Source of the DNA: Akkermansia muciniphila
Lineage (GTDB): Bacteria > Verrucomicrobiota > Verrucomicrobiia > Limisphaerales > BJHT01
Direction of reading: 5' to 3'
DNA length: 64,000 nucleotides
NCBI GenBank assembly: GCA_945861535.1
Contig: CAMAUZ010000013.1
Span: 37,944 to 101,943, forward strand
Shown: piece by piece, positions 1 through 64,000 of the stretch
Layout of the letters: each line of letters starts with the position of its first letter
How positions within the stretch are numbered: position 1 is the stretch's first letter
Position numbers and translations under genes: made by a program
The notes under the pieces: model-generated
The model's input: only the letters and a program-made list of their open reading frames with translations
Told to the model about the DNA's origin: nothing
Databases searched by the model: none

Positions 1-1264
1 CGGCACTGCCTCGCCGCCGGCGGTGGCAGCGCGGTTGGATCACCTGGTCCGCTGCGCCGGTGATCGCGCGGCCGGCAAGTTCGTCGAGCATGTGCGTTTC
101 ACGGGTTTTCACTTCACCGACACAACGCACAATCTGCACCAGGAATACTACACGCCGGATGACGCCTGCATCCGGCTGTCGTTCGCCAGAAACGTCGAGG
201 TCCGCAACTGCGAGTTCCGTTGGTGCGCTGGTTATGCGATGAAACTCAGTGAACGTGCCGAGCAGTGCGTCCTGGCGGAAAGCAAGCTGGAGCACCTGGG
301 CATGGGCGGTGTGGTCATGCGGGGAGGCACCCGGGACCAGGCGCACCATTGTTCGGTGGTGGCCAATCAGATGAACCACCTGGGCCTGATCTACAAGCAT
401 GTGGCGGGCGTTTACATCACGTCGGGCAGCGACCACTACATTGCCCACAACCTCATCACCGACCTGCCGCGCTACGCCATCTCTCTCAAGAGCCAGGGGG
501 TGGACAACCTGGCGCATCGAAACGTGGTCGAGTACAACGATATCAGGCACGCCAACATGGAAACCAGCGACACCGGAGCGATCGAGAGCCTGGGCTATGA
601 GCGACAAGCCAGTGGTAATGTCTTCCGACACAATCGCATTCTCGACACCATTGGCATGGACACCACGGCCGACGGTAAGTTCCAGTCACCGCACTTCTCC
701 TGGGGCATCTATCTCGACGACGGCAGCAGCGGGACCACCGTGTATGGGAACATCGTCGCCCGCACCACCACCGGCGGCATTTGCATCCACGGCGGCAAGG
801 ACAACGTCTTCGAGAACAACATCCTGGTGGACGGTCGAGATCGGCAGATTCACCTCCACCCCGAGCGCGACCCGATGACCGGCAATCGCTTTGTCCGCAA
901 CATCGTCGCGTACTCCCGGCCCGAGGCCGAAGTCATCTATCTCTTTCAGTCTTGGAAGAAGAATCAACCGGGGCGCTTCTCCGAGAGTGACTTCAATCTA
1001 TTCTGGCTGACCAAAGGCGATCTCAAGCGGCTCGGCACAAAGAACACCCCCAACGGTCCGTTCGCCGCGTGGTTGGCTGCCGGCTTCGATAAGCACTCGG
1101 TCATCGCCAACCCCAAGTTTGTCAATCCGCAGGTGGATGACTATCGACTCGCCCCCGACTCACCCGCCCTCGCGCTTGGCTTCAAGCCGATCCCGGTGAA
1201 CCTGATCGGCACCGACGGCTGGAGCAAGCGGGGCCGTCCGTTGCGGCTCGAGACGGCGCGGTAG
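1..1264 (+). CDS. Right-handed parallel beta-helix repeat protein, 5'-truncated by window edge (pectate-lyase fold, glycan-active enzyme-like)
   Basis: ORF 23..1264 stays open in frame back to base 2. Periodic beta-helix turn motifs are present (HNLITD, YNDIRH, HNRILD, GNIVAR, ENNILVDG, RNIVAY). TAG stop at 1262-1264. Confidence 0.7.
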   Translation, partial: GTASPPAVAARLDHLVRCAGDRAAGKFVEHVRFTGFHFTDTTHNLHQEYYTPDDACIRLSFARNVEVRNCEFRWCAGYAMKLSERAEQCVLAESKLEHLGMGGVVMRGGTRDQAHHCSVVANQMNHLGLIYKHVAGVYITSGSDHYIAHNLITDLPRYAISLKSQGVDNLAHRNVVEYNDIRHANMETSDTGAIESLGYERQASGNVFRHNRILDTIGMDTTADGKFQSPHFSWGIYLDDGSSGTTVYGNIVARTTTGGICIHGGKDNVFENNILVDGRDRQIHLHPERDPMTGNRFVRNIVAYSRPEAEVIYLFQSWKKNQPGRFSESDFNLFWLTKGDLKRLGTKNTPNGPFAAWLAAGFDKHSVIANPKFVNPQVDDYRLAPDSPALALGFKPIPVNLIGTDGWSKRGRPLRLETAR

Positions 1265-1566
1265 AGCCGGTTGGAAAACCCCGGCTGGAGTTCCGCGCTG
1301 ACGCGGCCCGCCGGTCGCGCGCCGCCTGAACCACGGATCACCAAAAGGTACGGAGACGTGGCACCTGCGATTACGGTGAGCCGCGAGAGACAGGCAAGGC
1401 ACCCCCGGGCGGAATTGCGGTTGGTGCGCAACATCGAAAGCTTGACCATTCTCGTGGATGACCGCCTGCTGCGAGGCCACGGCGCAGCGGTTGGCGCCCG
1501 TGCGCCGAAGCTGCCCGGCAAAGGCAGTAGCGACCAAACTCCAGCACATCGCCGAAGCTCAACATC

Positions 1567-2838
1567 ATGCGCAAACACACTCTCACCCTGCTTGCTTTAT
1601 TAGTCGTGAGCACCGCCACTGTCTCGGCCGACGACCGGGCAGTGGTTGACACTCTGCACGCCCAGGCAACGAGCGGGAATACCAAGGCCCAAGTCGATCT
1701 CGCCTTTCGCTATCGCGACGGAAAAGGCGTCGCCAAGGACGACACCGAGTCCATGAAGTGGGCGCACCGCGCAGCGGACAGCGGCAATGCGGATGCGATG
1801 GAGCTTGTCGGCTTCGTGTATCTCCGTGGTGCGGTAGTTAAGCGCAATCCCGACATCGCGTTCAGCTATTTCAAAGCGGCGGCGAATGACTCGTCGCAGG
1901 CGGCATTCCACCTCGGTCAGTGCTACTTCGGCGCGCAGGGCACGGAGCAGGACATCCCGAAGGCGCTGGAGTGGTGGAAAAGGGCCGCGGAACGCGGACA
2001 CGGCCGCGCGGCCTCGACGGCGGCGATGGCGTATCGCTCCGGCGAAGCCGTCGCAGCCGATGCAGGCCTCGCGCGAAAACTCGCTGAACGAGCGGCGGAA
2101 CTGAACGATCCCTCAGGCCTCATCGTGCTCGGCGAAATCCAATTCCAAGCCGGCGAACTCGACGCCGCAAAAGCGAACTGGACGAAAGCCTCGAAGCTCC
2201 ATGCGACCGGTGCGACGGGCCATCCCGCGCAGCCATCCGGCAACGCCTCCGCGCAACAGGGTGCCGACCTTTTGAAGCTCGCCGACTACCGCCGTCGCAA
2301 GAGCGAACCGGGCAAGTTCGCGTTCGTGCAGATGCCCCACATTCATCAGGGCTACAACAACTGTGGGGCCACCGCGTGCGCGACGTTTGCGCGATTCCAA
2401 GGTGGCAAGATTGGCGGATGGGATTTCAAGAAGCTCTGCCCGTCGCCGCTCGGCACTGGCACCGACTGGTGGCACCTGCTCGACGCCTCCGCGAAGATCG
2501 GCCAGCGCTGGAAGCTCGTCACGTACACGCCCGACGACGCGGGATTCGCCGACGCTACTGCGATGTTGAAGCGCGAACTCGACGCGGGCCGTCCGGTCGT
2601 CGTGGATTTCAAATACATCGGCCCGCAATACCCCGGCGGCTTCGCGGGCCATACGCTGAGCGTCTGCGGCTACATCGCCGATGAAAATCTCTACATCCTC
2701 TGCAACCCCGCCGTCGCCTCGCCCGGCCTCCAACTCATCACGGCGGACGATTTGAAAAACTTCTGGCGCTCCGACTACTACGGCGCCCGCGCCAAAGCCG
2801 TGCTTTCGCGGCCGGCATTTGTCAGCGACAACCATTGA
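1567..2838 (+). CDS. Secreted Sel1-like repeat protein fused to a C-terminal peptidase C39-like (papain-fold) domain
   Basis: Signal-like N-terminus LTLLALLVVSTATVSA. Several Sel1-type repeats (GNTKAQVDLAFRYRDGKGV, GNADAMELVGFVY, AFHLGQCYFGAQG). C-terminal QGYNNCGATACATF (Cys) and GHTLSVCGY (His) motifs. Confidence 0.65.
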   Translation: MRKHTLTLLALLVVSTATVSADDRAVVDTLHAQATSGNTKAQVDLAFRYRDGKGVAKDDTESMKWAHRAADSGNADAMELVGFVYLRGAVVKRNPDIAFSYFKAAANDSSQAAFHLGQCYFGAQGTEQDIPKALEWWKRAAERGHGRAASTAAMAYRSGEAVAADAGLARKLAERAAELNDPSGLIVLGEIQFQAGELDAAKANWTKASKLHATGATGHPAQPSGNASAQQGADLLKLADYRRRKSEPGKFAFVQMPHIHQGYNNCGATACATFARFQGGKIGGWDFKKLCPSPLGTGTDWWHLLDASAKIGQRWKLVTYTPDDAGFADATAMLKRELDAGRPVVVDFKYIGPQYPGGFAGHTLSVCGYIADENLYILCNPAVASPGLQLITADDLKNFWRSDYYGARAKAVLSRPAFVSDNH

Positions 2839-2884
2839 AAACAATTCCCGCTCCCTTCCATACTGCCCACCACCCGAACAAATC

Positions 2885-4081
2885 ATGAAACCAATCCAAA
2901 TTCTCTCGCTCACTTCCCTACTCTTCGCGACTCAGCTTCACGCAAAACCGCTGCAAGTCTTCATCCTCGCCGGACAGTCGAACATGCAGGGCCACGCCAG
3001 GATCAGCACCTTCGAGCACATCGGCATGGACCCGGCGACGAAGCCGATGCTCGTGGAGATGCTCGGCGCGGATGGGAAGCCGAAGATTTGCGAGCGCGTG
3101 TGGATTTCAGCCATCGGCAGCGCGGAGGCGGAGCAAACGGGGAAGCTGACGGCGGGCTTCGGCGCTTCCACCGAGAAAATCGGACCGGAGTTCACGTTCG
3201 GCCTCTACATGCAGAAGTTCACCGACGCGCCCATCCTGCTCATCAAGACTGCGTGGGGCGGCAAGAGCCTGAACACCGACTTCCGCCCGCCCAGCGCCGG
3301 GCCGTATGTGTTCAATGAAGCGCAACTGGCCAATTTTCAAAAACAGGGCAAGGACGTGGCGGCGATGAAGGCGGAGAAGGCGAAGGTGACCGGCGTGTAT
3401 TACCGGCTGATGATTGAGCACGTGAAGAAGGTGCTCGCGGATCCGAAGCGCGTGGTGCCCGGATACGACGCGGCGCAGGGCTATGAACTCGCGGGCTTCG
3501 CGTGGTTCCAAGGCTGGAACGACATGGTGGACGGCGGCACCTATCCGAATCGCGATCAGGCCGGCGGCTACGATGCCTACACCACGGCGATGGCCCATTT
3601 CATCCGCGATGTGCGCAAGGAATTGAACGCGCCGAAGCTGCCCTTTGTCATCGGCGTGATTGGCGTGGGCGGACCGACCGCCGAGTACGGCCCCGACCAG
3701 CAACGCTACAAAGGCACGCACGAAAACATCCGCAACGCCATGGCCGCACCAGCACAGATGCCGGAGTTCAAAGGCAACGTCGCAGCGGTGCTGACGGAGA
3801 AATATTGGGACAAAGAACTGACCGCGGCGAAGGCGAAGGACGGCGCGATCCGACAGCAGGCGAAGAAGCTCGCGGCCGACAAGAAATTGAAGCCTGCTGA
3901 GGAGCGGGCGGCGCTCGAGAAAATGCGTACGGAGGGACTGACCGAACGCGAACGGCAGGCGCTGGAGAAAGGCATCTCGAACCTCGAATTTCACTATCTC
4001 GGCTCGGCGAAAATTCTCGGCGGAGTCGGCAGGGGTTTCGCCGAGGCGATGGCCGGGCTGAAGGGGTTGGCAAAAGAGTGA
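2885..4081 (+). CDS. Sialate O-acetylesterase-like carbohydrate esterase (DUF303/SGNH-like) with Lys/Glu/Ala-rich C-terminal tail
   Basis: Signal peptide MKPIQILSLTSLLFATQLHA. FILAGQSNMQGHA catalytic-Ser motif and WFQGWNDM are present. ATG 2885 is the first Met after the upstream stop in the 2819..4081 ORF. Confidence 0.75.
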   Translation: MKPIQILSLTSLLFATQLHAKPLQVFILAGQSNMQGHARISTFEHIGMDPATKPMLVEMLGADGKPKICERVWISAIGSAEAEQTGKLTAGFGASTEKIGPEFTFGLYMQKFTDAPILLIKTAWGGKSLNTDFRPPSAGPYVFNEAQLANFQKQGKDVAAMKAEKAKVTGVYYRLMIEHVKKVLADPKRVVPGYDAAQGYELAGFAWFQGWNDMVDGGTYPNRDQAGGYDAYTTAMAHFIRDVRKELNAPKLPFVIGVIGVGGPTAEYGPDQQRYKGTHENIRNAMAAPAQMPEFKGNVAAVLTEKYWDKELTAAKAKDGAIRQQAKKLAADKKLKPAEERAALEKMRTEGLTERERQALEKGISNLEFHYLGSAKILGGVGRGFAEAMAGLKGLAKE

Positions 4082-4083
4082 GG

Positions 4084-4177
4084 GTAAAAGACGGGATTCA
4101 AAGTCCAGCGCCCGGGTCGCCACCCGCCCCTGCCCAAATCACGTCCGTCATTTTTACCCCCCATCTTTTACCAGCCT
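4084..4177. repeat. Degenerate relative of the palindromic element family (GGTAAAAGACGGGA ... TTTTTACCCCCCATCTTTTACC)
   Basis: Shares the 14-mer CCCCATCTTTTACC (4159-4172) with the copy at 37043-37056. Also shares GGTAAAAGA(C/T)GGGA with arm A of other copies. The outer GCCGGCAAAAAGATG part is absent. Confidence 0.35.
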
Positions 4178-4330
4178 ATGAAGCTCCCGTTCATTCTCGC
4201 AAAACTGTGCGCGAAACGACTGAGCAACTTCGAGTTCCACCATCTCGGCTCGGCGAAGATTCTGAGCGGCGTCGGCAAAGGTCTGGCCGAGGCGATGGCG
4301 GAACTCAAACAGCTCAAGTCGGCGAAGTGA
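4178..4330 (+). pseudogene. Relic 3' end (50 codons) of a second sialate-O-acetylesterase-like gene
   Basis: Translation ...NFEFHHLGSAKILSGVGKGLAEAMAELKQLKSAK parallels the last residues of the upstream esterase, NLEFHYLGSAKILGGVGRGFAEAMAGLKGLAKE. The similarity is also visible at DNA level. No catalytic domain. Confidence 0.6.
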
Positions 4331-4456
4331 TGAAATCCCCGCGCCTTTCGCTCCATCGTGTGCAACCCACGCTTGTTCCACGCGAACCTATGTTGACGGA
4401 TGCCTGACACGGCGAGAGGCTACCATCGGCCGCATGAATACCCATCAACTAAGCGA

Positions 4457-6961
4457 ATGAAGAACCTCACCGCCGCCTTCAGTTGTCTTGCCGCCGTGAT
4501 TTTCGGATCGGCCCGACTCCCCGCGCAGACGCAGAGCGCCTTCCGCATTGCGCCGGCGGCGGAGCAGCTTCTCGGCACCCACTGCTCCTCCTGCCACGGC
4601 CCCGACAGCCAGAAAGGGGATGTGCGCTTTGACACGCTGGGCGCGCTGCCGCTCGCGGAACGGCTCGCTTTGCTGAACCGCATGCAGGAGCAAACCTTCA
4701 TCGGGCAGATGCCGCCGAAGAGCCGGAAGTCGCAGCCGACGTCGGCGGAGCGGCAGGCGTTGCTGGAGTGGATGGGCGGCGAGCTGCGCGTCCACAACGC
4801 CTCGACGCTGGAGGACAAGCTGCGCCTCCCGGCCTACGGGAACTATGTGGATCATGACCGGCTGTTCAGCGGCGAAATCGCGGATGCGCCCTTCACGCCG
4901 GCGCGGCGCTGGCTCGTAAGCCCGCAGATTTTTTCCCAACGGGCGAGCGATATTTTTGGTCCGCCGGGGCATGGTCGCCCGGCGAGCCTTTACGGAGTGA
5001 CGATTCCCTTCGTGCTGCCCGAGGCGTCCGGCGTGCGGTATTATGACAACGAATCGCTCGATGGCGGCGCGCTACTGGTCATGCTCGCGAACGCGGACTG
5101 GATTTCGCAGAAGCAGGTGCTCGGTGCGCGCGTGAAAGCCGGCGAGTTGAAGCCCGAGGATTTGCCGAACAGGCAGGACCGCTGGGTGCCGAAAAATTAT
5201 CCGGCGGCGTTCGATGCGATTGTGCTGAAAAAGTCCGCGCCCACGGACGCGGAAATCACCGAGGCGGTGCGCGCGCAATTTGCCAGTGTGCTGCAGCGCA
5301 AACCCGGCGAAGCGGAATTGGTGAAGTATGCCAAGCTGACGCGCGACGCCATCGCGATTGGCGGCAACACGGAAGGTTTGCGGCAGACGTTGCTGACGGT
5401 GCTGCTGGAGTCGGAGTTTCTCTACCGCTTGGAATTTGGTGCGGGGCCCGCAGACCGCTTTGGCCGAAAGATGCTCGCGCCCCGCGAAGGAGCGTATGCG
5501 CTGTCCTACGCGCTCGGCGACCGCGGTCCGGATGCGAAGCTGCTGCAGGCCGTCGAGCAGGGGCGGCTCGCCACGCGCGAGGACTACCAGCGCGAGGTGC
5601 TGCGACTCCTCGACGACAAGACCTACTTCGCCGCCGAGATTGACCCCAACATGGGCGGCAAAGTCGTCCGCACCGTCGTCAGCCACCCGCGCATCAACCG
5701 TTTCTTCCGCGAATTTTTCGGCTACCCGATGGCCACCCGCGTTTTCAAAGACCCCGAGCGCGGCCTCGGCATCTACCAAAACCCGGACCGCGGCACCACC
5801 GGCACGCCTGGCTTCCTCGTCAACGAGGCCGACCGCCTCGTGGAGGCGATTCTCCAGCAAGACAAGGATGTCTTCGCCACGCTACTCACGACTGACCGCT
5901 ACATCGTCTATTACGACCGAACGCCCGAGGCGGGCCGCGCGATTATCGCCGAGTGGCGGAAAGTGTGGGACGCCCTCAAAAACAAACCGTGGAAAACCGA
6001 ACCCGAAAAAGTCATCGCCGAAAACAAAGCCGTGTTTGCCGGTCTGAAACACTTCCGCCTGCCCGAGGGGCAGCACCAGAGACGCGAGTTCGTCTGGCAC
6101 ATGTGGTTCTTCAACGACTACTTCGACAAGGGCCTCACGCCGTTTACCACCATCTCCACCGCCCACGGCTACTACCTCAACCACTCGCCCTTCTATAACC
6201 TGCCGCCGACGCCGCTGCGGGGACGTTATACCCCCTTGGAAAATCGGAACTTCAAAGGCTTGGACCAAGCGACATTCTGGGATTACCCGCTGGAGCAGCC
6301 CTTCAAAATCGCCAACCGCAAAGGCATCCTCACGCATCCCGCGTGGCTCATCGCCCATTCGCTGAACACGGAAACCGACCCCGTCCGCCGGGGCCGATGG
6401 ATTCGCGAAAAGCTTCTCGCCGGACGCGTGCCCGACGTGCCCATCACGGTGGACGCCAAGGTTCCCGAGGACCACCACAAGACTCTTCGCGAGCGTCTCG
6501 AAAAAATCACCTCCGACCAGCAGTGCATCAAGTGCCACCAATACATGAACCCGCTCGGACTGCCCTTCGAGCAGTTCGACGACTTTGGCCGCTTCCGCGC
6601 GCAGGAGGCACTGGAACACGCCGAAAACATCGTCGGCAAGACGCCCGGCCCGAAGACCGACTTCCCGATTTACAAAACGCTGCCCGTGAACCCGCGCGGA
6701 GCACTCGACAGCACCGGAGCCGCCGCGCTCGACGGCGAGGTGAAGGACGCCTTCGACATGATTGACCGCATCGCAAAATCTCCGCGCGTCCGCCAGTCTT
6801 TCATCCGCCATGCGTTCCGCTTTTTCATGGGGCGAAATGAAATGCTCTCCGATTCGCGGACACTAATAGAAGCCGACAAAGCCTATCTCCAAAGCGGCGG
6901 CAGCTTCCGCGCCGTCGTTGTTTCGCTGCTCACTTCCGACTCGTTTCTCTACCGCAAATAA
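4457..6961 (+). CDS. DUF1592/DUF1588-family protein with N-terminal planctomycete-type cytochrome c motif (pair 1)
   Basis: Signal peptide MKNLTAAFSCLAAVIFGSARLPA. N-terminal CSSCHGPDSQKGDVRFD followed by GQMPPKSRKSQP. C-terminal HPAWLIAHS...DPVRRGRWIREKLL and a second CIKCHQYMNPLGLPFEQFDDFGRFR motif. Confidence 0.8.
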   Translation: MKNLTAAFSCLAAVIFGSARLPAQTQSAFRIAPAAEQLLGTHCSSCHGPDSQKGDVRFDTLGALPLAERLALLNRMQEQTFIGQMPPKSRKSQPTSAERQALLEWMGGELRVHNASTLEDKLRLPAYGNYVDHDRLFSGEIADAPFTPARRWLVSPQIFSQRASDIFGPPGHGRPASLYGVTIPFVLPEASGVRYYDNESLDGGALLVMLANADWISQKQVLGARVKAGELKPEDLPNRQDRWVPKNYPAAFDAIVLKKSAPTDAEITEAVRAQFASVLQRKPGEAELVKYAKLTRDAIAIGGNTEGLRQTLLTVLLESEFLYRLEFGAGPADRFGRKMLAPREGAYALSYALGDRGPDAKLLQAVEQGRLATREDYQREVLRLLDDKTYFAAEIDPNMGGKVVRTVVSHPRINRFFREFFGYPMATRVFKDPERGLGIYQNPDRGTTGTPGFLVNEADRLVEAILQQDKDVFATLLTTDRYIVYYDRTPEAGRAIIAEWRKVWDALKNKPWKTEPEKVIAENKAVFAGLKHFRLPEGQHQRREFVWHMWFFNDYFDKGLTPFTTISTAHGYYLNHSPFYNLPPTPLRGRYTPLENRNFKGLDQATFWDYPLEQPFKIANRKGILTHPAWLIAHSLNTETDPVRRGRWIREKLLAGRVPDVPITVDAKVPEDHHKTLRERLEKITSDQQCIKCHQYMNPLGLPFEQFDDFGRFRAQEALEHAENIVGKTPGPKTDFPIYKTLPVNPRGALDSTGAAALDGEVKDAFDMIDRIAKSPRVRQSFIRHAFRFFMGRNEMLSDSRTLIEADKAYLQSGGSFRAVVVSLLTSDSFLYRK

Positions 6962-6975
6962 AAAAACCACGACCT

Positions 6976-8388
6976 ATGCACCACCGCAGAGACTTCCTCA
7001 AAAACGCCTTCCTCGCCCTCGGCGGACTCTCGCTGCCCGGCTTCCTCCCGCGCCTTTCCGCCGCGCAGACCGTGCCGCTTTTGGGCCGCGCCACGCCGAT
7101 GCGTTTCATCTTCATGCACCGCGGCAACGGTCTCTTCCCCAAAGTCTGTGTGCCGCCAACGCTAGGCGCTGCGGAGCAGGAAAAAGAAAAGCGCAACGAC
7201 GCCTTCGAGGTGGACCTGGACAAACACCAACTCCCCGCGTGGATGGGGCCGCTGGAGGCGCACAAAAAGAACCTCACCATCATCCAGGGTCTCTCCGGAA
7301 AAATGTGTACCGTGGGCCATCACTCGTGGTGCTCCTCGCTCGGCGTCTATAAGGCCAACGAGCGGCCCAGCTCCATCAAATGGGCCACCGTGGACTTCGA
7401 GCTGGCGCGCCTTTTTCCCTCGCCGATGGAGCACATCGAACTGGCCTGCTTCCCCACCGACGGAGGCAATGCGCGCGGCAATCTCGACGGCATCGCGAAG
7501 GGTTTCTCCGCGCGCGGCCCGCAGCAGCCGAACTACGCCTTCGGTTCGCCCAAAATCGCGGTAGAGGAAATCTTCAAATCCGTCGCCGCGGACAAGACCG
7601 GCCAGGTGCAATATCAGCTCCAGCGCAAGGTGCTGGAGTTCGTCGCCGGCCACGAGACCGAACTCGCCCGGCAGCTCGCGGGCATCGAGCAGCGCAAGGT
7701 CGGCAACTACGCCGGCTCCATTGATGACATCCGCGAGCGCAACCGCAAAATTGACCTCATGGCCGACACCGTGCGCCGTCATGTGCCGAAGCTCGACAGC
7801 AAATACCTCGCGGAAAAGATGACCACGCTCGACCGCCAGATGGGCCACGCCGAGGTGCTCCTCGCCTCGCTCATCTCCGGCCTCACGAACGTCGTCTCCT
7901 TCACCGTGGATGAACTCGGCCACCACTACACCGGCATCCCCGGTATCGAAGGCGAAAACGTCAACATGCACGACGTGGGCCACGGCAAAACCATCGGCGG
8001 CCTCGAGGCCGTCGAAATCCGCCATCGCTCCGAGCTGCACCACATGAAGGTCATGGACAAAATCGTCGCCCGGCTGAAAAGCGTTCCCGAAGGCAAAGGC
8101 ACGATGTTCGACAACACGATGATTTTCTATTTCCCGAACAGCGGCGAAACGCATCACGCCCAAGGCACGGAATTCCCGTTCGTCGTGCTCTCCGGCTCGA
8201 ACACCAAACTCAAGCTCGGCAGCCGCTACATCCGCCTGCCCTACTGGGGCAATCCCGGCCACAAAACTCTCGGCAACTTCTACACCACCCTCCTCAACGC
8301 CTACGGCAACCCCATCAAACACTACGGCGACCCGGATCTAGGACTGAAGCTGGAGCAGACTGGCCCGATCCGGCAGTTCCTCTCCTGA
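6976..8388 (+). CDS. DUF1552 domain protein with twin-arginine signal (pair 1)
   Basis: MHHRRDFLKNAFLALGG Tat motif. Conserved GKGTMFDNTMIFYFPNSGETHH block. Starts 14 nt after the upstream stop. Confidence 0.8.
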   Translation: MHHRRDFLKNAFLALGGLSLPGFLPRLSAAQTVPLLGRATPMRFIFMHRGNGLFPKVCVPPTLGAAEQEKEKRNDAFEVDLDKHQLPAWMGPLEAHKKNLTIIQGLSGKMCTVGHHSWCSSLGVYKANERPSSIKWATVDFELARLFPSPMEHIELACFPTDGGNARGNLDGIAKGFSARGPQQPNYAFGSPKIAVEEIFKSVAADKTGQVQYQLQRKVLEFVAGHETELARQLAGIEQRKVGNYAGSIDDIRERNRKIDLMADTVRRHVPKLDSKYLAEKMTTLDRQMGHAEVLLASLISGLTNVVSFTVDELGHHYTGIPGIEGENVNMHDVGHGKTIGGLEAVEIRHRSELHHMKVMDKIVARLKSVPEGKGTMFDNTMIFYFPNSGETHHAQGTEFPFVVLSGSNTKLKLGSRYIRLPYWGNPGHKTLGNFYTTLLNAYGNPIKHYGDPDLGLKLEQTGPIRQFLS

Positions 8389-8395
8389 TTCAAAC

Positions 8396-11300
8396 ATGAT
8401 TTCGCGCAACACTTGCTGCTCATTCCTCATCCTAATCGCGGCGGCTAATGCCTTCGGTGCCGCACCTCCCGGCGAACCTTTCCTGGTCGGCGGGAAGGTG
8501 TTGCCGTTGCTGGAGAACTATTGCGTGTCCTGCCACGAGGACGGGAAGACGAAGGGCGATGTCCGGCTCGATAATCTCGCGAGTCTGTCATTGGATGCGC
8601 GCCTGGATCTCCTGAACCGCGTGCAGGAGCAGGTCTATTTAGGCGAGATGCCGCCGAAGAAGAAAAAGCAGCCCTCCGAGGCCGAACGCAACCTGCTCAT
8701 CGAATGGGTTGGGAAGGAATTGCGGGCGCACGGCGCGTCGAAGCTCGAAGACAAACTGCGCAAGCCGGAATACGGCAACGTGGTGGACCACGAGAAATTG
8801 TTCTCCGGCCAATACAAGGATCTGCCCGCCTTCACGCCCGACCGGCGCTGGCTGATCAGCGAATTTATTTTCGACGCGAAGTTCAACAAGCTGTTCGAGC
8901 ACATCGGCCAGCGCGACATTGATGGAAAACGCCAGCAACCCATTGGCGACAACAACCGGGGCGGAGTGAATCTGACCAACCCCTTTTTGCTGCCGACGCA
9001 TAGTGGCGTCCGCTACTACGACACTGCGGCGCTGGATGGCGGCCATCTCCTCACGATGCTCACCAATGCCAAGGAGGCGTCGGCACATCTCGTCTCGCTC
9101 GCAAAACGGAAAAACCACCTGCCCGCCGTGAGCGCCATCATGGGAGCGGAATGGGCGCATGAAAAAATCCTCACCACCCGCGAAACCTACCTCAAAGCCA
9201 ACATCGAGGAACTGCTGCGCGGCCTTTACAAAGAGAAACACGACGCGCTCCTGCCGAAGTTTGTCGCCGCAAAATGGGAGGCTCCGCCCGTGGCAAAAGG
9301 GCCGGACGGCAAGCCGCTTAAAAAGCCGGTCTTTGACACGGCCAGCCCTGGCAATGCCGAGTTGAGCGAGATTTGGGGTGCCATCCGACGGAACTTCAAG
9401 GAAGGGGAAAAGGAGGATGCCCTGATCGTCAAATGCGAGCGGGATTGGTTCCATTTTGGCGTCAACGAGCGGACCATCCAGACGCGGGTCGCCTTCATGC
9501 ACGGCTACATGGAGGATTTGCACAAAAGGATGCCGAAGGCGCCCACGGCTCAGTCCAAGCCGCTCGCGGAATCCGAACTGGCCATGTATCGCGCTGCGCT
9601 TTCGAAACACCGCAAAGCCGGGGACACCTACAGCGCGGTCATCGCGAAATGCCTCGCTGAGTGGAGCGACGAGTTCCGCCGCGAGCGCGAAAAGACGAGC
9701 CTGACCGACGAGATGGTTGGCAAGTTAGTGGATCAGCTATTCACCAAAATCATCGAGCGTGCGCCCACGTCTCAGGAAATGGCGGAATATGTCGCACTCA
9801 CGAAGTCGTATGTTCCGAAAGTTGGGACCGAAAAGGCGATTGAGCGGCTCATTCAGACCCTCATCCTCCGGACCGATTTCGTCTATCGTCAGGAGTTCGG
9901 CGAGGGAACTGCGGACGCGCTCGGGCGCAAGATGCTTTCGCCGCGCGACGCCAGCTATGCGCTCGCCTACGCGCTCACGGACAGCAGTCCCGACAAGGAA
10001 CTGCAGGACGCGGTGAAAAACGGGAAGCTGACCACGCGCGAGGATTACCGCCGCGAAGTCGAGCGGATGCTAAAAAACCGCAGCCAGTATTACGTGATTG
10101 AGGAAGCGGTGGAGCGATCCGGCAGCGACAGCTTTACCAACATTCCCATTCGCAAGCTTCGCTTCTTCCGAGAGTTTTTCGGCTATCCGGGGCTGCTCCC
10201 CATATTCAAGGACAACAAGCGATTTGGCGGCAATTACGTGAACACTGCCGGGCGAATTGTGAGCGAAGCGGACATGCTGGTGGAGCACATCCTTAAACAG
10301 GACCAGCATGTGTTTGAGCGACTGCTCACCACGGAGGAGTTTTTCGTTTATCACAGCGGTGACGATGCGGCGATGACCGCCGCGACAGCGCTCATCCGCA
10401 AAATCTATGATTACTTTAAGGACAAAGACTGGCAGAGCTTCGATGCGGAAAAGCTGAGGGTTCACATTCCATTCCTTAAAGAAAACCCGATGCCCGGTCT
10501 GAATCTCGATGCGATCGGCAAAGTCGGCGGGCGCTCGGATCAGGTCAAAATTTTCCAAGGAATGATGACCGACTACGCGCAGCGGCTGGGCAAAGGGACG
10601 ACGGTCACGGCTCCTTTCTCATCGGTCTTCGGAGTCCCGAGCGCCGCGAAGACTCGCACCGGCAAGCAACTCGGAAGTGGGGAGGTGGCCAAGGCCTTCA
10701 ACATCGACATGACGAGCTGGAACTATCCGACCGCCCAGCCTGCCAAAATGGAGCACCGCAAGGGCATCCTCACCCATCCCGCGTGGCTCATCGCCTTTGC
10801 CGGAAATACCGCGACCGACCCCATCCGGCGCGGCAAATGGGTGCGCGAGAAACTCCTCGCCGGCACGATTTCGGATGTCCCGGTCACGGTGGACGCGGTG
10901 ATTCCCGAGGACCACCACAAGACTCTGCGCCAGCGCCTGGAGGCTAGAACGCAGGCTGAGTATTGCTGGAAATGCCACGAGCGCATGAACCCGCTCGGAA
11001 CGACCTTTGAAATGTATGACGACTTCGGCCGCTTCCGCACCGAGGAAGCCCTCGAGCACCCGGACAACCTCGTCAAGAAGATGCCCGACAAAGGCTCCCC
11101 GCAGGCCGACCTGCGCGACATCTACAAGACCCTCCCGGTAAACGCCACCGGTCGCCTCGAAGGAACCGGCGACCCGAAACTCGACGGAGAGCTTCGCGAC
11201 GCTATCGACCTCGCCGACCGGCTCGCGAAATCCACGAAGGTCCGCCAGTCCATCATCCGCCACGCCTTCCGCTATTTCATGGGGCGCAATGAAGTTCTGT

Positions 11301-11425
11301 CCGATTCTAAAACCCTCATCGACGCCGACCAGGCCTACATCCAGAGCGGCGGCAGCTTCGACGCCGTAATCATCTCGCTGCTCACCTCCGATTCATTTAT
11401 TTTCCGCAAACCGATTACCCATTAG
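8396..11425 (+). CDS. DUF1592/DUF1588-family cytochrome-c-motif protein, long paralog (pair 2)
   Basis: Collinear with the 4457 gene: CVSCHEDGKTKGDVRLD, GEMPPKKKKQP, HPAWLIAFAGNTATDPIRRGKWVREKLL, CWKCHERMNPLGTTFEMYDDFGRFR. About 150 aa longer in the middle. Confidence 0.8.
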   Translation: MISRNTCCSFLILIAAANAFGAAPPGEPFLVGGKVLPLLENYCVSCHEDGKTKGDVRLDNLASLSLDARLDLLNRVQEQVYLGEMPPKKKKQPSEAERNLLIEWVGKELRAHGASKLEDKLRKPEYGNVVDHEKLFSGQYKDLPAFTPDRRWLISEFIFDAKFNKLFEHIGQRDIDGKRQQPIGDNNRGGVNLTNPFLLPTHSGVRYYDTAALDGGHLLTMLTNAKEASAHLVSLAKRKNHLPAVSAIMGAEWAHEKILTTRETYLKANIEELLRGLYKEKHDALLPKFVAAKWEAPPVAKGPDGKPLKKPVFDTASPGNAELSEIWGAIRRNFKEGEKEDALIVKCERDWFHFGVNERTIQTRVAFMHGYMEDLHKRMPKAPTAQSKPLAESELAMYRAALSKHRKAGDTYSAVIAKCLAEWSDEFRREREKTSLTDEMVGKLVDQLFTKIIERAPTSQEMAEYVALTKSYVPKVGTEKAIERLIQTLILRTDFVYRQEFGEGTADALGRKMLSPRDASYALAYALTDSSPDKELQDAVKNGKLTTREDYRREVERMLKNRSQYYVIEEAVERSGSDSFTNIPIRKLRFFREFFGYPGLLPIFKDNKRFGGNYVNTAGRIVSEADMLVEHILKQDQHVFERLLTTEEFFVYHSGDDAAMTAATALIRKIYDYFKDKDWQSFDAEKLRVHIPFLKENPMPGLNLDAIGKVGGRSDQVKIFQGMMTDYAQRLGKGTTVTAPFSSVFGVPSAAKTRTGKQLGSGEVAKAFNIDMTSWNYPTAQPAKMEHRKGILTHPAWLIAFAGNTATDPIRRGKWVREKLLAGTISDVPVTVDAVIPEDHHKTLRQRLEARTQAEYCWKCHERMNPLGTTFEMYDDFGRFRTEEALEHPDNLVKKMPDKGSPQADLRDIYKTLPVNATGRLEGTGDPKLDGELRDAIDLADRLAKSTKVRQSIIRHAFRYFMGRNEVLSDSKTLIDADQAYIQSGGSFDAVIISLLTSDSFIFRKPITH

Positions 11426-11428
11426 CAC

Positions 11429-12823
11429 ATGAAAACCAGACGAGACTTTCTCAAGGCCACAGCTCTGGGCGCGGGCGCGCTCTCGCTCACACCGTGCCTC
11501 AGCGCCTTCGCCGGAGCCACGCCCGCCGCCGGACTTCCCAAGCGTTTCGTCTTCATCCGCAAATCCAACGGAGAGCGCCCGAACGAAGTCGCGCTTCCCA
11601 CGCTCTCGGAAAAAGACAAGGCGCTCGAAGCAAAGAAGCAGCCGCTCGAAGTGGACCTGCGCGACCGCGAATTGCCCGTCTATCTGCGCGCGCTGGAAAA
11701 GCACAAAGCCAACCTCTGCATCCTGCAGGGCCTCTCGTGCACGATGAGCGAGAACGGCCACTACTCCTACTCGTCCATCATGGGCGCGTTCAAATCGAAC
11801 CGCAATTCGCTCAGCGGCATCAAACGCGCGACGATTGATTTCGAGCTGGCGAAACTCTTCCCCTCGCCCTTCGGCCACATCGAACTCTCGCTCACCGGCG
11901 ATTATTCCAAATACCGCACCGGCATCGTCTCCGGCTATTCCGCGTCGGGCCCGCACCAGCGCAACTACTGCTACGCCGACCCACAGACCGCGCACAACGA
12001 GCTGTTCCGCGCCGTCACCAATCCCGGTGCCGTGGATTCCGACAACGCCATGCTTAGCTTTTTGGAGAACGAGGAAGCGTTCAAGGAGCGCATCCTGCAA
12101 GGCTACGAAAAGCAGAAGCTCAGCAGCCACATCAGCTCCATCGAAGCCGTCCGCGCGCGCAATTTGAAGCTCTCGAAAATGGCTGGCTCCATCGCCAAAC
12201 ACATTCCGCAGATCGGCAAAATCCACGACGCCGGCGGCCTCAACGCCAGTTCCCCGGAGAAAGAGAAAGCGATGACCGACATCCTCATCGCCGCGCTCAT
12301 CACCGGCCTGACCAACGTGGTCACCTTCACTATCGACGAGCTTTCCACGCCCGTGCGCGGCCTCGCTGGAAACGAGAACGACCGCATCTCCATCCACGCT
12401 ATCGGCCACAACGAAAGCTACAGCGGTGTCCCCGCCGACAAGATCCGCGAAAACATCCGCATCGGCCACATGCGCCAGGTCGCGCGAATCGTGGAACGTC
12501 TCAAGGCCGTGCCCGAAGGCAAAGGCACGATGTTCGACAACACAATGATCATGTATTTCCCCGAAGGCGGCGAAACCCATCACGGCCACGGCACCGAGGC
12601 GCCGTTCGTCATCCTCGCCGGGAACAACTGCAAACTGAACCTGGCCGGCCGCTACATCCGCCTGCCCTTCCACGGCACCGAGGGACACAAGACGATCGGC
12701 AACTGGTACACCACGCTGCTCAACGCCCACGGGAATCCGATCAAACACTACGGCGACTTCGACCTCGAAATGTCCCGCAAGAAGCTGGAGCAGACCGGCC
12801 CTATCAAGCAGTTGCTCAGTTGA
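11429..12823 (+). CDS. DUF1552 domain protein with twin-arginine signal (pair 2)
   Basis: MKTRRDFLKATALGAGA Tat motif. GKGTMFDNTMIMYFPEGGETHHGHG block paralogous to the 6976 gene. Starts 3 nt after the upstream stop. Confidence 0.8.
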   Translation: MKTRRDFLKATALGAGALSLTPCLSAFAGATPAAGLPKRFVFIRKSNGERPNEVALPTLSEKDKALEAKKQPLEVDLRDRELPVYLRALEKHKANLCILQGLSCTMSENGHYSYSSIMGAFKSNRNSLSGIKRATIDFELAKLFPSPFGHIELSLTGDYSKYRTGIVSGYSASGPHQRNYCYADPQTAHNELFRAVTNPGAVDSDNAMLSFLENEEAFKERILQGYEKQKLSSHISSIEAVRARNLKLSKMAGSIAKHIPQIGKIHDAGGLNASSPEKEKAMTDILIAALITGLTNVVTFTIDELSTPVRGLAGNENDRISIHAIGHNESYSGVPADKIRENIRIGHMRQVARIVERLKAVPEGKGTMFDNTMIMYFPEGGETHHGHGTEAPFVILAGNNCKLNLAGRYIRLPFHGTEGHKTIGNWYTTLLNAHGNPIKHYGDFDLEMSRKKLEQTGPIKQLLS

Positions 12824-15381
12824 TGCGTTCTTATCCGACCAACGCGTTTGTCATCGCCACCGCCTTTATGGTGGCCATCGGAGCAACATCGCGAGCCGCG
12901 CTCCCGGTTGATCAGAAGGAGTTCGATATCCAGGTAGCTCCATTTTTCAAAGACAACTGCATCAAGTGTCACGGGCCGGAGAAGAGCAAAGGCAAGATCA
13001 CGTTGCACACGCTCAGTGGCGACCTGGCCGCTGGTCGCGATCTGGAGCGCTGGGAGAAAATTCTCAAGGAACTCAAGAGCGGAGAAATGCCTCCGGAAGA
13101 GGAGAAGCAGCCGACCACCGCTGCTCGAACTGCGGTGATCCAATGGATTGAAACGAGCCTGCGCAAATTCTCCAGCAGCGTTGCTCAGAAGGAGTCTGCA
13201 CCGACGGTTCGTCGCCTGACCAATTTCGAATATCAAAACACGATGCGCGATTTGCTCGGGTTCGAGCTGAAGCTCATCAGCAGCTTGCCTGAGGACCCGG
13301 TGAAGCCTTACCGCTTCAACAACACCGCGGAGTTCATGCTGATCGGCCCGGAGCAGATGGATCGCTACCTGGAGTGCGCCCGGCGGGCGATGGCCAGCGC
13401 GATCGTCGATCCCGGCGCTCCGAAGATTCACCGCACCGCGCAAAACCTCACTTCCGGGAAGAAGGCTGGGGCCAAGGCGGGCGAAAAGGGTGTCGAGATT
13501 GGCGTTTTTAAGGGTCCGGGGGTTGGCGATCTTGGGGCCCTTGGCCTGAAGGACTGGCCGAAGACGGGCGAGTTCAGGATTCGTTTCAAGGCCGCCGCTA
13601 TTCTGCCGCCGGGTTGCAGTGAAGTTCCCTTGCGCATCGTGATGGGAACCGCGTTGAGGCACGACGCTGGCTCCGGTGTGTATGAGTCGGTGGGCACGGC
13701 GCATCTGCGGAACGATCCGGGTCAGGTGCGGCAGTTCGAGTTCCGCGGGCGAATCGAGAACATCCCGGTTGAGCCCGGCGCAGTCACCGCCAAAGGCCCC
13801 AAGCCCGCCAGCATCCTCATCACTTGTCAGAATCTTTTCGACAACGGCGAACTCAATGACCATCGCAAGAGTGCTTTTGACGACTCGTGGGGTCGCGAAG
13901 CGCCCCAAGTGCTGCTGGAGTCGCTCGAGTTCGAGGCACCCGTCGCCGACGTCTGGCCGCCTGAGCACCACAAGCGGATCCTGTTTGATTCTCCTTTGCG
14001 CCTGACCAACACGAAAGCCTACGTCCGCGAGGTGCTCAATCGCTTCATGACCCGCGCCTACCGCCAGCCGGTCAGGGTGGACCAAGTCGATCGGTTCATG
14101 AAGATTTACGAAGGGTTCGCCGCAGATTTCGACACGTTTGAAGGCGCCATACGCGAAACCCTGGCGATGGTGCTGATCTCGCCACAGTTCCTGTATCACA
14201 CCGTCGCCAGCAACGGTGTGGCGACACGGCAATTTGAACTGGCTTCGAGGCTGTCCTATTTCCTGTGGGGAAGCATGCCGGACGACATCCTGTTCACTCT
14301 CGCGACGCAAGGGCACCTCGATGATCCGGCGGTGATTGCAACGCAGGTGAAACGGTTGCTCGCGGATAAGCGTTCGGGGGATTTCGTGAACAACTTTACG
14401 ACGCAATGGCTGAGCCTTGCGAAAATGAAGACGGTCAACATCAACCGGGATCTTTTTCCACGCTTCCTCTACCTGGTCCACGTGGGCGAGCGACACCGCC
14501 AGGAAGTATCGTTTCGCCCGACGATCCGGGATTATATGCACGATGAAACCGTCGGGTTCATCGCCGAGCTGATCAAACGCAACGCGAGTGTCTTGAACAT
14601 CGTGGATTCCGATTTCGCCCTGTTGAACCAGCCGCTTGCTGCGCATTATGGAGTCGCTGGCGTGCAGGGCAACGAACTCCGCCCCGTGCCGATCAAGCCC
14701 GAGCATCATCTGGGCGGGCTGCTGACACAGGGATCCGTTCTGGTCGGAAACTCGACCGGTTCGGCACCGCATCCGATTTATCGCGCCGTGTGGTTGCGCG
14801 AGGCCATTCTCGGTGAAGACGTGAAACCGCCGCCAGCCGAGGTTCCGGCGCTGTCCGACTCCGCCGGAGATGCCGCTGAAAAAGCCATCACGATCAAAGA
14901 TTTGCTGCGCCAGCATCGGAAGCAGGAGAGCTGCAACGTGTGTCATGCCAGCCTCGACCCTTGGGGAATCCCTTTTGAGAAATACAACGCCGCAGGAAAA
15001 TTCCAGCCGATGGTCCCCAAGGCAGGCACCCGAGTCCGGGGATTCAACGTAAAAGCCGACACGGATCCGGCAGGCTATGCGGCTTACCTCAAGACCATTA
15101 ACACCGTGGAAGTGCACGCCGACGCCCGCGTTCCGCGCGGCCCGACGATTGACGGGATGGAGCAGCTCAAGACGTTTCTGCTGAAAGAACGCAAAGACGA
15201 CATCGGCGAAAACGTACTGCGCCGGCTGCTAAGTTACAGCATCGGTCGCAGCCTCACCTATCGCGACAGCGTCCAAGTCGAACAACTGCACACTCAGACC
15301 AGGAAAAACGAATATCGGTTTCAGGACATGATCATCGCCATCTGTCAGAGCGAAGCTTTTCGATCGCGGCCCAAACCGTAA
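12823..15381 (+). CDS. DUF1592/DUF1587/DUF1588/DUF1585-family cytochrome-c-motif protein (pair 3)
   Basis: ATG 12823 shares its A with the upstream TGA (TGATG). Motifs: CIKCHGPEKSKGKITL, GEMPPEEEKQP, RRLTNFEYQNTMRDLLG, LASRLSYFLWGSMPDD, HPIYRAVWLREAILG, CNVCHASLDPWGIPFE. Confidence 0.8.
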   Translation: MRSYPTNAFVIATAFMVAIGATSRAALPVDQKEFDIQVAPFFKDNCIKCHGPEKSKGKITLHTLSGDLAAGRDLERWEKILKELKSGEMPPEEEKQPTTAARTAVIQWIETSLRKFSSSVAQKESAPTVRRLTNFEYQNTMRDLLGFELKLISSLPEDPVKPYRFNNTAEFMLIGPEQMDRYLECARRAMASAIVDPGAPKIHRTAQNLTSGKKAGAKAGEKGVEIGVFKGPGVGDLGALGLKDWPKTGEFRIRFKAAAILPPGCSEVPLRIVMGTALRHDAGSGVYESVGTAHLRNDPGQVRQFEFRGRIENIPVEPGAVTAKGPKPASILITCQNLFDNGELNDHRKSAFDDSWGREAPQVLLESLEFEAPVADVWPPEHHKRILFDSPLRLTNTKAYVREVLNRFMTRAYRQPVRVDQVDRFMKIYEGFAADFDTFEGAIRETLAMVLISPQFLYHTVASNGVATRQFELASRLSYFLWGSMPDDILFTLATQGHLDDPAVIATQVKRLLADKRSGDFVNNFTTQWLSLAKMKTVNINRDLFPRFLYLVHVGERHRQEVSFRPTIRDYMHDETVGFIAELIKRNASVLNIVDSDFALLNQPLAAHYGVAGVQGNELRPVPIKPEHHLGGLLTQGSVLVGNSTGSAPHPIYRAVWLREAILGEDVKPPPAEVPALSDSAGDAAEKAITIKDLLRQHRKQESCNVCHASLDPWGIPFEKYNAAGKFQPMVPKAGTRVRGFNVKADTDPAGYAAYLKTINTVEVHADARVPRGPTIDGMEQLKTFLLKERKDDIGENVLRRLLSYSIGRSLTYRDSVQVEQLHTQTRKNEYRFQDMIIAICQSEAFRSRPKP

Positions 15382-15405
15382 GAAATCAAACCAGCGTATT
15401 TCATC

Positions 15406-16767
15406 ATGAAACAAAAATCATGGCACCTAGATCGTCGGGAGTTTCTCCGGGGCAGCGGTATGGCGCTGGCCTTGCCGTTTCTCGAATGCATGGGCTGGGC
15501 AAACGCCGCTGCCGCCGGCAAGGGACTGCCGAAGCGGATGGTGGTGAGCTATTTTGCCTACGGCGCCTACATGCCTGACTCCAGAGACGGAATGCCTCTG
15601 GCCGGCAAATCGCATCACGATTGGAACTGGTGGCCGTGCTCGAATCCGGGGCCATTGACTTTCAACAAGTCCGCTGCGCCATTCGAGCCGCTCAAGAATT
15701 ACGTCAGCTACCTGCGCGGCCTCGATCACGCGGGCGGTTACGGGCTGGGCGGGCATAGCAGTGGAGATGTCTTCGGCACCGGCGCGAACATGTCCGGCGA
15801 TGAGAAAACCAACAACATTTCCATTGATCAGCTTGCCGCCAATATCAACGGACACAAGACCCGCTACGCATCTCTGGTTCTGGGCACCGAAGGCGGCACC
15901 GGTTCCTACGGAAGCTGCAAGACGCTCTCGCACTACGGGCCGGGCCGGCCGATTCCCTCGATGCAGAACCCCCGGGAAATCTTCAACCGGATGTTCCAGC
16001 CTTACGCCGGATCGAGTGTTGAACAAATTCGCGCCCGGCTCAAACGCGATACCAGCGTGCTAGATTTGATCCTGGATGATTCCAAGATTTTGCACAGCCG
16101 TCTTGGCAAAGCGGATCAGGAGAAAATGGGCGAGTATCTGGACACCGTTCGTGCCATCGAGAAACGAGTCGAGAACACCAGTCGGTGGACTCACGAACCG
16201 CTGCCCAATGTGGATCGCAAGGGACTCAATCTCGACGTGCCCTACAAGGCGGCGCAGGAATATGTCCGTTGCATGTATGATCTCCTCTATCTCGCGTTCC
16301 AGACGGATTCGACGCGCTATGCCACGCTCATGCTGGAGAGTGAACAGTCACAGGGAACCGAAATGTGGAATTACGCCACTTATGCCTTGGGTTACAAAGG
16401 TGCCACTCATGACATCGCGCATAAACGGCCTGTGGAATCCGGCCTCTGGGACAACTGGCGCGCCCAGCAGCACGCCTACTTCCTGCAGCGCCTGCGCGAC
16501 ACCAAGGAGGGCGACGGCAACATGCTCGACCGCACCCTTGTTCTGTGGGGTTCCGGCCATCCGCACGGCTCGCACAGCACCAAGAATTATCCCATCCATC
16601 TCGCAGGCGGCAACGCCCTCGGCTTCAAGCACGGCAAGCTCCATGCATTCGAGGGCGACAAAAAGAAACCGCTGGCGAACCTCTTCGTCTCCATGCTCAA
16701 CGCCGTGGATGCGCCAACGGGGAAATTCGCCGACAGCACCGGCGAGATGACCGAATTGCTCGGGTGA
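15406..16767 (+). CDS. DUF1552 domain protein with twin-arginine signal (pair 3)
   Basis: LDRREFLRGSGMALALPFLE Tat motif. Family-typical FQTDSTRYATLML and GSGHPHGSHS blocks. Confidence 0.8.
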   Translation: MKQKSWHLDRREFLRGSGMALALPFLECMGWANAAAAGKGLPKRMVVSYFAYGAYMPDSRDGMPLAGKSHHDWNWWPCSNPGPLTFNKSAAPFEPLKNYVSYLRGLDHAGGYGLGGHSSGDVFGTGANMSGDEKTNNISIDQLAANINGHKTRYASLVLGTEGGTGSYGSCKTLSHYGPGRPIPSMQNPREIFNRMFQPYAGSSVEQIRARLKRDTSVLDLILDDSKILHSRLGKADQEKMGEYLDTVRAIEKRVENTSRWTHEPLPNVDRKGLNLDVPYKAAQEYVRCMYDLLYLAFQTDSTRYATLMLESEQSQGTEMWNYATYALGYKGATHDIAHKRPVESGLWDNWRAQQHAYFLQRLRDTKEGDGNMLDRTLVLWGSGHPHGSHSTKNYPIHLAGGNALGFKHGKLHAFEGDKKKPLANLFVSMLNAVDAPTGKFADSTGEMTELLG

Positions 16768-16769
16768 AT

Positions 16770-17714
16770 ATGCAGAACAGCTACACCATGACTCGCATCG
16801 CGCTGGTTATCTCGTTAATGGGAATTCTATCCCTACTCCCCTGCCCTGCTGAGACGGCTCCGGTTCCAATCGTAGATTGCCACGTTCACCTCTGGGACAT
16901 CGCGCGGCCTGCGGGCCTCGGCTGGATTAAAAAGGACAACCAGACGCTCAACCGCTCCTTTCTCCCCGCGGACCACGAACGCATCGCCAGAGCCAACGGC
17001 GTCAGCGGCATCATCGTCGTGCAGGCCGGCCAGAGCCTGCCGGACAACCAGTGGAACCTCGACATCACCGCGCACAACCCGCAGTTGTATCGAGGCATCG
17101 TCGGCAATCTCTCCGAAGTCATCGGCACGCCCGCGTTCCAGCCGCTCTTCGAGAAGCTCTGCGAAAACCCGCGCTACGTCGGCTATCGGCTCTCCGGTCG
17201 CTACCAGGAAAAACTCAGCGATGCGTTCTTCGCCGACCTGCGGCTTACCGCGCAAAAAGGCCGCACGGTGGATTTTCTCCTCGGCGGCTACCGCCTCGAT
17301 GAAGTCGCCGAAATCGCCCGCCGCCTGCCGGAACTGCGCATCATTCTCGACCACCTCGGCGGCGTGAAACTCGACGGCAAACCACTCGCGCCCGAATGGG
17401 TCGCGCAATTCCGCGCCATCGCAAAGCAGACCAACGTCCGCTGCAAAGTCTCCGCCCTTTTTGGCCGCTGGGAAAAGCAACCCGCCCCGCAGGACCTCGC
17501 CGCCTACACCGATGTGCTCGACCTCGCCTTCGAGCGCTTCGGCGAGGACCGCCTCATCTTCGGCAGCGACTGGCCCGTGAGCGAACAAACCGCCGACTAC
17601 GCCTCCGTCCTCCGCCTCACCCGCACGTATTTCGACCGCAAAGGCCACGCGGTTTCTGAAAAGCTCTTCCAACAAAACGCAGCCGCATTTTACCGCCCCC
17701 CAACCCCGAAGTGA
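16770..17714 (+). CDS. Secreted amidohydrolase-2 family metal-dependent hydrolase (TIM barrel)
   Basis: ATG 16770 follows the upstream stop directly. Signal-like MQNSYTMTRIALVISLMGILSLLPCPA. VDCHVHLWD metal-binding motif; FGSDWPV near the C-terminus. Confidence 0.7.
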   Translation: MQNSYTMTRIALVISLMGILSLLPCPAETAPVPIVDCHVHLWDIARPAGLGWIKKDNQTLNRSFLPADHERIARANGVSGIIVVQAGQSLPDNQWNLDITAHNPQLYRGIVGNLSEVIGTPAFQPLFEKLCENPRYVGYRLSGRYQEKLSDAFFADLRLTAQKGRTVDFLLGGYRLDEVAEIARRLPELRIILDHLGGVKLDGKPLAPEWVAQFRAIAKQTNVRCKVSALFGRWEKQPAPQDLAAYTDVLDLAFERFGEDRLIFGSDWPVSEQTADYASVLRLTRTYFDRKGHAVSEKLFQQNAAAFYRPPTPK

Positions 17715-18152
17715 CCACGGACAAAAAGTATCGCCACGCCTCCAGATTTCCCTCCTCGCGCTCCCCGCGCTCTTTTGCAGTCACTCGCTACGCGCGCGAA
17801 ACCGCTCAAAGTCTTCCTTCTCGCGAACCAGTCCGCATGCGGGGCCATCCGTAGATCAGCACCTGCGAGCACACCGGCATGGACCGAGGTCTGGCCGAGG
17901 AGTTGGCGGAACGGAAGCCATGCAAACCGATGAAATGACCGGAACAGTCGCCATGCAGACATAGGGCCACCCCACGTCCGGGGCAGGCATAATGGCGGGA
18001 TCGAAGCAGCGCTTTTCAAGGTCAATTGGTCGGCACCAAACACTCCTCCGTGTTCGCTCGAATGGTGATACTACGAGGAACGAGTCCGCTGGTGAGGACC
18101 GACTCCCGGCACTGCGCGATTTATTGAGAATTGTGGTTAACCTTTTGCCAGA

Positions 18153-18710
18153 ATGTGGCATTTGCGAGTGAAAATGAACGACAGCCCCCAGGAAACCGAA
18201 TTCGTTGCGCAGTTGACCGCGATTCAACTGTCGCTGCGGCTCTATGTGCAGTCGCTGCTGGCGGGGGATTCGGCGGCGCATGATGTGGTGCAGCAGGCGA
18301 ACGTGACGCTCTGGCAGAAGCGCGATGAGTTTACGCGGGGCACAAACTTCAAGGCCTGGGCCTTCAGCGTGGCGCGATATGAGGTGTTGAACCATCGCAA
18401 GCGGCAGGCTCGGGATTCGCGACTCGTGTTTGGCGAGGAACTGGAACAAGTGTTCGCCAATGATTTGATCGAGCGCGCGGACGACACCGAGCGGCGGCAT
18501 GAGGCGCTACGAAGTTGTCTGAAAAAGCTCCGCCAGCAGGACCGCGAGCTGTTGCTCCATCGCTACACTGCAACGGCAGGCACGCTGGACGACTTTGCCC
18601 AATGCGTGGGCCGAAGTGTCGGCGGGCTGAAGGTGTCACTTCATCGCCTGCGCAATGCGTTGCTGGGCTGCATCGAGAAACAACTCGCCACCACGGAGAC
18701 CGGATCATGA
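18153..18710 (+). CDS. ECF-type RNA polymerase sigma-70 family factor
   Basis: Region-2-like DVVQQANVTLWQKRDEF...FKAWAFSVARYEVLNH and region-4-like LRQQDRELLLHRY...SVGGLKVSLHRLRNAL. The start could instead be ATG 18174. Confidence 0.75.
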   Translation: MWHLRVKMNDSPQETEFVAQLTAIQLSLRLYVQSLLAGDSAAHDVVQQANVTLWQKRDEFTRGTNFKAWAFSVARYEVLNHRKRQARDSRLVFGEELEQVFANDLIERADDTERRHEALRSCLKKLRQQDRELLLHRYTATAGTLDDFAQCVGRSVGGLKVSLHRLRNALLGCIEKQLATTETGS

Positions 18711-19609
18711 ACCCTACCGAACGAAACGAACTCATCGATGCCCTGATCGAGAATGACATTTCCGAGGCGGATTTCCTGCGATTGGAAGCGGAGCTGTCCG
18801 TCGATCCTGTGGCTCGAAAAGCCTACTTTCACCGCGTCGCGCTATCGCAGGCGCTCGCGACGGAGGCGACATCATTCCCGACCAAGCAAGCGACGATCGT
18901 GAGACCCCATCGGAGTGTCTGGATGCAATGGCGTCCGCTCATGGCGGCGGCGGCGGGGTTGGTGATCGGGTTGTTCAGCGCGTCGGTGGTGTTTGGATTC
19001 GTCGTTCCGCGCGGCGTGGAGAAGAGGACCCCGCTGGCGGTGTTTGCGCCGGGTTTCGAGGCGGCGCCGATGCCCCTCGCCACGGGCTTTCCCGCCGGGG
19101 CGGGACGGTGGAGTGGAGATGCAGCGCAGGTGGTGGCTGCGGAGAACGGGGTAACGCCGAAGGAAGGCAAATTCATGCTCCGGCTGGAATCGGCGGCCAA
19201 AAGCCCCCGGCGTATCTTTCAGGTGCTGGATCTGCAATCGCTGCCGACAAGCTCGCGCGGTGAGTCCCGGGAGATCGAAGTCTCGGCGTCGTTTGCCACG
19301 CCTGCGGCCGAAGCTTCGGTGCGCTACATGATTCGTGCGTTTGCCGTCACCGAAGCACCGGACAACCTCGATGCGGCCTGGTTTGACCGACGGGATGAAT
19401 CAATCGCCTCGGCAACGAGAGGCTTCGATGTCATGGCGGAGACGAAAGGATGGCAGACCTTCAGCGTGAAGATTCAAGTGCCCCGCGCTGCCCGCAGCAT
19501 AGTGCTCTTTTTTGGAGCCCGCACACGCGACAAGACCGCGCGGACCTCCCCGCATTATTTGGATGACGTGCGGGTGTCGCTGCTCATGCCACCAACCTTG
19601 CCGCAATAA
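18707..19609 (+). CDS. Putative single-pass anti-sigma factor with periplasmic jelly-roll-like sensor domain
   Basis: ATG overlaps the sigma stop (ATGA at 18707-18710). One TM helix (WRPLMAAAAGLVIGLFSASVVFGFVV). The position immediately after an ECF sigma gene supports the call. Confidence 0.6.
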   Translation: MNPTERNELIDALIENDISEADFLRLEAELSVDPVARKAYFHRVALSQALATEATSFPTKQATIVRPHRSVWMQWRPLMAAAAGLVIGLFSASVVFGFVVPRGVEKRTPLAVFAPGFEAAPMPLATGFPAGAGRWSGDAAQVVAAENGVTPKEGKFMLRLESAAKSPRRIFQVLDLQSLPTSSRGESREIEVSASFATPAAEASVRYMIRAFAVTEAPDNLDAAWFDRRDESIASATRGFDVMAETKGWQTFSVKIQVPRAARSIVLFFGARTRDKTARTSPHYLDDVRVSLLMPPTLPQ

Positions 19610-19643
19610 TTTCAGTCTGACCCCAAACCAGCAAGAGACACCT

Positions 19644-22400
19644 GTGAACTCGATCATTCTCGCCCTCACTGCCCTGCTTCTGGCTCAACTGGCTCCACTC
19701 CATGCCGCGCTTGGTCTGGCCCGGGAAGCCTATGGCGTTTGGGACCGGGAAGGCTTTCATTCCGTCACCACATATCCCTACGCCCGAGGTCAGTCATTGG
19801 ACATGTCTTGGGCGGCTGTTCAGACAGCACGGACTACCTTTGATTGGTCGGTGCTGAATGCCCAGCTCCAGTTTGCCGAGGATCAGAACCAAGTGTTTAC
19901 CTGCAAGGTATCCCCGATCGACGCCTCGGCTCCGGGCAAAAGCATGCCGCCCTGGATGTTCGGGCCGCTCACAGCGTCCGGCGGGGGCGTCGAGTCAGTC
20001 ACGGAATCGGGCCAAGGTGCGGCACCCTACACGTATGGGTATTATCTGAATCCGCAATTTCAGGTCTATTTCGAAGAAATGGTTAAAGCGTTTGCCAACC
20101 ATCTTCGTATTGAGGTTTCGCCGGGCAAGCAGGCCCGTATCGCATTCGTTCGTGTGGATACCGGCGCCACAGGGGACGAAGCCCCGTATGAAAACGGCAG
20201 CCTGGTTCCGGTGCAGTATCAGATTTCAGCCGCGCAATGGCTGGCCTACCGGCTCTGGGTTTTCGAAGTCTTCCGGAAGGCATTTCAGGAAGGGCCTGGA
20301 CCAGTTATTCCGCTGCTGTTTAATGGCGTAGAACCACCCGCCGCCCAAACCGCATGGGATTGGATTAACACCAACGTGAAGGGTGGTTTCGGCATCAAAC
20401 ATGGCGGTCAGTTGCGGGGGTATCATTTGTCGGAATCTGAGTCGAATGCGACGGTTTATAAACCGCTCGCGGTGGACTCTGATTTCAAGTTTTTCTCGAG
20501 GAACGAAATGGATCCTACTTGGACGAAGCCATACTTTCAGCTCAACGTCCCCTTGACCATGTATTGGGCGGCTCTCGAGCAGTTGAACGTCGGCATGAGC
20601 ATCTGGGACTGGAACGGCACGTGCATGGAGGGAGCGTCTGCCAATGGTTTTGTCTTTACTGGCGAGTTTTTTAATAAGTGGGCGGCAGAGCTGGATCCAG
20701 CCACGGCCGGAGGAGGATTCTGCGTTTTTCATGAGGGACTTGATTCGTCCGATACGAATAGGTTCCCGGTGGCCGCCTATGGCAATGCATCATGGGGCAA
20801 TACCAGCCGATACACGGCAATCTGCAATGCCTATGCCAGTCAGGGTGCCAAGATGGATGATCTGACGGGAGCTACCATGGGGTCTGTTGCCCAGCGGGAC
20901 GACAACCCCGGAATGATTGGATTTAACGATGCCGGGTGGAAAATCCATCCTGGCAATTACGACCGCTTTATCACGCAGATCAACCCCGATGGCACGAGCA
21001 AAGGGCTCTGGCGTGTCAGGGGAACGTTGACTGCCTCATCGCATCATTACGACCGGTTTGCACGGCGCTCTGACCATGCGTCAGGCAAGGATACGATGTA
21101 TTTCGACATTAATGACAACCTTCTGCCGTCAGTTGGCCAGCGGGTGCAGCTTAATGTGACTTATCTCGACCGGGGGACCGGACAGTTTAAGCTGCTATAC
21201 GACGCCGTGGGGAACAGCCAAAAACGGGCGTTCACGGTGACCAAAACCGGCGGTGACAATTGGGTGACGAAGTCGGTAGTCGTTACGGATTGGCTATTCG
21301 GGAACCACGGGCCGGACGGTTGCGATCTGCAACTGGTTAACTTGGCTACCGATGCCAATAATCCCGACACCATTTTTCACGGCTTGGAGGTGATCAAGCT
21401 GGCCGATGTCAATGTTGGCACCGTTGGCAAAGGCACCGTGACCGGTCGCACGGATGGCACCGTCTATGCCCCGGTCGTGGGCACGTTCATGGAGCGGCAA
21501 CGGTTGGAATTGACTGCCACGCCGGCACCGGGTTGGCGATTCACCGGGTGGACCGGCGAATTGAGCGGCACGAACACCCGGCCATTTCTTTTCCCGACGA
21601 AAGACTCCCGCGTCACGGCCAATTTTGCGTTCCTCAGCAGTTCGGTAGGATTAACCACCTCAACCGACAATCTCGATTCTGGGACGTGGACGGGCGGCAC
21701 CGGTTGGAGCGGCAGCTGGGTTACCAGCAATACAGCCATTCCGGGGGCCATCGCCAAACTGGACGGGACCACCGGCCCCGCGCAAATCAGCCGCACCCTC
21801 GCCGTGGCACTGACGAACGCCACTCTGGCCTTTGACTGGGATCTGGATCGAATTGGCAACAGCGAGTTTGGCACGGCCGAAGTTTTTAACGGTTCTTGGA
21901 TAAATGTCTGGACCCAGACCGACAAAGGACCGGATTCCGGGAGCACTGCGGAATTGGTGACAACGAATATCAACCTGAGCGTCTATGGCAGCATCTCGAA
22001 AATCCGCTTCACCCTAAATTCGATCACTTCAACCCGCAGTTTCTACGTTGATAATGTGAGTGTGACCGGAATTCCGTCCTTAACACAGACGAATACTCAG
22101 CCCCTTTTCAGCAGCGATCCCATCAGTAAAATCCCGGCGACAAACGGCGAGGCCTACGCCGGAACGTTGGCGCCTGATGCGAGCGATCCGGGCAATAACC
22201 CGTTGACCTTCGCCAAGTTTTCCGGCCCCGCCTGGCTCAGCATCTCCGCCAACGGAACGCTCTCCGGAACACCGGCGGCCTCCGATGTCGGTTTCAATAG
22301 CTGGAATGTTCAGGTCAGCAGTTCCGGTGGCTCGGACACGGCGATCCTTGTGATTGACGTAAGCGCGCCCAGCTTAATTGCACCCTCGGCGCTGACTTAA
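19644..22400 (+). CDS. Large secreted multidomain surface protein, upstream part; ends at an in-frame TAA (likely pseudogene or interrupted gene)
   Basis: GTG 19644 lies after the anti-sigma stop and gives signal peptide VNSIILALTALLLAQLAPLHA. Has an InlB B-repeat/Listeria-Bacteroides-type module (ELTATPAPGWRFTGWTGELSG) and a putative Ig module (NPLTFAKFSGPAWLSISANGTLSGTP). Confidence 0.65.
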   Translation: MNSIILALTALLLAQLAPLHAALGLAREAYGVWDREGFHSVTTYPYARGQSLDMSWAAVQTARTTFDWSVLNAQLQFAEDQNQVFTCKVSPIDASAPGKSMPPWMFGPLTASGGGVESVTESGQGAAPYTYGYYLNPQFQVYFEEMVKAFANHLRIEVSPGKQARIAFVRVDTGATGDEAPYENGSLVPVQYQISAAQWLAYRLWVFEVFRKAFQEGPGPVIPLLFNGVEPPAAQTAWDWINTNVKGGFGIKHGGQLRGYHLSESESNATVYKPLAVDSDFKFFSRNEMDPTWTKPYFQLNVPLTMYWAALEQLNVGMSIWDWNGTCMEGASANGFVFTGEFFNKWAAELDPATAGGGFCVFHEGLDSSDTNRFPVAAYGNASWGNTSRYTAICNAYASQGAKMDDLTGATMGSVAQRDDNPGMIGFNDAGWKIHPGNYDRFITQINPDGTSKGLWRVRGTLTASSHHYDRFARRSDHASGKDTMYFDINDNLLPSVGQRVQLNVTYLDRGTGQFKLLYDAVGNSQKRAFTVTKTGGDNWVTKSVVVTDWLFGNHGPDGCDLQLVNLATDANNPDTIFHGLEVIKLADVNVGTVGKGTVTGRTDGTVYAPVVGTFMERQRLELTATPAPGWRFTGWTGELSGTNTRPFLFPTKDSRVTANFAFLSSSVGLTTSTDNLDSGTWTGGTGWSGSWVTSNTAIPGAIAKLDGTTGPAQISRTLAVALTNATLAFDWDLDRIGNSEFGTAEVFNGSWINVWTQTDKGPDSGSTAELVTTNINLSVYGSISKIRFTLNSITSTRSFYVDNVSVTGIPSLTQTNTQPLFSSDPISKIPATNGEAYAGTLAPDASDPGNNPLTFAKFSGPAWLSISANGTLSGTPAASDVGFNSWNVQVSSSGGSDTAILVIDVSAPSLIAPSALT

Positions 22401-22430
22401 TCCAGCAACCCCGCTAATTATATCACGGCC

Positions 22431-23003
22431 ATGCCGATCACCAGCAACACTCCGGCCAGCAGTGGTGGAGCTGTGGTTGCGTATTCCATCATACCCCCAC
22501 TACCAACAGGTCTGATACTGAACCCCACCACGGGAGTCATCAGTGGCACGCCGACGGTGGTGACCCCGGCAGCCAGTTACACCATCACTGCCACGAACAG
22601 AGCCGGTTTCACGACCGCCGCATTAACCCTGACTGTGGTTTCCGCATATACCGCATGGGCCGGCCAAAATGGCCTCGTTCAGGGGCCGCAAGGGGACGAC
22701 GATGGCGACGGGAACTCGAACTATTTCGAGTTCATCGCCGGCCTTGATCCAACGAATGCGACCTCGGCTTTTTCGGTAAGAATTGCCCCCGTTGCCGGTC
22801 AGCCGAATCAAACGGCGATCACCTTCAGCCCGGTTGTCATTGGTCGCACCTACACGGTGAAGCGCAGCGATTCCTTGCCCCCTGGATCGTGGACCCCACT
22901 GAGCGGAAGCACTGCAAGCGATGTCGGCAACCAGCGCACTGTGATAGATACCGGAGCCGCGGGCGTGAAAGGGTTCTACTTCGTCGAGATTAGCTACCCA
23001 TGA
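22431..23003 (+). CDS. Downstream part of the same surface protein (Ig-like module, DDDGDG calcium-binding-like motif, C-terminal beta-sandwich)
   Basis: Same reading frame as 19644..22400, with no other stop between 22401 and 22431. Motifs LPTGLILNPTTGVISGTPT and GDDDGDGNSNYFEFIAGLDPTN. Confidence 0.6.
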   Translation: MPITSNTPASSGGAVVAYSIIPPLPTGLILNPTTGVISGTPTVVTPAASYTITATNRAGFTTAALTLTVVSAYTAWAGQNGLVQGPQGDDDGDGNSNYFEFIAGLDPTNATSAFSVRIAPVAGQPNQTAITFSPVVIGRTYTVKRSDSLPPGSWTPLSGSTASDVGNQRTVIDTGAAGVKGFYFVEISYP

Positions 23004-23090
23004 ACGCAACTACCTGCCGCTGCGCCGGGCAAGTCCGGGCGGCACGAAAAGGAAACGGTGGACATTCCACTCAGCCGTAACAACTAACCT

Positions 23091-23894
23091 ATGAAAAACA
23101 AACAACAGCAAGCCGGCTTCACGCTCATCGAACTTCTCGTTGTCATCGCGATTATCGGTATCCTGGCTAGCTTGTTGTTGCCGGCATTGGGAGCGGCCAA
23201 GGAGAAAGGCAAAGCGATCGCTTGCCTGAATCACCAGAAACAAATCGGGCTCGCTACCATGATGTATGTGGACGATTATCAGGACACCTATCCAGCCGAC
23301 CTACGGCTCAGGTCCAGCAATCCGGAATACATGACCAATTCCGGCGCGTGGCCGACCGCGCTCCTGAATTATATGGGCCAGAAATCCACTTGGGTGGCCG
23401 GGATGCCGCAACCGGAAGTTTACCTGTGTCCGGCCGAAAAGAAGTCCCGTTCTACCAATATGTTTTTTGTGGTGGGTTACATGGCGAATGCCCATGTGAT
23501 TCGGGAAACCGACGATAGTGATAGCACTATGAAATCCCCGCTCCGGTCCAGCCAGATTCAGGCACCCAGCGACATTTTACTATTTGCCGAAAAGGCTCCC
23601 CTCGATTGGGATCATAACCGGACGGCGAATGAAATGAACGTCAATGCGATCGGAAAATGGGCCCAAGTCCCGATAGCCTCCGACCCGAAGGGCCTGACGC
23701 GGCACAGTGGTAACTGCAACATGCTGGCAGCGGACGGACACGCCGCTTTGCTTAAGTTCCCGCCGTGGGGAACAATCCCAGCAAATCTAAAGCAACTGGG
23801 CGACGTCCGGAACGGCGCCGGCGGCTATTGGGCCCGGGGCGGATCAGAAGTCGTGTTTATTCGCGAGAATGCCGCGACACAGGGTGGATTCTGA
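23091..23894 (+). CDS. Prepilin-type N-terminal cleavage/methylation domain protein with DUF1559 (H-X9-DG) domain (type II secretion pseudopilin-like)
   Basis: [26 protein letters not shown]-terminus. [13 protein letters not shown] fits H-X9-DG. Confidence 0.85.
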
Positions 23895-23968
23895 GACCGA
23901 GATACAACTGACCGCCAAACACTTGATAGCTCAGCACCTCACAGTCATGACAAAACTCCATTAATCCC

Positions 23969-25228
23969 ATGAACACCCCACACACACCCGTCATCGACCG
24001 CCGCCATTTCCTCCGTGGCCTTGGAATGGCCCTCGCACTCCCGGCTTTCGAAAGCCTGAACGTCGGTTCCGCGGCCACGACTCCGAGCGTCACGCCGAGG
24101 CGGCTCATTTGCATTGGCAATCACCTCGGATTTTGGCCGGGCGGATTTTTTCCGACGGCGGCAGGGCGCGACTATGCGATCAGCCAGACGCTGGCTCCGT
24201 TGCAGGCGCATCGCGGGGATTTCACGGTCTTCTCGCATCTCGATCACAACTCGAAAGGCGGGCATGGCGCGGTGCATTCGTTTCTGTCGGGCGTGAAGAA
24301 GGAGGAATCGGCGGGGTTCCCGGAGAAGAACATTTCGATCGACCAGGTGGCTGCGGAGCATGTCGGTGCGGCGACGCGGTATCCTTCGATCACGGCGGGG
24401 ATTGGTGAAGGCACGAACATGTGCTGGAACCGGGCGGGGGTGAACCTTCCGCCGGTGGACAATCCGGCGCGTCTGTTTGAGGCGCTGTTTGTCGAGTCGA
24501 ACGCGGGCGCGAAGGCGTCGGAACGCGAGCGTCTGTCGAACCGGGCGAGTGTGCTCGATGCGCTGCGCGAGTCGGCGAAGCAATTGGGCGGCAGTCTGGA
24601 TGCGGCAGATCGCGGAAAGCTCGACCAGTATCTGACGTCAGTGCGCGATGTGGAGCGTCGGCTGAAAATGTCCGAGGCGTGGCTGGGGCGGCCGAAGCCG
24701 AAGTCGCCTATCGACCCGGTGAAAGACGAGGAGCGGATGCAGATCGAGGAGATCCCGCTGTTTCTGGATCTGATGACGCTGGCGCTGCAGACGGATTCGA
24801 CGCGCGTGGCGACGTTTGAAGTCCCGCTCGGATTCCACACTACTGACCTCAATGTCGGCAGCTATCATGGGCTGTCACACCACAGCAAGCAGGAGGGCCT
24901 GCTCACGCAGTTGCAGGTCGTGGAGAAATACCTCATGACGCAATTCGCGCACTTGTTCGGGAAGTTGAAGGAGGCGGGATTGATGGACAGCACGCTCGTG
25001 GTGATCGGCAGCGGCATGGGCAATGCCTCGAATCATTCGAATCGCGATTTGCCGGTGCTGCTCGCGGGTGGCGGGATCAAGCATCAGGGCCATGTCGTGT
25101 GCCCGGCGGAGGAGCGGAAGCGCATTCAGTTGTCGAATCTCTGGCTGTCCACACTCCAGTGGTTCGGGGTCGAGCGCGAGCGCTTCGGGCGCAGCACGGG
25201 GACGTTTACGCCGATGAAGATTGGCTGA
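23969..25228 (+). CDS. DUF1552 domain protein with twin-arginine signal (pair 4, precedes its DUF1592 partner)
   Basis: IDRRHFLRGLGMALALPAFES Tat motif. LQTDSTRVATFEV, SYHGLSHHSK and GSGMGNASNHSNRDLPVLLAGGG blocks. Confidence 0.8.
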   Translation: MNTPHTPVIDRRHFLRGLGMALALPAFESLNVGSAATTPSVTPRRLICIGNHLGFWPGGFFPTAAGRDYAISQTLAPLQAHRGDFTVFSHLDHNSKGGHGAVHSFLSGVKKEESAGFPEKNISIDQVAAEHVGAATRYPSITAGIGEGTNMCWNRAGVNLPPVDNPARLFEALFVESNAGAKASERERLSNRASVLDALRESAKQLGGSLDAADRGKLDQYLTSVRDVERRLKMSEAWLGRPKPKSPIDPVKDEERMQIEEIPLFLDLMTLALQTDSTRVATFEVPLGFHTTDLNVGSYHGLSHHSKQEGLLTQLQVVEKYLMTQFAHLFGKLKEAGLMDSTLVVIGSGMGNASNHSNRDLPVLLAGGGIKHQGHVVCPAEERKRIQLSNLWLSTLQWFGVERERFGRSTGTFTPMKIG

Positions 25229-25250
25229 TTCAACCCACGAAATCTCACAT

Positions 25251-25323
25251 TTTTTACCGCACATCTTTTTGCCGGCCGCCCTCCGTCCCGGTGATAGCCG
25301 GCAAAAAGATGTGTGGTAAAAGA
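25251..25323. repeat. Palindromic element copy 1 (inside-out arm order: TTTTTACCGCACATCTTTTTGCCGGC - 20 nt - GCCGGCAAAAAGATGTGTGGTAAAAGA)
   Basis: The arms are reverse complements with 1 mismatch. Lies in the 111-nt spacer between the DUF1552 and DUF1592 genes. Confidence 0.85.
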
Positions 25324-25339
25324 TAACTGAAAAATACCC

Positions 25340-27808
25340 ATGCATTCATCGCTCACCAAACCCTCGCTCTGGCTCGCCGTATTCTTGGCCGCCTGCTCAA
25401 TCTCATCCGCCGCGCCTCTGCGTCAGGATTTCCTGAAGGACTACTGCATCAAATGCCACGGCGCTGAGAAACAGAAGGGCGACCGGCGCTTCGACGCGCT
25501 TACGCCCACAATCAAAACTCCCGACGACGCGTTGGCGTGGCAGGAGATTCTCGATCAGCTCAACAAGGGCGAGATGCCGCCGAAGAAGGAGAAGCAGCCG
25601 CAGACGGCGGAACTGCTCGCGGCTGTGGATGCGATCACCGAATCCGTCGGCGAGGCTGCGCTGCGCTTCAAAGGCACGGCGGCTCACACCGTGCTGCGTC
25701 GGCTTAACAGCTACGAATACCAGCACACCATCGGCGACCTGCTGGGCTTGAACGTTGCGGGCTGGAATCCCGCCGCCGCTTTCCCGCCGGAAACACGCGT
25801 GAACGGCTTCGACAACAATGCCGGCGCGCAGGTGACCTCCGGGATGTTGCTCGATCACTACTTTGTCGCCGCTGAGAAAGCCGTCCAGCGCGCGACGGCG
25901 TTTGGCCCGAAGCCCGAGAGCAAGAGCTACGCGCAGAAGTCGCCGTTCTATTTTGAAGGCAGGAAAAATAATGACCTGCCGAAGCTCTTTCGCACCGACC
26001 GCTACCGCTGGATTTCGGACAAGGGCTACGATGATCTCCAGGCGCGGCATTATCGCGGCGGGCACATCGGCTTCGAGCCGCTGGCGCGCGGCGGCGCACC
26101 GCAGAGCGGGCGTTACACCATCCGCATCCAGGCTGCCGCCATCGATCGCACGCATTCCTACGACTTCCTGAAGGACTTCCGCAACGGCGATCCCATCGTG
26201 ATGGAACTCGCCGCAGTGAATCGCGAGGGCAGCGTCGAGAGCACCGGCAACATCACCACGCAGCGCACGCTCGCGCTGGTGGAACTCACCAGCGAGACAC
26301 CGCAGTGGTTTGAATGGACGGTCAATCTCGATCGCGGTGAAGAGCCGGAGATACGCTTCCGGAATGGCGCGGCCAAGGCCAAGAACCTGGCCTTCAAGTT
26401 GGGCAAGAACGTCAAAGGGCATCCCGAACTGGAAGCGATTGGAAAGCTGGGAAAGGGCGAGATCGCCTTGGCGATGCTCAAGGCCTATCGCGGCCCGAAG
26501 CTCCGCATCTGGGAAATGCAGGTCAAAGGTCCGCAACTCGAGCAGTGGCCGACGCCAGGTCACACGTTGCTTTACGGCAATCTCGCGCCGAATCAGGTCA
26601 GCCGCGCCAACATCCCCGAGCGTCTGCGCGTCTTCGCCGAAGCCGCCTTTCGCCGTCCGTTGCGTTCCGGCGAGCTGGCTCCGATCGAGAAACTGGTCAC
26701 CGCCAAACTTGATGCCGGAATGAAGCCGATGGCCGCACTGCAACTCGGCTTTGAAACGATCCTCTGCTCGCCCGCCTTCCTCCATTTGCATGAAGGAACC
26801 GGCAAGCTGAACGACTACGCGCTGGCTTCACGCCTGTCCTATTTCTTCTGGTCCTCCATTCCGGACCAGACGCTTTACCAGCTCGCCGCCGCCGGCAAAC
26901 TGCACGAGCCCGCGACGCTGGGCGCGCAGGTGGATCGCATGCTCGCCGACCCGAAGTCGCAGCGCTTCGTGCAGAATTTCATCCGCCTCTGGCTGAACCT
27001 CGATCACATCGGCGAGATGCCGGTCTCCACCGACTTCGTCAGCTTCTTCCGCGACAACATCGACGCCGCCATGCGCGCCGAGACCGAGACATTCTTCCGC
27101 CACATCCTCGACAAGAATCTGCCGCCGCGTGAATTCCTCGCCGCCAACTACACCTTCTTGAATCGCGAACTCGCGCTGCACTACGGCCTGCCGCCGCTAG
27201 AGGGCGTGCAGCTGCGCCACGTGTCGCTGCCCAAAGGCGAACGCGGCGGACTGCTCACCCAGGCCTCGTTCCTCACCGCCTCGGCGAATGGCGTGGACAC
27301 CTCGCCCGTCGTGCGCGGCGTCTATGTGCAGGAGAAACTCCTCGGCTACACGCCACCGCCACCTCCGCCCGACGTTCCGCTCATCGAACCCGATGCCAGC
27401 GGGGCCACCAACATCCGCGAGCAACTCGCCAAACATCGCACGATCGAAACCTGCGCCTCCTGCCATCGCAAGATCGACCCCTTCGGCTTCGCGCTCGAGA
27501 ATTTCGACGCCATCGGCGGCTGGCGCGCGAACTACTCGAAAGACCAAAAGATCGACCCCGCCGGCGCGCTGCCCACCGGCGAGAAGTTCACCGGAGTCAC
27601 CGACTTCCGCAGCCTGCTCATCGCCCGGCACGAACAGTTCACCCGCGCGCTCACAGAGAAACTCCTCACCTACGCCCTCGGTCGTGCCCCCGAGTTCTCC
27701 GATCGCGCCGTGATCGACGGCATCATGAAGTACCTCTCGGCCAAGAATGGCGGCTTCAAGGATCTCGTCCGCGCCGTGGTGCTCAGCGATTCCTTCGGGA
27801 GGAACTGA
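25340..27808 (+). CDS. DUF1592/DUF1587/DUF1588/DUF1585-family cytochrome-c-motif protein (pair 4)
   Basis: Own signal peptide MHSSLTKPSLWLAVFLAACSISSA. Motifs: CIKCHGAEKQKGDRRFD, GEMPPKKEKQP, RRLNSYEYQHTIGDLLG, LASRLSYFFWSSIPD, SPVVRGVYVQEKLLG, CASCHRKIDPFGFALENFD. Confidence 0.85.
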   Translation: MHSSLTKPSLWLAVFLAACSISSAAPLRQDFLKDYCIKCHGAEKQKGDRRFDALTPTIKTPDDALAWQEILDQLNKGEMPPKKEKQPQTAELLAAVDAITESVGEAALRFKGTAAHTVLRRLNSYEYQHTIGDLLGLNVAGWNPAAAFPPETRVNGFDNNAGAQVTSGMLLDHYFVAAEKAVQRATAFGPKPESKSYAQKSPFYFEGRKNNDLPKLFRTDRYRWISDKGYDDLQARHYRGGHIGFEPLARGGAPQSGRYTIRIQAAAIDRTHSYDFLKDFRNGDPIVMELAAVNREGSVESTGNITTQRTLALVELTSETPQWFEWTVNLDRGEEPEIRFRNGAAKAKNLAFKLGKNVKGHPELEAIGKLGKGEIALAMLKAYRGPKLRIWEMQVKGPQLEQWPTPGHTLLYGNLAPNQVSRANIPERLRVFAEAAFRRPLRSGELAPIEKLVTAKLDAGMKPMAALQLGFETILCSPAFLHLHEGTGKLNDYALASRLSYFFWSSIPDQTLYQLAAAGKLHEPATLGAQVDRMLADPKSQRFVQNFIRLWLNLDHIGEMPVSTDFVSFFRDNIDAAMRAETETFFRHILDKNLPPREFLAANYTFLNRELALHYGLPPLEGVQLRHVSLPKGERGGLLTQASFLTASANGVDTSPVVRGVYVQEKLLGYTPPPPPPDVPLIEPDASGATNIREQLAKHRTIETCASCHRKIDPFGFALENFDAIGGWRANYSKDQKIDPAGALPTGEKFTGVTDFRSLLIARHEQFTRALTEKLLTYALGRAPEFSDRAVIDGIMKYLSAKNGGFKDLVRAVVLSDSFGRN

Positions 27809-27828
27809 ATGAACAGGAGACAGGCAGC

Positions 27829-27875
27829 AGGAGACAGGAGACAGCCTGTCCACTGCCTCCTTTCTCCTGTCTCCT
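27829..27875 (+). other. Perfect 13-bp inverted repeat (AGGAGACAGGAGA / TCTCCTGTCTCCT, 21-nt loop) in intergenic spacer; possible terminator or regulatory hairpin
   Basis: Verified base by base. Embedded in CAGGAGA heptamer repeats (27814, 27828, 27835). No downstream T-tract. Confidence 0.4.
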
Positions 27876-27881
27876 AGAACT

Positions 27882-29315
27882 ATGAACATCGCCCGCCGAT
27901 TCTTCTTGAAGCTCCTCCCGCTGCTTGCGTGGCGGGGCCACTCCCTGCTGGCTGCCGACTCCAAATCGCAGCCGCTTTTCCTTGGACAAGGAACGATGTC
28001 CGGTGAAGTCACCGATTCCACCGCTCTGCTGCAAACCCGCCTGACGCTCGCTGCGCAACTCGATGCCGACGGCGATCTGCCGGGTGCCGCGGGCGTGGCG
28101 TGTTTTGAATGGAGCACGCACCCGGACTTCCGCGATGCGCAGCGCACTCCGTTTCAACCGGCGGCTGAAAAACGCGACTTCATCGTGCGTGCCGAACTCA
28201 CCGGCCTGAAGCCGAACACCACTTACCATTACCGCGCCGTCTATGGTGTCACGGAGGCCGCGGCCCAGGCCGGACCGAGTTGTTCGTTCAAGACCTTGGC
28301 GGGCGGAGCCATCAATACGCCGGTGCGCTTCATTGTCGGCAGTTGCATGAACTACAACAAATTCCTGCACGGCAAGAAGGGCAAAGCGGGCGGCCCTCTG
28401 ACCGCCACGGATGAGGACAAACGCCTCGGCTATCCATCCTTCGACGCGATGCTGAAACTGCATCCGGACTTCTTCGTCGGCACGGGTGACATCGTTTATT
28501 ACGACAACCCGATGCGCGTGGCCGAGACCGTCCCGCAGTTGCGCAAATGCTGGCACGAGCAGGCTCGGTTTCCTCGGCTGATCGACTTCTTCCGCAGTGT
28601 CCCCGCGTATTGGTCAAAGGACGACCACGACTTTCGCTACAACGAATCGGATAACTCCACCGACCATCTGCCGCTTCCGAAAACCGGCATCGACATGTTC
28701 CGCGAGCAATTGCCCCTCGTGGCCACCGGCAGCGACAAGCCCACCTACCGCACGCATCGTGTCAGTAAGGATCTGCAAATCTGGCTCACCGAAGGACGCG
28801 ACTATCGCTCACCGAATGAGATGGCTGACGGCCCTCAAAAATCGCTCTGGGGCGCGGAGCAGCGCGAATGGTTGAAGACGACGCTGAAGGCGAGTGATGC
28901 GAAATGGAAAATCCTCATCTCGCCCACGCCGATGGTCGGGCCCGACGACCTAAAGAAGATCGACAATCACGCCGACCTCAGCGGCTTCCGCCACGAAGCG
29001 GATGCCTTCTTCGCCTGGCTGAAGGAGAACAAGATCGGACATTTCACAATCATCTGCGGAGACCGTCACTGGCAGTATCACAGCATCCATCCATCGGGTG
29101 TCGAAGAGTTCGCCTGCGGTGCGCTGAACGATGAGAATTCCCGAATGGGCGTCGCGCCCGGCGACAAGAATGGCTCCGACCCGCAAGCGCTGGTCAAACA
29201 GGAATACACCTCTCCGACCCCCAACGGTGGCTTCCTGCAAATCACCGCTGGAGATCACCTGCTCATCGAGCATTTTGACTCGCGAGGAAAGCAGCTTCAC
29301 CGCGTCAACCGATAG
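27882..29315 (+). CDS. PhoD-like metallophosphatase (alkaline phosphatase D family)
   Basis: RR-containing signal MNIARRFFLKLLPLLAWRG. Motifs FFVGTGDIVYYDN, WSKDDHDFRYNES and ICGDRHWQYHS. Confidence 0.7.
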   Translation: MNIARRFFLKLLPLLAWRGHSLLAADSKSQPLFLGQGTMSGEVTDSTALLQTRLTLAAQLDADGDLPGAAGVACFEWSTHPDFRDAQRTPFQPAAEKRDFIVRAELTGLKPNTTYHYRAVYGVTEAAAQAGPSCSFKTLAGGAINTPVRFIVGSCMNYNKFLHGKKGKAGGPLTATDEDKRLGYPSFDAMLKLHPDFFVGTGDIVYYDNPMRVAETVPQLRKCWHEQARFPRLIDFFRSVPAYWSKDDHDFRYNESDNSTDHLPLPKTGIDMFREQLPLVATGSDKPTYRTHRVSKDLQIWLTEGRDYRSPNEMADGPQKSLWGAEQREWLKTTLKASDAKWKILISPTPMVGPDDLKKIDNHADLSGFRHEADAFFAWLKENKIGHFTIICGDRHWQYHSIHPSGVEEFACGALNDENSRMGVAPGDKNGSDPQALVKQEYTSPTPNGGFLQITAGDHLLIEHFDSRGKQLHRVNR

Positions 29316-29335
29316 CATCCGAGCCAACCATCACC

Positions 29336-30652
29336 ATGCCCGCATCCAATCTTCCGTCCTATTCGTCCACCCGCCGTTTTTTCCTGCGAGCCACGGGAGT
29401 GAGCCTTGCCCTTCCGCTGCTCGAATCTCTGGGCGCGCGCGTCTTCGCTCAGAACTCCGCCGTCGGCACTTTGCCGGGGAAGGCGGCGGGCGCGGGGCGT
29501 CCCAAGCGGATGGTGTGCATCGGCAACTTGCTCGGCTTTTATCCTCAGGCGTTTTTCCCGGCGAGAACGGGAGCGGACTACGATCTGCCTGAGTCCATCG
29601 AAGCGCTGAAGCCGCATCAGAAGGACTTCACGCTTTTCTCCGGGCTCGACCACGGCGTGAAGGGCGGGCACTTCGCGATGAGTTCCTTCCTCAGCGGCGT
29701 GCGCACCGCGGATGCCAAGGGCATGCCCGAGGGCAACATCACCGTGGACCAGCGGGCGGCGGAAACGATGGGTGCTGCCACGAGGTTTCCTTCGCTCGCC
29801 CTTGGATCCGAGAGCGGCATTCATGGCGGCTGCCTCATGTCGTGGACACGCAGCGGCACGCGGGTGCCGCCGATCAGCACGCCGCGCGAGCTGTTCCGGA
29901 AACTGTTTGTCTCCGATGGTGCCGCCGACCTCGCAGCGTCGCTGGATCGCCTCGATATGAAAGGTTCGATCCTTGACGCGGTCCAGGGCGATGCAAAAAC
30001 CCTCGAACGCCGTCTGGGCCAGCGGGACAAGGAGAAGCTGGACGAGTATTTCACCTCTGTCCGAGATGTGGAAAAGCAGATCGAGCTGCGCCGCAAGTGG
30101 GCCGGCGTGCCCAAGCCTGATCCGAGAATGCCGGAGCCAGCGAACAAGGATTTTGTATCCGACCTGCCGGTGATGTATGACTTGATCGCGCTCGCCCTGC
30201 AGACTGATTCCACCCGCATCGCCACTCTGGAGATTGGCGGAGATTTCGAGGCTTCGGCCTTCGATTTGAAGGCCGGTTATCACAGCCTCTCGCACCACGG
30301 ACAGCGTGAGGAAGCGATCAAGGGCCTCATCAAGATGGAACGCTATCAGATCGAGCAGTTCGCGCGGTTCATCGCCAGGCTCAAATCCATCGAGGACGGC
30401 GCGGGCACGCTGCTGGATCACTCGATGGTTCTCTTCGGCAGCGGCATGGGCAACGCCAACTCGCACACGAACAACAACCTGCCGATCGTCCTGGCCGGCG
30501 GCGGTTTCAAGCACGGCGAGCACCGGACGTATCCGGCGAAGGGGCTCGGCCGCCAGCCCTTGTGCAATCTCTATCTGACCATGCTCCATCGCTTCGGCGC
30601 GGAGGTGAAAGCGTTTGGCACCAGCACCGGCACACTCACCGGCCTCGCATGA
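29336..30652 (+). CDS. DUF1552 domain protein with twin-arginine signal (pair 5)
   Basis: STRRFFLRATGVSLALPLLES Tat motif. LQTDSTRIATLEI, GYHSLSHHGQ and GSGMGNANSHTNNNLPIVLAGGG blocks. Close paralog of the 23969 gene. Confidence 0.8.
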   Translation: MPASNLPSYSSTRRFFLRATGVSLALPLLESLGARVFAQNSAVGTLPGKAAGAGRPKRMVCIGNLLGFYPQAFFPARTGADYDLPESIEALKPHQKDFTLFSGLDHGVKGGHFAMSSFLSGVRTADAKGMPEGNITVDQRAAETMGAATRFPSLALGSESGIHGGCLMSWTRSGTRVPPISTPRELFRKLFVSDGAADLAASLDRLDMKGSILDAVQGDAKTLERRLGQRDKEKLDEYFTSVRDVEKQIELRRKWAGVPKPDPRMPEPANKDFVSDLPVMYDLIALALQTDSTRIATLEIGGDFEASAFDLKAGYHSLSHHGQREEAIKGLIKMERYQIEQFARFIARLKSIEDGAGTLLDHSMVLFGSGMGNANSHTNNNLPIVLAGGGFKHGEHRTYPAKGLGRQPLCNLYLTMLHRFGAEVKAFGTSTGTLTGLA

Positions 30653-30731
30653 GCCGGCAAAAAGATGGGCGGTAAAAGATAGGAGGATTTTGCAAGCGAT
30701 TCTATTTTTCACCGCCCATCTTTTTGCCGGC
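30653..30731. repeat. Palindromic element copy 2
   Basis: GCCGGCAAAAAGATGGGCGGTAAAAGAT - loop - TTTTTCACCGCCCATCTTTTTGCCGGC. The stem has 21 perfect bp. Starts at the base after the DUF1552 TGA. The internal ATG frame hits TAG after 5 codons. Confidence 0.9.
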
Positions 30732-30743
30732 TAAAGACCACCC

Positions 30744-31529
30744 ATGCCAATCCACCGCACCATCGAGACCGTCCGCCCGACTCAATCCGAGTTCGGTCAA
30801 ATCGCCTTTGACGTGATGAAGTGCGTGTATGAGATCCACAATGAATTCGGCCGCTTCTTTGATGAAGCGGTTTACAAGCGCGAACTCGCCGCGAGGATGC
30901 CTGGCGTGGAACTGGAGGTCCCTGTCACCGTCTCCCATAAAACGTTCTCGAAGCTCTACAAGCTCGACGTTCTGGCGCACCGGCGAGGCGTTTTCGAGTT
31001 CAAGGCTGCCGAGACTATTGTTCCCCGTCATCGCGGCCAGACCATCAACTCCCTGCTCCTCTTTGACCTCCCGCACGGCAAACTCATCAACGTCCGGCCC
31101 GAGCGAGTCAACGATGAGTTCGTGAACTGCCACCTGCGGCTGGAGGCGTTGCGAAATCCATCCGTGGACACAGCCAGTTTCGTTTCCACCGTTGCCGGAG
31201 CAGCCTTCTTTCATGACCACCTGCTCACCTTGATCCGCGACTGGGGTTCCGGCCTTGAGACCGGGCTTTACGAAGAAGGACTCTCTCACTTTCTTGGTGG
31301 CGATGAGCGGGCTCTACAGCCTGTGCCGGTGATGGGATCCAAAGGACATCTGCACGATCAAAAGATGCGTCTGTTGGCACCGGATGTCGCCTTCAAGCTC
31401 ACCGCCTTTCCCGATCGGCTGGAGGCCTTTGAGACGCATGCCCGACGCCTACTTCAGCATACTTCGCTTAAAGCCATTCATTGGGCCAACATCACTCATA
31501 GCCATGTTACCTTCACGACCATCCACTAA
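30744..31529 (+). CDS. GxxExxY-like / PD-(D/E)XK-fold protein with an extra C-terminal region (function unknown)
   Basis: FGRFFDEAVYKRELAARMPGVELEVPVTVSHK...YKLDVLAHRRGVFEFKAAE...GKLINV follows the GxxExxY-family layout (acidic LDV plus ExK). The identification is by eye only. Confidence 0.45.
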   Translation: MPIHRTIETVRPTQSEFGQIAFDVMKCVYEIHNEFGRFFDEAVYKRELAARMPGVELEVPVTVSHKTFSKLYKLDVLAHRRGVFEFKAAETIVPRHRGQTINSLLLFDLPHGKLINVRPERVNDEFVNCHLRLEALRNPSVDTASFVSTVAGAAFFHDHLLTLIRDWGSGLETGLYEEGLSHFLGGDERALQPVPVMGSKGHLHDQKMRLLAPDVAFKLTAFPDRLEAFETHARRLLQHTSLKAIHWANITHSHVTFTTIH

Positions 31530-31536
31530 CTTTTTC

Positions 31537-31610
31537 GCCGGCAAAAAGATGTGCGGTAAAAAATGGGGACTCCTGTTTTTCCTATTTTTCACCGCCCATC
31601 TTTTTGCCGG
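31537..31610. repeat. Palindromic element copy 3 (overlaps the start codon and signal peptide of the downstream gene)
   Basis: GCCGGCAAAAAGATGTGCGGTAAAAAATGGGGA - loop - TTTTTCACCGCCCATCTTTTTGCCGG. Starts 8 nt after the upstream TAA. Confidence 0.9.
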
Positions 31611-34035
31611 ACCTCCGGAGATCCGACGTTTCCTCACCACCTATTGCAACGACTGCCACGGCGCGGAAAAACAAAAGGGCGATCGGCGCTTTGATAAGCT
31701 GCTGCTGCCCGCCACCAAGGTGGACACGCTGATCGATCTCAAAGACATCCTCGATCAAATCAACCTCGGCGAAATGCCGCCGAAAAAATCGAAGCAACCG
31801 TCGCAGCTGGAGCAAAAGGTCTTTATCGAGCAGGCGACTCTCGCGCTCACCGAAGGTCGTGAGAGTCTCGCCAGCACCGATGGCAGCAGCGTGTTGCGTC
31901 GTCTCAACCGCCGCGAATACATCAACACCATCGGCGACCTGTTCGCGATGAATATGGCGGCCTTCGATCCCACCACGAAGTTTCCGCGCGACCAGTCCGC
32001 CGAGCACATGGAGAATCTCGGCGATGTGCTCCAGACCTCGGGCTATCTGTTGGAGCAATATCTCGATGCGGCGGACGCCATCGTTAAGAAGGCGTTCGCA
32101 GTTCAAAAGCAGCCGGATGAGCGCGTTTGGAACTTCCGCGAGAACTTCAAGCCGCAGCAGGAATTAAGCGGCCCGCATCGCCGCCTCCAAAACGCATTTA
32201 TCGGCCTTTACGAATGCATGGCCACCCCAAACCACGAGGGCGGCTACGGCTTCATCAGCGACTTTCAGCAAGGAGTGCCGGTGGACGGAATCTACGAGAT
32301 TCGCGTCCTTGCCCAGGCCATGAACCGGCAGCATCCGTATGATCCGAAAATCTTCGGGACCGACTCACGCGAGCCTTTCCGCCTCGGCTTGGTGCCCGGC
32401 GATGCGAAAGCCGGTCCGCTGTATCAGCCGCAGCCGCTCCAGCCCATGCTCGCCGAGCAGGCTCTGCAAGATGGCGAACCCGAATGGCACACGATGAAGG
32501 TCTGGCTGGATGCCGGACATACACCGCGATTTGTTTTCCTCAATGGCCCGAAAAGCGCACGCAGTTCCTGGGCCCGAATCGTGGAATACCACAAGGACAA
32601 ATGGCCGGCGACCACATCGAAGCGGGACCGCAAGAACGGCCTCGGCATCGTCGAAAATCGCATTCTCAGCATCGTCGAAGGAAAAGTGCCGCACATTCGC
32701 ATCAGCGAGGTGCAGATTCGCGGACCCATCGTCGAGCAGTGGCCGCCCGCTCCCCAGCAGGCCGTTTTGGGAAAGACTGCCTTCGCTCCGGAGAAGATGC
32801 GCGAAGTCCTCCAATCCTTCGCCGACCGAGCTTATCGCCGTCCGGCCAGCCAGGCCGAAGTGGATCGACTCATGGCCGTCGCCAGGAAACGCACGAGCAC
32901 CGGCCGTTCGCCGCAGGAAGGTCTGAAGGACGCTCTCAAGGCAGCGCTCTGCTCGCCCGCCTTCATCTATCTCTCGCAGGATGCCGTGGAGCCAAAAAGT
33001 GACTCGAAAGCACGTCCCAAGCTCACCGCCTACGCGCTCGCCTCGCGGCTGTCCTATTTCCTCTGGTCAACCATGCCGGATGCGGAGTTGCTCCGGCTGG
33101 CGCACAGTCAGGAGCTAACCAAGCCAGCGGTGCTCATTGCACAGACGCGCCGCATGTTGGCCAGCCCGCGCTCCGAGGCCTTCGTGTCGGGCTTTCTCGA
33201 CAGTTGGCTGAACCTCCGCAGCCTCGGAGGCATGCCGCCGGATCGGAAGGATTTTGAAACGTATTACTCCAAGGGCCTGGAGCACGCCTTCAAGCAAGAG
33301 ACACGGCTTTTCATGCGCGACCTCATCGAGCGCGATGCCAGCATCGTAAACTTCCTCAACAGCGACTACGGCTTCGTCAATCAACCGCTCGCCACGCACT
33401 ACGGTCTCGGTGAACTCGGCGATCCGGCCAAGGCGCATGAGTTCCGCAAAGTCAGCTTCAAGACCGACAAGCGCGGCGGCCTGCTCGGCATGGGCTCCGT
33501 GCTCACCATCACCGCCAACGGCATCGAGACTTCGCCCGTCGTGCGTGGGGTCTATCTGCTGGAAAACATCCTCGGCACGCCGCCGCCGCCGCCGCCCGAT
33601 GACGTGCCTGCTATCGATCCCGATGTGCGCGGAGCCAAATCCATGCGCGAGTTGCTCAGCAAACATCGCGAATCGCCGAACTGCGCCGGCTGCCATCAAA
33701 AGATCGACCCACTCGGATTCGCGTTGGAGAACTTTGATCCCATCGGAGGCTGGCGGACGAGCTATGGCAAAACCCCGATCGACACCGCCGGAGAACTGCC
33801 CAGCGGCGATAAGTTCTCGGACGTCGCCGGCCTGAAGGGAATCCTCGTCAAACGCCAGGCCCTCTTCGCCCGGATGCTCACCGATCGCCTCCTCACCTAC
33901 GCTTGCGGTCGCCGCATCGGTGCGCTCGACGAGCCCACCGTGGCAAGAATCGTTGCCGAAATGCCGAGGCACAAACACGGCCTCCGCTCACTTCTCGAAG
34001 CCGTAGTGACGAGCGAACTGTTCCTCAGCCGTTGA
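31549..34035 (+). CDS. DUF1592/DUF1587/DUF1588/DUF1585-family cytochrome-c-motif protein (pair 5)
   Basis: ATG 31549 is the first in-frame start after the upstream gene. N-terminus MCGKKWGLLFFLFFTAHLFAG, then CNDCHGAEKQKGDRRFD, GEMPPKKSKQP, RRLNRREYINTIGDLF, LASRLSYFLWSTMPD, SPVVRGVYLLENILG, CAGCHQKIDPLGFALENFD. Confidence 0.85.
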   Translation: MCGKKWGLLFFLFFTAHLFAGPPEIRRFLTTYCNDCHGAEKQKGDRRFDKLLLPATKVDTLIDLKDILDQINLGEMPPKKSKQPSQLEQKVFIEQATLALTEGRESLASTDGSSVLRRLNRREYINTIGDLFAMNMAAFDPTTKFPRDQSAEHMENLGDVLQTSGYLLEQYLDAADAIVKKAFAVQKQPDERVWNFRENFKPQQELSGPHRRLQNAFIGLYECMATPNHEGGYGFISDFQQGVPVDGIYEIRVLAQAMNRQHPYDPKIFGTDSREPFRLGLVPGDAKAGPLYQPQPLQPMLAEQALQDGEPEWHTMKVWLDAGHTPRFVFLNGPKSARSSWARIVEYHKDKWPATTSKRDRKNGLGIVENRILSIVEGKVPHIRISEVQIRGPIVEQWPPAPQQAVLGKTAFAPEKMREVLQSFADRAYRRPASQAEVDRLMAVARKRTSTGRSPQEGLKDALKAALCSPAFIYLSQDAVEPKSDSKARPKLTAYALASRLSYFLWSTMPDAELLRLAHSQELTKPAVLIAQTRRMLASPRSEAFVSGFLDSWLNLRSLGGMPPDRKDFETYYSKGLEHAFKQETRLFMRDLIERDASIVNFLNSDYGFVNQPLATHYGLGELGDPAKAHEFRKVSFKTDKRGGLLGMGSVLTITANGIETSPVVRGVYLLENILGTPPPPPPDDVPAIDPDVRGAKSMRELLSKHRESPNCAGCHQKIDPLGFALENFDPIGGWRTSYGKTPIDTAGELPSGDKFSDVAGLKGILVKRQALFARMLTDRLLTYACGRRIGALDEPTVARIVAEMPRHKHGLRSLLEAVVTSELFLSR

Positions 34036-34086
34036 TTCCTTGACCCAACGAAAACGACACAATCCTTTATGAAGCCAACCTGCATA

Positions 34087-34160
34087 GCCGGCAAAAAGAT
34101 GGGCGGTAAAAAATGGGGACTTCTCTTCTCCTTATTTTTTACCGCCCATCTTTTTGCCGC
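34087..34160. repeat. Palindromic element copy 4 (overlaps the start and signal peptide of the sulfatase fragment)
   Basis: GCCGGCAAAAAGATGGGCGGTAAAAAATGGGGA - loop - TTTTTTACCGCCCATCTTTTTGCCGC. Confidence 0.9.
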
Positions 34161-34722
34161 TCCTCCCGCCGACAAAGCGCCGGGCAAACAATACAACGTG
34201 CTGTTCATCGCCGTCGACGACTTGAACGACTGGGTCGGGGCCTTCGGCGGCGCGCCCCAAAAGAAGTCGGCGACGCCCAAGCTGGATAAATTCGCGAAGA
34301 GCGGCTCGGTCGTTTTCCAGCAGGCGAATTGCGCGGGCCCGGTCTGTGGCCCGTCGCGCTCGGCTTTGCTGTCGGGCTTTATGCCGAATCGGTCGGGTGT
34401 TTACGGCAACGCTCATAACATGCGCAACTCCGCGCTCGTGCAGACCCACCTCACGCTGCCGGAGTATTTTTCGAAGCATGGCTACCGCACGCTCTCAAGC
34501 GGCAAGATTTTCCATAAACATGCCGGCGACGAGGGCCATTGGGCGTTTGACCAGTGGGTCGCCACTGAAGGCGGCAGCGGTTCGCAGGTTGATCCCCAGC
34601 GTCTGACCTCCCGGAGTCGCAACCTGATTGACGGCAAGCCCGCGCCATTTGCCCCGGCCAAGGGCGAGGGCAACGCCGACGGCGAAGGCGGGGGCACGGA
34701 ATTCTCCTGGGGACCGGCCTGA
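34099..34722 (+). pseudogene. Sulfatase, N-terminal half only (truncated)
   Basis: NVLFIAVDDLNDW and the CGPSRSALLSGF (CxPxR) signature are present. The ORF ends after about 207 codons, whereas the intact sulfatases here are about 450-540 aa. Alternative start ATG 34069. Confidence 0.7.
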
Positions 34723-34949
34723 AGTAGTCGCGGTGCGCTCAAGCATGAATCAGTCGCTGCAAATGGATTGCCCCGCCCCGAAATCGTGGCGCGTCTGGCT
34801 GCCGCCGCCGCCGAATGGAACCGCGGCCTCATCGCCCCCGCCTTCGGCAACAATCCTTTCGGCGGCCTCATCAACCGCACCATACTGGAGAAAAATTCGA
34901 CCCCTTGAAGCGCAATGAGGACTACCAGTCTTTCGCAACCACGCATCCA

Positions 34950-35501
34950 ATGAACCCACGCACCCTTCTTTTATCCATCGCTCTTTCAGCCAGCGCCGTC
35001 GCCGGTTTCGCGCAGGACTCCGCGGATGTCATCGTCTATGGCTCCACGCCCGGCGGGTTCTGCGCGGCCATCGCTGCGGCGCGCGAGGGGGCTTCGGTTA
35101 TTTTGCTGGAGCCGACGGAGCACGTCGGCGGGCTGAGCACGGGCGGGCTGAGCCACTGCGACTCGAATCAGATGCGGCGGGAGACTTTGATGGGACTCTT
35201 CGACGAGTGGCATCGGCGCGTGGTGAAGGACTACACGGACCGCGGGCTTGCAGCTCCCTACGATGCGGCGCTTAAGGACACCGCACGCTGGACGTTTGAG
35301 CCGCATGTGGCGATGCGCGTGACGACGGCGATGCTCAAGGAAGCGGGCGTGGTGGTGCGGACCGGGCGGTATTTGAAATCGGTCACGAAAGAAGGGCCGC
35401 GCATCACTTCGCTCACCGCGAAGGACGGCAAGTTCACGGCGAAAGTATTCGTGGACGGCTCCTACGAAGGCGACCTCATGGCTGCCGCTGGCGTGGACTG
35501 A
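34950..35501 (+). CDS. FAD-dependent oxidoreductase, N-terminal part; ends at an in-frame TGA
   Basis: Signal-like MNPRTLLLSIALSASAVAGFA. Dinucleotide-binding VIVYGSTPGGFCAAIAAAREG...LEPTEHVGGLSTGG. Confidence 0.7.
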   Translation: MNPRTLLLSIALSASAVAGFAQDSADVIVYGSTPGGFCAAIAAAREGASVILLEPTEHVGGLSTGGLSHCDSNQMRRETLMGLFDEWHRRVVKDYTDRGLAAPYDAALKDTARWTFEPHVAMRVTTAMLKEAGVVVRTGRYLKSVTKEGPRITSLTAKDGKFTAKVFVDGSYEGDLMAAAGVD

Positions 35502-35570
35502 ACGATTGGCCGCGAGGGGCGCGCCGAGTTCGGTGAATCCTACGCGGGGAAGCAGTATCCCAAAAAGAAA

Positions 35571-37022
35571 ATGGACATCAGCGGCTTCGATGACGCGGGC
35601 AAACTGCTGCCGCTCGTGACGACCAGCGACGCCGGGCCGGACGAAGCGGGCGACAAGAACATCATGACCTACAGCTTCCGGCTCTGCCTCACGCGAGACC
35701 CGGCCAAGATGGTTTCCATGCCCGCGCCGACGAACTACAACCCCGCCCGATTCGAGCTGGCGCGCCGCGCGCTCAAAGTCGGTGTCAAAGCGGGCTTCGA
35801 CCTCTACCCGTTGCCGGGCAACAAGCTCGACGGCAACAACTCCATTCACGGACAGGTTTCCCTCGGCCTTGTCGGTGCCGGCAACGACTGGCACAGCGCC
35901 GATGAAGCAGGCCGGCAGAAGATTTGGGAGGACCACAAACAATACACGCTTGAGTTCCTGCACTTCCTCCGCACCGACCCCGCCGTGGCGCCGAAAGTCC
36001 GTGGCGAGTTTGCCGGCCTCGGTCTTTGCCAAGACGAGTTTGCGGCGACCGCCCACTTTCCGCCTGCGCTCTATGTGCGCGAATCGCGGCGGATGAAGGG
36101 CCTGCATGTGATCTCGCAAAAGGACATCATTACCTCGCCGGAAAAGGCCGACCCCATCGCCGTCTCGTCGTTCCCGATTGATTCGCACGACTGCCAGCGC
36201 GTCGCGTTGAAAGACGGTGGCGTCATCAATGAGGGCACGATTTTTCCCGTGCGAGTCCCCGGCAGCAAAGTGGGCTACGCCTACCATGTGCCCTATCGCT
36301 CCGTGCTGCCGCAGGCCAGCCAATGCAACAACCTGCTCGTGCCCGTCGCGCTTTCCTCCACGCATGTCGCGATGTCATCGCTTCGGATCGAAGGCGCATG
36401 GATGGCCATCGGCCAGGGCGCGGGTGTCGCCGCGGCGCTGGCGGCGAAACAATCCGTCGCCGTGCAAGACCTGCCCTATCCCGTCCTGCGCCAGCGACTC
36501 CTCGCGCAAGGGCAAGTGCTCGACCTCCCCGCAGTTTCCAAACCAGCGGCGGCGAAGGAGGCTGACTTCATCCCCGTGAAGTCGCTCCCCGGCATCGTGC
36601 TCGACGACGCCGATGCGCAACTCGTCGGCGCATGGACGCAGTCCACGAACTTCAAACCACACATCGGCAGCGGCTACCGCGTCCACGGAGCCAAGGACGC
36701 CCGCGCCGACGGCACAGCCACCGCCACCTTCCGCGTCAAAGTGCCGACGTCCGGCGAATACCAGGTGCTGATGTCCTACTCCGCGCATGAAACCCGCGCC
36801 AAAAACGTGCCCGTCACCATCGTCAGCGGCACCCGCGAGACGAAGCTCACCGTGGACCAAACCAAGCCCATGCCCGCCGGTCAGCACTTTCAGCCCATCG
36901 GCACGGCGACGCTCACATCGGATGGCGAAACAACTCTTCGAATCCAAACCACCGACACCACCGGTTTCGTCATCCTCGACGCCGTGCAGTTGGTTTTGAG
37001 CCGGCAAAAAGATGGGCGGTAA
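35571..37022 (+). CDS. Continuation of the same FAD-dependent oxidoreductase (same frame; open from 35502)
   Basis: Frame identical to 34950..35501. Codons 35502-35570 read TIGREGRAEFGESYAGKQYPKKK without a stop. The last 7 codons and the TAA lie inside palindromic element copy 5. Confidence 0.7.
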   Translation: MDISGFDDAGKLLPLVTTSDAGPDEAGDKNIMTYSFRLCLTRDPAKMVSMPAPTNYNPARFELARRALKVGVKAGFDLYPLPGNKLDGNNSIHGQVSLGLVGAGNDWHSADEAGRQKIWEDHKQYTLEFLHFLRTDPAVAPKVRGEFAGLGLCQDEFAATAHFPPALYVRESRRMKGLHVISQKDIITSPEKADPIAVSSFPIDSHDCQRVALKDGGVINEGTIFPVRVPGSKVGYAYHVPYRSVLPQASQCNNLLVPVALSSTHVAMSSLRIEGAWMAIGQGAGVAAALAAKQSVAVQDLPYPVLRQRLLAQGQVLDLPAVSKPAAAKEADFIPVKSLPGIVLDDADAQLVGAWTQSTNFKPHIGSGYRVHGAKDARADGTATATFRVKVPTSGEYQVLMSYSAHETRAKNVPVTIVSGTRETKLTVDQTKPMPAGQHFQPIGTATLTSDGETTLRIQTTDTTGFVILDAVQLVLSRQKDGR

Positions 37023-37074
37023 AAAATGTGATGAAATGGATTCCCCATCTTTTACCGGCCATCTTTTTGCCGGC
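37000..37074. repeat. Palindromic element copy 5
   Basis: GCCGGCAAAAAGATGGGCGGTAAAAAATG - loop - TCCCCATCTTTTACCGGCCATCTTTTTGCCGGC. Contains the upstream gene's stop codon (37020-37022). Confidence 0.9.
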
Positions 37075-37096
37075 CTGTATGCCCAACATTACTCCT

Positions 37097-39691
37097 ATGA
37101 TCACACGCCTCACATTCCTCGGTTTGATTCTCGGTTTATCCTTCTCGTCCGCAGATGCTCAGAATGCCGCCGTCGGTTCGCCCCGGCTGGTTCTGGATGC
37201 GGACACGGGCATAACCATTCGCGAGGGCTTCGACGCTGAATTGCTCTACGAGGTGCCCAAGTCTCAGGGCTCGTGGGTGGCGATGGCGTTTGATCCGAAA
37301 GGCCGGCTCATCGTTTCCGATCAGGATGACAAGGGTGTGTTCCGCGTGACGCTGCCCACCGGGGGTGCCGGAATCAAAGTCGAGAGCCTGCCCGGATTTC
37401 CTTACGAGCCGGTGGACTGGGGGAGGCGCAAGGTCGGCGGTGCGTATGGCTTTCTCTACGCGTTCGATAGTCTCTACATGGCGAACATGCGGGGCTTTTA
37501 CCGCATCCGCGACACAGATGGGGACGACCAGTTTGACGAATTCACGCTGCTGAAGAAACTCGACATGGGCTACGAGCACTCGGCGCACTGCATCATCCAG
37601 ACGGCTGACGGCAAGGGGCTTTATCTGGTGAGCGGAAACTTCACCCGAGTGCCAAAAGGGACCGTTCCCTCGCAGCCGCCGGTATGGCAGGAGGACACGC
37701 TCATGCCCGTGATTCCCGACCCTTCGGGCCACGCCGTGGGACTCAAGCCTCCGGGCGGCTGGATTTGCCGCATTTCACCCGACGGCAGCGACTGGAGGAT
37801 GATTGCGTCCGGCTTCCGCAACTCGGTGGACATCGCGCTGAATCGCGAGGGCGAACTTTTCACTTACGATTCCGACATGGAGTTTGATGTTGGCGTCCCG
37901 TGGTATCGGCCCACGCGCATCAATCACGTCACCAGCGGCGCGGAGTTTGGCTGGAGGGCGAACTCGGGGGTGTGGCTGGACTATTTCGCCGACAGCCTCG
38001 GCTCGGTGCTCGACATCGGCCCCGGCTCCCCGACGGCCATCAGCTTCGGGCATCACTCGAAGTTTCCGGCGGAGTTTCAGGACAAGCTCTTCATCTGCGA
38101 CTGGACGTTCGGCACGATTTTCACCGTGGAGCTGCAGGAAAGCGGTTCGAGCTACACCGGCACGAAGTCGGAGTTTCTCCACGGCAGCCCGCTGAACATC
38201 GCGGCGATGCGCTTCGGGCCGGACGGTGCGATGTATTTCGTCACCGGCGGACGCACGACAGCCTCGCGGCTCTATCGAGTCCGCCACACAGGCGCGCCGA
38301 CGACGGGCGTGCCGAGGACACTGCTGGCCAACAGCGAACTGCGGGTGTTGCGGCATTCGTTGGAGAAATTCCATGCACGCGGCGAGAGCGCCGACGCCGT
38401 GGAAAAGGCATGGCCGCATCTCGCGCACGCTGACCGCAGCATTCGCTACGCAGCGCGCATCGCCATCGAGAACCAGGGCGTGGCGCTCTGGCAGGAAATG
38501 GTCTTCGCGGAGAAGAACCCGCGCGCGGCGATTTATGCCGCCATCGCGTTGACCCGCCATGGCGACAAATCCCTGTCCGGGCGGCTGATTGACAAGCTCG
38601 CCGAGGTGCCATTTGGCTCGCTTGCGCAAGAAGACCAGCTCGCGCTGCTCCGCGCCTACGCGCTGTGTTTTATGCGATTTGGCCTGCCCGCCGAGGATAA
38701 GACGGCGGCAGTCATCGCCAGGCTGGATGCTCATTTCCCGTCTAAGGATGACACGGTGAACGCCGAACTATGCCGTGTGCTGTCATCGCTCGATGCTCCC
38801 ACAGTGGCGCGGAAAACCATCGGGCTGATGAAAGCCACCCGCGTCGAGACAGTGGCCTACGACAAGGCCATGCTGGGCCGTCACGAGTATGGCGCGGCCA
38901 TTTTGAAGATGATGGCCAACACGCCCAACACGCGAAATATCCACTACGCGTATTTCCTGCGGCGCGTGCGAAGCGGGTGGACGCTCGAGGACCGCAAATA
39001 CTTCTTCGGCTGGCTGAACGAGGCGTTGGCCAAGGACGGCGGCAAGAGCTTTGCCGGATACATCCGGGCCATTCGCAAGGACGCCATCGCGCAACTGGAG
39101 ACCAAGGATGTCGAGCTGATGGCCGGGTTGCTGGAGGACTTTCCCGCTTTCGACCTTTCCAAACTCCCGAAGCCCAAAGGCCCGCCTGTCGCATGGACGG
39201 TGGAGACGGCGATGAACCTGTTTGAGCCGGAGCTTCGCGGCCGGGATTTCGCGAACGGGAAGAAGATGTTCGCCGCCGGATACTGCATCGCCTGTCATCG
39301 CGTCGGCGGCGAAGGCGGCCACTCTGGTCCTGACCTCGGCTCGCTGGGAAATCGCTTTTCCATCCGGGACATTCTCGTCGCCATCTGTGAACCCAGCGCC
39401 TCGGTCTCCGACCAATACCTCGCCAGCGTGGTGAAGCTCAAAGACGGCGACACGCTCAACGGCCGCCTCATTTTCAAGAACGACAAGGAAGTCGGCGTCG
39501 CCACGAATCCGTTTGATTTGAACCAGGTCACGAAAGCGCCGGCGGACCAGGTGGTCGGCATCGCTTCCTCGCAAGTTTCGATGATGCCATCGGAGCTGCT
39601 CTCAGGCATGAACCGCGATGAGCTGATGGACCTGATGGCCTATCTGCTCTCAGGCGGAAACTCGCAGCACAAGGCTTTCAAAAAGGAATGA
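37097..39691 (+). CDS. PVC-type heme-binding protein: putative membrane-bound dehydrogenase (beta-propeller) + HEAT-like repeats + C-terminal cytochrome c domain
   Basis: Signal peptide MITRLTFLGLILGLSFSSADA. C-terminal GYCIACHRVGGEGGHSGPDLGSLG heme c motif. Alternative starts are 37079 or 37028. Confidence 0.75.
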   Translation: MITRLTFLGLILGLSFSSADAQNAAVGSPRLVLDADTGITIREGFDAELLYEVPKSQGSWVAMAFDPKGRLIVSDQDDKGVFRVTLPTGGAGIKVESLPGFPYEPVDWGRRKVGGAYGFLYAFDSLYMANMRGFYRIRDTDGDDQFDEFTLLKKLDMGYEHSAHCIIQTADGKGLYLVSGNFTRVPKGTVPSQPPVWQEDTLMPVIPDPSGHAVGLKPPGGWICRISPDGSDWRMIASGFRNSVDIALNREGELFTYDSDMEFDVGVPWYRPTRINHVTSGAEFGWRANSGVWLDYFADSLGSVLDIGPGSPTAISFGHHSKFPAEFQDKLFICDWTFGTIFTVELQESGSSYTGTKSEFLHGSPLNIAAMRFGPDGAMYFVTGGRTTASRLYRVRHTGAPTTGVPRTLLANSELRVLRHSLEKFHARGESADAVEKAWPHLAHADRSIRYAARIAIENQGVALWQEMVFAEKNPRAAIYAAIALTRHGDKSLSGRLIDKLAEVPFGSLAQEDQLALLRAYALCFMRFGLPAEDKTAAVIARLDAHFPSKDDTVNAELCRVLSSLDAPTVARKTIGLMKATRVETVAYDKAMLGRHEYGAAILKMMANTPNTRNIHYAYFLRRVRSGWTLEDRKYFFGWLNEALAKDGGKSFAGYIRAIRKDAIAQLETKDVELMAGLLEDFPAFDLSKLPKPKGPPVAWTVETAMNLFEPELRGRDFANGKKMFAAGYCIACHRVGGEGGHSGPDLGSLGNRFSIRDILVAICEPSASVSDQYLASVVKLKDGDTLNGRLIFKNDKEVGVATNPFDLNQVTKAPADQVVGIASSQVSMMPSELLSGMNRDELMDLMAYLLSGGNSQHKAFKKE

Positions 39692-39887
39692 TCCCACGCA
39701 CCACATTCCTGGTAAGAATAGATCCGCTGGAGCGGAGCCAAAGCCAACGCCCACATCCGCACCCTCGCCCTCGAAAACCTGACGCTTGCGAGGTGTCCAC
39801 CAAACACAGGCAAGCGCCCGCGGATAACCCCTCCCAAAATCAATCATTCGTGTTCGACAAACCTCCGCGATTCAAAATCAATCCGCC

Positions 39888-41804
<1,917 letters not shown>

Positions 41805-41857
41805 AAATTTCTGAACGTAGCAAGATGACATGCTCACACACAAGGACCGGGGTTTGG

Positions 41858-41932
41858 GCCGGCAAAAAGATGGGCGGTAAAAGATGGGGACTGCTGTTCT
41901 TCCTGTTTTTCACCACACATCTTTTTGCCGGC
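41858..41932. repeat. Palindromic element copy 6 (overlaps the start and signal peptide of the downstream gene)
   Basis: GCCGGCAAAAAGATGGGCGGTAAAAGATGGGGA - loop - TTTTTCACCACACATCTTTTTGCCGGC. Confidence 0.9.
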
Positions 41933-43444
41933 GAACTGGTGGTCTATCCGCCCGTGCCGGGACTGGCGGCGTCGGGACATTACAGAGTGCGCGTGCGTTC
42001 CATCGGCGGTGAATGGCAGAGCGCCTTTGCGTGGGAGACGGCTTGCAAGACCATCGAGAAGAAGACGGACGCCTACTTCGACACGCTGGCGGGATGGACG
42101 CACGCGTACGTGAATTTTGAAACCGACGGCGCGGTAGAGGTCGAAATCACCCGCGCGAACGGCCAGCCGATTCGCACGGCGGCGGTGCATCCGCGGCGCA
42201 AGGCGGCGGCGTGGTCCGTCGTGGATGGCAGGGCGCTCGTGCGGCTCGACCAGCCGTGTCTCGTCGCGGTGGACATTGACGGTCAGATGGACGCGCAGGA
42301 CACCGGCAAGGGCTACAAAGGCCCGCCGATTCACACGGTCTCGATTTTTGCCAACCCGCCGCTGGCCGGAAAACCGAAGCCCGGCAACCCCGGCGTGCTC
42401 ACGGTGAAGCCGGGCGAAAAGCCGCCAACCGACGGGCCGTGGACCACGCTCTATTTTCTGCCGGGGGTTCACGACCTCGGGCTGGCGTTCCCACTGCGCG
42501 CGAACCGCCAGTATTACCTCCCCGGTGACGCGATGGTTTATGGCACGCTCTCCAGCCGGAAATGGGGCGAGGGAAAAAACATCCGCATCTTCGGCCACGG
42601 CACGTTGTCCGGGGCGCGGCTGAAACATCCCGGGCATGTGCAGCCGAAAGTTTCCGACAAAGACCACGGGCTCTATCGCCCCATCGAAATCGTCGGCACC
42701 ACCGACACGCGCGTCGAGGGCATCACCATCGCCGACTCGGCCACGCACTCGCTCATGCTGGTGCATCCGCACCAGCCGGAACATCCCAACGCCGTGCGGT
42801 GGACGAAGATTTTCACCTGGCGCGCGAACGGCGACGGCATCAATCCTTTCGGCAACACGCTCATCGAGGACTGCTTCCTGCGCACGCAGGACGATTCGCT
42901 CTACGTGAACGGCCTCGGCCTCCGCCGCTGCGTGCTGTGGAACGATGCCAACGGCTCGTCGTTCGTGCTCTCCAGCCTGTCGAGCCTCGGCGACCGCAAG
43001 CTGGTCGTGGAGGACTGCGACGTCATCTACTCCCGCGCCAAATGGCATCACTGGAGCGGCGGTCGCGTCTTCAACCTGCGTGCAGAGAATGACGGCCCCG
43101 GCGGCGCGGGCGTCGTCTTCCGCAACATCAACATTGAAGACCCACGACCCACGCTGCAGCAGTTCTTTCTCTGCATGACCGTGCCGCCGCCGTACGCGAA
43201 GCGGGAAGCAAAGAGCAGCGCCGGCGACGTGGCCCGTGTCCTTTTCCAAAACATTTCCATCGCCGCACCGAGTGTGCTGGGCGAGCCGCAAATGCTGTGG
43301 GGAAACGCCAACGCCCGCATCCGCAACCTCACCTTCGAGAACCTTACGCTCGCCGGAAAACCCGCGCTCGCCGCGACATTTTTCAAAACGAACGAGCATG
43401 TCAGCGGCCTGAGTTTCCAGCCCAACACCGTGTCGAACCCGTGA
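41870..43444 (+). CDS. Secreted right-handed beta-helix glycoside hydrolase-like protein (GH28/GH49-like)
   Basis: N-terminus MGGKRWGLLFFLFFTTHLFAG. Motifs GITIADSATHSLML, WRANGDGINPFGN, RTQDDSLYVNG and VLWNDANGSSF. The alternative in-frame ATG 41825 also reads through the element. Confidence 0.6.
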   Translation: MGGKRWGLLFFLFFTTHLFAGELVVYPPVPGLAASGHYRVRVRSIGGEWQSAFAWETACKTIEKKTDAYFDTLAGWTHAYVNFETDGAVEVEITRANGQPIRTAAVHPRRKAAAWSVVDGRALVRLDQPCLVAVDIDGQMDAQDTGKGYKGPPIHTVSIFANPPLAGKPKPGNPGVLTVKPGEKPPTDGPWTTLYFLPGVHDLGLAFPLRANRQYYLPGDAMVYGTLSSRKWGEGKNIRIFGHGTLSGARLKHPGHVQPKVSDKDHGLYRPIEIVGTTDTRVEGITIADSATHSLMLVHPHQPEHPNAVRWTKIFTWRANGDGINPFGNTLIEDCFLRTQDDSLYVNGLGLRRCVLWNDANGSSFVLSSLSSLGDRKLVVEDCDVIYSRAKWHHWSGGRVFNLRAENDGPGGAGVVFRNINIEDPRPTLQQFFLCMTVPPPYAKREAKSSAGDVARVLFQNISIAAPSVLGEPQMLWGNANARIRNLTFENLTLAGKPALAATFFKTNEHVSGLSFQPNTVSNP

Positions 43445-44031
43445 AGGCAACCAACAGCATCAGGACCGCGCTGACACTCCTCACTACCCTGACCCTCGCG
43501 CTGTCGGTTCCTGCGTTGGCCGCAAATCTCCATCTCACCAATGGCGACCTGTTGGGATTCAAGTTCGACTCATGGCAAGGGGGCCATCGCGTGCCTTTCA
43601 TCGCGCGCTGGCCGGGAAAGATTCGCGCGGGCTCCGTCTCAGATCACCTTGTCTGCCAGCTCGATCTTCTCGCGACCTTCGCCGCGTTGACCGGTTCGGA
43701 CGCCTCCGCGCCGGACAGCGTGAACATGCTCCCGGTGCTCACGGGCACGCCATCGACGTCCGTGCGCCGGGAACTCGTGATCACGCCCCAACAAAAGACG
43801 CACATCGCCTTCCGGCACGACGAATGGATTTACATCGGCGCGCGAGGTGGCGGTGGTTTCGCCGGTGCCAAGCCAGGCGATCACGGCCCCGGCGGACCCG
43901 CGGCGCTGAAGCTTTCCGGCGAAGTGAACAGCGACATCGTGGATGGCAAGTTCGTACCCGGCGCCCCAGAGGAGCAGCTCGACGATCTCGGTTCGGACCC
44001 CGGCCAGAAGAAGAACGTGATCGGCCTGTAA
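43441..44031 (+). pseudogene. Sulfatase lacking the N-terminal catalytic half (signal peptide joined to the C-terminal domain)
   Basis: GTG 43441 overlaps the upstream TGA. KATNSIRTALTLLTTLTLALSVPALA is followed directly by WQGGHRVPFIARWPGKI...DDLGSDPGQKKNV. No CxPxR region. An in-frame TAA at 44029 is followed by the sulfatase-tail-like PEYAGWLRMRLADLL. Confidence 0.65.
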
Positions 44032-44325
44032 CCCGAGTATGCGGGCTGGCTGAGAATGCGCCTCGCCGACCTGCTCGCGGGAAATCCTGCTCGGGAACGG
44101 CAGCGACTTCGCCATTCTCTTTCGTGCCCAGGAAAGATTGCATCTTGTCATCCGGTCAACCGCCCCTCCCGCCATCAAACTTCCGCCATGCGGGTTGCGA
44201 AATCGAAGTGGAGGCGGCAGCATCCGTTTCCATGATACCCGATGCACCGATGCTGGACTGGGCCGCTGGGCGGCACCCGCGCGATTTCACGCAGGCCCGG
44301 CGTTTGCTCCCAGTCGTTGCGTAAT

Positions 44326-44601
44326 ATGGCGATGGTTTCTGGATTGGTAATCAGCACGGCACGCGATTGCGATATTGCGGCGGTTCAACGGGCGCTCGTG
44401 GCCCGCGAGGGAGTGACGGTGGGCAAGGCCGAGGCCCAATGGATTCCGGTCGTCATCGAGGCGGAGGATGATGTCGGGATGCGCGAGTTGCATGACTGGA
44501 TCGGCACGATCAAGGGCGTGGAATACGTGGATGTGGCGCATGTAAATTTTGACGAAGATCAAGGCGCTTCTCCGGACGATCATCAACACTCCGCCCAGTA
44601 A
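44326..44601 (+). CDS. napD: NapD, NapA-specific Tat chaperone
   Basis: 91 aa. SGLVIS...IPVVIEAEDDVGMRELHDWIGTIKGVEYVDVAHVNFDED matches the NapD layout (compare E. coli IVVVEAEDSETL...VEGVLAVSLVYH). Located directly upstream of napA. Confidence 0.8.
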   Translation: MAMVSGLVISTARDCDIAAVQRALVAREGVTVGKAEAQWIPVVIEAEDDVGMRELHDWIGTIKGVEYVDVAHVNFDEDQGASPDDHQHSAQ

Positions 44602-44608
44602 TTTACCC

Positions 44609-47023
44609 ATGATGCAACGACGTGAATTCAACAAAATGCTCGCTCTCGCGGCGGCCTCGGCGGCTGTCAGGGCGAATGCTCAATCGCCGGCCAGGGTTGC
44701 GCCGGCACCTGCCGGTGACGGCATCGCCTGGGACAAGGCTCCGTGCCGATTTTGCGGCACCGGCTGCCATGTGCGCGTGGGCGTGAAAAACGGGCGCGTG
44801 GTCGCCATCGAGGGCGATCAGCTTGCGGATGTGAACAAGGGGCTGCTGTGCGTGAAGGGTTATCACGTGGGCCTTGCGCTTTACGGCAAGGACCGGCTCA
44901 CGCAGCCGCTGTTGCGGCGCAATGGCGTGCTGGAGCCGATCTCTTGGGAGGAGGCGATTGAGACCATCGCGCAGAAGGTGATGGCAGCGCCGGCGCAGTT
45001 CGCGATTTATGGCAGCGGCCAGTGGACGATCCCGGAGGGCTACGCGGCGAACAAGTTCATCAAGGGCGGTCTTTCGAGCAATCACATCGACCCGAATGCG
45101 CGGCTCTGCATGGCGAGCGCGGTCACGGGCTTTCTCAGCGTGTATGGCGTGGACGAGCCGGCGGGTTGCTACGATGACCTCGACAAGTGCGACGTGCTCC
45201 TCATGTGGGGCAACAACATGGCGGAGATGCATCCGGTGCTTTTCAGCCGGGTGATCGACCGCCGGACGCGCGGGGAAAAGGTGACGCTCATTGATCTCGG
45301 CACGCGGCGCACACGGACGACGGAGTTTTGCGATCACTACCTCGAGTTCCGCCCGAACAGCGATCTCGCGATCATGAACGGCATCGCGCATCTGCTGATC
45401 AAAAAGAACACGTTTGATCCGAAGTTCGTGGAGAAGTTCTGCAACTTCCGCCAGGCGCCCAAGGACCCTGCGGCCTCGCCCGCCGCGCCGTTGCTCGGCG
45501 ATCCGATGAGCTTTGCTGAATACAAGGCGGCGCTCGAACCCTACACGCCGGAGCATGTGGAAAAACTCAGCGGCGTGCCCGCGGAGAAGATTCGGCTGCT
45601 GGGCGATCTTTTCGCGAACAAGGACATCCGCATCACCTCGACGTGGTGCATGGGATTCAACCAGCACACGCGCGGCACGAATGCGAACCGGCTCTGCCAC
45701 GGCATTCACCTGCTCAGCGGACACTTTGGCCGGCCCGGCGATGCGCCCACTTCGCTCACCGGCCAGCCGAGCGCGTGCGGCACGGCGCGCGAAGTCGGCA
45801 CGCTCTGCCATTTCCTGCCCGGCGGCCGGCTCATCCTGAATGCCGAGCACCGGAAGGAGACGGAGAAATTGTGGAATCTGCCGGAGGGCCGCATCAACCC
45901 GAAGATCGGCCATCACACGGTGCTCATGTGGGAGAAATTCTGCACACCGGCGGACAAGGGCGGCGACATCCGCACGCTGTGGGTGCAGGTGACGAATCCC
46001 GGCCAGTCGCTGCCGAATTTGAACAAGCTTTTCAAAGCGAAGGCGGGGCAGCCGGAAAAGTTCCTCATCGTCTCCGATGTCTATCGCACGGCGACGACCG
46101 AGCTGGCGGACCTCGTGCTGCCTTCCGCGATGTGGGTGGAGAAAAACGGCATGTATGGAAACAGCGAGCGCCGCACGCAGCAGTGGTTCCGGATGGTGAA
46201 GCCGCCCGGCGACGCCCGCGACGACGCGTGGCAGATGATCGCCGTCGCCCGCAAGCTGCACGACCTCGGTCACGCCGGCATGAAGGACAAGGACGGACGT
46301 TTCCTTTTCGCCCTGAAGAACGACAAGGGCGAGGAAGTGCCGGTGTGGGAGTGGCCGCGCTACTACGACATCAACGTGGACAAGGTGCTCTTCGAGGAAT
46401 ACCGCGCCTTCAGCCGCTACAAGCACAAGGACCTCGCGCCTTACGACGTGTATGTGAAGTCCCGCGGCCTGCGCTGGCCCGTCGTGCAGCAACCAGACGG
46501 AACATGGCGCGAGACGAAATTCCGCTTCAGCGAGTTCGACGATCCGTATGTGAAAAAGGGCGCGGAGATTCAGTTCTATCATTCCGTCACGAAGGACGAC
46601 AAAGCGCTCATCTGGTTCGCGCCCGCGGAGAGGGCGCCGGAGGAGCCGGATGCGGAGTTCCCCTTCTGGCTCTGCACTGGTCGCGTGCTCGAGCACTGGC
46701 ACACCGGCAGCATGACGCGCCGCGTCCCGCAGCTCCACGCCGCGATGCCGCACGCCTATGTCGAGATGCATCCCGAGGACGCGCGCGAGCGTGGTTTTGC
46801 GAATGGCGAGACCATCGTGGTGAAGACGCGGCGTGGCGAGTTGAAGCTGCCCGTGTGGGTGGATGGACGCGGGCATCCGCCGCGCGGCTCGCTGTTCATT
46901 CCGTTTTTCGATGAGCGCCTGATGTGCAACGACCTGACGATCGACGCCGTCGATCCGATTTCCAAGGAGCCCGACTACAAGAAGTGCGCCGCCACGGTGG
47001 CGCGGGCCGCCGCTACGCCGTGA
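44609..47023 (+). CDS. napA: Periplasmic nitrate reductase catalytic subunit NapA (molybdopterin, [4Fe-4S])
   Basis: Tat signal MMQRREFNKMLALAAASAAVRANA. CRFCGTGCHVRVGVKNGRVVAIEGD...LCVKG cluster motif. Length about 805 aa. C-terminal ...ISKEPDYKKCA. Confidence 0.9.
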   Translation: MMQRREFNKMLALAAASAAVRANAQSPARVAPAPAGDGIAWDKAPCRFCGTGCHVRVGVKNGRVVAIEGDQLADVNKGLLCVKGYHVGLALYGKDRLTQPLLRRNGVLEPISWEEAIETIAQKVMAAPAQFAIYGSGQWTIPEGYAANKFIKGGLSSNHIDPNARLCMASAVTGFLSVYGVDEPAGCYDDLDKCDVLLMWGNNMAEMHPVLFSRVIDRRTRGEKVTLIDLGTRRTRTTEFCDHYLEFRPNSDLAIMNGIAHLLIKKNTFDPKFVEKFCNFRQAPKDPAASPAAPLLGDPMSFAEYKAALEPYTPEHVEKLSGVPAEKIRLLGDLFANKDIRITSTWCMGFNQHTRGTNANRLCHGIHLLSGHFGRPGDAPTSLTGQPSACGTAREVGTLCHFLPGGRLILNAEHRKETEKLWNLPEGRINPKIGHHTVLMWEKFCTPADKGGDIRTLWVQVTNPGQSLPNLNKLFKAKAGQPEKFLIVSDVYRTATTELADLVLPSAMWVEKNGMYGNSERRTQQWFRMVKPPGDARDDAWQMIAVARKLHDLGHAGMKDKDGRFLFALKNDKGEEVPVWEWPRYYDINVDKVLFEEYRAFSRYKHKDLAPYDVYVKSRGLRWPVVQQPDGTWRETKFRFSEFDDPYVKKGAEIQFYHSVTKDDKALIWFAPAERAPEEPDAEFPFWLCTGRVLEHWHTGSMTRRVPQLHAAMPHAYVEMHPEDARERGFANGETIVVKTRRGELKLPVWVDGRGHPPRGSLFIPFFDERLMCNDLTIDAVDPISKEPDYKKCAATVARAAATP

Positions 47024-47029
47024 TGCGCC

Positions 47030-47929
47030 ATGGCTGAAGAACCGAAGAAATCCAAAGGCATCGAGTCCAGCCTCATCGCTGGCGGCATCATCGTGCTCCT
47101 GGCCGTGAGCGGCTACTTCGTGGGCCTGCGGCAGACAAACTCTGCAATCGCGATGACGCGCGCCGTGGCCGTGGTGAAAGCGGACACGCACCGCGATCTC
47201 ACCGGTGCAAAGGACGCGCCCGTTGCGGTGCGCTACATCGATCAGGACTGGTCGCAGAACGGCCCGAACGCAAAGTGGCGAAACTCGCTCGTGGATTTCC
47301 AGCAACCCGCGGGCGTCGCGCCCGGCGCGAACCAGCCGGTCTCCGTGGAGGTGAAGCTGGCGGCATTGAGCGCGCGCGGGAGCCGCCGCGCCTACGACGG
47401 AGCACCGCCGACGGTGCCGCATCCCATCACGCAGGATTCCTCGGCAGCATGCCTCGCGTGTCATGGTCAGGGCTTGCAAGTGAAGGATCGATTTGCCTCG
47501 AAGATCAGCCATCCCAACTACGGGGGAAGCTGCACGCAATGCCATGTATCGTCGCGCGGAGCATTCAGCGCGGCGGATGCGGCTGGGTTTTCCGCCATGC
47601 TCACGGAGAATACGTTTCAGGGCACCGAAGCGCCGCCGAACGGGCCGCGCGCGTGGCCCGGCGCGCCGCCGACCATTCCGCATCGCACGCTGATGCGGAG
47701 CGATTGCATGAGCTGTCACGGTCCGAAGGGGCTCTTTGCATTGCGCACGCCGCACCCCGAGCGGCAGAGCTGCACACAGTGCCACGTGCCCGCCGCCACG
47801 AACGACCAGCGGCAGTTCATTCCCGCGCCGCCGCTGGATGCGGCTGTGGTAACCGCTCCCGCCCCCACTCCAAAACCTGCGCCTGCACCGAAACCAGCAC
47901 CAGCACCGGAGGTCCCGGCAAACCAATGA
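47030..47929 (+). CDS. napB: NapB-like c-type cytochrome, tandem-duplicated (4 CxxCH), N-terminal membrane anchor, Pro/Ala-rich tail
   Basis: Two modules: GAPPTVPHPI...CLACHG...CTQCHV and GAPPTIPHRT...CMSCHG...CTQCHV. TM segment LIAGGIIVLLAVSGYFVG. Tail TPKPAPAPKPAPAPEVP. Confidence 0.7.
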   Translation: MAEEPKKSKGIESSLIAGGIIVLLAVSGYFVGLRQTNSAIAMTRAVAVVKADTHRDLTGAKDAPVAVRYIDQDWSQNGPNAKWRNSLVDFQQPAGVAPGANQPVSVEVKLAALSARGSRRAYDGAPPTVPHPITQDSSAACLACHGQGLQVKDRFASKISHPNYGGSCTQCHVSSRGAFSAADAAGFSAMLTENTFQGTEAPPNGPRAWPGAPPTIPHRTLMRSDCMSCHGPKGLFALRTPHPERQSCTQCHVPAATNDQRQFIPAPPLDAAVVTAPAPTPKPAPAPKPAPAPEVPANQ

Positions 47930-48270
47930 GCGACGCACTATCCAGACGCGGATTTTTCGCAGCGTTTAGCACGCCGTTTGCGCGCAAGGTCGAGGCCGTT
48001 CCTCAGCCCGTCGCGCGTCCTGCCGCGGGATCAGCCGAGGCAAAGGTCGCGGTCGTGCAGGGCCGGTTTTGCCTCGCGCTCACGTCGTTTTGCTCCGTCT
48101 GCATCGAGCGCTGCCCGGTGCCCGGTGCGATGAAAAAGGAACGCGGCGTGCCCATGGTCGTCGCCGACGTCTGCACCGGCTGCGGCGTCTGCCGCGAGGT
48201 CTGCCCGGCACCGCGCAACGCCGTGCTCATGCTGCCCCGACGCCCTTCCACCCGCCGGCATTCCGTATGA
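47926..48270 (+). CDS. NapF-like 4Fe-4S ferredoxin-type protein with RR N-terminus
   Basis: ATGA overlap with the napB stop. SRRGFFAAF N-terminus. CSVCIERCP and CTGCGVCREVCP cluster motifs. 114 aa. Confidence 0.6.
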   Translation: MSDALSRRGFFAAFSTPFARKVEAVPQPVARPAAGSAEAKVAVVQGRFCLALTSFCSVCIERCPVPGAMKKERGVPMVVADVCTGCGVCREVCPAPRNAVLMLPRRPSTRRHSV

Positions 48271-48602
48271 ACGACTCCACTCAAAACTCCACGCCGCCAC
48301 CGCTGCCGGAATTGCGCCAGGCCACGTTCGACGCCGCCGAACTGGAGACGCTGCTGCGCGACATCGGCGCGTGCGCGCAGATCACCGAGGTCATCCCGAA
48401 ATACTCCGCCACCGGTCACGTGCCGGAGAACGCGACGCTCACGCTCGAAGACGGACGCCGCCTGCTGCTCGATGGCGGCGCGCGGGCCGTGCAGTTTCGC
48501 TACCGCTACCAGGATGCCGACTGGTGGGACACCGTCATGGCGCTTCCCGGCGGCCAGTTTCGCCTCGTCCGCATCCAGCACCAATTTGATTCCGCCGCAT
48601 GA
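48267..48602 (+). CDS. Hypothetical 111-aa protein inside the nap operon (no signal peptide, no recognisable motif)
   Basis: ATGA overlaps at both ends (48267-48270 and 48599-48602). The composition is not shadow-ORF-like. Confidence 0.55.
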   Translation: MNDSTQNSTPPPLPELRQATFDAAELETLLRDIGACAQITEVIPKYSATGHVPENATLTLEDGRRLLLDGGARAVQFRYRYQDADWWDTVMALPGGQFRLVRIQHQFDSAA

Positions 48603-49249
48603 GCCGACTGCTGAAAAAACATCCCGGCCTCGCATGGATCGCCCTCGTCGTATTCACCAGCGTGTGCAGCCTCGCCGTCCTCTGGGCGCAAAAGAACCGC
48701 TCCACAACGGCGGTGGCGCCAGCCGTGAAAAGCGAGGCAAAGCCGGATCTACATCCCGTGACCATCAAGCCCGGCCCGCCGACGCCGCGGCTCGATACCG
48801 GGCTCAAGGATCCCCACGGCAAGCCCATCACCGTCGCGTGCAGCACCTGTCACAGCACCACCACACCGAACGCCGATCGCAAAACTGCGCACGACCTCGT
48901 CCAAGCTCACCGCGGCCTCAGCTACGCCCACGGCAACCTCACCTGCCTGAGCTGCCACAACGCGAAAGACTACGACACGCTGCATCTCGCCGACGGCCGC
49001 AGCGTCGCATTCCCCGACGTGATGACCCTCTGCGCGCAATGCCACGGCACCGCCATGCGCGACTACACGCACGGCAGCCACGGCGGCATGACCGGCCACT
49101 GGGACCTCACCCGCGGGCCGCGCGTAAAAAACAACTGCGTCAACTGCCACGACCCGCACCATCCGAAATTCCCGCTTGTGAAACCCGTGCTCCCGCCGCG
49201 CGACCGCATCTCCGTTCCGAAGGAACCCGCCGGCAACGACAAACACTGA
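48599..49249 (+). CDS. Membrane-anchored tetraheme c-type cytochrome (cytochrome c3/ActA/NrfB-like, not NirT/NapC-like)
   Basis: N-terminal TM helix LAWIALVVFTSVCSLAVLW. Four CxxCH motifs (CSTCH, CLSCH, CAQCH, CVNCH). Confidence 0.75.
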   Translation: MSRLLKKHPGLAWIALVVFTSVCSLAVLWAQKNRSTTAVAPAVKSEAKPDLHPVTIKPGPPTPRLDTGLKDPHGKPITVACSTCHSTTTPNADRKTAHDLVQAHRGLSYAHGNLTCLSCHNAKDYDTLHLADGRSVAFPDVMTLCAQCHGTAMRDYTHGSHGGMTGHWDLTRGPRVKNNCVNCHDPHHPKFPLVKPVLPPRDRISVPKEPAGNDKH

Positions 49250-49262
49250 CCCCCACCGCATC

Positions 49263-50252
49263 ATGCCCGATCCAGCCTCCGAAAAACCAAAGACGCCCTG
49301 CTCCGGCAATTGCTCCTGCGCCGGCGGAAACACCACGCCGCCCGCATCCGCCAATGGCACCACCCGGCGCGCGGTGCTCAAGGGCATCGGCGCCACGCTC
49401 GGCATCGCCGCGTATGCAAAGGCGCTTGCCCCGCTCACCGAACTGACGAAGCAGACCTCGATGGATGAGTTCCTGCAAAAGCACTACAAGGAACTCTCGA
49501 AGGACGAAATCGCCACCGTCCTCAAGCGCCTCACCCGCGAGACCAAGGAGCAATACGGCGCCGACGTCACCATCAACGACCCGAAGCCCATCGACGGCGT
49601 GAAATTTGGCTACGCGCTGAACCTCTCCATCTGCAACGGCTGCCGCAAATGCGCCGAAGCCTGCCACATCGAGAACAATCACGACCGCCCTTCGCACCAG
49701 AGCTACATCCGCGTCTTCGAGATGACCAAGGGTTCCATGGATTTCGAGAAGGCCAACGCGCACTACGACCACCCCGTCCCGCAGCCCGACAAATACTACA
49801 TGCCCGTGCAGTGCCAGCAGTGCGAACACCCGCCGTGCGTGGACGTATGCCCCGTCGAGGCCACGTGGAAGGAAAAGGACGGCATCGTCGTCGTGGACTA
49901 CAACTGGTGCATCGGCTGCCGCTACTGCGAGGCCGCATGCCCGTATCACGCCCGCCGCTTCAACTGGCAGAAGCCGCAGATTCCCGCCGCCGAAATCAAC
50001 CCGGTCCAAAGCTACCTCAGCAACCGTATCCGTCCGCAGGGCGTCATGGAAAAATGCACCTTCTGCCTGCACCGCACGCGCAACGGCCGCCTTCCCGCCT
50101 GCCTCGAAGCCTGCCCCACCGGCGCGCGTGTCTTCGGAGATCTCAACGACCCGAATTCGGAAATCCGTTGGGTGCTCGAAAACAAGCGCGTCTTCGTCCT
50201 CAAGGAGGAACTCGGCCTGAAACCGCAATTCTTCTATTTCTTCGATGAGTAA
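49263..50252 (+). CDS. Tat-exported 4Fe-4S cluster protein, NrfC/PsrB/DmsB family
   Basis: TRRAVLKGIGATLGIAAYA Tat motif. Cluster motifs CNGCRKCAEAC, CQQCEHPPCVDVCP, CIGCRYCEAACP and CTFC...ACLEACP. Confidence 0.85.
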   Translation: MPDPASEKPKTPCSGNCSCAGGNTTPPASANGTTRRAVLKGIGATLGIAAYAKALAPLTELTKQTSMDEFLQKHYKELSKDEIATVLKRLTRETKEQYGADVTINDPKPIDGVKFGYALNLSICNGCRKCAEACHIENNHDRPSHQSYIRVFEMTKGSMDFEKANAHYDHPVPQPDKYYMPVQCQQCEHPPCVDVCPVEATWKEKDGIVVVDYNWCIGCRYCEAACPYHARRFNWQKPQIPAAEINPVQSYLSNRIRPQGVMEKCTFCLHRTRNGRLPACLEACPTGARVFGDLNDPNSEIRWVLENKRVFVLKEELGLKPQFFYFFDE

Positions 50253-51576
50253 TCCCGCCGCCGCGCCCGAAATTCCAGCCGTCGGAAAGCCAGTCCCCGA
50301 GTGGCGACAATACATCCGCTTTGGCTGGAACGCCGTCAGCCAGTCCTTCGAGGGCGGCTGGAAATTCTACGTCTGGATGATCCTGCTCACCGCGATCTTC
50401 CTCGTCGGCGCCAACGCCTGGGCCATCCAGGTACGTGACGGCATGGCCGCCACCGCGATGAGCGACCACGTCTCGTGGGGCCTCTACATTGCAAACTTCA
50501 CCTTCCTCGTCGGCCTTGCCGCCGGCGGCGTGATGATGGTCATCCCCGCCTACCTTTACCACGACGAGGAGATGCACGACATCGTGATCGTGGGCGAACT
50601 GCTCGCCATCGCGTCCATCATCATGTCCATCATGTTTGTCGTGTGCGACCTCGGCCGGCCCGACCGCTTCTGGCACATGATTCCGGGGCTCGGGAAATTC
50701 AACTTCCCCGTCTCCATGCTCACGTGGGATGTCATCGTGCTGAACGGCTACCTGCTCATCAACGTGCACATCTGCGGCTACCTCCTCTACAAGCGCTTCC
50801 GCGCGCAAAAGCCCGTCGCGAAAATGTATGTGCCCGCCGTGCTGCTCAGCATCGTCTGGGCCATCAGCATCCACACCGTCACCGCATTTCTCTACTGCGG
50901 CCTCGGCGGACGCCCCTTTTGGAATACCGCGCTGCTCGCTCCGCGCTTCCTCGCCAGCGCATTCGTCAGCGGCCCCGCATTTCTCATCGTCGCCATCCAG
51001 ATCATTCGCCGGCAGACGGGACGGATGTTCGGCGAGGGAGCCATCCGCACGCTGGTGGGCATCATTCGCATCACCATCCTCATCAGCCTGCTCATGGTCG
51101 TGTCGGAAGTCTTCGTCGAGTTCTACACCGGCGGCAGCCACACCGGCGCGGCGAAGTATCTCTACTTCGGCCTGCACGGGCACCACGAACTCGTCCCGTG
51201 GATCTGGAGTTCCGTCGCCGCGACGGTCATCGCCGTGATCCTCTTCATGCAGCCGCAGGTGAACCGCCGCCCGTTCATCCTCAACACCGCCTGCCTCCTC
51301 GCCTTTGCCGGCCTGTGGATCGAGAAGGGAATGGGAATGATCATCCCCGCCTTCGTTCCCAGCACGCTCCACGAAATCGTCGAATACCGCCCGAGCCTCA
51401 CCGAATGGAAAATCACCGCCGGCATCTGGGCGCTCGGCCTCATGATCTACACGCTCCTCATCAAGATCACGATCAACGTCCACAGCCGCAAACTCCGCGA
51501 CGCCAGCGGCGCAAGAACCGTGACGCCCGACGACGCGATGGCGATGAGGGAAGACAGCGCAAGTTCGGTCATCTGA
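50245..51576 (+). CDS. NrfD/PsrC-family integral membrane quinol-interacting subunit
   Basis: 8-nt overlap with the upstream gene (ATGAGTAA). Multiple TM helices throughout, with polysulfide-reductase NrfD-like organisation. Confidence 0.8.
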   Translation: MSNPAAAPEIPAVGKPVPEWRQYIRFGWNAVSQSFEGGWKFYVWMILLTAIFLVGANAWAIQVRDGMAATAMSDHVSWGLYIANFTFLVGLAAGGVMMVIPAYLYHDEEMHDIVIVGELLAIASIIMSIMFVVCDLGRPDRFWHMIPGLGKFNFPVSMLTWDVIVLNGYLLINVHICGYLLYKRFRAQKPVAKMYVPAVLLSIVWAISIHTVTAFLYCGLGGRPFWNTALLAPRFLASAFVSGPAFLIVAIQIIRRQTGRMFGEGAIRTLVGIIRITILISLLMVVSEVFVEFYTGGSHTGAAKYLYFGLHGHHELVPWIWSSVAATVIAVILFMQPQVNRRPFILNTACLLAFAGLWIEKGMGMIIPAFVPSTLHEIVEYRPSLTEWKITAGIWALGLMIYTLLIKITINVHSRKLRDASGARTVTPDDAMAMREDSASSVI

Positions 51577-51878
51577 CGCGCCGCGCCCGTGCTAGGACGA
51601 AGGAGTCAGAAAGCCCTCGCAACCGCCGGCAGCCGTGTGGGCGTGATTTCACAGAGGCACCGTCCGGCGACTTTTTCGCAGGCCCTGCGCCAAGCCCGCT
51701 CTTGGAAATTCCCCGTTGCCAGTGGCGCCTTGCAAAAGCGGATACACCGCCCTGCCCGCCGCCAAGCCACCCCGCGCACGGCCAAGATTCCTGCATGAAT
51801 TTACGTCGCACGCCGGTGGATTTTCTGCGGGCGACATTGCCTCGGCATCCCACGCCATCCCGACTATCCCACCACCCG

Positions 51879-52355
51879 ATGAAACGCCTCCTGTTTCTCC
51901 GGCCGTTTCTCGTCCTCTCCGCGCACACGGCACCGGTCCCACTTTTCGACGGCGAGTCGCTCGATGGCTGGGACTGCGATCCGACCAACTGCCGCGCGGA
52001 GGAGGGCATGATCACCGGCGGCTCCACGACCGGGAAGCTCAAGGCGAACTACCTCATCTGCACGACGAAGCGGCATCAGAACTTTGAGCTGAAACTGAAG
52101 CGTAAGTGCAGCGGCGATCCCAAAACGGGCCTCGTCAACAGCGGCATGCAGATCCGCAGCGAGCGTGTGCCGGGGCGAGCGCACACGGCGGGGTACCAGG
52201 CGGATTGAGGGGCTGGTTACTTCGATGAGATTTGGGATGAATCACGGCGCTCGGCCAAGATCGCGCTCCTCGTGGACGCCGCGGATTTGGGGCAAGCGGT
52301 CGATGTCGTGGGCTGGAAAGACGTCCTCCTCAGCCATGAGGCCCACGATATCTAA
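51879..52355 (+). pseudogene. DUF1080 (3-keto-disaccharide hydrolase-like) gene remnant with an in-frame TGA
   Basis: MKRLLFLRPFLVLSAHTAPVPLFDGESLDGW...NSGMQIRS...GYQAD, then TGA (52206-52208), then GAGYFDEIWDESRRS in the same frame. Truncated by TAA at 52353. Confidence 0.6.
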
Positions 52356-52367
52356 AGCGGCTACCCC

Positions 52368-52697
52368 ATGAGCACCCTGCGCGAGCGCCGCTCCAAGCTC
52401 ATCTGGAACATGACCTGGAAAGCCGAATACTCCGTGCCTGTCGATACCCTCAACCGCCATCTCTGGAAAACCATCCGTGAGAACAATGCCACCCACATCG
52501 GCCCCTGCACCGTCGAGTCCTGCCTCAACCATCCCAAGTCCGAACTCTACGACCTTGAAACGGATCCCTGAAAACTCAAAAATCCGGCCCACGACCCCGC
52601 CTATGCCAAGCGCCTCAAAACCATGACCGCAAAGCTCCTTCAGCGTCTCGAAGAGACCGAAGCCCCCTGGCTCAAGAAATACCAACCCACCGGGTAA
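52368..52697 (+). pseudogene. Relic C-terminal tail of a sulfatase, with an in-frame TGA at 52569
   Basis: ...KSELYDLETDP(TGA)KLKNPAHDPAYAKRLKTMTAKLLQRLEETEAPW is the typical sulfatase C-terminal 'LYDL..DP.E..N.A.DP' region. No catalytic domain. Confidence 0.55.
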
Positions 52698-52812
52698 ACT
52701 GTCCGCAACATGCTCTGACGAATCTTGCGCAACTTTTCGGCCATGCCCTGCCGACGGAACCGCCGGGAACTCCACCGGTAGCGTAAGCGAAGCGCACGCC
52801 CCTTGAAAAAAG

Positions 52813-54171
52813 ATGAAATCCACATCCTTCCTCCTCGCCCTCCGTACGGCGCTAGTCAGCCTGTCTGGTCTTTCAAATGCCGCCGAAGCTGCCACGCCCA
52901 ACGTCATCGTCATCCTCGCCGACGACCTCGGCTACGAATGCATCGGGGCCAACGGCGGCAAGTCCTACCAGACGCCGCACCTGGACCGCATTGCGCGCAC
53001 GGGTGTGCGCTTCGAGCAGTGCTATGCGCAGCCAAACTGCACGCCGACGCGCGTGCAAATGATGACCGGCATGTCGAACGTGCGGAACTATGTGGACTTC
53101 GGCTCGCTTGAGAAATCGCAGACGACCTTTGGCCATTTGTTCCGCGATGCCGGCTACGCCACCTGCATCGCCGGCAAGTGGCAGCTCGGTTCCAAGGACG
53201 CCACGTTGCCCCGGCACTTCGGCTTCGATGAGCACTGCCTGTGGTCGCTGCTCGGACGCGGCGAGCGCTACGCCGATCCCAGCCTCTCGGTGAATGGCGA
53301 GTTCAAAACCTTCGCCGGAAAATACGGGCCGGACGTGTGCCAGGAGTTCGTCGTCGATTTCATCCGCCGCAATCGCAGCAAGCCGTTCCTCATCTATTAC
53401 CCGATGATCCTCACGCACGGTCACTACGAGGCGACGCCGGACAGCAAGGACTACGGCCAGCCGACCGCGAGGGCGAAGGCGTCCAATCAGCAACACTTCG
53501 CCGACATGGTGGCCTACATGGACAAGCAGATCGGCGGCTTGCAGAAGGAACTCGAATCCCTCGGCCTGAGCGACAACACGCTCCTCCTCTTCACCGGCGA
53601 CAACGGCACGGGCCGCGGTGCGACCTCGAAGCTGGAGGACGGCAGCGAGCAAGACGGGGAAAAGGGCAGCACCACCCGCGGCGGCATGCATGTGCCCCTC
53701 ATCGCGAGCTGGCCCGGCAAAATGAAGCCCGGCACCGTCTGCCCCGACCTCGTGGACATGACCGATTTCCTGCCCACGATCAGCGAAGCCGCGGGCGTGG
53801 CCGTGCCGAACGCGCTGCCCATCGACGGCCGCAGTTTCCTCCCGCAAGTGCGCGGCGAGAAGGGCCAGCCTCGTGATTGGATCTACAGCTACTGGGTGCC
53901 GCTGCGCGCGTCGCAAACCGGGAATGTCGGCAGTCGCGGCGCGGTGGAACAGGCGTTTGATCGTCACTTCAAGCTCTACAGCACCGGCAAGTTTTTCGAC
54001 CTCGACCGCGACGTGGAGGAGAAATCGCCGCGGCGAGTTGCAGACTTGCAAGGCGAAGCAGCGGCCGCCGCGCGCAAACTCCAGGCGGCGCTCGACCAAT
54101 TCAAAGATGCCCGGCCCGCCAGTCTGAGTCCGCCGGTTGTGCCCGGTGAAAAGAAAAGAAAGAACAAGTGA
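52813..54171 (+). CDS. Sulfatase (arylsulfatase A family)
   Basis: Signal peptide. NVIVILADDLGYE, CTPTRVQMMTG (CxPxR) and LLFTGDNG motifs. Confidence 0.85.
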   Translation: MKSTSFLLALRTALVSLSGLSNAAEAATPNVIVILADDLGYECIGANGGKSYQTPHLDRIARTGVRFEQCYAQPNCTPTRVQMMTGMSNVRNYVDFGSLEKSQTTFGHLFRDAGYATCIAGKWQLGSKDATLPRHFGFDEHCLWSLLGRGERYADPSLSVNGEFKTFAGKYGPDVCQEFVVDFIRRNRSKPFLIYYPMILTHGHYEATPDSKDYGQPTARAKASNQQHFADMVAYMDKQIGGLQKELESLGLSDNTLLLFTGDNGTGRGATSKLEDGSEQDGEKGSTTRGGMHVPLIASWPGKMKPGTVCPDLVDMTDFLPTISEAAGVAVPNALPIDGRSFLPQVRGEKGQPRDWIYSYWVPLRASQTGNVGSRGAVEQAFDRHFKLYSTGKFFDLDRDVEEKSPRRVADLQGEAAAAARKLQAALDQFKDARPASLSPPVVPGEKKRKNK

Positions 54172-54211
54172 CCGCAAACTCGGAAAACTAAATTGCCCCT
54201 GCAATAACCCC

Positions 54212-55657
54212 ATGAAATCCACACTCACCCCCTCTTACCGTCTCCTCTTTATCTTCGCCGTCGCGCTGTGCGGCGTCAGCCTCCACGTCCACGCCGCCAA
54301 GAAGCCCAACGTCCTGTTCCTCTTCGCTGATGACCAGTGTTTCGAGACCATCCGCGCGCTCGGTCACACCGACATCGACACGCCCAATCTCGACCGGCTC
54401 GTCGGGCGCGGCACCACGTTCACGCGCGCTTACAACATGGGGTCGTGGAGCGGCGCGGTGTGCGTCGCCAGTCGCACGATGCTCATCACCGGCCGCAGCG
54501 TGTGGAACGCGGAGTCCATTTACAAAGCGACCGACAAGGAACGCCAGGCCGGTGTGCTCTGGCCGCAGTTGATGAGCCAGGCCGGCTACCGCACCTATTT
54601 CACCGGCAAGTGGCACATCCAGACCGACGCCGCGAAGTGCTTCGATGTCGCGCGCCACATCCGCGCCGGCATGCCCAAGGACACGCCCAGCAGTTACAAT
54701 CGTCCGCCCGCGACCGGCGCGGACACCTGGAGTCCCTACGACACTTCGCTCGGCGGCTTCTGGGAAGGCGGCAAACACTGGAGCGAAGTGGCCGCGGACG
54801 ATGCCGTGGATTTTCTCGGCGAGGCGAAACAGCAGGCGAAACCGTTCTTCATGTATATCGCCTTCAACGCGCCGCACGACCCGCGGCAGTCGCCCAAGGA
54901 ATACGTGGACAAGTATCCGCTCAGCCGCATCGCAGTGCCGAAAAGTTTCCTTCCCGAATATCCGCACAAGGAAGCCATCGGCTGCAGCCCCTCGCTGCGC
55001 GATGAGAAGCTCGGGCCGTTCCCGCGCACGGAACAGGCCGTGAAAGTTCACCGGCAGGAATACTACGCGCTCATCACGCATCTCGATGCGCAGATCGGCC
55101 GCATCCTCGACGCGCTCGACCGGTCCGGGCAGGCGGACAACACCTGGATTTTCTTCACCGCCGACCACGGGCTCGCCCTCGGCCATCACGGTCTGTTCGG
55201 CAAACAGAACATGTATGACCACAGCGTGCGCGTGCCCTTCGTCGTGGCCGGGCCCGGCGTGGCGAAGAACCGCCGGCACGACGCCGCGATTTATTTGCAG
55301 GACGCGATGGCCACCGCGCTCGACCTCGCCGCAGCGCCGAAGCCCGCGCACGTTTTCTTCCACAGCCTGCGTCCGTTGCTCGACGGCAAGCAGAGGCAGT
55401 CGAGCTACGAGTCGGTTTACGGCGGCTACCTTCAACTCCAGCGCGCCATCACGCACGACGGCTGGAAGCTCATCGCCTATCCGAAAGCGGGCGTCGTCCG
55501 CCTGTATCACCTCGCGAAGGACCCGTTGGAGATGACCGACCTCGCCGCCGATCCGAAGCACGCGCAGCAGAAACGTGAACTCTTCACCCGCCTCGTCGCC
55601 TTGCAGAAAAGTCTCGCCGACAAGGTGGACTTGGCCGCCGTTTTCCCCAAACTCTGA
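54212..55657 (+). CDS. Sulfatase (CxAxR-variant signature)
   Basis: Signal peptide MKSTLTPSYRLLFIFAVALCGVSLHVHA. NVLFLFADDQ, CVASRTMLITG and FFTADHG motifs. ATG 54212 lies after the upstream stop. Confidence 0.8.
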   Translation: MKSTLTPSYRLLFIFAVALCGVSLHVHAAKKPNVLFLFADDQCFETIRALGHTDIDTPNLDRLVGRGTTFTRAYNMGSWSGAVCVASRTMLITGRSVWNAESIYKATDKERQAGVLWPQLMSQAGYRTYFTGKWHIQTDAAKCFDVARHIRAGMPKDTPSSYNRPPATGADTWSPYDTSLGGFWEGGKHWSEVAADDAVDFLGEAKQQAKPFFMYIAFNAPHDPRQSPKEYVDKYPLSRIAVPKSFLPEYPHKEAIGCSPSLRDEKLGPFPRTEQAVKVHRQEYYALITHLDAQIGRILDALDRSGQADNTWIFFTADHGLALGHHGLFGKQNMYDHSVRVPFVVAGPGVAKNRRHDAAIYLQDAMATALDLAAAPKPAHVFFHSLRPLLDGKQRQSSYESVYGGYLQLQRAITHDGWKLIAYPKAGVVRLYHLAKDPLEMTDLAADPKHAQQKRELFTRLVALQKSLADKVDLAAVFPKL

Positions 55658-55672
55658 CCGCTCCGCCCAACG

Positions 55673-57073
55673 ATGCTCATGAAACACCTCCGCCGCCTGC
55701 TTCTCCTGCTTTCGTGCCTTCCGTGGCTCACTCACGCCGCGCCGCCGAACCTCCTGCTCATCATCGCCGACGACTGCACCTATCGCGACCTCGGTGTGTA
55801 TGGCGGGCAGGCGAAGACGCCGCATCTCGAGCGACTCGCCGGCGAGGGCATGAAGTTCACCCGCTGCTTCCAGGCCGCGCCGATGTGCTCGCCCACGCGG
55901 CATTGCCTCTACACCGGGCTCTACCCCGTGAAATCCGGCGCGTATCCGAATCACACGATGGCCTACGACTGGGTGAAGAGCATCGCGCATTACCTCCAGG
56001 ACGCGGGCTACACCACTCACCTCTCCGGCAAGACGCACATCAATCCGAAGTCCGTCTTCCCCTTCCAATACAGCGGCGACAACAACCCCGACCCCGCCGC
56101 CTTTGACGCCGTGCTCAAGGGCAGCGCGCAGTCGGGAAAGCCGTTCCTCTTCATCGCCGCATCGAATGAGCCGCATTCGCCGTGGAACAAGGGCGACCCC
56201 TCGCAGTATCCGCCCGCGTCACTGAAGCTGCCGCCCGTGCTCGTGGATTCGCCCGACACGCGCGCGGACTTCGCGAAGTATCTCGCGGAGATCACCTTCT
56301 TCGACTCGCAGGTCGGCGAACTCGTCGGCCTGCTCGACCGCTCGCCGCTGCGCGACAACACGCTCGTGATCGTCTTGAGCGAGCAGGGCAACAGTTTCCC
56401 CTTCGCGAAATGGACCTGCTACGACGTGGGCCTCGCGAGCGGCTGCATCACGCGCTGGCCCGGCAAGGTGAAAGCCGGCTCGGTCAGCGACGCACTCATC
56501 GAGTATGTGGACGTGACGCCGACATTTCTCGAAGCGGCGGGCGTCGCGCGTCCGGCCATCCTCAACGGACGCAGCTTCGTCCCCGTGCTCACCGGCGCGG
56601 CGACGGCGCACAAGACGCACGTCTTCGGCTTGCAAACCACGCGCGGCATCATCAATGGCTCCGACCATTACGGCATCCGCTCCGTGCGCGACACGCGCTA
56701 CCGCTACATCCACAACCTCACGCCCGAAGTTAAATTTCAAAACGCCGCCACGAAAGAACCAACCTTCAAGACGTGGGAGAAGATGGCCGCCGCCGGCGAC
56801 GCCAACGCGCAACGGCTCGTCCACGATTACCAGCATCGCCCCGCCGAGGAACTCTTCGACTGCGAGGCCGATCCGTGGAACCGCACCAACCTCGCCACCG
56901 ACCCAAAGTTCGCCGCGCAACTCGCCTCCCTGCGCGCGCAACTCGATGGCTGGATGAAGCAGCAGGGCGACGCCGGTCAGGCGACCGAGATGAAAGCCCT
57001 CGAACGCATGCCGAAGAACAGCAAGAGCGACGAAACGCCGACCAAGAAAGCGAAGCAGAAAGCCGGGCAATGA
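55673..57073 (+). CDS. Sulfatase
   Basis: NLLLIIADDCTYRDLG, CSPTRHCLYTG and VIVLSEQG motifs, plus a signal peptide. Confidence 0.85.
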   Translation: MLMKHLRRLLLLLSCLPWLTHAAPPNLLLIIADDCTYRDLGVYGGQAKTPHLERLAGEGMKFTRCFQAAPMCSPTRHCLYTGLYPVKSGAYPNHTMAYDWVKSIAHYLQDAGYTTHLSGKTHINPKSVFPFQYSGDNNPDPAAFDAVLKGSAQSGKPFLFIAASNEPHSPWNKGDPSQYPPASLKLPPVLVDSPDTRADFAKYLAEITFFDSQVGELVGLLDRSPLRDNTLVIVLSEQGNSFPFAKWTCYDVGLASGCITRWPGKVKAGSVSDALIEYVDVTPTFLEAAGVARPAILNGRSFVPVLTGAATAHKTHVFGLQTTRGIINGSDHYGIRSVRDTRYRYIHNLTPEVKFQNAATKEPTFKTWEKMAAAGDANAQRLVHDYQHRPAEELFDCEADPWNRTNLATDPKFAAQLASLRAQLDGWMKQQGDAGQATEMKALERMPKNSKSDETPTKKAKQKAGQ

Positions 57074-59679
57074 AACTCAAACTCCTGCACCTATTCCTCC
57101 TCGCATCCTTCGCCACACTGGCCATGCCTGCGGCATTGTCCGCACAGAAAGACACCTGGCTCATTCGCATTGAGGCGGAAAGTTTTCAGCGCCAGACCCT
57201 CAGCGAAGTGCGGAAGTGGCACATCCTGCGCCAGGGCGTGGAGGGCGCGTCACATGTCGAGGGCGCGAGCGGCGCGGCTTACATTCAGGTGCTGCCGGAC
57301 ACGCGGAAGACGCACGATGACAAGCTCATCAAGGGCGAGAACTTCACCGACGAGCCCGGCGCGATGGCCGTGCTGAATTACAAGATCAAGGTCGCGGAGC
57401 CGGGGCGATATTTCGTGTGGGCGCGAACTTTTTCCCGCAACACCGAGGACAACGGACTGCACTTCGGCCTCGACGGTCAATGGCCGGAGAGCGGGCGGCG
57501 CTGGCAGACGGTGCGCAAGAACGGCTGGCACTGGGACTGCAAGCAGCGCACGGCCTCGGTGCATACTGGCGTGCCGATGCAGCTCTGGCTGGATGTGGAA
57601 AAGGCGGGGGAGCACGAGTTGTTGCTCTCCATGCGCGAGGACGGCGCGGCGGTGGATGAGATTATTTTGGCACGCGATGCGAAGTTTCGTCCGCCGGGGG
57701 TGGAGTATCGTCAGGAAGATTTGGGTCAGAAAAATCCGGAGAAGGCTGAGTCCGCGCGGAAGCCTGCTGAAAAGCTTCCTCTCCCCAATCTTTCTGAAGT
57801 AAGGCGCCAGCCCGACGGCACCGGTGCGGTCGCGGTGAGCGGCGAATTGAAACAATGGCACAAGGTCACCCTCACGCTCGACGGGCCATTCGCCCACGAG
57901 CGCGACACACAGCCGAATCCGTTCACGGATATCAGCCTGAACGTCACTTTCACGCACGAGAGCGGTGCGCCCTCGTATATCGTGCCGGGTTACTTCGCGG
58001 CGGATGGCAATGCCGCCGAATCCGGCGCGGAGAGCGGTACGAAGTGGCGCGCGCATCTTTCGTCCGACAAGCCTGGCAGGTGGAATTACTCAACTTCACT
58101 GCTGCGCGGGAAAAATGTCGCCTTCGATCCCGAGGCCGTGCGGTTGGCTTCACCCGGCTGGGGCAGGAGTGGTTCCTTCACCATCGCGACGAGCGACAAA
58201 ACCGGCCGCGATTTCCGCGCGAAGGGCCGCCTGCAATACGTCGGCAAGCATCACCTCCAGTTCGCCGGGACGAAGGAGTATTTCCTGAAAGCCGGCCCTG
58301 ACTCGCCGGAAACGCTGCTGGCCTACTCCGACTTTGACAACACGAGCACCGAGAAGCCTGACAAAGGTCCGCTCAAAACCTGGTCGCCTCACGCCGGTGA
58401 CTGGAAGGCAGGCGACCCGACGTGGCGCGACGGCAAGGGCAAGAATCTGATTGGCGCGCTGAACTACCTCGCCGGTAAAGGCGTGAATGCGTTCTCCTTT
58501 CTCACCTACAACGCCGCCGGTGACGGCGACAACGTCTGGCCGTTCATCGAGCGAAACCAGAAGCTGCACTACGACTGCTCGAAGCTCGATCAATGGGGCG
58601 TGGTCTTCGACCATGCGACGAAGCTCGGCCTCTATCTTCACTTCAAACTTCAGGAGAACGAATCCGACGACGAACGCCTCGGCATGAATCGCAAGCCCGG
58701 CAAGCTGCCCGAAGTGCTTGATGGCGGCAGGCTCGGCATCGAGCGGAAGCTGTATTGCCGCGAACTCATCGCCCGTTTTGGCCACGCGCTCGCTTTGAAC
58801 TGGAACATTGGCGAGGAGAACACGCAGAGCACCGAGGAAGTGCAGGACATGGTGAAGTATCTCCACGACACCGATCCCTACCGTCATCACATCGTGCTCC
58901 ACACCTTCCCGCCGGAGATGGAAAAAGTTTATCGACCACTCCTGGGCGACAAGTCGCTGCTCACTGGCGTGTCGATGCAGACCAGTTGGAAGCAGTCGCA
59001 CAAGAAGACCCTCCAGTGGCGTGCCGAATCCGCCGCCTCCGGTCGTGCGTGGGTCGTGGCGCACGACGAGCAAAATCCCGCCAGCCTCGGTGTTCCGCCC
59101 GACCCCGGCTACAAAGGGCACAGCGGCATTGCTGAAGACAGGAACCCCAAAGGAAAAGCGGGCGAAGGATTCGTGGCCTCGGCTGGCTACACGATGCACG
59201 ACGTTCGCAAACTGTGCCTCTGGGGCACGTTGATGGCCGGCGGCGCGGGTCTGGAATACTACTTCGGATATCAACTGCCCGAGAACGATCTCAACTGCGA
59301 AGACTTCCGCAGCCGCGACAGATCGTGGGACTACTGCCGCATCGCGCTCAATTTCTTCCGCGATGAAAAGATCCCGTTCGCCGAAATGAGCAACGCCAAC
59401 GCGCTCATCGGCAACATCCAAGATAACAACGACAAATACTGCTTCGCCAAACCCGGCGACCTCTACCTCGTCTATCTCCCCACCGGCGGCACCACCGATC
59501 TCGACCTCTCTGACGCCACGGAAACCTTCACCGTGAAATGGTTCAACCCGCGCGAAGGCGGCATGCCGACCGTCGCGGGCGCGGCCTCACTCCACGGGGG
59601 CAGCAGAGCAAACCTCACCGCTCCTTCCACCGATGACTGGCTCGCAGTGATTACCAAGGCGGCAGCTTCCACGAAGTAA
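57070..59679 (+). CDS. Secreted glycoside hydrolase-like protein: N-terminal CBM-like domain + DUF5060 + GH5-like/DUF4038-like TIM barrel
   Basis: ATGA overlap with the upstream sulfatase stop. Signal MKLKLLHLFLLASFATLAMPAALSA. DUF5060-type block GELKQWHKVTLTLDGP...VPGYFAADGNAAESGAESGTKWRAH. Confidence 0.6.
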   Translation: MKLKLLHLFLLASFATLAMPAALSAQKDTWLIRIEAESFQRQTLSEVRKWHILRQGVEGASHVEGASGAAYIQVLPDTRKTHDDKLIKGENFTDEPGAMAVLNYKIKVAEPGRYFVWARTFSRNTEDNGLHFGLDGQWPESGRRWQTVRKNGWHWDCKQRTASVHTGVPMQLWLDVEKAGEHELLLSMREDGAAVDEIILARDAKFRPPGVEYRQEDLGQKNPEKAESARKPAEKLPLPNLSEVRRQPDGTGAVAVSGELKQWHKVTLTLDGPFAHERDTQPNPFTDISLNVTFTHESGAPSYIVPGYFAADGNAAESGAESGTKWRAHLSSDKPGRWNYSTSLLRGKNVAFDPEAVRLASPGWGRSGSFTIATSDKTGRDFRAKGRLQYVGKHHLQFAGTKEYFLKAGPDSPETLLAYSDFDNTSTEKPDKGPLKTWSPHAGDWKAGDPTWRDGKGKNLIGALNYLAGKGVNAFSFLTYNAAGDGDNVWPFIERNQKLHYDCSKLDQWGVVFDHATKLGLYLHFKLQENESDDERLGMNRKPGKLPEVLDGGRLGIERKLYCRELIARFGHALALNWNIGEENTQSTEEVQDMVKYLHDTDPYRHHIVLHTFPPEMEKVYRPLLGDKSLLTGVSMQTSWKQSHKKTLQWRAESAASGRAWVVAHDEQNPASLGVPPDPGYKGHSGIAEDRNPKGKAGEGFVASAGYTMHDVRKLCLWGTLMAGGAGLEYYFGYQLPENDLNCEDFRSRDRSWDYCRIALNFFRDEKIPFAEMSNANALIGNIQDNNDKYCFAKPGDLYLVYLPTGGTTDLDLSDATETFTVKWFNPREGGMPTVAGAASLHGGSRANLTAPSTDDWLAVITKAAASTK

Positions 59680-59717
59680 CCCCCCCCTTCCAACCTGTGA
59701 AACCATTTCCTTTGATT

Positions 59718-61949
59718 ATGCAATTCCTCGCTCGCCCGGCAGCTTGCTTTGCGTCCCTGATTCTCCTCATCGCGGTTCCTGCGATGGCGGCAAACCGCGA
59801 ACTGTCCGTCAATGCGGACGCTGGCGGGCCTGGGAAGTTTGCCGCAGAGGAAATCCGCCGTGAGGCCAGGGCAAAAGGCATGGCATTGGTCGATGACGCG
59901 CAAGCGGCTCGCATCGCCATCAGCGTGGAAATGGACAGCAAAGCCGCTGCGCAGAGTTACAGCATTCGTGTGCAGAACGAGGGTGGCCGTCGCGTCATCA
60001 AGGTGAGAGGGGGTGATGCCACGGGTGCGATGTATGGCGGTCTGGACATCGCGGAGGCGATTCGCACGGGAACGTTCGCCACGTTGAAGAACTCCGACCA
60101 CCGGCCGCACATCGCCAAGCGCGGCATCAAGTTCAACATCCCGCTCGATCTGCGCACCCCGAGCTACACCGACTCCTCCGACGCGGCGCAGGCGAACATT
60201 CCGGAGGTGTGGGATCGCGATTTCTGGACGGCGTATCTCGATGCGATGGCGCGTCATCGCTACAATGTGCTTTCGCTTTGGAGCCTGCATCCGTTCCCCT
60301 CGATGGTGAAGGTGCCGGAGTTCCCCGAGGTCGCGCTGGTTGATGTCTGGCGCACCAAGGCAAAGCTCGATGACTCCTTCAGCTTCTCCGGCAAAGGCTT
60401 TGTCCGCGAGAAAATGCTCGCCGATCACGAGGTGGTGAAACGCATCACCATGGATGAAAAGATCGCGTTCTGGCGCTGGGTCATGCAGCAAGCCGCTGAT
60501 CGTGGCATCCAAGTCTATGTCTTCACCTGGAACGTCTTCACCTATGGTGCCGACGGCAAGCACGGCATCACGGACGATCTCGGCAACGACACGACGAAGA
60601 AGTATTTTCGCGCGAGCGTGCGCGAGATGGTGAAGACCTATCCGCTGCTCGCCGGCATGGGCATCACGGCCGGCGAAGGGATGCCTCACGACATGGACTC
60701 CAAAGTGAAGGAAGCGTGGCTCGCCGCGACCTACGGCGAGGGCGTGCGCGATGCGCTCAAGGACGAACCGAAGCGCGAATTCCGCATGATCCATCGCTTC
60801 CACTGGACCGCGCAGGGCGACATCCTCGACGCCTTCAAGGACTACCCGGGGCCGTTCGACTTCAGCTTCAAGTATTCGGTCGCGCACATGTATTCGATCA
60901 CGAAGCCGCCCTTCATCCAACCGCTGCTGGAGGGCCTCGCGCCCGGTCGCAAAACGTGGCTCACCGTCCGCAACGACGACATCTACACCTTCCGCTTTGG
61001 CGACCCCGCCTACGCCCGCGAATACATCGCGAACATCCCGCCGGCGGACAAAATCGCCGGCTTCTACATGGGACCGGACGGCTATACGTGGGGCCGCGAT
61101 TTTCTGGAGCGAAACCCCGCGCCCGGCCCGCGTCCGCTGGTGATGGAGAAGCAGTGGTATTCCTTCGTGCTCTGGGGGCGGCTGGCCTACGATCCTTCGC
61201 TGCCGGACTCACGCTTCGAGCGCGCCCTTGCCGCACGGCATCCCACCGCACCGTCGCCGCAGCTTTTCCGCGCGCTGCAAGGCGCGTCGCAGGTGATGCC
61301 GCTCACCACGCGCTTCTTCTGGGGCGACATTGATTTGAAGTGGTTCCCCGAAGCCTGCTGGAGCCATCCGCGGCGCAAAGGCGGTGACGGTGGCTTCTAC
61401 ACCGTGCGGCATTTCATGGAAGGCAGCGCCATGCCCGGCGCGAACGTGCTGAACATCCGCGAATGGCGCACACGCCTCACCAAGCGCCAGCCGATGACGG
61501 AAACCACCCCGCTCGAAATCGCGGACGCCCTCGACGGCGCGGCGGCGCAGACCTTCACGGCGCTCGAAAAACTCCGCGCCCCCGCGAAGCAGGACACCGA
61601 ATTGCAAAAAACCGTGAACGACTGCGAATCACTCGCCCACCTCGGCCGCTACTACGCCGCCAAGACTCGCGGCGCCTGCGCCCTCGCCCTCTTCGACTCC
61701 AACGCCGATCAGCACGAGCACACCGCCGCGCTCCGCCACCTCGACGACGCCCTCGCCCATTGGAAAAACTACGCCGCCCTCCGCGACGCCCACTACGTCC
61801 CCGCTCTCTACAACCGCCTCGGCTACGTGGACATCACCGCATTGACCAAGAAAGCCGCCGCCGACATCGCGATCGCCCGCGACTGGAAACCAGGCACGCT
61901 CAAAGGCGACGGCAAACGTTCCGGCACCGAGAAAGGTTTTCGGGAATAG
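59718..61949 (+). CDS. Secreted putative glycoside hydrolase (family not assignable by eye)
   Basis: Signal MQFLARPAACFASLILLIAVPAMAA; the GTG at 59697 is an alternative start. The long ORF has coding-like composition and sits between sulfatase genes. Confidence 0.45.
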   Translation: MQFLARPAACFASLILLIAVPAMAANRELSVNADAGGPGKFAAEEIRREARAKGMALVDDAQAARIAISVEMDSKAAAQSYSIRVQNEGGRRVIKVRGGDATGAMYGGLDIAEAIRTGTFATLKNSDHRPHIAKRGIKFNIPLDLRTPSYTDSSDAAQANIPEVWDRDFWTAYLDAMARHRYNVLSLWSLHPFPSMVKVPEFPEVALVDVWRTKAKLDDSFSFSGKGFVREKMLADHEVVKRITMDEKIAFWRWVMQQAADRGIQVYVFTWNVFTYGADGKHGITDDLGNDTTKKYFRASVREMVKTYPLLAGMGITAGEGMPHDMDSKVKEAWLAATYGEGVRDALKDEPKREFRMIHRFHWTAQGDILDAFKDYPGPFDFSFKYSVAHMYSITKPPFIQPLLEGLAPGRKTWLTVRNDDIYTFRFGDPAYAREYIANIPPADKIAGFYMGPDGYTWGRDFLERNPAPGPRPLVMEKQWYSFVLWGRLAYDPSLPDSRFERALAARHPTAPSPQLFRALQGASQVMPLTTRFFWGDIDLKWFPEACWSHPRRKGGDGGFYTVRHFMEGSAMPGANVLNIREWRTRLTKRQPMTETTPLEIADALDGAAAQTFTALEKLRAPAKQDTELQKTVNDCESLAHLGRYYAAKTRGACALALFDSNADQHEHTAALRHLDDALAHWKNYAALRDAHYVPALYNRLGYVDITALTKKAAADIAIARDWKPGTLKGDGKRSGTEKGFRE

Positions 61950-61987
61950 CTCCCCCTCCGCAGACAACTCCCGGAACAACGGACACT

Positions 61988-63607
61988 ATGATCTCAAAAT
62001 GGCGGAACTGGATGGGCGTCCTGGGGGTGCTCCACGCGTGCGTGGCGCCTGCGGCAGAAGAAAAGCCGAACCTCGTCATCATCCTCGTGGACGACATGGG
62101 CTGGTCAGATATCGGCTGTTACGGCTCGGAGATTCCCACGCCGAACCTCGACGCACTGGCAAAGAACGGCGTCCGCTTCACACAGTTCTACAACACCGGA
62201 CGCTGCTCGCCCACGCACGCCTCGCTGCTTACGGGGCATTACCCGCATCAGGCGGGCATGGGTCACCTCGATGGCACCTTCAAGCCCGGCCATCCCGGCT
62301 TTCAGGCGAAGCTCGCCGACACGAGCGTGACGATGGCCGAGGTGCTCAAGGACGCGGGATACTTCACCGCCATGACGGGCAAATGGCATCTCGGCCAGCA
62401 GCGCGGCACGCCGCCGTGGGAGCGCGGCTTCACGCGCAGCCTCAACCTCGCGGCGGGCGGCGTGTTCTTCCACAATCAGACCGGGAGCAAGGGCGGCGCG
62501 AAGCTCTATCTCAACGGCGCGGAGAAGGCGCTCAATGACCCGCTTTTCGGCGAATGGTATGGCACCGACCTGTGGACCGAATGGGGACTGAGATTCATCG
62601 ACGAGGCGCGCGCGAAAAAGAAGCCGTTCTTCCTCTACCTCGCGCATTGTGCGCCGCATTTCCCGCTCATGGCACCAGAGGCGGACATCGCCAAGTTCCG
62701 CGGGAAATACATGGCCGGCTGGGACAAACGACACCGCCGCCAAATCGCGATGGGCCTCGCGGACGCGAAATGGCCGCTCACGCCGCGCGCCGGTAATTCG
62801 CCCGCGTGGGACGCGGTGCCGCCCGCCGAACAGAAACGCTTCGACGACATCATGGCGATTTACGCCGCGATGATTCACGCGCTGGACCGCAGCGTGGGCG
62901 CGCTGGTCAGCGGCCTCAAGCAGCGCGGCGCGTTGGACAACACGCTCATCCTTTTCCTCAGCGACAACGGCGGCAACGCCGAGTCCGGCCCGAATGGAAA
63001 ATACGAGGGCAGCCATCCCGGCGACGCGCACTCGAATGTCTTCCTCGGGCAGAACTGGGCGACGCTGAACAACACGCCGTTCCGCCGGTGGAAGCACTAC
63101 GTCCACGAAGGCGGCAGCGCGACGCCGCTCATCGCGCATTGGCCGACGGGCATCGCGCCGTCGCTCAACGACACGCTCAATCACCAACCCGGCCATCTCA
63201 TTGACGTGATGCCGACGGTGGCGGCACTCGCCGGCGCGAAGTATCCGGCCACCTTCCACGGCAAGACGATCGAGCCGCTGGAAGGCGTGAGCCTCGCGCC
63301 CGCCGTCGCCGGTCGGCCGCTCGGGCGGCCGCAGCCCATCTTCTGCAATCACGAGGACAACCGCGCCGTGCGCGACGGCCGCTGGAAGCTCGTCGCCCTC
63401 GCGGGCCAGCCGTGGGAACTCTACGACCTCGAAGCCGACCGCACCGAACTGCACGACCTCGCCGCGCGGCAGTCCGAGCGCGTCGCCGCCATGTCCGCGC
63501 AATACGACGCGTGGGCGAAGCGCACGCGCGTCGTCGTCAAGGGTGCGGAAGAAACCACGCCCAAGGCCGAAGGCAAGGGGCGCAAAAAGAAGGCCGCCAT
63601 CCAATAA
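61988..63607 (+). CDS. Sulfatase with an atypical CSPTH signature (Arg replaced by His)
   Basis: NLVIILVDDMGWSDIG, RCSPTHASLLTGHYP and LFLSDNGG motifs. The ATG at 61988 gives a signal peptide. Confidence 0.8.
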   Translation: MISKWRNWMGVLGVLHACVAPAAEEKPNLVIILVDDMGWSDIGCYGSEIPTPNLDALAKNGVRFTQFYNTGRCSPTHASLLTGHYPHQAGMGHLDGTFKPGHPGFQAKLADTSVTMAEVLKDAGYFTAMTGKWHLGQQRGTPPWERGFTRSLNLAAGGVFFHNQTGSKGGAKLYLNGAEKALNDPLFGEWYGTDLWTEWGLRFIDEARAKKKPFFLYLAHCAPHFPLMAPEADIAKFRGKYMAGWDKRHRRQIAMGLADAKWPLTPRAGNSPAWDAVPPAEQKRFDDIMAIYAAMIHALDRSVGALVSGLKQRGALDNTLILFLSDNGGNAESGPNGKYEGSHPGDAHSNVFLGQNWATLNNTPFRRWKHYVHEGGSATPLIAHWPTGIAPSLNDTLNHQPGHLIDVMPTVAALAGAKYPATFHGKTIEPLEGVSLAPAVAGRPLGRPQPIFCNHEDNRAVRDGRWKLVALAGQPWELYDLEADRTELHDLAARQSERVAAMSAQYDAWAKRTRVVVKGAEETTPKAEGKGRKKKAAIQ

Positions 63608-63615
63608 GTCTCACC

Positions 63616-64000
63616 ATGAAACTCGCCTTCAACCTCTTCTTTTCATTTGCTCTCACCGCCTCGGCTTTTGCGGCAGCGCAGAAGCCGAACATCATCGTCA
63701 TCATTTCCGACGACCTCACGACCACCGCGCTCTCGTGCTATGGCAACACGATTTGCCAGACGCCGAACATCGACCGACTCGCCGCGCAAGGGACAAGATT
63801 TACGCGCGCCTTCTGCCAGGGCACTTACTGCGGACCTTCGCGCGCGTCATTCATGTCGGGCTACTATCCGCATGCGACGGGCGTGCTCGGCTACACCAGT
63901 CCGCGGCCAGCCATCGGCGACCGCGCGACGTGGGCGCAGCATTTCAAGAACACCGGCTACTACACCGCGCGGGTCAGCAAGATTTTCCACATGGGCGTGC
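63616..64000 (+). CDS. Sulfatase, 3'-truncated by window edge
   Basis: MKLAFNLFFSFALTASAFA signal. NIIVIISDDL and CGPSRASFMSGYYP motifs. The ORF is open to the end of the window. Confidence 0.8.
   Translation, partial: MKLAFNLFFSFALTASAFAAAQKPNIIVIISDDLTTTALSCYGNTICQTPNIDRLAAQGTRFTRAFCQGTYCGPSRASFMSGYYPHATGVLGYTSPRPAIGDRATWAQHFKNTGYYTARVSKIFHMGV

Follow-up and report, generated by a model that had tools for sequence, protein, structure and literature searches.

Classical REPs are imperfect palindromes of 20–40 nt carrying a GTAG or CGTC tag at one end (PMC3733652). Doublets of REPs together with a REP-associated tyrosine transposase make up the REPIN/RAYT systems (Nunvar 2010; Bertels and Rainey 2011; PMC5581495, PMC8266576, bioRxiv 10.1101/2021.07.10.451892). 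MITEs and Correia elements are short non-coding inverted-repeat elements at gene boundaries which are able to alter the expression of their neighbors. Palindromic repeats may also become protein-coding: Rickettsia palindromic elements reportedly form in-frame fusions into proteins (Ogata 2000). In Yersinia the predicted signal peptide of YPO1552 is partly formed by a YPAL/RU-2 element (Delihas 2007/2008, PMC2229807). Here we describe palindromes in a 64-kb window (the whole stretch of DNA analyzed), which we compared with 10-kb flanks of related contigs. With some reserve, we favor the view that they are the repeat partner of a nuclease gene (30744–31529), in a layout resembling REPIN/RAYT but with an unrelated enzyme.

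All six palindromes of about 75 bp reported in the first-pass annotation are present in the window at the positions given there. Allowing up to three mismatches, the window has 12 occurrences of the 25-nt arm GCCGGCAAAAAGATGGGCGGTAAAA, compared to 0 in 100 shuffles, and these 12 arms form six pairs. The 12-mer GGCAAAAAGATG is found exactly 12 times where 0.17 occurrences were expected. According to a repeat search of the window the arms are 25–31 nt long, 88–94% complementary and separated by 9–25 nt; the arm sequence reads GCCGGCAAAAAGATGGGCGGTAAAA(G)ATGGGGA. The internal direct repeat noticed earlier is present in every arm as two units of about 12 nt, GGCAAAAAGATG and GGTAAAAGATGG (elsewhere up to three), giving the order unit-unit, centre, inverted unit-unit. 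Folding of each copy as RNA, a check proposed along with the first description, yielded −41 to −53 kcal/mol (z = −6.6 to −11).

None of the copies is assigned to a strand. Copy 1 (25249–25324, arms 25249–25276 and 25297–25324, fold −48.1 kcal/mol) is placed in the gap between a DUF1552 stop codon (25228) and a DUF1592 start codon (25340). Its arm order is swapped, with the right-type arm first and the outer GCCGGC ends facing the centre, and it is non-coding, reading MCGKR followed by a stop. Copy 2 (30652–30732, fold −53.2 kcal/mol) begins directly after a DUF1552 stop codon (30652) and ends 12 nt before the ATG of the nuclease gene. Copy 3 (31537–31611) lies 7 nt past the nuclease stop codon, and its ATG at 31549 opens the next gene. 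The ATG at 34099 within copy 4 (34087–34161) opens a sulfatase ORF. Copy 5 (37000–37074), which is kept in the related locus L149, is located at the 3' end of an FAD-oxidoreductase ORF and contains its last 7 codons and stop codon (37020–37022), the start of the next gene following about 30 nt downstream. In copy 6 (41858–41932) the ATG at 41870 opens the gene 41870–43444. We also detected a diverged seventh palindrome absent from the first-pass annotation (4065–4176, also unstranded, GGTTGGCAAAAGAGTGAGGGTAAAAG ... CATTTTTACCCCCCATCTTTTACCAGCC with a 62-nt centre), whose units resemble the GGTAAAAGAT variant flanking more distant nuclease homologues.

Every copy had been described as abutting or overlapping a stop or start codon. 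The location at boundaries holds, but copies 3, 4 and 6 contain the start codons 31549, 34099 and 41870 and encode the N-termini that follow; three of the six copies are non-coding, with a stop after five codons. As noted before, no target-site duplication is visible: the flanks CATGA/TAAAG, TTTTC/CCTCC, GCATA/CCTCC, TTTGA/CTGTA and TTTGG/GAACT show no direct duplication. Six copies fall within 17 kb around the nuclease gene, while the other 47 kb of the window hold one diverged copy alone. When 43 solo copies were roughly classified by gene calls, 9 were inside stop-to-stop ORFs and the remainder at mixed boundaries, gene starts not being clearly favored over gene ends.

The initial assignment to a REP/MITE-type element is only partly apt. 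Dispersed palindromes at gene boundaries agree with it, but the arms lack the GTAG/CGTC tag of a classical REP unit, and each arm taken alone consists of direct repeats instead of forming a hairpin. PF13366/TIGR04256 is the match of the flanked gene, where a RAYT partner would be expected to match Y1_Tnp, and a Pfam scan of 17 ORFs from the 19.5–47-kb part of the window gave no Y1_Tnp match. MITEs and Correia elements share the inverted arms and the short non-coding boundary copies; here, however, the arms consist of iterated units, target-site duplications are lacking in the flanks, and the window genes scanned and the called genes of related loci include no DDE transposase that would point to a parent insertion sequence. 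The only gene with palindrome-matching ends, among the genes scanned in the window and related loci, is the nuclease gene. The absence of a known feature family was borne out by Rfam, where gathering and permissive thresholds gave only sub-threshold generic miRNA-hairpin matches. Integron attC sites were rejected, the ends being GCCGGCAAAAAG / CTTTTTGCCGGC and not R''/R' cores (RYYYAAC ... GTTRRRY); no integrase is present among the window genes scanned, and the genes bounded by palindromes are large chromosomal genes. Intrinsic terminators (short GC-rich stem, 3–8-nt loop, U-tract) differ from the stems of 25–31 bp with 9–25 nt between arms, which were not called as such, and a tRNA-linked reading was considered and dropped.

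The first-pass annotation saw no transposase in the window and no feature type explaining the element. This does not stand, as the gene between copies 2 and 3 (30744–31529, + strand, 261 aa) is bracketed by palindromes here and in most of the homologues examined. It encodes a two-domain PD-(D/E)XK nuclease of the GxxExxY family: residues 20–119 match Pfam PF13366 (PDDEXK_3) with 52.6 bits (cut-off 22), TIGR04256 (GxxExxY) scores 52.5 (cut-off 35), and E41, Y44, D75, E85 and K87 are invariant among 31 homologues. The AF2 model (pLDDT 90.8) contains two alpha-alpha-beta3-alpha-beta2 domains, with the catalytic D75 on strand E68–78 and E85-F-K87 on strand E82–87; the best PDB folds are Cas4 SSO0001 (Foldseek E = 1.5e-4) and MGME1. 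Having both the fold and D ... (D/E)-x-K on core strands, the N-terminal domain belongs to the PD-(D/E)XK superfamily and appears to be the one catalytically intact domain. The C-terminal domain shows the same topology without the E-x-K motif and is probably inactive. Its motif GSGLETGLYEE is similar to the canonical GxxExxY sequence GPGFLESIYEAAL, and topology together with the GxGLExxLYEE motif suggests an internal duplication. A comparison of the two halves by hhalign was not significant; neither was Foldseek with the C-terminal domain alone (E ≥ 0.1), the top matches nonetheless being PD-(D/E)XK nucleases. A tRNA-splicing endonuclease was among these weak matches.

Canonical GxxExxY proteins, whose function is listed as 'Unknown' (PMC3424549), have about 125–130 aa and a single domain. 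Scores of the window protein's N-terminal domain exceed both curated cut-offs and its catalytic residues are those of the family, but the 261-aa subfamily carries an added second domain. At least 370 clusters at 50% identity make up this two-domain family, nearly all of 258–272 aa. The single canonical member among the loci examined had no flanking palindrome. PADLOC and a PDB sequence search with the nuclease protein returned nothing useful. Gene contexts differ between lineages, and in several loci ECF sigma and anti-sigma genes are located near the nuclease.

The palindromes are closely associated with this gene. In a scan with the DNA pattern a nuclease homologue adjoined the match in 11–12 of 61 loci, and palindromes were present on both sides of all nine complete nuclease genes as well as of the window gene. 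Most of the 80 nuclease loci from a protein search are likewise bracketed on both sides, and L062–L064 and L145–L147, found by protein alone, agree with this. In the 80 metagenome loci strong inverted repeats were found in 32 of 76 upstream and 30 of 72 downstream flanks, compared to 2 of 200 control windows; both flanks share a 10-mer in 55 of 68 loci, none being shared in the other 13. The distance from the nuclease start and stop is 7–30 nt. Homologues at 46–72% identity have the same palindrome architecture with other units (GGCTAAAAATG, GGTAAAAGATT, GGTTATAGATT, CAGGAAAATG and GACAGAAAAATGG x3). The unit changes with the protein clade, and even two paralogues in one MAG differ in their inner units. 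Dispersed copies within a genome are of the variant flanking the resident nuclease gene. No nuclease gene was seen in the Fuerstiella and Novipirellula palindrome loci examined. We found no account of a nuclease-palindrome pairing in the literature on GxxExxY/PF13366 and on REPIN/RAYT plus nuclease, and a full-text search for the 12-mer returned unrelated primers only.

A few local duplications had been considered as an alternative to an element family, should copies be absent elsewhere or arms not stay complementary. Scanning loci of other genomes revealed related copies in many of them. A 12-nt core is common to Verrucomicrobiota and Planctomycetota, which extends the reading as a family of one genome, and each MAG holds 1–8 loci with the exact core. 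Arm complementarity is kept among copies: in aligned arms 89.6% of cells are paired, compared to 81.7% after shuffling and no more than 54% after sliding, and 134 cells are changed on both arms as against 62 in shuffles, a value reached in 0 of 500 shuffles. In 26 of 50 copies the spacer between units (alignment columns 16/66) does not pair, and protein-binding sites would account for this no less well than a hairpin. Three window copies have counterparts at orthologous positions in a Chthoniobacteraceae MAG at about 80–88% protein identity; copies 2, 3 and 4 recur in L016, copy 3 also in L057 and L062. Since positions are kept over about 15–20% protein divergence, movement must be rare.

Peptides of the 'IFLPxIFLP' type had been put down to spurious ORFs. 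This is correct in part, but in the forward frame the AAAAAG-ATG of copies 3, 4 and 6 opens real genes, for a DUF1592/PSCyt protein, a sulfatase and a putative glycoside hydrolase, and the palindrome encodes a predicted signal peptide, MGGKKWGLLFFLFFTAHLFAG. The first 21 codons (MCGKKWGLLFFLFFTAHLFAG) of the DUF1592/PSCyt-family gene (31549–34035, + strand) are palindrome copy 3. No other in-frame start precedes its CxxCH motif, a Pfam PSCyt1 domain begins at residue 33, and the element peptide ends 12 residues before PSCyt1, as in the paralogue 25340–27808; the palindrome start is repeated in the L016, L057 and L062 orthologues. The sulfatase ORF (34099–34722) is shortened in the window by a 947-bp deletion and intact in the 98% relative L149 (534 aa, same N-terminus).

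Copy 6 encodes MGGKRWGLLFFLFFTTHLFAG as the N-terminus of gene 41870–43444. Among 120 orthologues listed, those with 100% and 98% identity have the element N-terminus intact and P0130 (82%) has a decayed remnant. Orthologues of at least 90% identity begin either with the element peptide or with an ordinary signal peptide, and in both cases the peptide ends at the ELVVYPPVPG junction; the element peptide MGGK(K/R)W-GLLFFLFFT(A/T)HLFA-G stops where the signal peptides of nearly all other listed orthologues stop. Copies are therefore gained or lost, as judged from protein N-termini; in a search of the DNA for an empty site of copy 6, the orthologues at 86% and 82% identity proved to lie in non-syntenic contexts. 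Proteins sharing the element peptide are mutually unrelated and have orthologues with other signal peptides. Judged from sequence, the element N-termini have the Sec-type features of a positive n-region, a hydrophobic h-region and a suitably positioned cleavage region. The unit reads AAAAAG-ATG-Lys-Lys, and a copy at the 5' end therefore provides a gene with an A-rich leader, start codon, n-region and h-region. The reverse complement gives a Phe/Leu-rich peptide (HLFA, IFLP). Since AAA/AAG (Lys) and TTT/CTT (Phe/Leu) are reverse-complementary codons, either orientation of the palindrome would read as a signal peptide. Compared with YPAL/RU-2 and the Rickettsia elements, which likewise became protein-coding, the element here supplies leader, start codon and whole signal peptide, and does so in a number of enzymes that are not related to one another. 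One of these fusions is shared by different orders, another varies in its presence among near-identical orthologues, and an associated enzyme gene is identified.

As in REPIN/RAYT, a chromosomal gene in one or few copies is bracketed by hairpin-forming inverted doublets, the doublets on both sides match the dispersed population, repeat and enzyme co-vary between lineages, and the system resides for long in a lineage and is absent from plasmids and phages. It differs in its enzyme (a two-domain PD-(D/E)XK nuclease instead of an HUH/Y1 transposase), in its arms (tandem 12-nt A-rich units instead of GTAG/CGTC-tagged small hairpins), in a copy number of apparently units to tens near the gene as opposed to hundreds of REPINs, and in its host range of Verrucomicrobiota and Planctomycetota. 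PD-(D/E)XK nucleases cut and do not join, and the cutting-and-joining chemistry of RAYTs cannot apply. We propose that the nuclease may bind the repeated units on duplex DNA or on an extruded hairpin or cruciform and cut one strand, whereupon host repair or replication would copy the palindrome to a new site; such a host pathway is a necessary assumption for an enzyme that cuts without joining. Alternatively, the cut could let the gene-plus-palindrome unit recombine with another palindrome. Copies persist only where harmless, which explains their location at gene boundaries, and no fewer than three genes for secreted enzymes in the window have co-opted one as start codon and signal peptide. 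The low copy number, which looks unlike the hundreds of REPINs, and the conserved positions both weigh against copying by the nuclease.

A mobile cassette of gene plus palindrome is an unlikely alternative. The flanking direct palindromes would recombine and a circle of the gene and one palindrome would be excised, with a lone palindrome left behind in the manner of a solo LTR; this circle would re-enter at another palindrome or nuclease-cut site, solo copies being footprints or landing pads not made in trans. It would account for the nuclease-flanking palindromes being direct copies of about 75 bp, for the differing gene contexts and the two paralogues in one MAG, for the solo copies in the window clustering at −5.5 to +10.4 kb from the gene, and for the palindrome arrays on both sides of the gene in L046. 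An 82% nuclease match in a contig binned as Pirellulaceae hints at horizontal transfer, although a binning error is also possible. On the other hand, the order DUF1552-nuclease-DUF1592 recurs in Chthoniobacteraceae, Verrucomicrobiaceae and Prosthecobacter loci, which argues for long vertical residence, plasmid and phage collections contain no nuclease homologue, and no empty/filled allele of the gene was seen. Precise signal-peptide replacement by new solo copies is not obviously explained by excision footprints.

We consider it improbable that the protein is a DNA-binding regulator which uses a nuclease fold for binding, regulates itself and controls a local regulon of secreted enzymes, with units and protein co-varying as operator and regulator. 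Repeated 12-nt units in dyad are typical binding-site arrays, the spacer between them need not pair, and copies cluster around the nuclease gene and overlap translation starts of co-directional exported-enzyme genes, with ECF sigma/anti-sigma genes nearby in several loci. Such a role is difficult to reconcile with the invariant catalytic D...E-x-K, with a palindrome following the stop codon even where the next gene is convergent (L146, L064), and with copies within coding sequence and at 3' ends. Neighboring genes are entirely different between lineages, and presence or absence among orthologues of at least 90% identity replaces the whole signal peptide.

A role in RNA is equally doubtful. Long hairpins in polycistronic transcripts would set mRNA ends, stability, termination or translation, the start codon being hidden within a stem whose folding energy is −41 to −53 kcal/mol and the nuclease being a hairpin processor or a passenger. 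The folds are indeed very stable, copies lie between co-directional genes and show compensatory arm changes, the succession of A-tract, GC-rich inner stem and T-tract resembles a bidirectional terminator, and some PD-(D/E)XK folds are RNases, tRNA-splicing endonuclease being among the weak fold matches. However, a palindrome folds alike on both strands and its folding energy is no evidence of transcription; the mismatched pairs of the window copies, A·C as read on the transcribed strand, would be G·U on its complement, which gives no sign of selection for an mRNA hairpin. The elements are not picked up by a terminator scan, no enrichment of terminator-like sites is seen (24 vs 18.2 ± 4.1), copies inside three ORFs cannot terminate efficiently, and no Rfam family matches the palindromes. 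Very improbable, finally, are an ordinary REP/MITE family without functional tie to the neighboring gene, suggested by dispersed boundary palindromes lacking target-site duplications, and a signal peptide conserved among paralogues, suggested by the similar peptides of three copies: both are already contradicted, the former by bracketing in dozens of independent loci with co-varying units and by the missing GTAG/CGTC tag and Y1 transposase, the latter by the comparison of N-termini, in which unrelated proteins share the peptide, orthologues have others and three copies are non-coding.

Returning to the palindromes as repeat partner of the nuclease, we put forward tentatively, and with less confidence than the partnership itself, that they represent an undescribed class of chromosomal replicator. 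In it a two-domain PD-(D/E)XK nuclease with a single active site would propagate and co-evolve with palindromes of 12-nt units across the PVC superphylum, mechanistically unrelated to HUH REP systems and with a portable start-codon-plus-secretion-signal module as by-product. The association provides a first functional lead for the two-domain GxxExxY/PDDEXK_3 proteins, a widespread family listed as of unknown function, and accounts for numerous spurious short ORFs of the 'IFLP/HLFA' kind as well as for wrongly placed start codons in PVC genome annotations. The old idea that small palindromic repeats give rise to new exported proteins becomes directly testable, with orthologues of at least 90% identity differing only in the origin of their signal peptide. 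If true, the pairing would be a second, independently evolved long-lived intragenomic partnership of the REPIN/RAYT type, its layout having arisen by convergence instead of being peculiar to HUH transposases, and the palindrome module could re-target or re-start genes of exported enzymes.

All six palindromes listed by the first-pass annotation were recovered in the window (copies 1 to 6 at 25249-25324, 30652-30732, 31537-31611, 34087-34161, 37000-37074 and 41858-41932), and, as stated there, no target-site duplication was visible at any of them. The 25-nt arm GCCGGCAAAAAGATGGGCGGTAAAA occurred 12 times at ≤3 mismatches compared to 0 occurrences in 100 shuffles, and the 12 arms pair up to the six palindromes. 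The core GGCAAAAAGATG was present exactly 12 times versus 0.17 expected. According to an inverted-repeat search the six copies have arms of 25–31 nt with a complementarity of 88–94% and an inter-arm gap of 9–25 nt; the same search returned a diverged seventh copy at 4065-4176. Copy 1 is permuted, with the right-type arm first and the GCCGGC ends turned to the centre. An Rfam search yielded no family for the element and a tRNA search of the window no hit. A second, unrelated palindrome of like build (27813-27875) occupies the interval from the DUF1592 stop (27808) to the PhoD start (27882). Its arms consist of iterated CAGGAGACAGG units and are 77–81% complementary, and the palindrome may be the repeat partner of some other gene elsewhere in the genome.

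Copies 2 and 3 enclose a nuclease gene (30744-31529, + strand, 261 aa). Scanning the genome collection with the DNA pattern GGCAAAAAGATG-N30-60-CATCTTTTTGCC gave 61 loci, almost all from Verrucomicrobiota and Planctomycetota as labelled by MAG bin, among them Chthoniobacteraceae, Opitutaceae, Verrucomicrobiaceae, Prosthecobacter, Gemmataceae, Pirellulales, Fuerstiella and Kuenenia. Most copies carry a tandem of two 12-nt units per arm. When all ORFs were searched with phmmer, nuclease homologues were found at 11 of the 61 loci, always beside the pattern match, and each complete nuclease gene is flanked by palindromes at both ends. Palindromes likewise bracket the nuclease at loci retrieved by protein only (L062, L063, L064, L145-L147), in L146 and L064 even though the downstream neighbour is convergent. 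A protein-seeded metagenome scan added 80 further loci. Strong inverted repeats, determined by a strict gapless score, were present upstream in 32/76 and downstream in 30/72 of these compared to 2/200 control windows, and a 10-mer is common to both flanks in 55/68. At the level of genome comparison the association of gene and palindrome is thereby demonstrated. The canonical short GxxExxY family was sampled for flanking palindromes with a single gene, which has none.

Some loci showed additional features. Four palindromes with a period of 354 nt were observed in a Novipirellula MAG (L030 2878-4214), and in an Opitutaceae MAG (L046 4080-5720) the nuclease gene is flanked on either side by palindrome arrays with a period of ~175 nt, suggesting local tandem amplification of larger units. 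In several lineages ECF sigma factor genes are located just upstream of the nuclease or its DUF1552 neighbour (L062 4923-6391, L063 7074-8557, L064 218-1456, L146 4087-6161). Each adjoins an uncharacterised or FecR-like gene, possibly encoding an anti-sigma factor.

The 261-aa protein scored above the curated cut-offs for Pfam PF13366 (PDDEXK_3), which is given as of unknown function in the literature, and NCBIfam TIGR04256 ('GxxExxY'). A 90%-clustered collection contained 512 relatives at E ≤1e-5, most of exactly 261 aa, and an exhaustive library 370 clusters at 50% identity (E ≤1e-30), nearly all of 258–272 aa. E41, Y44, D75, E85 and K87 are invariant in 31 homologues. The AF2 model (pLDDT 90.8) comprises two consecutive alpha-alpha-beta3-alpha-beta2 domains, with Cas4 SSO0001, MGME1 and the double-nuclease CinB as top PDB fold matches. 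The C-terminal domain lacks E-x-K and contains GSGLETGLYEE, a motif resembling GPGFLESIYEAAL in one of the canonical short proteins. A fold search with this domain alone returned only non-significant matches, again PD-(D/E)XK nucleases, and hhalign of the N-terminal versus the C-terminal half was not significant either. For these reasons we go no further than reading the model as probably one active and one degenerate nuclease domain, which would probably make the protein a nickase. No homologue was found in plasmid and phage collections, PADLOC and a PDB sequence search returned nothing, and a literature search yielded no description of the palindrome-nuclease pairing.

Palindrome units and protein vary together. 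At the metagenome loci most homologues with ≥64% identity are accompanied by GGCAAAAAGATG-type palindromes. More distant homologues have palindromes of like build with other units, namely GGCTAAAAATG, GGTAAAAGATT, GGTTATAGATT, CAGGAAAATG/GAGGAAAATA and GGAAAGGAAAATAA, or, for the unit GACAGAAAAATGG, three repeats per arm; GGTAAAAGATT and GACAGAAAAATG are unit variants differing from that of the window. In a given genome, dispersed copies agree at their variable positions with the copies flanking the nuclease gene, as seen in the window, an Opitutaceae MAG, a Gemmataceae MAG and CAWCSW01. A Verrucomicrobiaceae MAG (GCA_016713245.1) carries two diverged nuclease paralogues at separate loci (L062 and L146), with identities to the window nuclease of 79% and 66%, and the inner unit of the bracketing palindromes differs between them. 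Among 50 core-type copies 89.6% of cells are paired, versus 81.7% when shuffled and ≤54% when slid. Cells changed on both sides number 134 versus 62 in shuffles, with 0/500 shuffles reaching 134. Half of these copies have no pairing at the first position of the spacer that separates the units. Sequence comparison across loci and within genomes therefore establishes co-variation.

The likely genes at 19.5–47 kb of the window are all located on the + strand and comprise DUF1552/DUF1592-PSCyt pairs, PhoD, sulfatase, FAD oxidoreductase and cytochrome c, a typical PVC content. The left arm has the sequence AAAAAG-ATG, whose ATG starts the long downstream ORF in copies 3, 4 and 6 (31549, 34099 and 41870). 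There the palindrome translates to M(G/C)GK(K/R)WGLLF(F/S)LFFT(A/T)HLFA(G/A) with the signal peptide MGGKKWGLLFFLFFTAHLFAG. In the + frame, peptides that had been put down to spurious ORFs are therefore real N-termini. In the DUF1592 gene (31549) the element peptide ends 12 residues ahead of the PSCyt1 domain, a paralogue has an ordinary signal peptide at the matching position, and no alternative in-frame start was found ahead of the CxxCH motif. Copies 1 and 2 are intergenic and their reading stops after five codons. The frame encoded by copy 5 is not signal-like, differs from that of the downstream gene and meets a stop after ~75 codons; the copy also contains the final codons and stop of the upstream ORF. 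A crude census of 43 solo copies, based on gene calls, put 9 inside stop-to-stop ORFs and the others at mixed boundaries. Since the Lys codons AAA/AAG are the reverse complements of the Phe/Leu codons TTT/CTT, an A-rich palindrome yields a positive and then a hydrophobic stretch in either orientation. The right arm gives HLFA, IFLP or SFC in its three frames. A predicted signal peptide in Yersinia is formed in part by a palindromic repeat (PMC2229807), whereas the element described here provides the leader, the start codon and the signal peptide in full, and its peptide serves several unrelated enzymes.

The Chthoniobacteraceae MAG L016/L063 (~80–88% protein identity) shares synteny with the window and has palindromes at three matching positions, including two encoding signal peptides. 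A 98% relative (L149) kept copies 4, 5 and 6, and Verrucomicrobiaceae and Prosthecobacter loci show the order DUF1552-nuclease-DUF1592 with an element-encoded signal peptide. Judging from these common positions, copies can therefore be old. Turnover is evident from sequence as well: among the best 120 orthologues of gene 41870-43444 the element peptide is intact only in the 100% and 98% ones, and nearly all others have ordinary, varied signal peptides with the common junction ELVVYPPVPG. The ≥90%-identity cluster contains five members with the element peptide and five with an ordinary one, and one 82% orthologue has a decayed right arm still encoding a hydrophobic segment. In the orthologues P0166 and P0174 the annotated N-terminus (MKARFPSFTAHFFVGPRSLSLL...) combines a peptide like that of an arm with an ordinary signal peptide after it. 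This suggests that in another lineage a palindrome lies directly before the native start, and that the start codon was called wrongly.

On a contig binned as Pirellulaceae (L034 5699-6607) the nuclease is 82% identical to the verrucomicrobial protein of the window, far above the expectation between phyla; the gene was transferred horizontally or else the contig is mis-binned. The sulfatase ORF 34099-34722 is truncated, the window lacking 947 bp of L149 (1914-2860), where the sulfatase is intact (534 aa). Identity to L149 is 92.6% on the left and 97.7% on the right of a junction near 34716/34718, suggesting that recombination or a deletion had its boundary there. The FAD-oxidoreductase/Golvesin_C gene is split into two ORFs, 34815-35501 and 35571-37022, by an in-frame TGA at 35499-35501, which is TGG (Trp) in L149. 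This stop is a nonsense mutation or else an error of sequencing.

The gene plus its palindromes could be a mobile cassette with solo copies as footprints or landing sites, which we consider unlikely. Still less probable is a role as operators of a regulator. RNA folding energies of the copies range from -41 to -53 kcal/mol (z = -6.6 to -11), the palindromes were however not called by a terminator scan, and an action as RNA hairpins appears just as doubtful as that of operators.

Assignment to REP or MITE elements, as proposed in the first-pass annotation, failed because the enzyme is a PD-(D/E)XK nuclease, unlike in REPIN/RAYT, and because the arms, unlike those of REP, are arrays of 12-nt units without GTAG/CGTC tags. 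Nevertheless the palindromes resemble REPIN/RAYT systems in a chromosomal gene of one or few copies with hairpin-forming doublets on both sides, a dispersed population matching the copies at the gene, lineage-specific co-variation and long chromosomal residence. We infer an enzymatic role of the nuclease in palindrome copying: the protein would read the palindrome units and cut, probably one strand, and copies would then be made or moved by repair or replication in the host or by palindromes recombining with one another. The palindrome family plausibly works in a manner similar to REPIN/RAYT.

Follow-up and report, generated by a model that had tools for sequence, protein, structure and literature searches.

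A palindromic repeat that is dispersed through many genomes and metagenomes of the PVC (Planctomycetes-Verrucomicrobia-Chlamydiae) group, verrucomicrobial and planctomycete ones among them, has probably been recruited as a replacement Sec signal sequence by genes for exported proteins. One copy lies at the start of a DUF1592-family gene in a 64-kb stretch of Akkermansia muciniphila DNA (the window, meaning the whole stretch analysed). The original prediction that this element is translated as a signal sequence is well supported at the sequence level, in that element-free orthologs carry ordinary signal peptides at exactly its position, the frame and length of its fused copies are fixed, and decayed forms of it still read as hydrophobic peptides. 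What that prediction left out is the wider setting, a repeat family tied to a PD-(D/E)XK nuclease-family gene.

The palindrome and its copies

The repeat is a palindrome of about 75 nt with outer ends GCCGGC, each arm of which is composed of two GGCAAAAAGATG-like sub-repeats. The palindrome proposed at 31537-31611 was recovered both as an inverted repeat on the + strand (31538-31567 / 31581-31610; 30-nt arms, 13-nt spacer, 90% complementary) and as a strong RNA fold, and the folding energies of the copies as a group lie between -43 and -53 kcal/mol (z = -5.5 to -10.9). Allowing up to two mismatches, the window contains the 14-mer CCGGCAAAAAGATG 13 times, against 0.77 occurrences expected, and 12 of the 13 are palindrome arms. 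Copies number six, spread over 17 kb, rather than the five first counted, the one at 37000-37074 having been overlooked. The copies and the features that adjoin them are as follows.

25249-25324, + strand: inside-out palindrome (arm B, 20 nt, arm A), non-coding; fold -49.9 kcal/mol
30652-30732, + strand: left palindrome (IR-L) of the nuclease unit, non-coding; fold -53.2 kcal/mol
30744-31529, + strand: 261-aa PD-(D/E)XK nuclease-family gene with a palindrome on both sides; PF13366 PDDEXK_3 / TIGR04256 GxxExxY at residues 20-122
31504-31506, + strand: in-frame ATG outside the stem, near the 3' end of the nuclease gene, whose last codons include CAT GTT (His-Val) here; likely start of DUF1592 translation
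31537-31611, + strand: right palindrome (IR-R), translated in frame as (AGKK)MCGKKWGLLFFLFFTAHLFAG; predicted n-, h- and c-regions of the DUF1592 signal peptide
31549-34035, + strand: DUF1592-family gene (PSCyt1-PSD3-PSD5-PSD4-PSCyt3-PSD2 by Pfam); range as called from the arm ATG
34087-34160, + strand: solo palindrome, in-frame fusion to a sulfatase gene fragment; arm ATG 34099, upstream ATG 34069, ORF end 34722
37000-37074, + strand: solo palindrome, not part of the coding sequence of the gene downstream, which has its own signal peptide from 37097
41858-41932, + strand: solo palindrome, in-frame fusion to a 524-aa exported protein; arm ATG 41870, upstream ATG 41825, gene end 43444

Two copies had been described as non-coding, closing after five codons and carrying unrelated loops. 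This holds for the readings from 30653 and 25297, which end in AGA TAG and AGA TAA and have other loops, with the correction that the copy at 25249-25324 is inside-out; it sits upstream of a DUF1592 paralog at 25340 that has its own signal peptide, MHSSLTKPSLWLAVFLAACSISSA. IR-L adjoins the TGA of a DUF1552 gene (29336-30652) and reads ATG GGC GGT AAA AGA TAG; its ortholog in the related locus L003 has conserved arms and a loop that has diverged in sequence and length, with indels. The copy at 37000-37074 provides the final codons and TAA of the upstream ORF 35571-37022. No target-site duplications were seen at the five window copies inspected, nor other direct traces of transposition. Rfam gave no window match at gathering score, and by E-value threshold only sub-threshold matches to microRNA-precursor hairpins. 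A scan of 25000-42500 found no sigma-70 promoter, a result uninformative for this phylum, and a terminator scan stayed at chance level.

The flanked nuclease-family gene

The 261-aa protein matches PF13366 at 52.6 bits (cut-off 22) and TIGR04256 at 52.5 bits (cut-off 35). Its residues D75, E85 and K87 are invariant in eight homologs and would form the catalytic D...(D/E)xK motif. The homologs are 77-84% identical, with a marine one at 53%, and dN/dS against L003 is 0.155. The C-terminal 136 aa have no Pfam match up to E 10, and the protein has no match in PDB (by sequence and profile), PADLOC or PHROGs. No matches to the gene were found in phages, and plasmids yielded only distant ones, to short GxxExxY genes; a single-sequence AlphaFold2 model was uninformative (pLDDT 33). 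We know of no function for the GxxExxY family. The literature search found nothing on GxxExxY or PDDEXK_3 genes flanked by palindromes, and nothing on repeat-encoded signal peptides in bacteria.

The unit of palindrome, gene and palindrome recurs in L003, L008/L074, L014, L047, L049, L082, L089 and L090, and is found in unrelated contexts. Internally deleted units, in which only a gene tail separates the palindromes, occur in L011, P0003, P0004 and P0007; the enzyme is no known transposase. This arrangement suggests that the unit is the full element and that solo palindromes would derive from it, with the nuclease as the enzyme that may mobilise them. Upstream of the solo copies in the window, no remnants of the nuclease-gene tail rise above shuffled controls. 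A nuclease-associated repeat element of this sort is possibly of a new kind.

Replacement of native signal peptides

Orthologous loci with and without the element can be set side by side. In L084 the order is DUF1552, 35 nt, DUF1592 (MLRFSHLL...AQAA), sulfatase 1 and sulfatase 2, with native signal peptides in DUF1592 and both sulfatases and with neither palindrome nor nuclease gene. In L083, whose DUF1592 is 87% identical, only junction 2 is filled, junction 1 being empty, and in the window and L003 both junctions are filled. Window positions 29371 to 34715 align collinearly with L003 (81% nucleotide identity), and each of the three palindromes is found at its place. The DUF1592 signal peptides of the empty-site orthologs L083 and L084 (MLRFS...QAA) occupy exactly the position of the element, as do the ordinary signal peptides of element-free orthologs of the sulfatase and the 41870 gene. 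On this alignment evidence, the native intergenic region and signal peptide of the DUF1592 gene have evidently been replaced by the unit.

Gene callers give the DUF1592 protein 828 aa from 31549, and all six domains are present. The frame from that ATG reads MCGKKWGLLFFLFFTAHLFAG, then PPEIRRFLTTYCNDCHG, and the proposed alignment of this N-terminus with the paralog at 25340 holds. Purifying selection is seen against L003 (dN/dS 0.19 at dS 0.72), and 42 of 119 orthologs (66-100% identical) have an element-derived N-terminus; the orthologs P0040, P0053, P0058, P0061 and P0064 are called from MLPSR.... A CxxCH haem-binding domain begins 33 residues into the protein, with no ATG, GTG or TTG between the element and this domain; since the domain requires export, an element-encoded signal is supported. 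Element-derived and native N-termini are interspersed on a neighbour-joining tree of the orthologs (22 parsimony steps), so that the number of independent fusion events is not fixed by the tree.

Two further fusions lie in the window, the copy at 34099 reading MGGKKWGLLFSLFFTAHLFAA and that at 41870 MGGKRWGLLFFLFFTTHLFAG. The 34099 gene is a 207-aa truncated sulfatase fragment, the only truncated gene among the three window fusions, and its synteny with an intact ortholog ends at 34715; the adjacent FAD oxidoreductase is split into two ORFs. The same sulfatase fusion in L003 runs on without a stop for at least 394 codons beyond arm B, which is as far as the locus sequence extends, and dN/dS between the two is 0.18. 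The 41870 protein is full length against 120 orthologs. In 118 of these best orthologs a native signal peptide leads into the mature part as ...A.A(A)D|ELVVYPPVPGLA; the corresponding junction in the window is ...HLFAG|ELVVYPPVPGLA. By one source's naming, the protein is glycoside-hydrolase-like. Other exported families are fused elsewhere, namely a PSCyt1-PSCyt2-PSD1 protein (L014), a PATR-repeat protein (L005) and a second sulfatase (L083). In one case a deletion starts exactly at the element edge, sulfatase 1 being lost and the same palindrome joined to sulfatase 2.

In this lineage, copies occupy the 5' ends of genes for exported proteins, and what lay between the right edge of the element and the mature coding part, namely the native intergenic region, start codon and signal peptide, has been lost. 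Such fusions would arise by deletions from the element edge and then be filtered by selection for export.

Constraint on frame, length and codons

The ten open copies compared, nine fused and one unfused (a 28-aa ORF in L035), all have exactly 20 codons in a fixed frame; other palindrome copies span 55-73 nt. In loop codons 8-14 of these ten, T fills 62 of the 70 second positions and purines fill none, against 27 purines at positions 1 and 3. The fusions are retained across species. Against L003, the 21 element codons of DUF1592 differ by four synonymous changes and one non-synonymous change, and those of the sulfatase by 4.5 synonymous and 6.5 non-synonymous, all conservative, with no indels in either. 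Synonymous sites, too, are conserved in the arms (dS 0.38-0.43 vs 0.73-0.91), so conservation of the peptide partly reflects that of the element as DNA.

In older fusions the hairpin has decayed and a hydrophobic peptide is kept. L090 reads MSGNAWGLLFSIFFTAHLFAS and L091 MQGMKWGVLFSLFFATSLFAG, both folding at -20 kcal/mol, and L087 reads ...FLLLFTTRLIAG|ELLVYPP at -18 kcal/mol, vs -47 to -52 kcal/mol in the window.

In loop codons 8-14 of the three coding copies, six codons vary and five of these differ only synonymously, just as originally described. The pattern is real; as an argument for selection on the peptide it is weak alone, since short and probably spurious ORFs reading through copies yield the same peptide. 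An exhaustive profile search of 1.84 billion representative proteins returned 15 with the peptide, mostly such read-through ORFs, so recruitment is rare and lineage-restricted. A word-indexed search with the doubled 21-aa peptide gave six short proteins and was not exhaustive, as it missed the window's own. Counting frames over all copies does not discriminate: long ORFs fall 15, 11 and 12 to the three frames, owing to antisense ORFs, which run long in GC-rich DNA, and to genes that start on their own downstream.

Signal-peptide character and start codon

The palindrome is open in one orientation and frame, which would read AGKK-M-G/C-GKKWG, then LLFxLFF, then TAHLFAG. The proposed polarity is visible in this reading. 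The A-rich arm A would give the positive, Lys-rich n-region, the pyrimidine-rich loop LLFxLFF, and the T-rich arm B the remainder of the hydrophobic core and the ...HLFA|G end with its A at -1. Charge after the arm ATG comes from K4 and K5 (or K, R), and n-regions read from the upstream ATGs are MLPSRPSTNFFAGKKMCGKK, MKPTCIAGKKMGGKK and MTCSHTRTGVWAGKKMGGKR. The h-region WGLLFFLFFTAHLFA has a best 10-residue Kyte-Doolittle mean of 2.0-2.3, vs 2.25 and 3.16 in two native ortholog signal peptides. The residue at -3 is L, permitted though atypical. No other start or signal peptide was found downstream of the element in the three fused genes. Export and cleavage of the element-encoded peptide are predicted on these grounds.

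The element had also been credited with supplying the start codon, ATG 31549 being taken as the only in-frame start after a stop at 31529. That stop (TAA 31527-31529) belongs to the upstream gene in another frame, and the frame of 31549 is open back to an ATG at 31384 and includes another in-frame ATG at 31504. For 31549 to be the sole in-frame ATG, GTG or TTG, any overlap with the gene upstream must be disallowed. Each of the three genes has, 10-15 codons upstream of its arm ATG, another ATG in frame and clear of the stem (31504, 34069, 41825). Opening ATG 31504 costs 3.1 kcal/mol vs 32.6 for ATG 31549; over the three genes the upstream ATGs cost 2.6-8.7 kcal/mol and the arm ATGs 27-45, and 12 native starts of the window cost 3-14. 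An ATG equivalent to 31504 is present in L003, L014 and L090, the upstream frame is conserved and open in L003, L083, L014 and L090, and P0138, from the genome of the window, is called from 41825. Because the arm ATGs are costly to open and the upstream ones cheap, initiation probably takes place at the in-frame ATG just upstream of the stem, and the element itself is probably not the supplier of the start codon.

Initiation at the arm A ATGs (31549, 34099, 41870), by which the element would give the start codon too, is in view of these energies a possibility to be entertained only tentatively. It would fit the choice of 31549 by gene callers, the several orthologs with no called extension (MCGKKWG..., MSGNAWG...) and the start of L089 at the ATG of the second sub-repeat, and co-transcriptional initiation could precede the synthesis of arm B. 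The first 20-35 codons include a stem of some 30 bp (-44 to -52 kcal/mol), which is expected to hinder expression and is a possible RNase III target.

Competing explanations

The fusions might be artefacts of annotation, the palindromes being ordinary extragenic 5'-UTR repeats and the real proteins starting downstream. REP-type repeats at predicted N-termini have often been deemed extragenic, with translation beginning downstream (PMC3733652), and the copy at 37000 is a precedent within the window, its frame being open through arm B, yet the gene having its own signal peptide; the occlusion of the stem start codons is a thermodynamic argument in the same direction. However, in all three fused genes no ATG, GTG or TTG lies between the element and the conserved mature part, the native signal peptide of the element-free orthologs is physically missing, the sulfatase requires export as does the haem-binding domain, and frame and length are conserved across species, which makes this reading very improbable. 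That the downstream ORFs are pseudogenes killed by insertion, the open frame being a leftover, is suggested by the sulfatase fragment with its split neighbour and by a hairpin expected to block initiation. It is hard to reconcile with an intact six-domain DUF1592 gene under constraint, a fusion kept in 42 ortholog clusters, the long open sulfatase frame of L003 and the full-length 41870 protein, and gene death is accordingly given very little credence.

A more serious contender, and still an unlikely one, is that the palindrome alone is conserved as DNA or RNA, be it a selfish, protein-binding or regulatory hairpin, with translation merely tolerated and the peptide an uncleaved anchor or put to accidental use. 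The arms are near-identical between window and L003, while about 46% of synonymous sites in the flanking genes differ; they are kept in non-coding copies, and both the spurious short ORFs and the unfused open copy of L035 carry the same peptide. Against this stand the lineages that lost the palindrome and retain a signal-like, hydrophobic N-terminus of the same length, the absence of purines at the second position of loop codons, and the drift in sequence and length of loops in non-coding orthologous copies. Recruitment of the repeat as a replacement signal sequence remains the reading we favour.

Relation to known systems

Rickettsia palindromic elements (RPEs) are likewise dispersed palindromic repeats inside functional coding sequence whose peptide is tolerated or used (PMC3733652). 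RPEs are internal segments of unrelated proteins, whereas here the repeat repeatedly replaces the N-terminal Sec signal-peptide module and does so in exported proteins alone; the two repeats are unrelated in sequence and differ in host phylum, and RPEs are not known to have a flanked nuclease gene. REP/BIME sequences with their RAYT genes (REPtrons) share more of the architecture, being short dispersed palindromes between co-directional genes with one enzyme gene flanked, solo copies outnumbering gene copies, no target-site duplications seen, and overlaps with ORF ends that supply stops (here at 37020). Copy number per genome appears low here in comparison with REPtrons. The enzyme gene here has PF13366 as its only match, followed by a C-terminal domain that fits no family, and is not an HUH/Y1 transposase (RAYT), which speaks against REPtron membership. 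A REP is defined as a 20-40 bp palindrome tagged GTAG or CGTC (PMC3733652), and the present palindrome, at about 75 nt and with two sub-repeats per arm, has neither tag.

MITEs and Correia elements are likewise small mobile repeats that lie near gene starts and alter the expression of a neighbour, and the adjacent deletions of insertion sequences with outward-reading signals resemble the edge-exact deletions seen here, as in the loss of sulfatase 1. Such elements usually donate promoters, terminators or RNA processing sites, whereas the part donated here would be a protein-coding, portable export signal. In integrons, too, arrays of co-directional genes are separated by imperfect palindromes with variable loops, the attC sites. 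An integron cassette array was rejected here: the ORFs scanned, which cover most of those in the 64 kb that reach 150 aa, contain no integrase or recombinase domain; between neighbouring palindromes stand one to three genes whose chromosomal synteny is conserved; and the palindromes lie inside reading frames. The case is best classed as repeat exaptation, new in that export signals are replaced.

A bolder and decidedly speculative proposal is that palindrome, PD-(D/E)XK gene and palindrome represent an undescribed class of mobile or self-maintaining PVC element, a nuclease-fold-driven analogue of REPtrons. Its right end would present an outward frame, running from the ATG in the nuclease-gene tail through the palindrome and encoding a ready-made Sec signal peptide; 5'-end insertions and edge-adjacent deletions at exported-protein genes, which are very numerous in these bacteria, would thus be tolerated, and the export signal would be portable.

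Significance

The PD-(D/E)XK gene, conserved under purifying selection and flanked by the repeat, is a testable candidate for an enzyme acting on the palindromes. With its occluded start codon, its alternative starts upstream and a hairpin that older fusions have lost, the fused element offers a tractable system for the conflict between RNA structure and translation. The A-run/T-run symmetry of the palindrome maps onto the polarity of charge and hydrophobicity of a signal peptide. If the recruitment reading is true, this would be a natural case of a non-coding repeat giving a whole functional protein module, not just a promoter or an inert insert, with the donation of an export signal repeated across different protein families. 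It would bear on the origin of new N-termini, the tolerance of repeats within genes and the annotation of gene starts in PVC genomes.

A palindrome family associated with a nuclease-fold gene

The feature at 31537-31611 is a real and non-random imperfect palindrome, with two 30-nt arms (31538-31567 and 31581-31610) that are 90% complementary across a 13-nt gap, each arm being made up of two direct sub-repeats, GGCAAAAAGATG followed by GGCGGTAAAAGATG. Its outer 14-mer, CCGGCAAAAAGATG, has 13 matches in the window with two mismatches allowed (0.77 expected from shuffles), and 12 of these 13 matches are arms of six elements. The original prediction was correct in the five copies that it listed and in the early stops of those at 30653 and 25297, but overlooked a sixth copy at 37000. 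As RNA, all six form stems of ~30 bp (-43 to -53 kcal/mol, z-scores -5.5 to -10.9).

Palindrome copies in the window
25249-25324: arms inside-out (arm B, 20 nt, arm A), GCCGGC ends toward the loop; -49.9 kcal/mol
30652-30732, plus strand: left palindrome of the nuclease-gene unit, non-coding
31537-31611, plus strand: right palindrome of the unit, fused to a DUF1592 gene
34087-34160, plus strand: fused to a sulfatase fragment
37000-37074, plus strand: downstream gene has its own signal peptide from 37097
41858-41932, plus strand: fused to the gene at 41870

The five complete copies (30652-41932) are all oriented with the genes, and the element profile scores each of them higher on the plus strand (at 31537, 83 bits versus 67 on the other strand); several inner-stem pairs are G-U, and such pairs form in the plus-strand transcript only. 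The 37000-37074 copy gives the upstream ORF 35571-37022 its last ~7 codons and TAA (37020-37022), and from ATG 37031 its frame runs uninterrupted across arm B (HLLPAIFLPAC) and on into the next gene, the latter's own signal peptide notwithstanding. An unrelated imperfect inverted repeat of AGGAGACAG units (27815-27875) sits between a DUF1592 paralog (stop 27808) and a PhoD-like gene (start 27882). The region as a whole carries co-directional exported-protein genes (DUF1592/PSD and DUF1552 pairs, PhoD-like, sulfatases, PVC-type haem proteins), in runs typical of Verrucomicrobia and Planctomycetes.

The palindromes at 30652 and 31537 enclose a gene for a 261-aa protein that has a PD-(D/E)XK domain at residues 20-122 (PF13366, 52.6 bits; TIGR04256 GxxExxY, 52.5 bits), the C-terminal 136 aa having no family match. 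When scanned for exact arms, diverse PVC genomes yielded the palindrome at 14 loci; a relaxed scan picked it up at 62 metagenome loci. With an element profile, paired copies ~0.9 kb apart and enclosing a homolog of the 261-aa gene were found in the compared loci L003, L008/L074, L014, L047, L049 and marine L082, and later also in L089 and L090, in contexts varying from glycolate-oxidase-like genes and DUF1501 to pseudopilin-like genes and a polyketide-synthase-like ORF. Identity to the window protein is 77-84% for seven homologs and 53% for the marine one; D75, E85 and K87 are invariant among them, and dN/dS against L003 is 0.155 (dS 0.57). Internally deleted units (palindrome, gene tail, palindrome), present in L011 and in protein records P0003, P0004, P0007, P0012 and P0016, look like non-autonomous derivatives. 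Since it occurs in many loci and flanks the 261-aa gene, the palindrome does not belong to a single gene start but to a repeat family, complete when two palindromes enclose the nuclease-fold gene and otherwise present as solo or deleted derivatives. The palindrome has no family match in Rfam and no match in plasmid and phage sequences. The metagenome scan also revealed a wider superfamily, in which the two-sub-repeat arm design is kept and the sequence is different.

Between the palindromes of the deleted units (L011 2141-2344 and the five protein records) lies GPSPEFLKTT..IHWA.ITH..TFTTIR and a stop, that is, the nuclease-gene tail, whose GPSPEFLKT stretch is similar to the start of the mature part in DUF1592 proteins fused to the element. 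Superfamily loci from soil, freshwater and marine samples (L024, L042, L055, L061, L078 and L082, among others) have arms of two GGCAAAAAGAT-like sub-repeats, the second of which is different, and TARA contig L082 has three palindrome copies around its 53%-identical nuclease gene. The L008 protein (5696-6481), from a genome labelled Pirellulaceae (Planctomycetes), is 82% identical to that at 30744-31529 of the verrucomicrobial window, reflecting either horizontal transfer or a binning error.

Replacement of native N-termini

Native 5' ends have been replaced by the element, and the fused frame is conserved. The strongest evidence for its translation as a signal peptide comes from comparing empty with filled sites. 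Locus L084, from an 8.9-Mb genome, has the order DUF1552, 35 nt, DUF1592, sulfatase 1, sulfatase 2, with neither palindrome nor nuclease gene at this locus, and native signal peptides on DUF1592 (MLRFSHLLIAALLATALTPAQAA), sulfatase 1 (MRLRLSMISLSVFLTLATAHAA) and sulfatase 2 (MKPMTNIPLRRSLRSLALSTLCFGLGSLQAA). L083, whose DUF1592 is 87% identical to that of the window, is empty at the DUF1552/DUF1592 junction and has, after DUF1592, a palindrome joined in frame to sulfatase 1; neither junction is empty in the window or in L003. At the first junction the replaced stretch runs from the first base past the DUF1552 stop to ~7 codons before FLTTYC, so that the native intergenic region, start codon and entire signal peptide have given way to palindrome, nuclease gene and palindrome. 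At the second, sulfatase 1 is absent from the window, and the same palindrome as in L083 (3358-3430), preceded by the same conserved 50-nt spacer, is fused in frame to sulfatase 2 instead. The difference in partner (sulfatase 1 in L083, sulfatase 2 in the window and L003) is a deletion starting at the element edge; one palindrome thus has different gene partners in different genomes after loss of intervening DNA.

In 118 of the best 120 orthologs of the 41870 protein, called glycoside-hydrolase-like by one source, a native signal peptide ending ...A.A(A)D precedes ELVVYPPVPGLA, where the window genome has ...HLFAG. Among 119 DUF1592 orthologs (66-100% identical) the N-terminus is element-derived in 42, native in 70 and unclear in seven. 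The element is also fused to a PSCyt1-PSCyt2-PSD1 protein in L014 (a Prosthecobacter genome) and to a PATR-repeat protein in L005; in L002 it joins the n-region of an FAD oxidoreductase in a different frame. On a mature-part tree of the DUF1592 orthologs (P0018-P0137; 119 proteins) element-derived and native N-termini are interspersed (22 parsimony steps), which could reflect repeated events, 5'-end recombination or poor tree resolution; the fusions have at least two junction types, GPPEVQRFL and GPSEFL.

Constraint on the encoded peptide

The encoded peptide appears to have the anatomy expected of a signal peptide, with Lys and Arg in the n-region, a 15-residue core within the native range of hydrophobicity, and Ala at -1. 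The DUF1592 protein has a haem-binding CxxCH domain 33 residues in, and such a domain requires export. The translations of the element in the original prediction, and its count of six variable loop codons with five synonymous changes, are accurate. L003 matches window 29371-34715 collinearly (81% nucleotide identity) and has each of the three palindromes in the orthologous place, and dN/dS values of 0.19 (DUF1592) and 0.18 (sulfatase) place the flanking genes under purifying selection. The 21 element codons differ by 4 synonymous and 1 non-synonymous change in DUF1592, and by 4.5 synonymous and 6.5 conservative non-synonymous changes in the sulfatase, with no indel in either; in the non-coding left palindrome, by contrast, the loop differs between these two genomes both in sequence and in length. 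In all ten open copies compared (nine fused, from four protein families and six sources, and one unfused) the stretch from arm ATG to GCC is exactly 20 codons long, other family members spanning 55-73 nt. At the second position of loop codons 8-14 these phylogenetically non-independent copies have T in 62 of 70 cases, C in eight and never a purine, and the 27 purines at positions 1 and 3, subject to the same non-independence, give Ile, Val or Thr.

Element codons have a dS of 0.38-0.43, against 0.73-0.91 in the rest (window versus L003); the arms are thus conserved at synonymous sites too, and peptide conservation is in part palindrome conservation. Most telling are lineages that have lost the palindrome and kept an equally long hydrophobic N-terminus; the copies in the window fold at -47 to -52 kcal/mol and native starts at -15 to -32.

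Fusions with a decayed palindrome
L090: arm A mutated; MSGNAWGLLFSIFFTAHLFAS; -20 kcal/mol
L091: both arms degenerate, only the tail left of the nuclease gene; MQGMKWGVLFSLFFATSLFAG; -20 kcal/mol
L087, ortholog of the 41870 protein: ...FLLLFTTRLIAG, then ELLVYPP; -18 kcal/mol; profile match gone

Searched exhaustively, 1.84 billion representative proteins yielded just 15 with the peptide, most of them short ORFs reading through a copy into the nuclease-gene tail, and in L035, L046 and L066 an open copy heads only a 28-aa ORF. These read-through ORFs and the unfused open copy make the open orientation look like a property of an element sub-family, and signal-peptide use is rare and confined to one lineage. 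The 34099 gene is a 207-aa remnant in the window, the equivalent sulfatase fusion in L003 being a much longer ORF, open as far as the locus sequence extends. The interval 34099-37022, between two palindromes, shows signs of gene decay, an FAD-dependent oxidoreductase with a Golvesin C-terminal domain being split into ORFs 34815-35501 and 35571-37022; synteny with L003 stops at 34715.

Position of the start codon

The original prediction took the stop at 31529 as the upstream bound of the 31549 frame, but this TAA (31527-31529) ends the upstream gene in another frame, and the 31549 frame is open back to ATG 31384, with a further in-frame ATG at 31504. The arm A ATGs lie deep inside the stem, with opening energies (-15 to +15) of 32.6 (31549), 44.6 (34099) and 27.0 kcal/mol (41870), against 3-14 kcal/mol for 12 native window starts and 3.1, 2.6 and 8.7 kcal/mol for the upstream in-frame ATGs at 31504, 34069 and 41825, which stand outside the stem, 10-15 codons upstream of the arm ATGs. 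ATG 31504 falls within His-Val codons of the conserved nuclease-gene tail, and L003, L014 and L090 also have its equivalent, in the frame of their palindrome. The upstream frame of the sulfatase copy is open, with ATGs, in the window, L003 and L083. As to called starts, several DUF1592 ortholog clusters begin at the equivalent of 31504 (MLPSR...), and P0138, from the window's own genome, at 41825; on the metagenome-assembled contig GCA_947444175.1 CANEZI010000025.1, which the window matches, gene callers begin the 828-aa DUF1592 protein at the element ATG. Opening energies, the conserved upstream frame and ATGs, and the called starts that lie upstream together make initiation just upstream of the stem somewhat more likely than not, initiation at the arm ATG being less likely. 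Upstream initiation would make arm A the tail of a longer n-region (...AGKKMGGKKWG), and the h- and c-regions derive from loop and arm B whichever start is used. Of the role originally proposed for the element, that of a replacement signal peptide is probable and well supported by comparison (empty and filled sites, frame conservation), whereas the supply of a start codon is doubtful. That older fusions have lost the hairpin is consistent with the structure being costly for expression; that the window and L003 still have it implies that a separate constraint, or gene conversion, acts on the palindrome.

Proposed mechanism and relation to known systems

The fusions may have arisen by insertion of a unit or solo copy upstream of a gene, after which deletions from the element's right edge, like those adjacent to insertion sequences, would remove the native start and signal peptide; only those with the mature part in the TAHLFA frame, and export retained, would survive. 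If an enzyme acts on the palindromes, in hairpin or cruciform form, the obvious candidate is the 261-aa nuclease-fold protein. Five window copies showed no target-site duplications.

Among the closest precedents are Rickettsia palindromic elements, which like this element insert in frame in genes, and REP repeats, which likewise flank an enzyme gene, RAYT. REPs at predicted N-termini have been noted before and judged probably extragenic (PMC3733652). The family is itself neither a REP/RAYT system, since it lacks both a Y1 transposase and a GTAG or CGTC tag, nor an integron array, the scanned window ORFs (most of those of at least 150 aa) including no integrase. MITEs, Correia elements and insertion sequences are precedents for the rewiring of neighbouring genes. 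Neither GxxExxY genes flanked by palindromes nor bacterial signal peptides encoded by a repeat turned up in the searched literature, an absence that is no proof of novelty. The finding belongs to a class already known, the exaptation of repeats into coding sequence, and the nuclease-associated repeat element behind the fusions is possibly of a new kind.

Follow-up and report, generated by a model that had tools for sequence, protein, structure and literature searches.

Comparative analysis of a 64,000-nt stretch of DNA (hereafter the window) revealed that the position of a sulfatase signal peptide is occupied by a short palindromic repeat. The most probable explanation is that a MITE/REP-like palindrome, linked to a GxxExxY (PDDEXK_3) nuclease gene, replaced the signal-peptide coding region of the sulfatase, and that the resulting module is portable. 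Sequence comparison established the anatomy of the locus, showed that the native signal had been replaced and that the sulfatase 5′ ends are mosaic, and identified an internal deletion in the gene and purifying selection on the corresponding gene of a related genome (G041).

Results

A palindrome in frame with a sulfatase gene

The sulfatase region of the window comprises the following features (a slash marks a signal-peptide cleavage site):

34036–34086, + strand: 51-nt spacer from the DUF1592 stop codon to the palindrome, containing an in-frame ATG at 34069 (MKPTCIAGKK), the likely true start
34087–34160, no strand assigned: palindrome copy 4, with an A-rich left arm, a 9-nt loop tip and a T-rich right arm, translating as AGKKMGGKKWGLLFSLFFTAHLFA
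34159–34194, + strand: linker APPADKAPGKQY, from the predicted cleavage site (LFA/A) to the sulfatase fold, part of a shared 5′ module
34195–34716, + strand: sulfatase body of the P0032 type, N-terminal 174 residues (NVLFIAVDD to EFSWGP), with a CGPSR motif at 34345–34359
34716–34722, + strand: deletion junction and out-of-frame stop (left flank to 34716, filler G at 34717, right flank from 34718, TGA at 34720–34722)
34723–34949, + strand: downstream relic that includes the tail of a second, 477-aa-type sulfatase (34768–34908, containing EWNRGLIAPAFGNNPFGGLINRT), not part of the truncated gene

Positions 34087–34160 form a near-perfect palindrome of about 75 nt whose in-frame translation is MGGKKWGLLFSLFFTAHLFA. 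Its arms (34089–34119 and 34129–34159) are 31 nt each and 94% complementary, with the order GCCGGCAAAAAGATGGGCGGTAAAAAATGGGGA, 9-nt loop, TCCTTATTTTTTACCGCCCATCTTTTTGCCG. On the + strand the locus reads AGKK-MGGKKWGLLFSLFFTAHLFA-APPADKAPGKQY-NVLFIAVDD, and re-reading confirmed the coordinates and frame that the initial annotation had given for this palindrome-headed sulfatase; the distance to NVLFIAVDD, which it had put at about 15 residues, is 12 from the last palindrome-encoded Ala (start at 34195). When folded as RNA, copy 4 in its 161-nt context reached −60.3 kcal/mol (z = −7.7), and none of 200 shuffled sequences folded as well; the 75-nt element by itself folded at −51.2 kcal/mol with 32 bp.

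The composition of the repeat suggests how a palindrome might come to resemble an export signal. The A-rich left arm (AAA AAG ATG GGC GGT AAA AAA) encodes a Lys-rich n-region, the loop (TGG GGA CTN CTN TTY ...) gives WGLLF, and the T-rich right arm, as reverse complement of the left (TTT TTT ACC GCC CAT CTT TTT GCC), gives FFTAHLFA. Arms and loop would thereby jointly provide n-region, h-region and the Ala at −1, ending at the GCCG terminus of the palindrome. Since the reverse complement of Lys codons consists of Phe and Leu codons, an A-rich/T-rich palindrome would be pre-adapted to serve as an n-region followed by an h-region.

The start codon had been placed at ATG 34099, which lies within the left arm. 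This ATG is unlikely to be used because it is buried in the 31-bp stem (about −51 kcal/mol), and the likely true start is ATG 34069, which precedes the stem base by 18 nt, is not part of the hairpin and is kept in G041 (as MKPTFMPGKK). An in-frame ATG is likewise found 10–16 codons upstream in nearly every copy of the signal-peptide type, whatever its flank, and in none of the intergenic copies. The ribosome would then load at 34069 and unwind the stem while elongating. With this start, part of the n-region is not element-derived; the earlier proposal that ATG, n-region, h-region and HLFA all come from the element thus holds for the h-region and HLFA, for which loop and right arm encode WGLLFSLFFTAHLFA (34114–34158), and probably fails for the ATG and part of the n-region.

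The predicted signal was compared with those of 48 sulfatase paralogs from the same genome. Counted from ATG 34069 the n-region is MKPTCIAGKKMGGKK, and the 10 residues before the hydrophobic window carry a net charge of +4 (median +2 for the paralogs). The best 12-residue Kyte-Doolittle mean of the h-region WGLLFSLFFTAHLF, which includes Thr and His, is 1.96, near the bottom of the paralog range (1.82–3.17, median 2.59), and 13 residues separate the h-region from the N motif (median 11, interquartile range 10–13). The residues around the predicted cleavage site are L(−3) F(−2) A(−1)/A, of which Ala at −1 fits, while Leu at −3 is allowed but atypical under the −3/−1 rule. The h-region changes between the genome of the window (G000) and G041 exchange hydrophobic for hydrophobic residues (L to V, F to L, L to I). 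Across 12 copies of the signal-peptide type, the minimum numbers of loop substitutions at codon positions 1, 2 and 3 were 10, 3 and 8; because T is kept at position 2, the residues stay hydrophobic, a trend that is only suggestive as support for a signal peptide. The peptide is predicted to be translated from 34069, competent for export and cleaved after LFA, and a hairpin of about −51 kcal/mol within the first 30 codons should hinder its translation.

The native signal has been replaced

Six near-identical palindromes, with terminal inverted repeats, occur in the window, and the 24-nt arm is found 12 times at up to 3 mismatches, where chance would yield none. The other five, and the arrangement that contains copies 2 and 3, are:

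25245–25325: palindrome copy with inverted arm order
30652–30732: copy 2, 5′ of the GxxExxY/PDDEXK_3 gene
31537–31611: copy 3, supplying the predicted signal peptide of the DUF1592 gene
30652–31611, + strand: apparent parent arrangement of copy 2, the GxxExxY/PDDEXK_3 gene (30744–31529) and copy 3
37000–37074, no strand assigned: copy 5, intergenic with a flipped loop, 4 nt upstream of the ATG (37079) of a gene whose native signal peptide is retained
41857–41932: palindrome copy heading a 524-aa ORF that matches neither Pfam nor NCBIfam

The closest relative found was L095, an ENA metagenome contig that is nearer to G000 than is G041, a MAG labelled Chthoniobacteraceae (JANNWY01). Nucleotide identities to the window were 91.8% (DUF1552), 83.4% (DUF1592) and 91.4% (sulfatase) for L095, versus 84.1%, 79.2% and 76.3% for G041. 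L095 contains no palindrome arms at up to 5 mismatches and no GxxExxY gene. Its homology with the window ends at the DUF1552 stop codon (30652) and picks up where palindromes 3 and 4 finish at their 3′ edges (31608 and 34158, respectively). At the position of palindrome 4, the L095 sulfatase (P0032) has an ordinary signal peptide, MTRNPLLRAFRSVALATLCFGLGSLHA/AEKARAPYNVLFIAVDD, and at the position of palindrome 3 its DUF1592 gene has another, MLRFSCLLIVALLAVAATPIQA/ATDAALVQRFLTTYC. The block 30652–31611 stands for only 105 nt of L095, made up of an intergenic stretch and the native signal peptide MLRFSCLLIVALLAVAATPIQA. The palindrome 4 junction falls at the predicted cleavage site and coincides with the LHA/AEK site of L095.

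Ordinary signals were also the rule among other relatives. Each of the best 60 orthologs (66–89% identical to the G041 protein) had an ordinary, non-palindromic signal peptide, as did the more distant G034 and G022 orthologs, and no palindrome arms were present in the loci of six native-signal orthologs (L002, L003 and L095–L098). The same-genus genomes G001–G003 were unusable for this comparison, their best sulfatase match, at 41–45% identity, not being a close ortholog. Orthologous sulfatases, including that of L095 at 91% nucleotide identity, thus have a different, non-element signal peptide at the same place. From these ordinary signals and the empty sites of L095, it follows that the palindrome stands in place of a native signal, and the earlier assignment of this position to the element was borne out. 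L095, which lacks every copy at the syntenic positions, represents a presence/absence polymorphism, and because each filled site has also lost native sequence, the events are replacements rather than clean insertions.

Copy 5, in which a palindrome lies beside a retained native signal, shows an intermediate stage; in G041, the orthologous 884-aa gene has lost its native signal and reads MFGKRWGLLISVFFTAHLFAG straight from the palindrome. The loop of copy 5 is oriented oppositely to that at the corresponding G041 site (contig C27; L093 reverse complement, 6508–6582), with 85% identity on the opposite strand and 77% on the same strand. A flip of the loop between the arms or two independent insertions would account for this. 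Upstream of that G041 palindrome is a remnant of the 3′ end of a GxxExxY gene (ATCTTIR and stop).

Further features of this comparison were recorded. A FAD_oxidored gene plus copy 5 (window 34919–37156, about 2.2 kb) takes the place of a 169-nt intergenic stretch in L095 (7684–7852), and the last codons and stop (TAA) of that gene lie inside the left arm of copy 5. The DUF1592 gene of L095 (2070–2424) is itself interrupted, with an in-frame TAG about 105 codons from its start, and is called as PSCyt1 plus a 711-aa protein.

The repeat family and its linked gene

Across the 7.9-Mb genome, the exact subfamily numbers about 7 copies, all within 17 kb except for one inside-out copy (contig C110), and the looser family built on the unit GGTAAAAGATGGGSGGTAAAAGAT gives 87 matches. 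A description as a dispersed MITE of this genome was dropped, given the restriction of the exact subfamily to the 17-kb stretch and the C110 copy; the 87 matches belong to the broader GGTAAAAGAT family. Motifs related to GGTAAAAGATGGGSGGTAAAAGAT also mark at least two other composite repeat types in this genome (e.g. C13:19646–19845, C46:23043–23242 and C64:9266–9465), one with arms inverted around a 37-nt core and a conserved flank GGAAAGCCGGAACTGTGAAGCCGAGGTTTTGCAAGTGCCTC, the other with a spacing of about 180 nt within a larger inverted repeat.

No target-site duplication or direct repeat was seen at the flanks of the five copies checked, and no cognate transposase was recognisable. The sole linked gene encodes the PDDEXK_3/GxxExxY protein (30744–31529; PF13366, E = 7e-14; TIGR04256, E = 5.5e-14), and only two of the six such genes in the genome are flanked by this kind of palindrome. 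Two more, without this palindrome (C74:27900–28238 and C77:25706–26035), lie in the interval that follows a DUF1592-type gene and precedes a DUF1552-type gene, so this small nuclease-like gene family seems to favour the DUF1592/DUF1552 pair. An integron attC-like cassette array, an idea raised by the regular spacing between genes, found no support, the flanked genes being syntenic with palindrome-free L095. Consensus scans for a terminator or promoter role gave nothing above shuffled background.

Beyond this genome, a 22-mer of the arm was found in 51 contigs in a scan of one genome per species, from Verrucomicrobiota- and Planctomycetota-labelled MAGs, and in a further 37 contigs in a metagenome scan; genomes G001–G003 had only single degraded arms. 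The bins of contigs with the identical 22-mer (L043, L045, L046, L050, L052, L059, L060, L066, L071, L073, L074, L083, L087 and L088) include both Verrucomicrobiota and Planctomycetota (Pirellula, Planctomycetaceae, Planctomycetia), and in L052, labelled Pirellulaceae, the DUF1592 N-terminus is almost identical to that of the window. Either the element crosses phyla or some of these short contigs are mis-binned.

Most copies in genomes and metagenomes are non-genic, with a minority in frame at the head of long ORFs, where they translate as Mx-GK(K/R)-WGLL..FFTAHLFA(G/A). The in-frame carriers are DUF1592 proteins, a 1105-aa PSCyt-type protein, 706-aa, 884-aa and 1211–1248-aa proteins, and sulfatases; in the 1211–1248-aa carriers the left arm has decayed and the right-arm peptide is retained. 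The initial annotation had proposed that one cassette serves unrelated protein families, and this was upheld, since the palindrome heads DUF1592, PSCyt-type, 884-aa and sulfatase genes and the 524-aa ORF.

These copies make it very improbable that the palindrome-like N-termini are a conserved signal-peptide family inherited with the genes instead of being derived from a repeat. The three signal-peptide-type copies of the window do differ mainly at synonymous or conservative sites, as inheritance would predict, but the same sequence also occurs between genes with stop codons in the loop and inverted arm order, it is a 94% complementary DNA palindrome, and its carriers are unrelated families whose close orthologs have unrelated signal peptides. 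The empty-site allele and the non-genic copies contradict shared ancestry directly.

Two variant arrangements were observed. Tandem arrays with a period of about 169 nt occur in L079 (5682–6087) and also in L057, L080, L085 and L109, each unit containing the palindrome, the first codons of DUF1592 (GPSPEFLKT...) and the last codons of GxxExxY (ANITHRHVTCTTIR and stop); they look like repeated recombination footprints of the GxxExxY cassette. A 73-nt palindrome variant (L040 108–174; L054 7453–7519; L016 and L082 near 575) reads the right arm in the other frame (MxGEKW....SIFYRxSFCR) and is followed by a separate h-region, similar among the copies (LLLTALLLAPLAA, ILFVLLLTPLAAL and LLFITLLLAPLVAL). 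Its carriers are a FAD-binding protein, a sulfatase and another ORF, and it may be a second, longer portable signal module.

The stems of coding copies had been expected to be weaker than those of intergenic copies, and this was refuted, mean stabilities being −38.7 kcal/mol for signal-peptide-type and −36.0 kcal/mol for intergenic copies. As coding hairpins are as stable as intergenic ones, selection on DNA or RNA structure is possible. The palindrome could accordingly be a nucleic-acid element (a translational attenuator, an mRNA-stability hairpin or a recombination site of the GxxExxY cassette), its hairpin maintained by selection and its reading as a signal a by-product. Besides the equal stabilities, this would fit the location of intergenic copies 4–20 nt upstream of start codons, the flipping of loops between orthologous sites, and the 73-nt variant, where the palindrome, read as IFYRTSFCR ahead of a separate h-region, is only an N-terminal extension. 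Several observations nevertheless make such a role, taken as the whole explanation, improbable. The G041 sulfatase copy has 3–4 uncompensated left-arm changes and its peptide is still signal-like; in L103 and L107 the left arm has decayed and only the right-arm peptide is left, on proteins that exceed 1200 aa and are intact; and the carriers retain no native signal, so that, if they are exported, the palindrome peptide must do that job. A search of Rfam gave no family match, the best hits being sub-threshold microRNA-like hairpins. A nucleic-acid role and the replacement of a signal peptide by a repeat are compatible and not mutually exclusive.

A separate deletion truncated the sulfatase

The sulfatase fragment matches Pfam PF00884 (E = 2e-16) over profile positions 2–135 of 301, leaving an incomplete catalytic domain in which CGPSR is kept. 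As the initial annotation had stated, the reading frame is truncated at 34722, ending with the TGA at 34720–34722. Alignment with the intact gene of L095 showed that the window joins L095 position 6627 to 7575, with a net loss of 946 nt and CC microhomology at the junction. The deletion removes codons about 210 to about 525 of P0032, shifts the frame and leads to an immediate TGA. With the fragment at 91.4% nucleotide identity to L095 overall, 97–98% in its 3′ half, and a dN/dS of 0.094 against P0032, the deletion is probably recent.

The junction lies 560 nt downstream of the palindrome, and the alignment demonstrates that this internal deletion, separate from the element, inactivated the sulfatase. 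The possibility that insertion of the element had itself destroyed the gene, which had been considered at the outset, was thereby discounted, and the signal peptide in this genome is a relic on a pseudogene. The relic downstream (34723–34949) matches L095 5859–6004 (84%) and 7575–7683 (88%) and has no Pfam match. Its segment 34768–34908 was rejected as the C-terminus of the truncated gene itself, since in the L095 alignment it is a different, 477-aa-type tail that lies downstream of the intact gene there too.

The next gene, FAD_oxidored/Golvesin_C (34950–37022), contains a single in-frame TGA at 35499–35501 (GVD-stop-TIGREG) that splits a continuous Pfam match; nonsense mutation, sequencing error and recoding of the codon are all possible sources. 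With the truncated sulfatase next to it, this gives two broken genes side by side, and the locus may be decaying.

The 5′ module is joined to two sulfatase bodies

G041 is colinear with window positions 29371–34715 at 81% identity, with the gene order DUF1552, palindrome, GxxExxY gene, palindrome, DUF1592, spacer, palindrome, sulfatase. Its palindrome-headed sulfatase stays open up to the contig end, over at least 418 codons, and has the same spacer, palindrome and linker as the window on another sulfatase body. Spacer and palindrome are 85% identical to the homologous G041 stretch and are missing from L095; the linker is common to G041 (EPPGEPPGKQY) and differs from those of the nearest relatives of the body, P0032 (AEKARAPY) and P0004 (AEIARPPY).

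When the 5′ ends of five sulfatase genes were aligned, the 5′ module (upstream ATG, palindrome and linker to ...PGKQ) was 78–93% identical between G000 and G041, versus only 40–56% against P0032 and P0004. Past YNVLFIA the relationship changed: G000 tracked P0032 (87–98%), G041 tracked P0004 and P0002 (82–96%), and identity between G000 and G041 fell to 65–83%. The switch point lies inside the conserved NVLFIAxDDLNDW block, and a switch within a motif common to all sulfatases is a signature of homologous recombination or gene conversion. This mosaic structure demonstrates, at the level of aligned sequences, that one 5′ module has been joined to two different sulfatase bodies, apparently by recombination in that block. 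With the tree ((G000, L095), G041) and the element present in G000 and G041, either recombination or loss from the L095 lineage is implied.

On the G041 terminal branch dN/dS was 0.158, compared with 0.149 and 0.121 for native-signal relatives, a test that detects purifying selection on the G041 sulfatase and cannot place the signal swap on the branch. The open frame of at least 418 codons and this low ratio argue that the module is portable and compatible with a working gene. That the cassette is a portable module, and not a product of shared gene ancestry, had been suggested from the window by itself; the unrelated carrier families and the two sulfatase bodies now argue for it, the attachment to two bodies most strongly. 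A metagenome scan for the sulfatase-specific junction CCCATCTTTTTGCCGNNCCTCCCG gave no matches, and the broader arm scan identified no further sulfatase carriers.

The same data bear on whether the palindrome is simply a passenger, in that the palindrome or a nearby deletion removed the native signal and left an N-terminus that does not function in export, its carriers becoming pseudogenes. Truncation of the sulfatase and the in-frame stop in the next gene would agree with this, as would a hydrophobicity near the bottom of the family range, a start-codon region locked in a very stable hairpin, and the non-genic position of most copies. We nonetheless consider it unlikely. The G041 gene is open and has a dN/dS (0.16) like that of native-signal relatives, the inactivating deletion in the window is unrelated to the element, and the fusion point lies at the cleavage site in three separate genes. 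In addition, intact palindrome-headed genes exist for DUF1592 (828 aa here), PSCyt (1105 aa, and 1211–1248 aa with a decayed left arm) and the 884-aa protein.

Discussion

A bolder reading, which we regard as unlikely, treats the GxxExxY/PDDEXK_3 cassette together with the palindromes around it as a 'self-healing' mobile unit that enters genes for secreted proteins at their 5′ ends, by insertion or recombination. The palindrome would be shaped so that either strand reads as a Lys-rich, then hydrophobic, then Ala-Gly sequence, and a disrupted gene would at once regain a start region and an export signal, much as phages rebuild the tRNA gene into which they integrate. A palindrome standing alone, like the sulfatase copy, would mark a site from which the nuclease gene has been lost, and such footprints would then spread as ready-made export modules via recombination in conserved motifs.

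Like REP/REPIN-RAYT elements and other MITEs (Correia, ERIC, BOX), the palindrome is short, hairpin-forming, multi-copy and mostly intergenic, and sometimes flanks a single protein gene. It differs from REP/RAYT in that the linked gene is PDDEXK_3/GxxExxY and not an IS200-like Y1 (RAYT) transposase, and from MITEs in that there is no target-site duplication and all but one of about 7 copies lie within 17 kb. Presence and absence between relatives, the one basis for this view, suggest that the palindrome is mobile.

The nearest precedent is the Yersinia RU-2/YPAL repeat (Delihas 2007, PMC2759123; reviewed in PMC2229807), a 168-bp repeat that forms part of the predicted signal peptide of YPO1552; no other direct precedent was found in the literature on palindromic repeats or Rickettsia palindromic elements (RPE) and signal peptides. 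There, too, a predicted signal is derived from a repeat and homologues in other genera have unrelated signal sequences (PMC2759123). In YPO1552, however, the repeat contributes part of a 41-residue predicted signal in one small ORF of unknown function, whereas here a 75-nt palindrome gives n-region lysines, the whole h-region and the −1 Ala, and is found again in at least five families of large conserved proteins that are unrelated to one another. Both an empty-site allele and the swapping of the module between two sulfatase bodies are documented here. RPE (Ogata et al. 2000, as described in PMC2759123, PMC2229807 and PMC10969869) are palindromic repeats translated in frame, with other copies intergenic. 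In the accounts given by these sources they are insertions of 100–150 bp that contribute surface loops and leave the protein otherwise as it was, with no replacement of a functional targeting signal and no report of movement as a module between genes. Membership of the present element in RPE is implausible, the likeness lying only in in-frame translation, and both host phylum and element length differ. In-frame translated palindromic repeats are thus already known; what is new is that essentially a whole signal comes from a 75-nt palindrome, in several unrelated families, with an empty site and module exchange.

For annotation, gene callers will choose ATG 34099 or miss such starts, and signal-peptide predictors may under-call such proteins in Planctomycetota-Verrucomicrobiota-Chlamydiota genomes. 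The usual view is that a signal peptide evolves in place, along with its gene. The present locus is a naturally occurring example of a non-coding palindromic repeat that assumes the position of an export signal and is then exchanged between genes as a module, and it comes with a comparative series: an empty site with the native signal (L095), a palindrome beside a retained signal (37000), and a palindrome joined to the gene in the signal position (in G041, and in the window at 31537 and 34087).

Follow-up and report, generated by a model that had tools for sequence, protein, structure and literature searches.

A palindromic repeat as the probable source of the signal peptide of a GH49-like enzyme

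A 75-nt palindromic repeat has probably replaced the native signal-peptide segment of a GH49-like beta-helix gene (41825..43444, plus strand) in the window (the whole stretch of DNA that was analysed, 64,000 nucleotides), and appears to encode the Sec-type signal of this predicted exported enzyme. The sequence-only reading had proposed an element-encoded signal peptide at this position, and the proposal is supported by comparison with orthologs: the element peptide fills the presequence slot and has native-like properties, export and cleavage being predicted from sequence. Sec would recognise the peptide, and signal peptidase I would cut it after Ala20 or Gly21. The word "element", which was used in that reading and is kept here, should not suggest a classical MITE or REP.

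The element and its copies in the window

The element at 41858-41932 (copy G, plus strand) is a near-perfect 75-nt palindrome of two 33-nt arms (left arm, 41858-41890; right arm, 41900-41932) around a 9-nt loop (41891-41899); its hairpin has an MFE of -39.5 kcal/mol, and its in-frame product is AGKKMGGKRWGLLFFLFFTTHLFAG. The 25-nt arm, GCCGGCAAAAAGATGGGCGGTAAAA, has 12 matches at 0-3 mismatches in the window in addition to one weak half-copy, and for the loop-region 25-mer of copy G the number of chance matches expected in the window is 0. Elements have a total length of 62-81 nt (mode 75), with mutually complementary arms of 30-33 nt. The window contains six full elements (copies B to G), each of them between plus-strand genes and all clustered within 17 kb.

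Copies B, C and F are non-coding, at equivalent intergenic positions. Copy B (25252..25321) has its arms (25252-25276 and 25297-25321) in reversed ("inside-out") order; copy C (30653..30731, 79 nt) has stop codons in its loop, starts directly after the stop codon of a DUF1552 gene, and forms the left flank of a GxxExxY gene; copy F (37000..37074) precedes a DUF7133/cytochrome c gene that has its own signal peptide, MITRLTFLGLILGLSFSSADA. The ortholog of this last gene at another locus (L002) has an element-encoded signal peptide, unlike the gene behind copy F. A weak single arm on the minus strand (4152..4176), GGTAAAAGATGGGGGGTAAAA, represents a variant found on the flanks of distant GxxExxY genes (L077, L082).

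Exactly three copies in the window, those at 31537, 34087 and 41858, are open into the downstream gene, so that copy G is indeed the third signal-peptide copy, as the sequence-only reading had counted it. Copy D (31537..31611, plus strand) gives MCGKKWGLLFFLFFTAHLFAG to a PSCyt1/PSD protein (31504 or 31549 to 34035), and copy E (34087..34161, plus strand) gives MGGKKWGLLFSLFFTAHLFAA to a sulfatase (34069 or 34099 to 34722), truncated at this locus and probably dead; an open frame is therefore no proof of function. The amino acid replacements that had been reported for copy G, K->R (AAA->AGA) and A->T (GCC->ACA), were recovered in comparison with copy D, along with C->G at residue 2, and the Leu and Phe codons differ synonymously only (CTC/CTT/CTG, CTA/TTA/CTG and TTT/TTC), also as reported.

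The leader of the GH49-like gene and its orthologs

The upstream gene, which encodes a PhoD-like phosphatase (39888..41804, plus strand), ends where the earlier reading had placed its end, with a 53-nt spacer between it and the palindrome. Both of the start codons that had been put forward, ATG 41825..41827 and ATG 41870..41872, are in frame and on the plus strand, and from either one the frame crosses the palindrome into the 503-aa GH49-like part, reading ...MGGKRWGLLFFLFFTTHLFAGELVVYPP; copy G continues as AGKKMGGKRWGLLFFLFFTTHLFAG|ELVVYPP..., with the mature part beginning at about 41930-41933 (G/ELVVYPPVPGL). Upstream, the open frame extends as far as 41183, within the preceding gene, which is a small correction to the earlier reading.

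ATG 41825, located 11 codons upstream of the palindrome, is somewhat favoured over ATG 41870 as the start. It lies unpaired in a small loop of the predicted leader fold (-62.9 kcal/mol, z=-3.8), and is the likelier start because ATG 41870, the element's own, is base-paired inside a long stem of about -40 kcal/mol. It is favoured also because an in-frame ATG is found about 11 codons upstream of the palindrome in nearly all coding copies, and because in two copies elsewhere (L075 and L083) the element ATG is gone (replaced by ATT and AGG) while an analogous upstream ATG, the frame and the hydrophobic core persist. Translation would thus begin outside the hairpin, with the element ATG sequestered in the stem, and the elongating ribosome would melt the stem. 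A hairpin as stable as this (about -40 kcal/mol) at the start of the coding sequence would be expected to impede translation, which counts against a repeat-encoded signal peptide. No Shine-Dalgarno motifs were found at genes in the window, and a scan for consensus promoters, which found 0, was uninformative. After the inner stem, GGGCGG..CCGCCC, comes AUCUUUUUG; a scan for the terminator consensus (loop of at most 8 nt) called none of the elements and gave no excess of terminators.

The two arms of the palindrome correspond to different signal-peptide regions. Taken codon by codon, the A-rich 5' arm, GGC AAA AAG ATG GGC GGT AAA AGA, reads G-K-K-M-G-G-K-R, a Gly/Lys/Arg n-region; the loop and the T-rich 3' arm (its reverse complement) read W-G-L-L-F-F-L-F-F-T-T-H-L-F, a Phe/Leu h-region; and the last four codons, CTT TTT GCC GGC, translate as L-F-A-G, a c-region whose -1 residue is small. 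In the opposite orientation the copies have stops (MGGEK*), and so the palindrome is usable as a signal peptide in one orientation only.

In length, n-region charge, uncharged run and hydrophobicity the predicted peptide falls among the native presequences of 106 orthologs. The n-region MGGKR has a net charge of +2, or +5 from 41825 (natives: median +1, range 0-5), and the h-region WGLLFFLFFTT lies within an uncharged run of 16 residues (natives: 13-22). The presequence is 21 aa long from 41870 or 36 aa from 41825, both inside the native 5-95% range of 20-38 (median 23). Its hydrophobicity, taken as the maximum mean Kyte-Doolittle value in a 9-residue span, is 2.39; the Phe-rich core puts this value near the bottom of the native 5-95% range, 2.30-3.47. 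The c-region, H-L-F-A|G-E, places Ala at -1 and Leu at -3, a combination that the von Heijne rule allows, and native orthologs often end in ..A-A-G|E. Residues 5-21, encoded by the element, are the sole strongly hydrophobic stretch of the 524-aa protein.

The 524-aa product has no Pfam or NCBIfam match. In a PDB sequence search its mature part matches the GH49 dextranase 6nzs (E=1.4e-8, residues 128-371) and, at about 1e-5, isopullulanase (1wmr/3wwg), so that "beta-helix glycoside hydrolase", the identification made earlier from the letters alone, is reasonable, and the enzyme may reasonably be regarded as a GH49-like right-handed beta-helix glycoside hydrolase. More than 600 homologs were found at 75-86% identity, all of them about 525 aa in length. 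The sequence-only reading had suggested comparison with orthologs that lack the element, and 106 of the 120 closest ones that were inspected were scorable for a presequence: all 106 have a classical native one, ending immediately before (D/E)LVVYPPVPGL. The element peptide fills the same slot in the window protein and in P0002 (98% identity, locus L065/L066), and in both the homology to the orthologs begins at the 3' boundary of the element. It occupies that slot only in this genome, in the 98%-identical relative and in a few diverged lineages; in the protein P0003 (86% identity) the signal is native and the element is absent. Between the window gene and that of L065, both with the element, pN/pS of the mature protein is 0.30, so the gene evidently stayed functional under purifying selection after it gained the element.

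These orthologs also bear on whether the palindrome is purely non-coding (a REP-like stabiliser, a terminator or a protein-binding site) and its frame incidental, with an enzyme that starts at GTG 41939 or 41954 and remains cytoplasmic, or with a gene in decay. Such in-frame GTGs do exist just downstream of copy G (41939, 41954 and others), a small correction to the earlier reading; its claim that no alternative hydrophobic N-terminus lies downstream stands, residues 5-21 being the only strong stretch. All of these GTGs lie inside sequence that is conserved among orthologs, and starting there would remove conserved mature residues from a protein whose whole family is exported, judging by the 106 scored presequences. 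A non-coding role agrees with the intergenic positions of copies B, C and F, with the hairpin being fully retained in coding copies, with the truncated gene behind copy E, and with one database ortholog (P0065) that is annotated from MHVYPP without a presequence; it does not agree with the purifying selection on the gene after the gain of the element, with the uniform length, open frame and low pN/pS (0.43-0.45) of the coding copies and their frame bias (16:4:4), described below, or with the retention of the frame in copies whose arm ATG or hairpin has decayed. The palindrome being non-coding here is improbable.

An assembly chimera at a repeated sequence might also join an element to a foreign gene, and the sources are indeed metagenome assemblies in which many contigs with a GxxExxY gene measure only about 1 kb, suggesting breaks at repeats. 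Judging by the k141 contig names, however, the final assembly k-mer was longer than the 75-nt repeat, and the PhoD-like gene, the 53-nt spacer, the element and the GH49-like gene are in identical order at L065/L066; P0002 is carried by 8 contigs in total, including one from NCBI GCA_945876395.1 and one from ENA. Chimerism is rejected as exceedingly improbable because the identical junction recurs in independent assemblies.

Diverged relatives of the fusion are found among the homologs. The presequence tail of P0010 is identical to the element peptide at 8 of 12 positions (the mode for natives is 2-3), with the left arm gone, and another GH49-like fragment, P0263, has a diverged presequence of the element type. 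Together with L075 and L083, these cases show that the peptide can persist after the palindrome has decayed. The protein P0054 (L061) is intermediate: a degenerate element gives the ATG and the n-region, followed by a native hydrophobic core that has no ATG of its own.

Recurrence in other genomes and the GxxExxY gene

An exact 22-mer of the arm was found at 60 loci in species-representative MAGs, labelled as Verrucomicrobiaceae, Chthoniobacteraceae, Prosthecobacter, Opitutus/Opitutae, Pirellula/Pirellulaceae and Planctomycetia; this spread over two phyla (Verrucomicrobiota and Planctomycetota) may be inflated by mis-binned MAG contigs. Exact-arm matches number about 10 or fewer per MAG, and the copy number appears low. 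The ORFs that open from the arm ATG or from the upstream ATG are from 144 to at least 1105 aa in length, some of them running off the contig, and start with M[CGFR]GK[KR]WGLL..FFTAHLFAG. In related MAGs the 25-codon palindrome heads at least six unrelated families of predicted exported proteins, among them PSCyt1/PSD proteins, a PSCyt2 protein (L054), a full-length sulfatase orthologous to the truncated gene behind copy E (L005), the DUF7133/cytochrome c protein whose ortholog in the window keeps a native signal (L002), and a 720-740-aa protein without an assigned family (L035, L075).

The coding copies carry the signature of a translated sequence. All 13 distinct ones are exactly 75 nt long and free of stops, with a pN/pS of 0.43 overall and 0.45 in the loop, and the replacements are hydrophobic. 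Read-through into ORFs of at least 140 codons occurs in the signal-peptide frame in 16 cases versus 4 and 4 in the other two frames, several of the coding copies being orthologous to each other and hence not independent events. A protein search with a 42-aa profile returned only remnant ORFs of 49-74 aa, and a metagenome scan with the open-frame pattern gave 10 loci only. A HMMER search of cluster representatives returned P0263, P0249 and P0258 and otherwise mostly short fragments, because large families are represented there by members with native signals. The scan of viral contigs gave 4 loci, with single arms only, and found no link to phage.

Copies C and D bracket a GxxExxY/PDDEXK_3 gene (30744..31529, plus strand, 261 aa), and the palindromes would be the matching flanking repeats of the unit to which this gene belongs. 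The gene is assigned to PF13366 and TIGR04256 and its product has a PD-(D/E)XK fold; the AlphaFold model (pLDDT 91.7) consists of two tandem alpha/beta nuclease-like domains, for which Cas4 and MGME1 are the best structural matches. The literature lists PDDEXK_3 only as a family of unknown function with multiple transfers. The gene is bracketed by palindromes at no fewer than 10 loci in unrelated contexts, and the order element-gene-element is found with 81-85% amino acid identity at L004/L024, L005, L021, L026, L042, L052 and L054, where the left flanks are non-homologous. Whole palindromes, not single TIRs, flank the gene. Upstream of the palindrome, homology is found only where the tail of a GxxExxY gene precedes the element, and there is none for copy G.

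The element is neither a classical MITE nor a REP because it has no target-site duplications, no GTAG/CGTC head and no RAYT. Among 50 copies examined for target-site duplications, 37 have no flanking repeat, 12 have one of 1 nt and 1 has one of 2 nt, which equals chance; the classical MITE label, for which the small size and the inverted repeats are present, was dropped on this account. The arms begin (G/T)(C/T)CGGCAAAAAG in place of the REP head. No parent IS or transposase with the same TIRs was found, the only bracketed gene being GxxExxY/PDDEXK_3, nor was any HUH/Y1 RAYT, the gene flanked by the repeats having a PD-(D/E)XK fold.

Distant GxxExxY homologs (57-78% identity) in unrelated contexts carry diverged, matching variants of the arm: TGGTAAAAGATGGTGGGTAAAAGAT at both flanks of the gene in L077, TGGCAAAAATATGTKCGGCTAAATAT at both flanks in L079, and AGGCTAAAAATGAATGGCTAAAAATT upstream of the gene in L080. 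Homologs at 60-71% identity have such matching variants at both flanks. Thus, the repeat changes together with the GxxExxY protein. In-frame stops (GGCTAAA, GGGTAA) interrupt the variant arms, and so competence to encode a signal peptide is limited to one sub-lineage of the repeat. The arms are conserved at 0.87-0.88, versus 0.66 at the third codon (synonymous) positions of the adjacent GxxExxY gene, and each arm consists of two direct GGYAAAA-AT half-sites. Deviations within the family are one-armed in 269 cases and compensated in 24 (34 expected); one-armed deviations without a compensated excess point to arms that are constrained by sequence-specific protein recognition rather than by selection for pairing. 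An argument for RNA structure from covariation was dropped, there being no excess of compensatory changes in the family.

The hairpin may have a role beside that of its peptide. It is possible, and compatible with the repeat encoding the signal, that it is a cis-regulatory RNA or DNA structure that throttles translation or attenuates transcription, or a binding site for the GxxExxY protein, and that the peptide is a compatible second function. In the set of 52 physical full elements that was folded, the coding copies are as stable as the non-coding ones (median -38.4 versus -38.8 kcal/mol), so that the hairpin may also modulate expression, and its retention in coding copies could mean that its main role is at the nucleic-acid level. 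The arms being more conserved than the synonymous sites of the neighbouring gene, the constraint on their sequence rather than on pairing, the two direct half-sites per arm and the sequestered start codon are all consistent with such a role. A regulatory structure of a known kind was not recognised: a search of positions 24000-44000 with Rfam 15 gave only sub-threshold matches to miRNA precursors (at most 40 bits, against gathering thresholds of 50-168), as generic long hairpins do, and the terminator scan passed over the elements. Moreover, the hairpin structure is evidently dispensable for the gene, because decayed hairpins (P0010, L083) still head intact genes.

The order of events could conceivably be reversed: gene conversion or recombination would have carried an ordinary signal-peptide module from one 5' end to another among co-located genes, and the palindromes between genes would be its derivatives. 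The coding copies do form a tight subfamily with a common loop (WGLL...), the copies of the window lie close together, target-site duplications are lacking, and a remnant of about 45 nt of the GxxExxY gene tail travels as a block with some coding copies (L002, L017), which resembles recombination rather than transposition. Such a derivation is nevertheless unlikely: the variant arms at distant GxxExxY genes clearly belong to the same family and, with their stops, cannot encode a signal; perfect palindromes with an open frame occur unattached to any gene (L067, L069, L073, L074); arms are also found inside-out, singly and in direct orientation; and the near-perfect dyad symmetry is unexplained at the protein level. 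Under the preferred reading, in which the repeat came before the signal peptide, a copy would land at the 5' end of an exported-protein gene, or be brought in there by recombination, where the fusion would be tolerated and the native signal could then be lost.

Relation to known palindromic repeats

Translated palindromic repeats are already known from the Rickettsia palindromic elements (RPEs; Ogata et al. 2000; reviewed in PMC2229807 and PMC10969869), which likewise are short, lie both between genes and in frame in genes for conserved proteins, and add a translated peptide. RPEs differ in being 100-150 bp long, specific to Rickettsia, and inserted internally, usually as surface loops, whereas the 75-nt PVC element appears to form a complete N-terminal export signal and to replace a native module; the sequences are unrelated and the analogy is functional only. 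The closest conceptual precedent is YPO1552, a fusion to the Yersinia YPAL/RU-2 MITE in which a predicted signal peptide is formed in part by the repeat (Delihas 2007, PMC2759123; PMC2229807), and in which the hydrophobic ORF of a palindromic repeat is similarly fused in frame. YPO1552, however, is a hypothetical protein of 144 aa with a partly MITE-derived signal and no orthologs with native signals, and YPAL has target-site duplications, which the 75-nt element lacks; here, whole signals of conserved enzymes are involved, in at least six families, with orthologs as controls.

The element resembles REP/REPIN sequences, which are recognised by the GTAG/CGTC head and are associated with RAYT transposases in REPtrons (PMC3733652), in that its hairpins lack target-site duplications, are scattered between genes, and occur as inverted pairs in either order. 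As in REPtrons, the repeats bracket a single-copy gene of a presumed partner and change in sequence with that gene. In contrast to REPs, which are imperfect palindromes of 20-40 nt, the arms have 30-33 nt and lack the head; in contrast to REPtrons, the bracketed gene encodes a two-domain PD-(D/E)XK protein (GxxExxY), not a HUH/Y1 RAYT, and the copy number appears low. The Correia elements of Neisseria (CREE/NEMIS) are also small inverted repeats near the 5' ends of genes, able to fuse in frame with ORFs, and they change the expression of neighbouring genes. Their characteristic TA target duplications, IHF sites, promoters and cutting by RNase III were not found for the 75-nt element, and no role in signal peptides has been described for them; a 2024 review of MITEs makes no mention of signal peptides. 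What appears to be new here is that the whole signal is encoded by the element, that native signals of conserved enzymes have been replaced in several families, and that the partner gene is of the PD-(D/E)XK type; previously, translated palindromic repeats were known from Rickettsia, along with the one speculative case in Yersinia involving part of a signal peptide.

Tentatively, the GxxExxY gene and its matching hairpins may be an undescribed REPtron-like system of the PVC bacteria, selfish or domesticated, in which one hairpin lineage has become "signal-peptide competent". If this is true, the unit or its solo hairpins could sit at, or replace, the 5' ends of the exported-protein genes that abound in these organisms without killing them, and the hairpin would be a portable cassette of start codon and signal peptide that has been taken up repeatedly by unrelated enzymes.

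For genome annotation, such genes call for caution, as they can be mis-started or labelled as pseudogenes. The genetic code provides a simple rule, by which the A-rich arm of a palindrome is read as a Lys-rich n-region and the T-rich arm after it as a Phe/Leu-rich h-region, and this rule explains how non-coding dyad repeats can be converted immediately into functional protein modules. A repeat that supplies a whole export signal, repeatedly and in unrelated families, comes with built-in controls in the form of the orthologs that have native signals, and its association with the widespread, uncharacterised GxxExxY/PDDEXK_3 family links that family to specific DNA hairpins, which makes its function experimentally approachable. 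On the evidence of the sequences compared here, intergenic repeat DNA seems to have been turned into working protein sequence, in the form of a predicted export signal.

The GxxExxY gene and its flanking palindromes

The 261-aa GxxExxY/PDDEXK_3 gene has palindromes on both sides (window 30653-31611), and palindrome-GxxExxY loci are also found elsewhere (L004/L024, L005, L021, L026, L042, L052, L054, L077, L079, L080 and L083), with diverged arm variants, matching each other, on either flank of distant GxxExxY homologs. The GxxExxY protein has two tandem nuclease-like domains in an AlphaFold model. A GxxExxY gene between palindromes is an architecture like that of a REPtron, in which hairpins bracket a RAYT transposase gene, but here a PD-(D/E)XK protein takes the place of RAYT.

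Arms, arrays and junctions

Because the arms of copy B (window 25252-25321) stand in reversed, 'inside-out' order around a 20-nt spacer, the arm seems, from sequence, to be the basic unit rather than the hairpin. Single arms of uniform orientation are present in L028 (at 991, 1466, 4205 and 6850), L086/L088 (IMG/VR contigs) and L056, and some of this group are followed by degenerate direct arm repeats without an inverted partner. Matches in viral collections are few, and consist only of single arms of uniform orientation.

Opitutus-labelled MAGs contain tandem arrays with a 169-nt period that adjoin the GxxExxY gene (L052, 5600-6110; L053, 1950-2460; L036; small ORFs P0121, P0122, P0126 and P0247). 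The array unit comprises the head of a PSCyt gene, the 75-nt element and the tail of the GxxExxY gene, and the sequences suggest that this junction has repeatedly undergone duplication or recombination. A recurrent family of small ORFs encoding ...MGRAQP(C/F)ADFLFGKKMGGKRWGLLFSAFFTRKIFRAADRRDY... (P0124, P0125, P0254, P0256, P0257, P0260-P0262 and P0264-P0266) has a different repeated sequence in place of the right arm, joined to the left arm and loop.

Genes at copies E and F, and gene starts

The sulfatase gene headed by copy E (34087-34161; gene, window 34069-34722) ends after 217 aa, versus at least 408 aa in its ortholog of locus L005, and the match is limited to residues 8-203 in the window; the copy E sulfatase gene has thus probably been truncated to a pseudogene, though its element-encoded signal is still in place. 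Window 36997-37230 was compared with L002 7577-7730: in the window the DUF7133/cytochrome c gene uses a native signal, copy F (37000-37074) upstream being unused, and in locus L002 the same gene uses an element-encoded signal. The L002 copy came in within a block of 119 nt, part of which is left over from the tail of the GxxExxY gene.

Directly upstream of copy F, an FAD-dependent oxidoreductase-like gene seems to be broken into a pair of ORFs whose frames differ (window 34815-35501 and 35571-37022). A frameshift or a sequencing error could account for the break, or the gene could be a pseudogene.

Sulfatases and pairs of PSCyt/PSD (DUF1592 and related) and DUF1552/HXXSHH genes dominate the window. 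The pairs recur (4400-16800 and 25340-34035) as diverged paralogous blocks, spaced by approximately 4.4 kb and 6.2 kb, with 70-77% nucleotide identity. No Shine-Dalgarno-like motif was found upstream of well-defined start codons in the window (e.g. 25340, 27882, 29336, 39888 and 52813), the leaders of which are A/C-rich; in these genes, start-codon accessibility probably outweighs Shine-Dalgarno pairing.

Extent of signal replacement in the GH49-like family

The database protein P0263, a 94-aa fragment (DLLVYPPVPGIEASGHYTVR), belongs to an additional ortholog of the GH49-like gene headed by copy G (41858-41932; gene, 41825-43444), and carries a diverged element-type presequence, KMGGSRWGMMCFLFLAVHLFAA. 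On this sequence evidence, signal replacement in the GH49-like gene family is not confined to the immediate relatives of the window but reaches past them.
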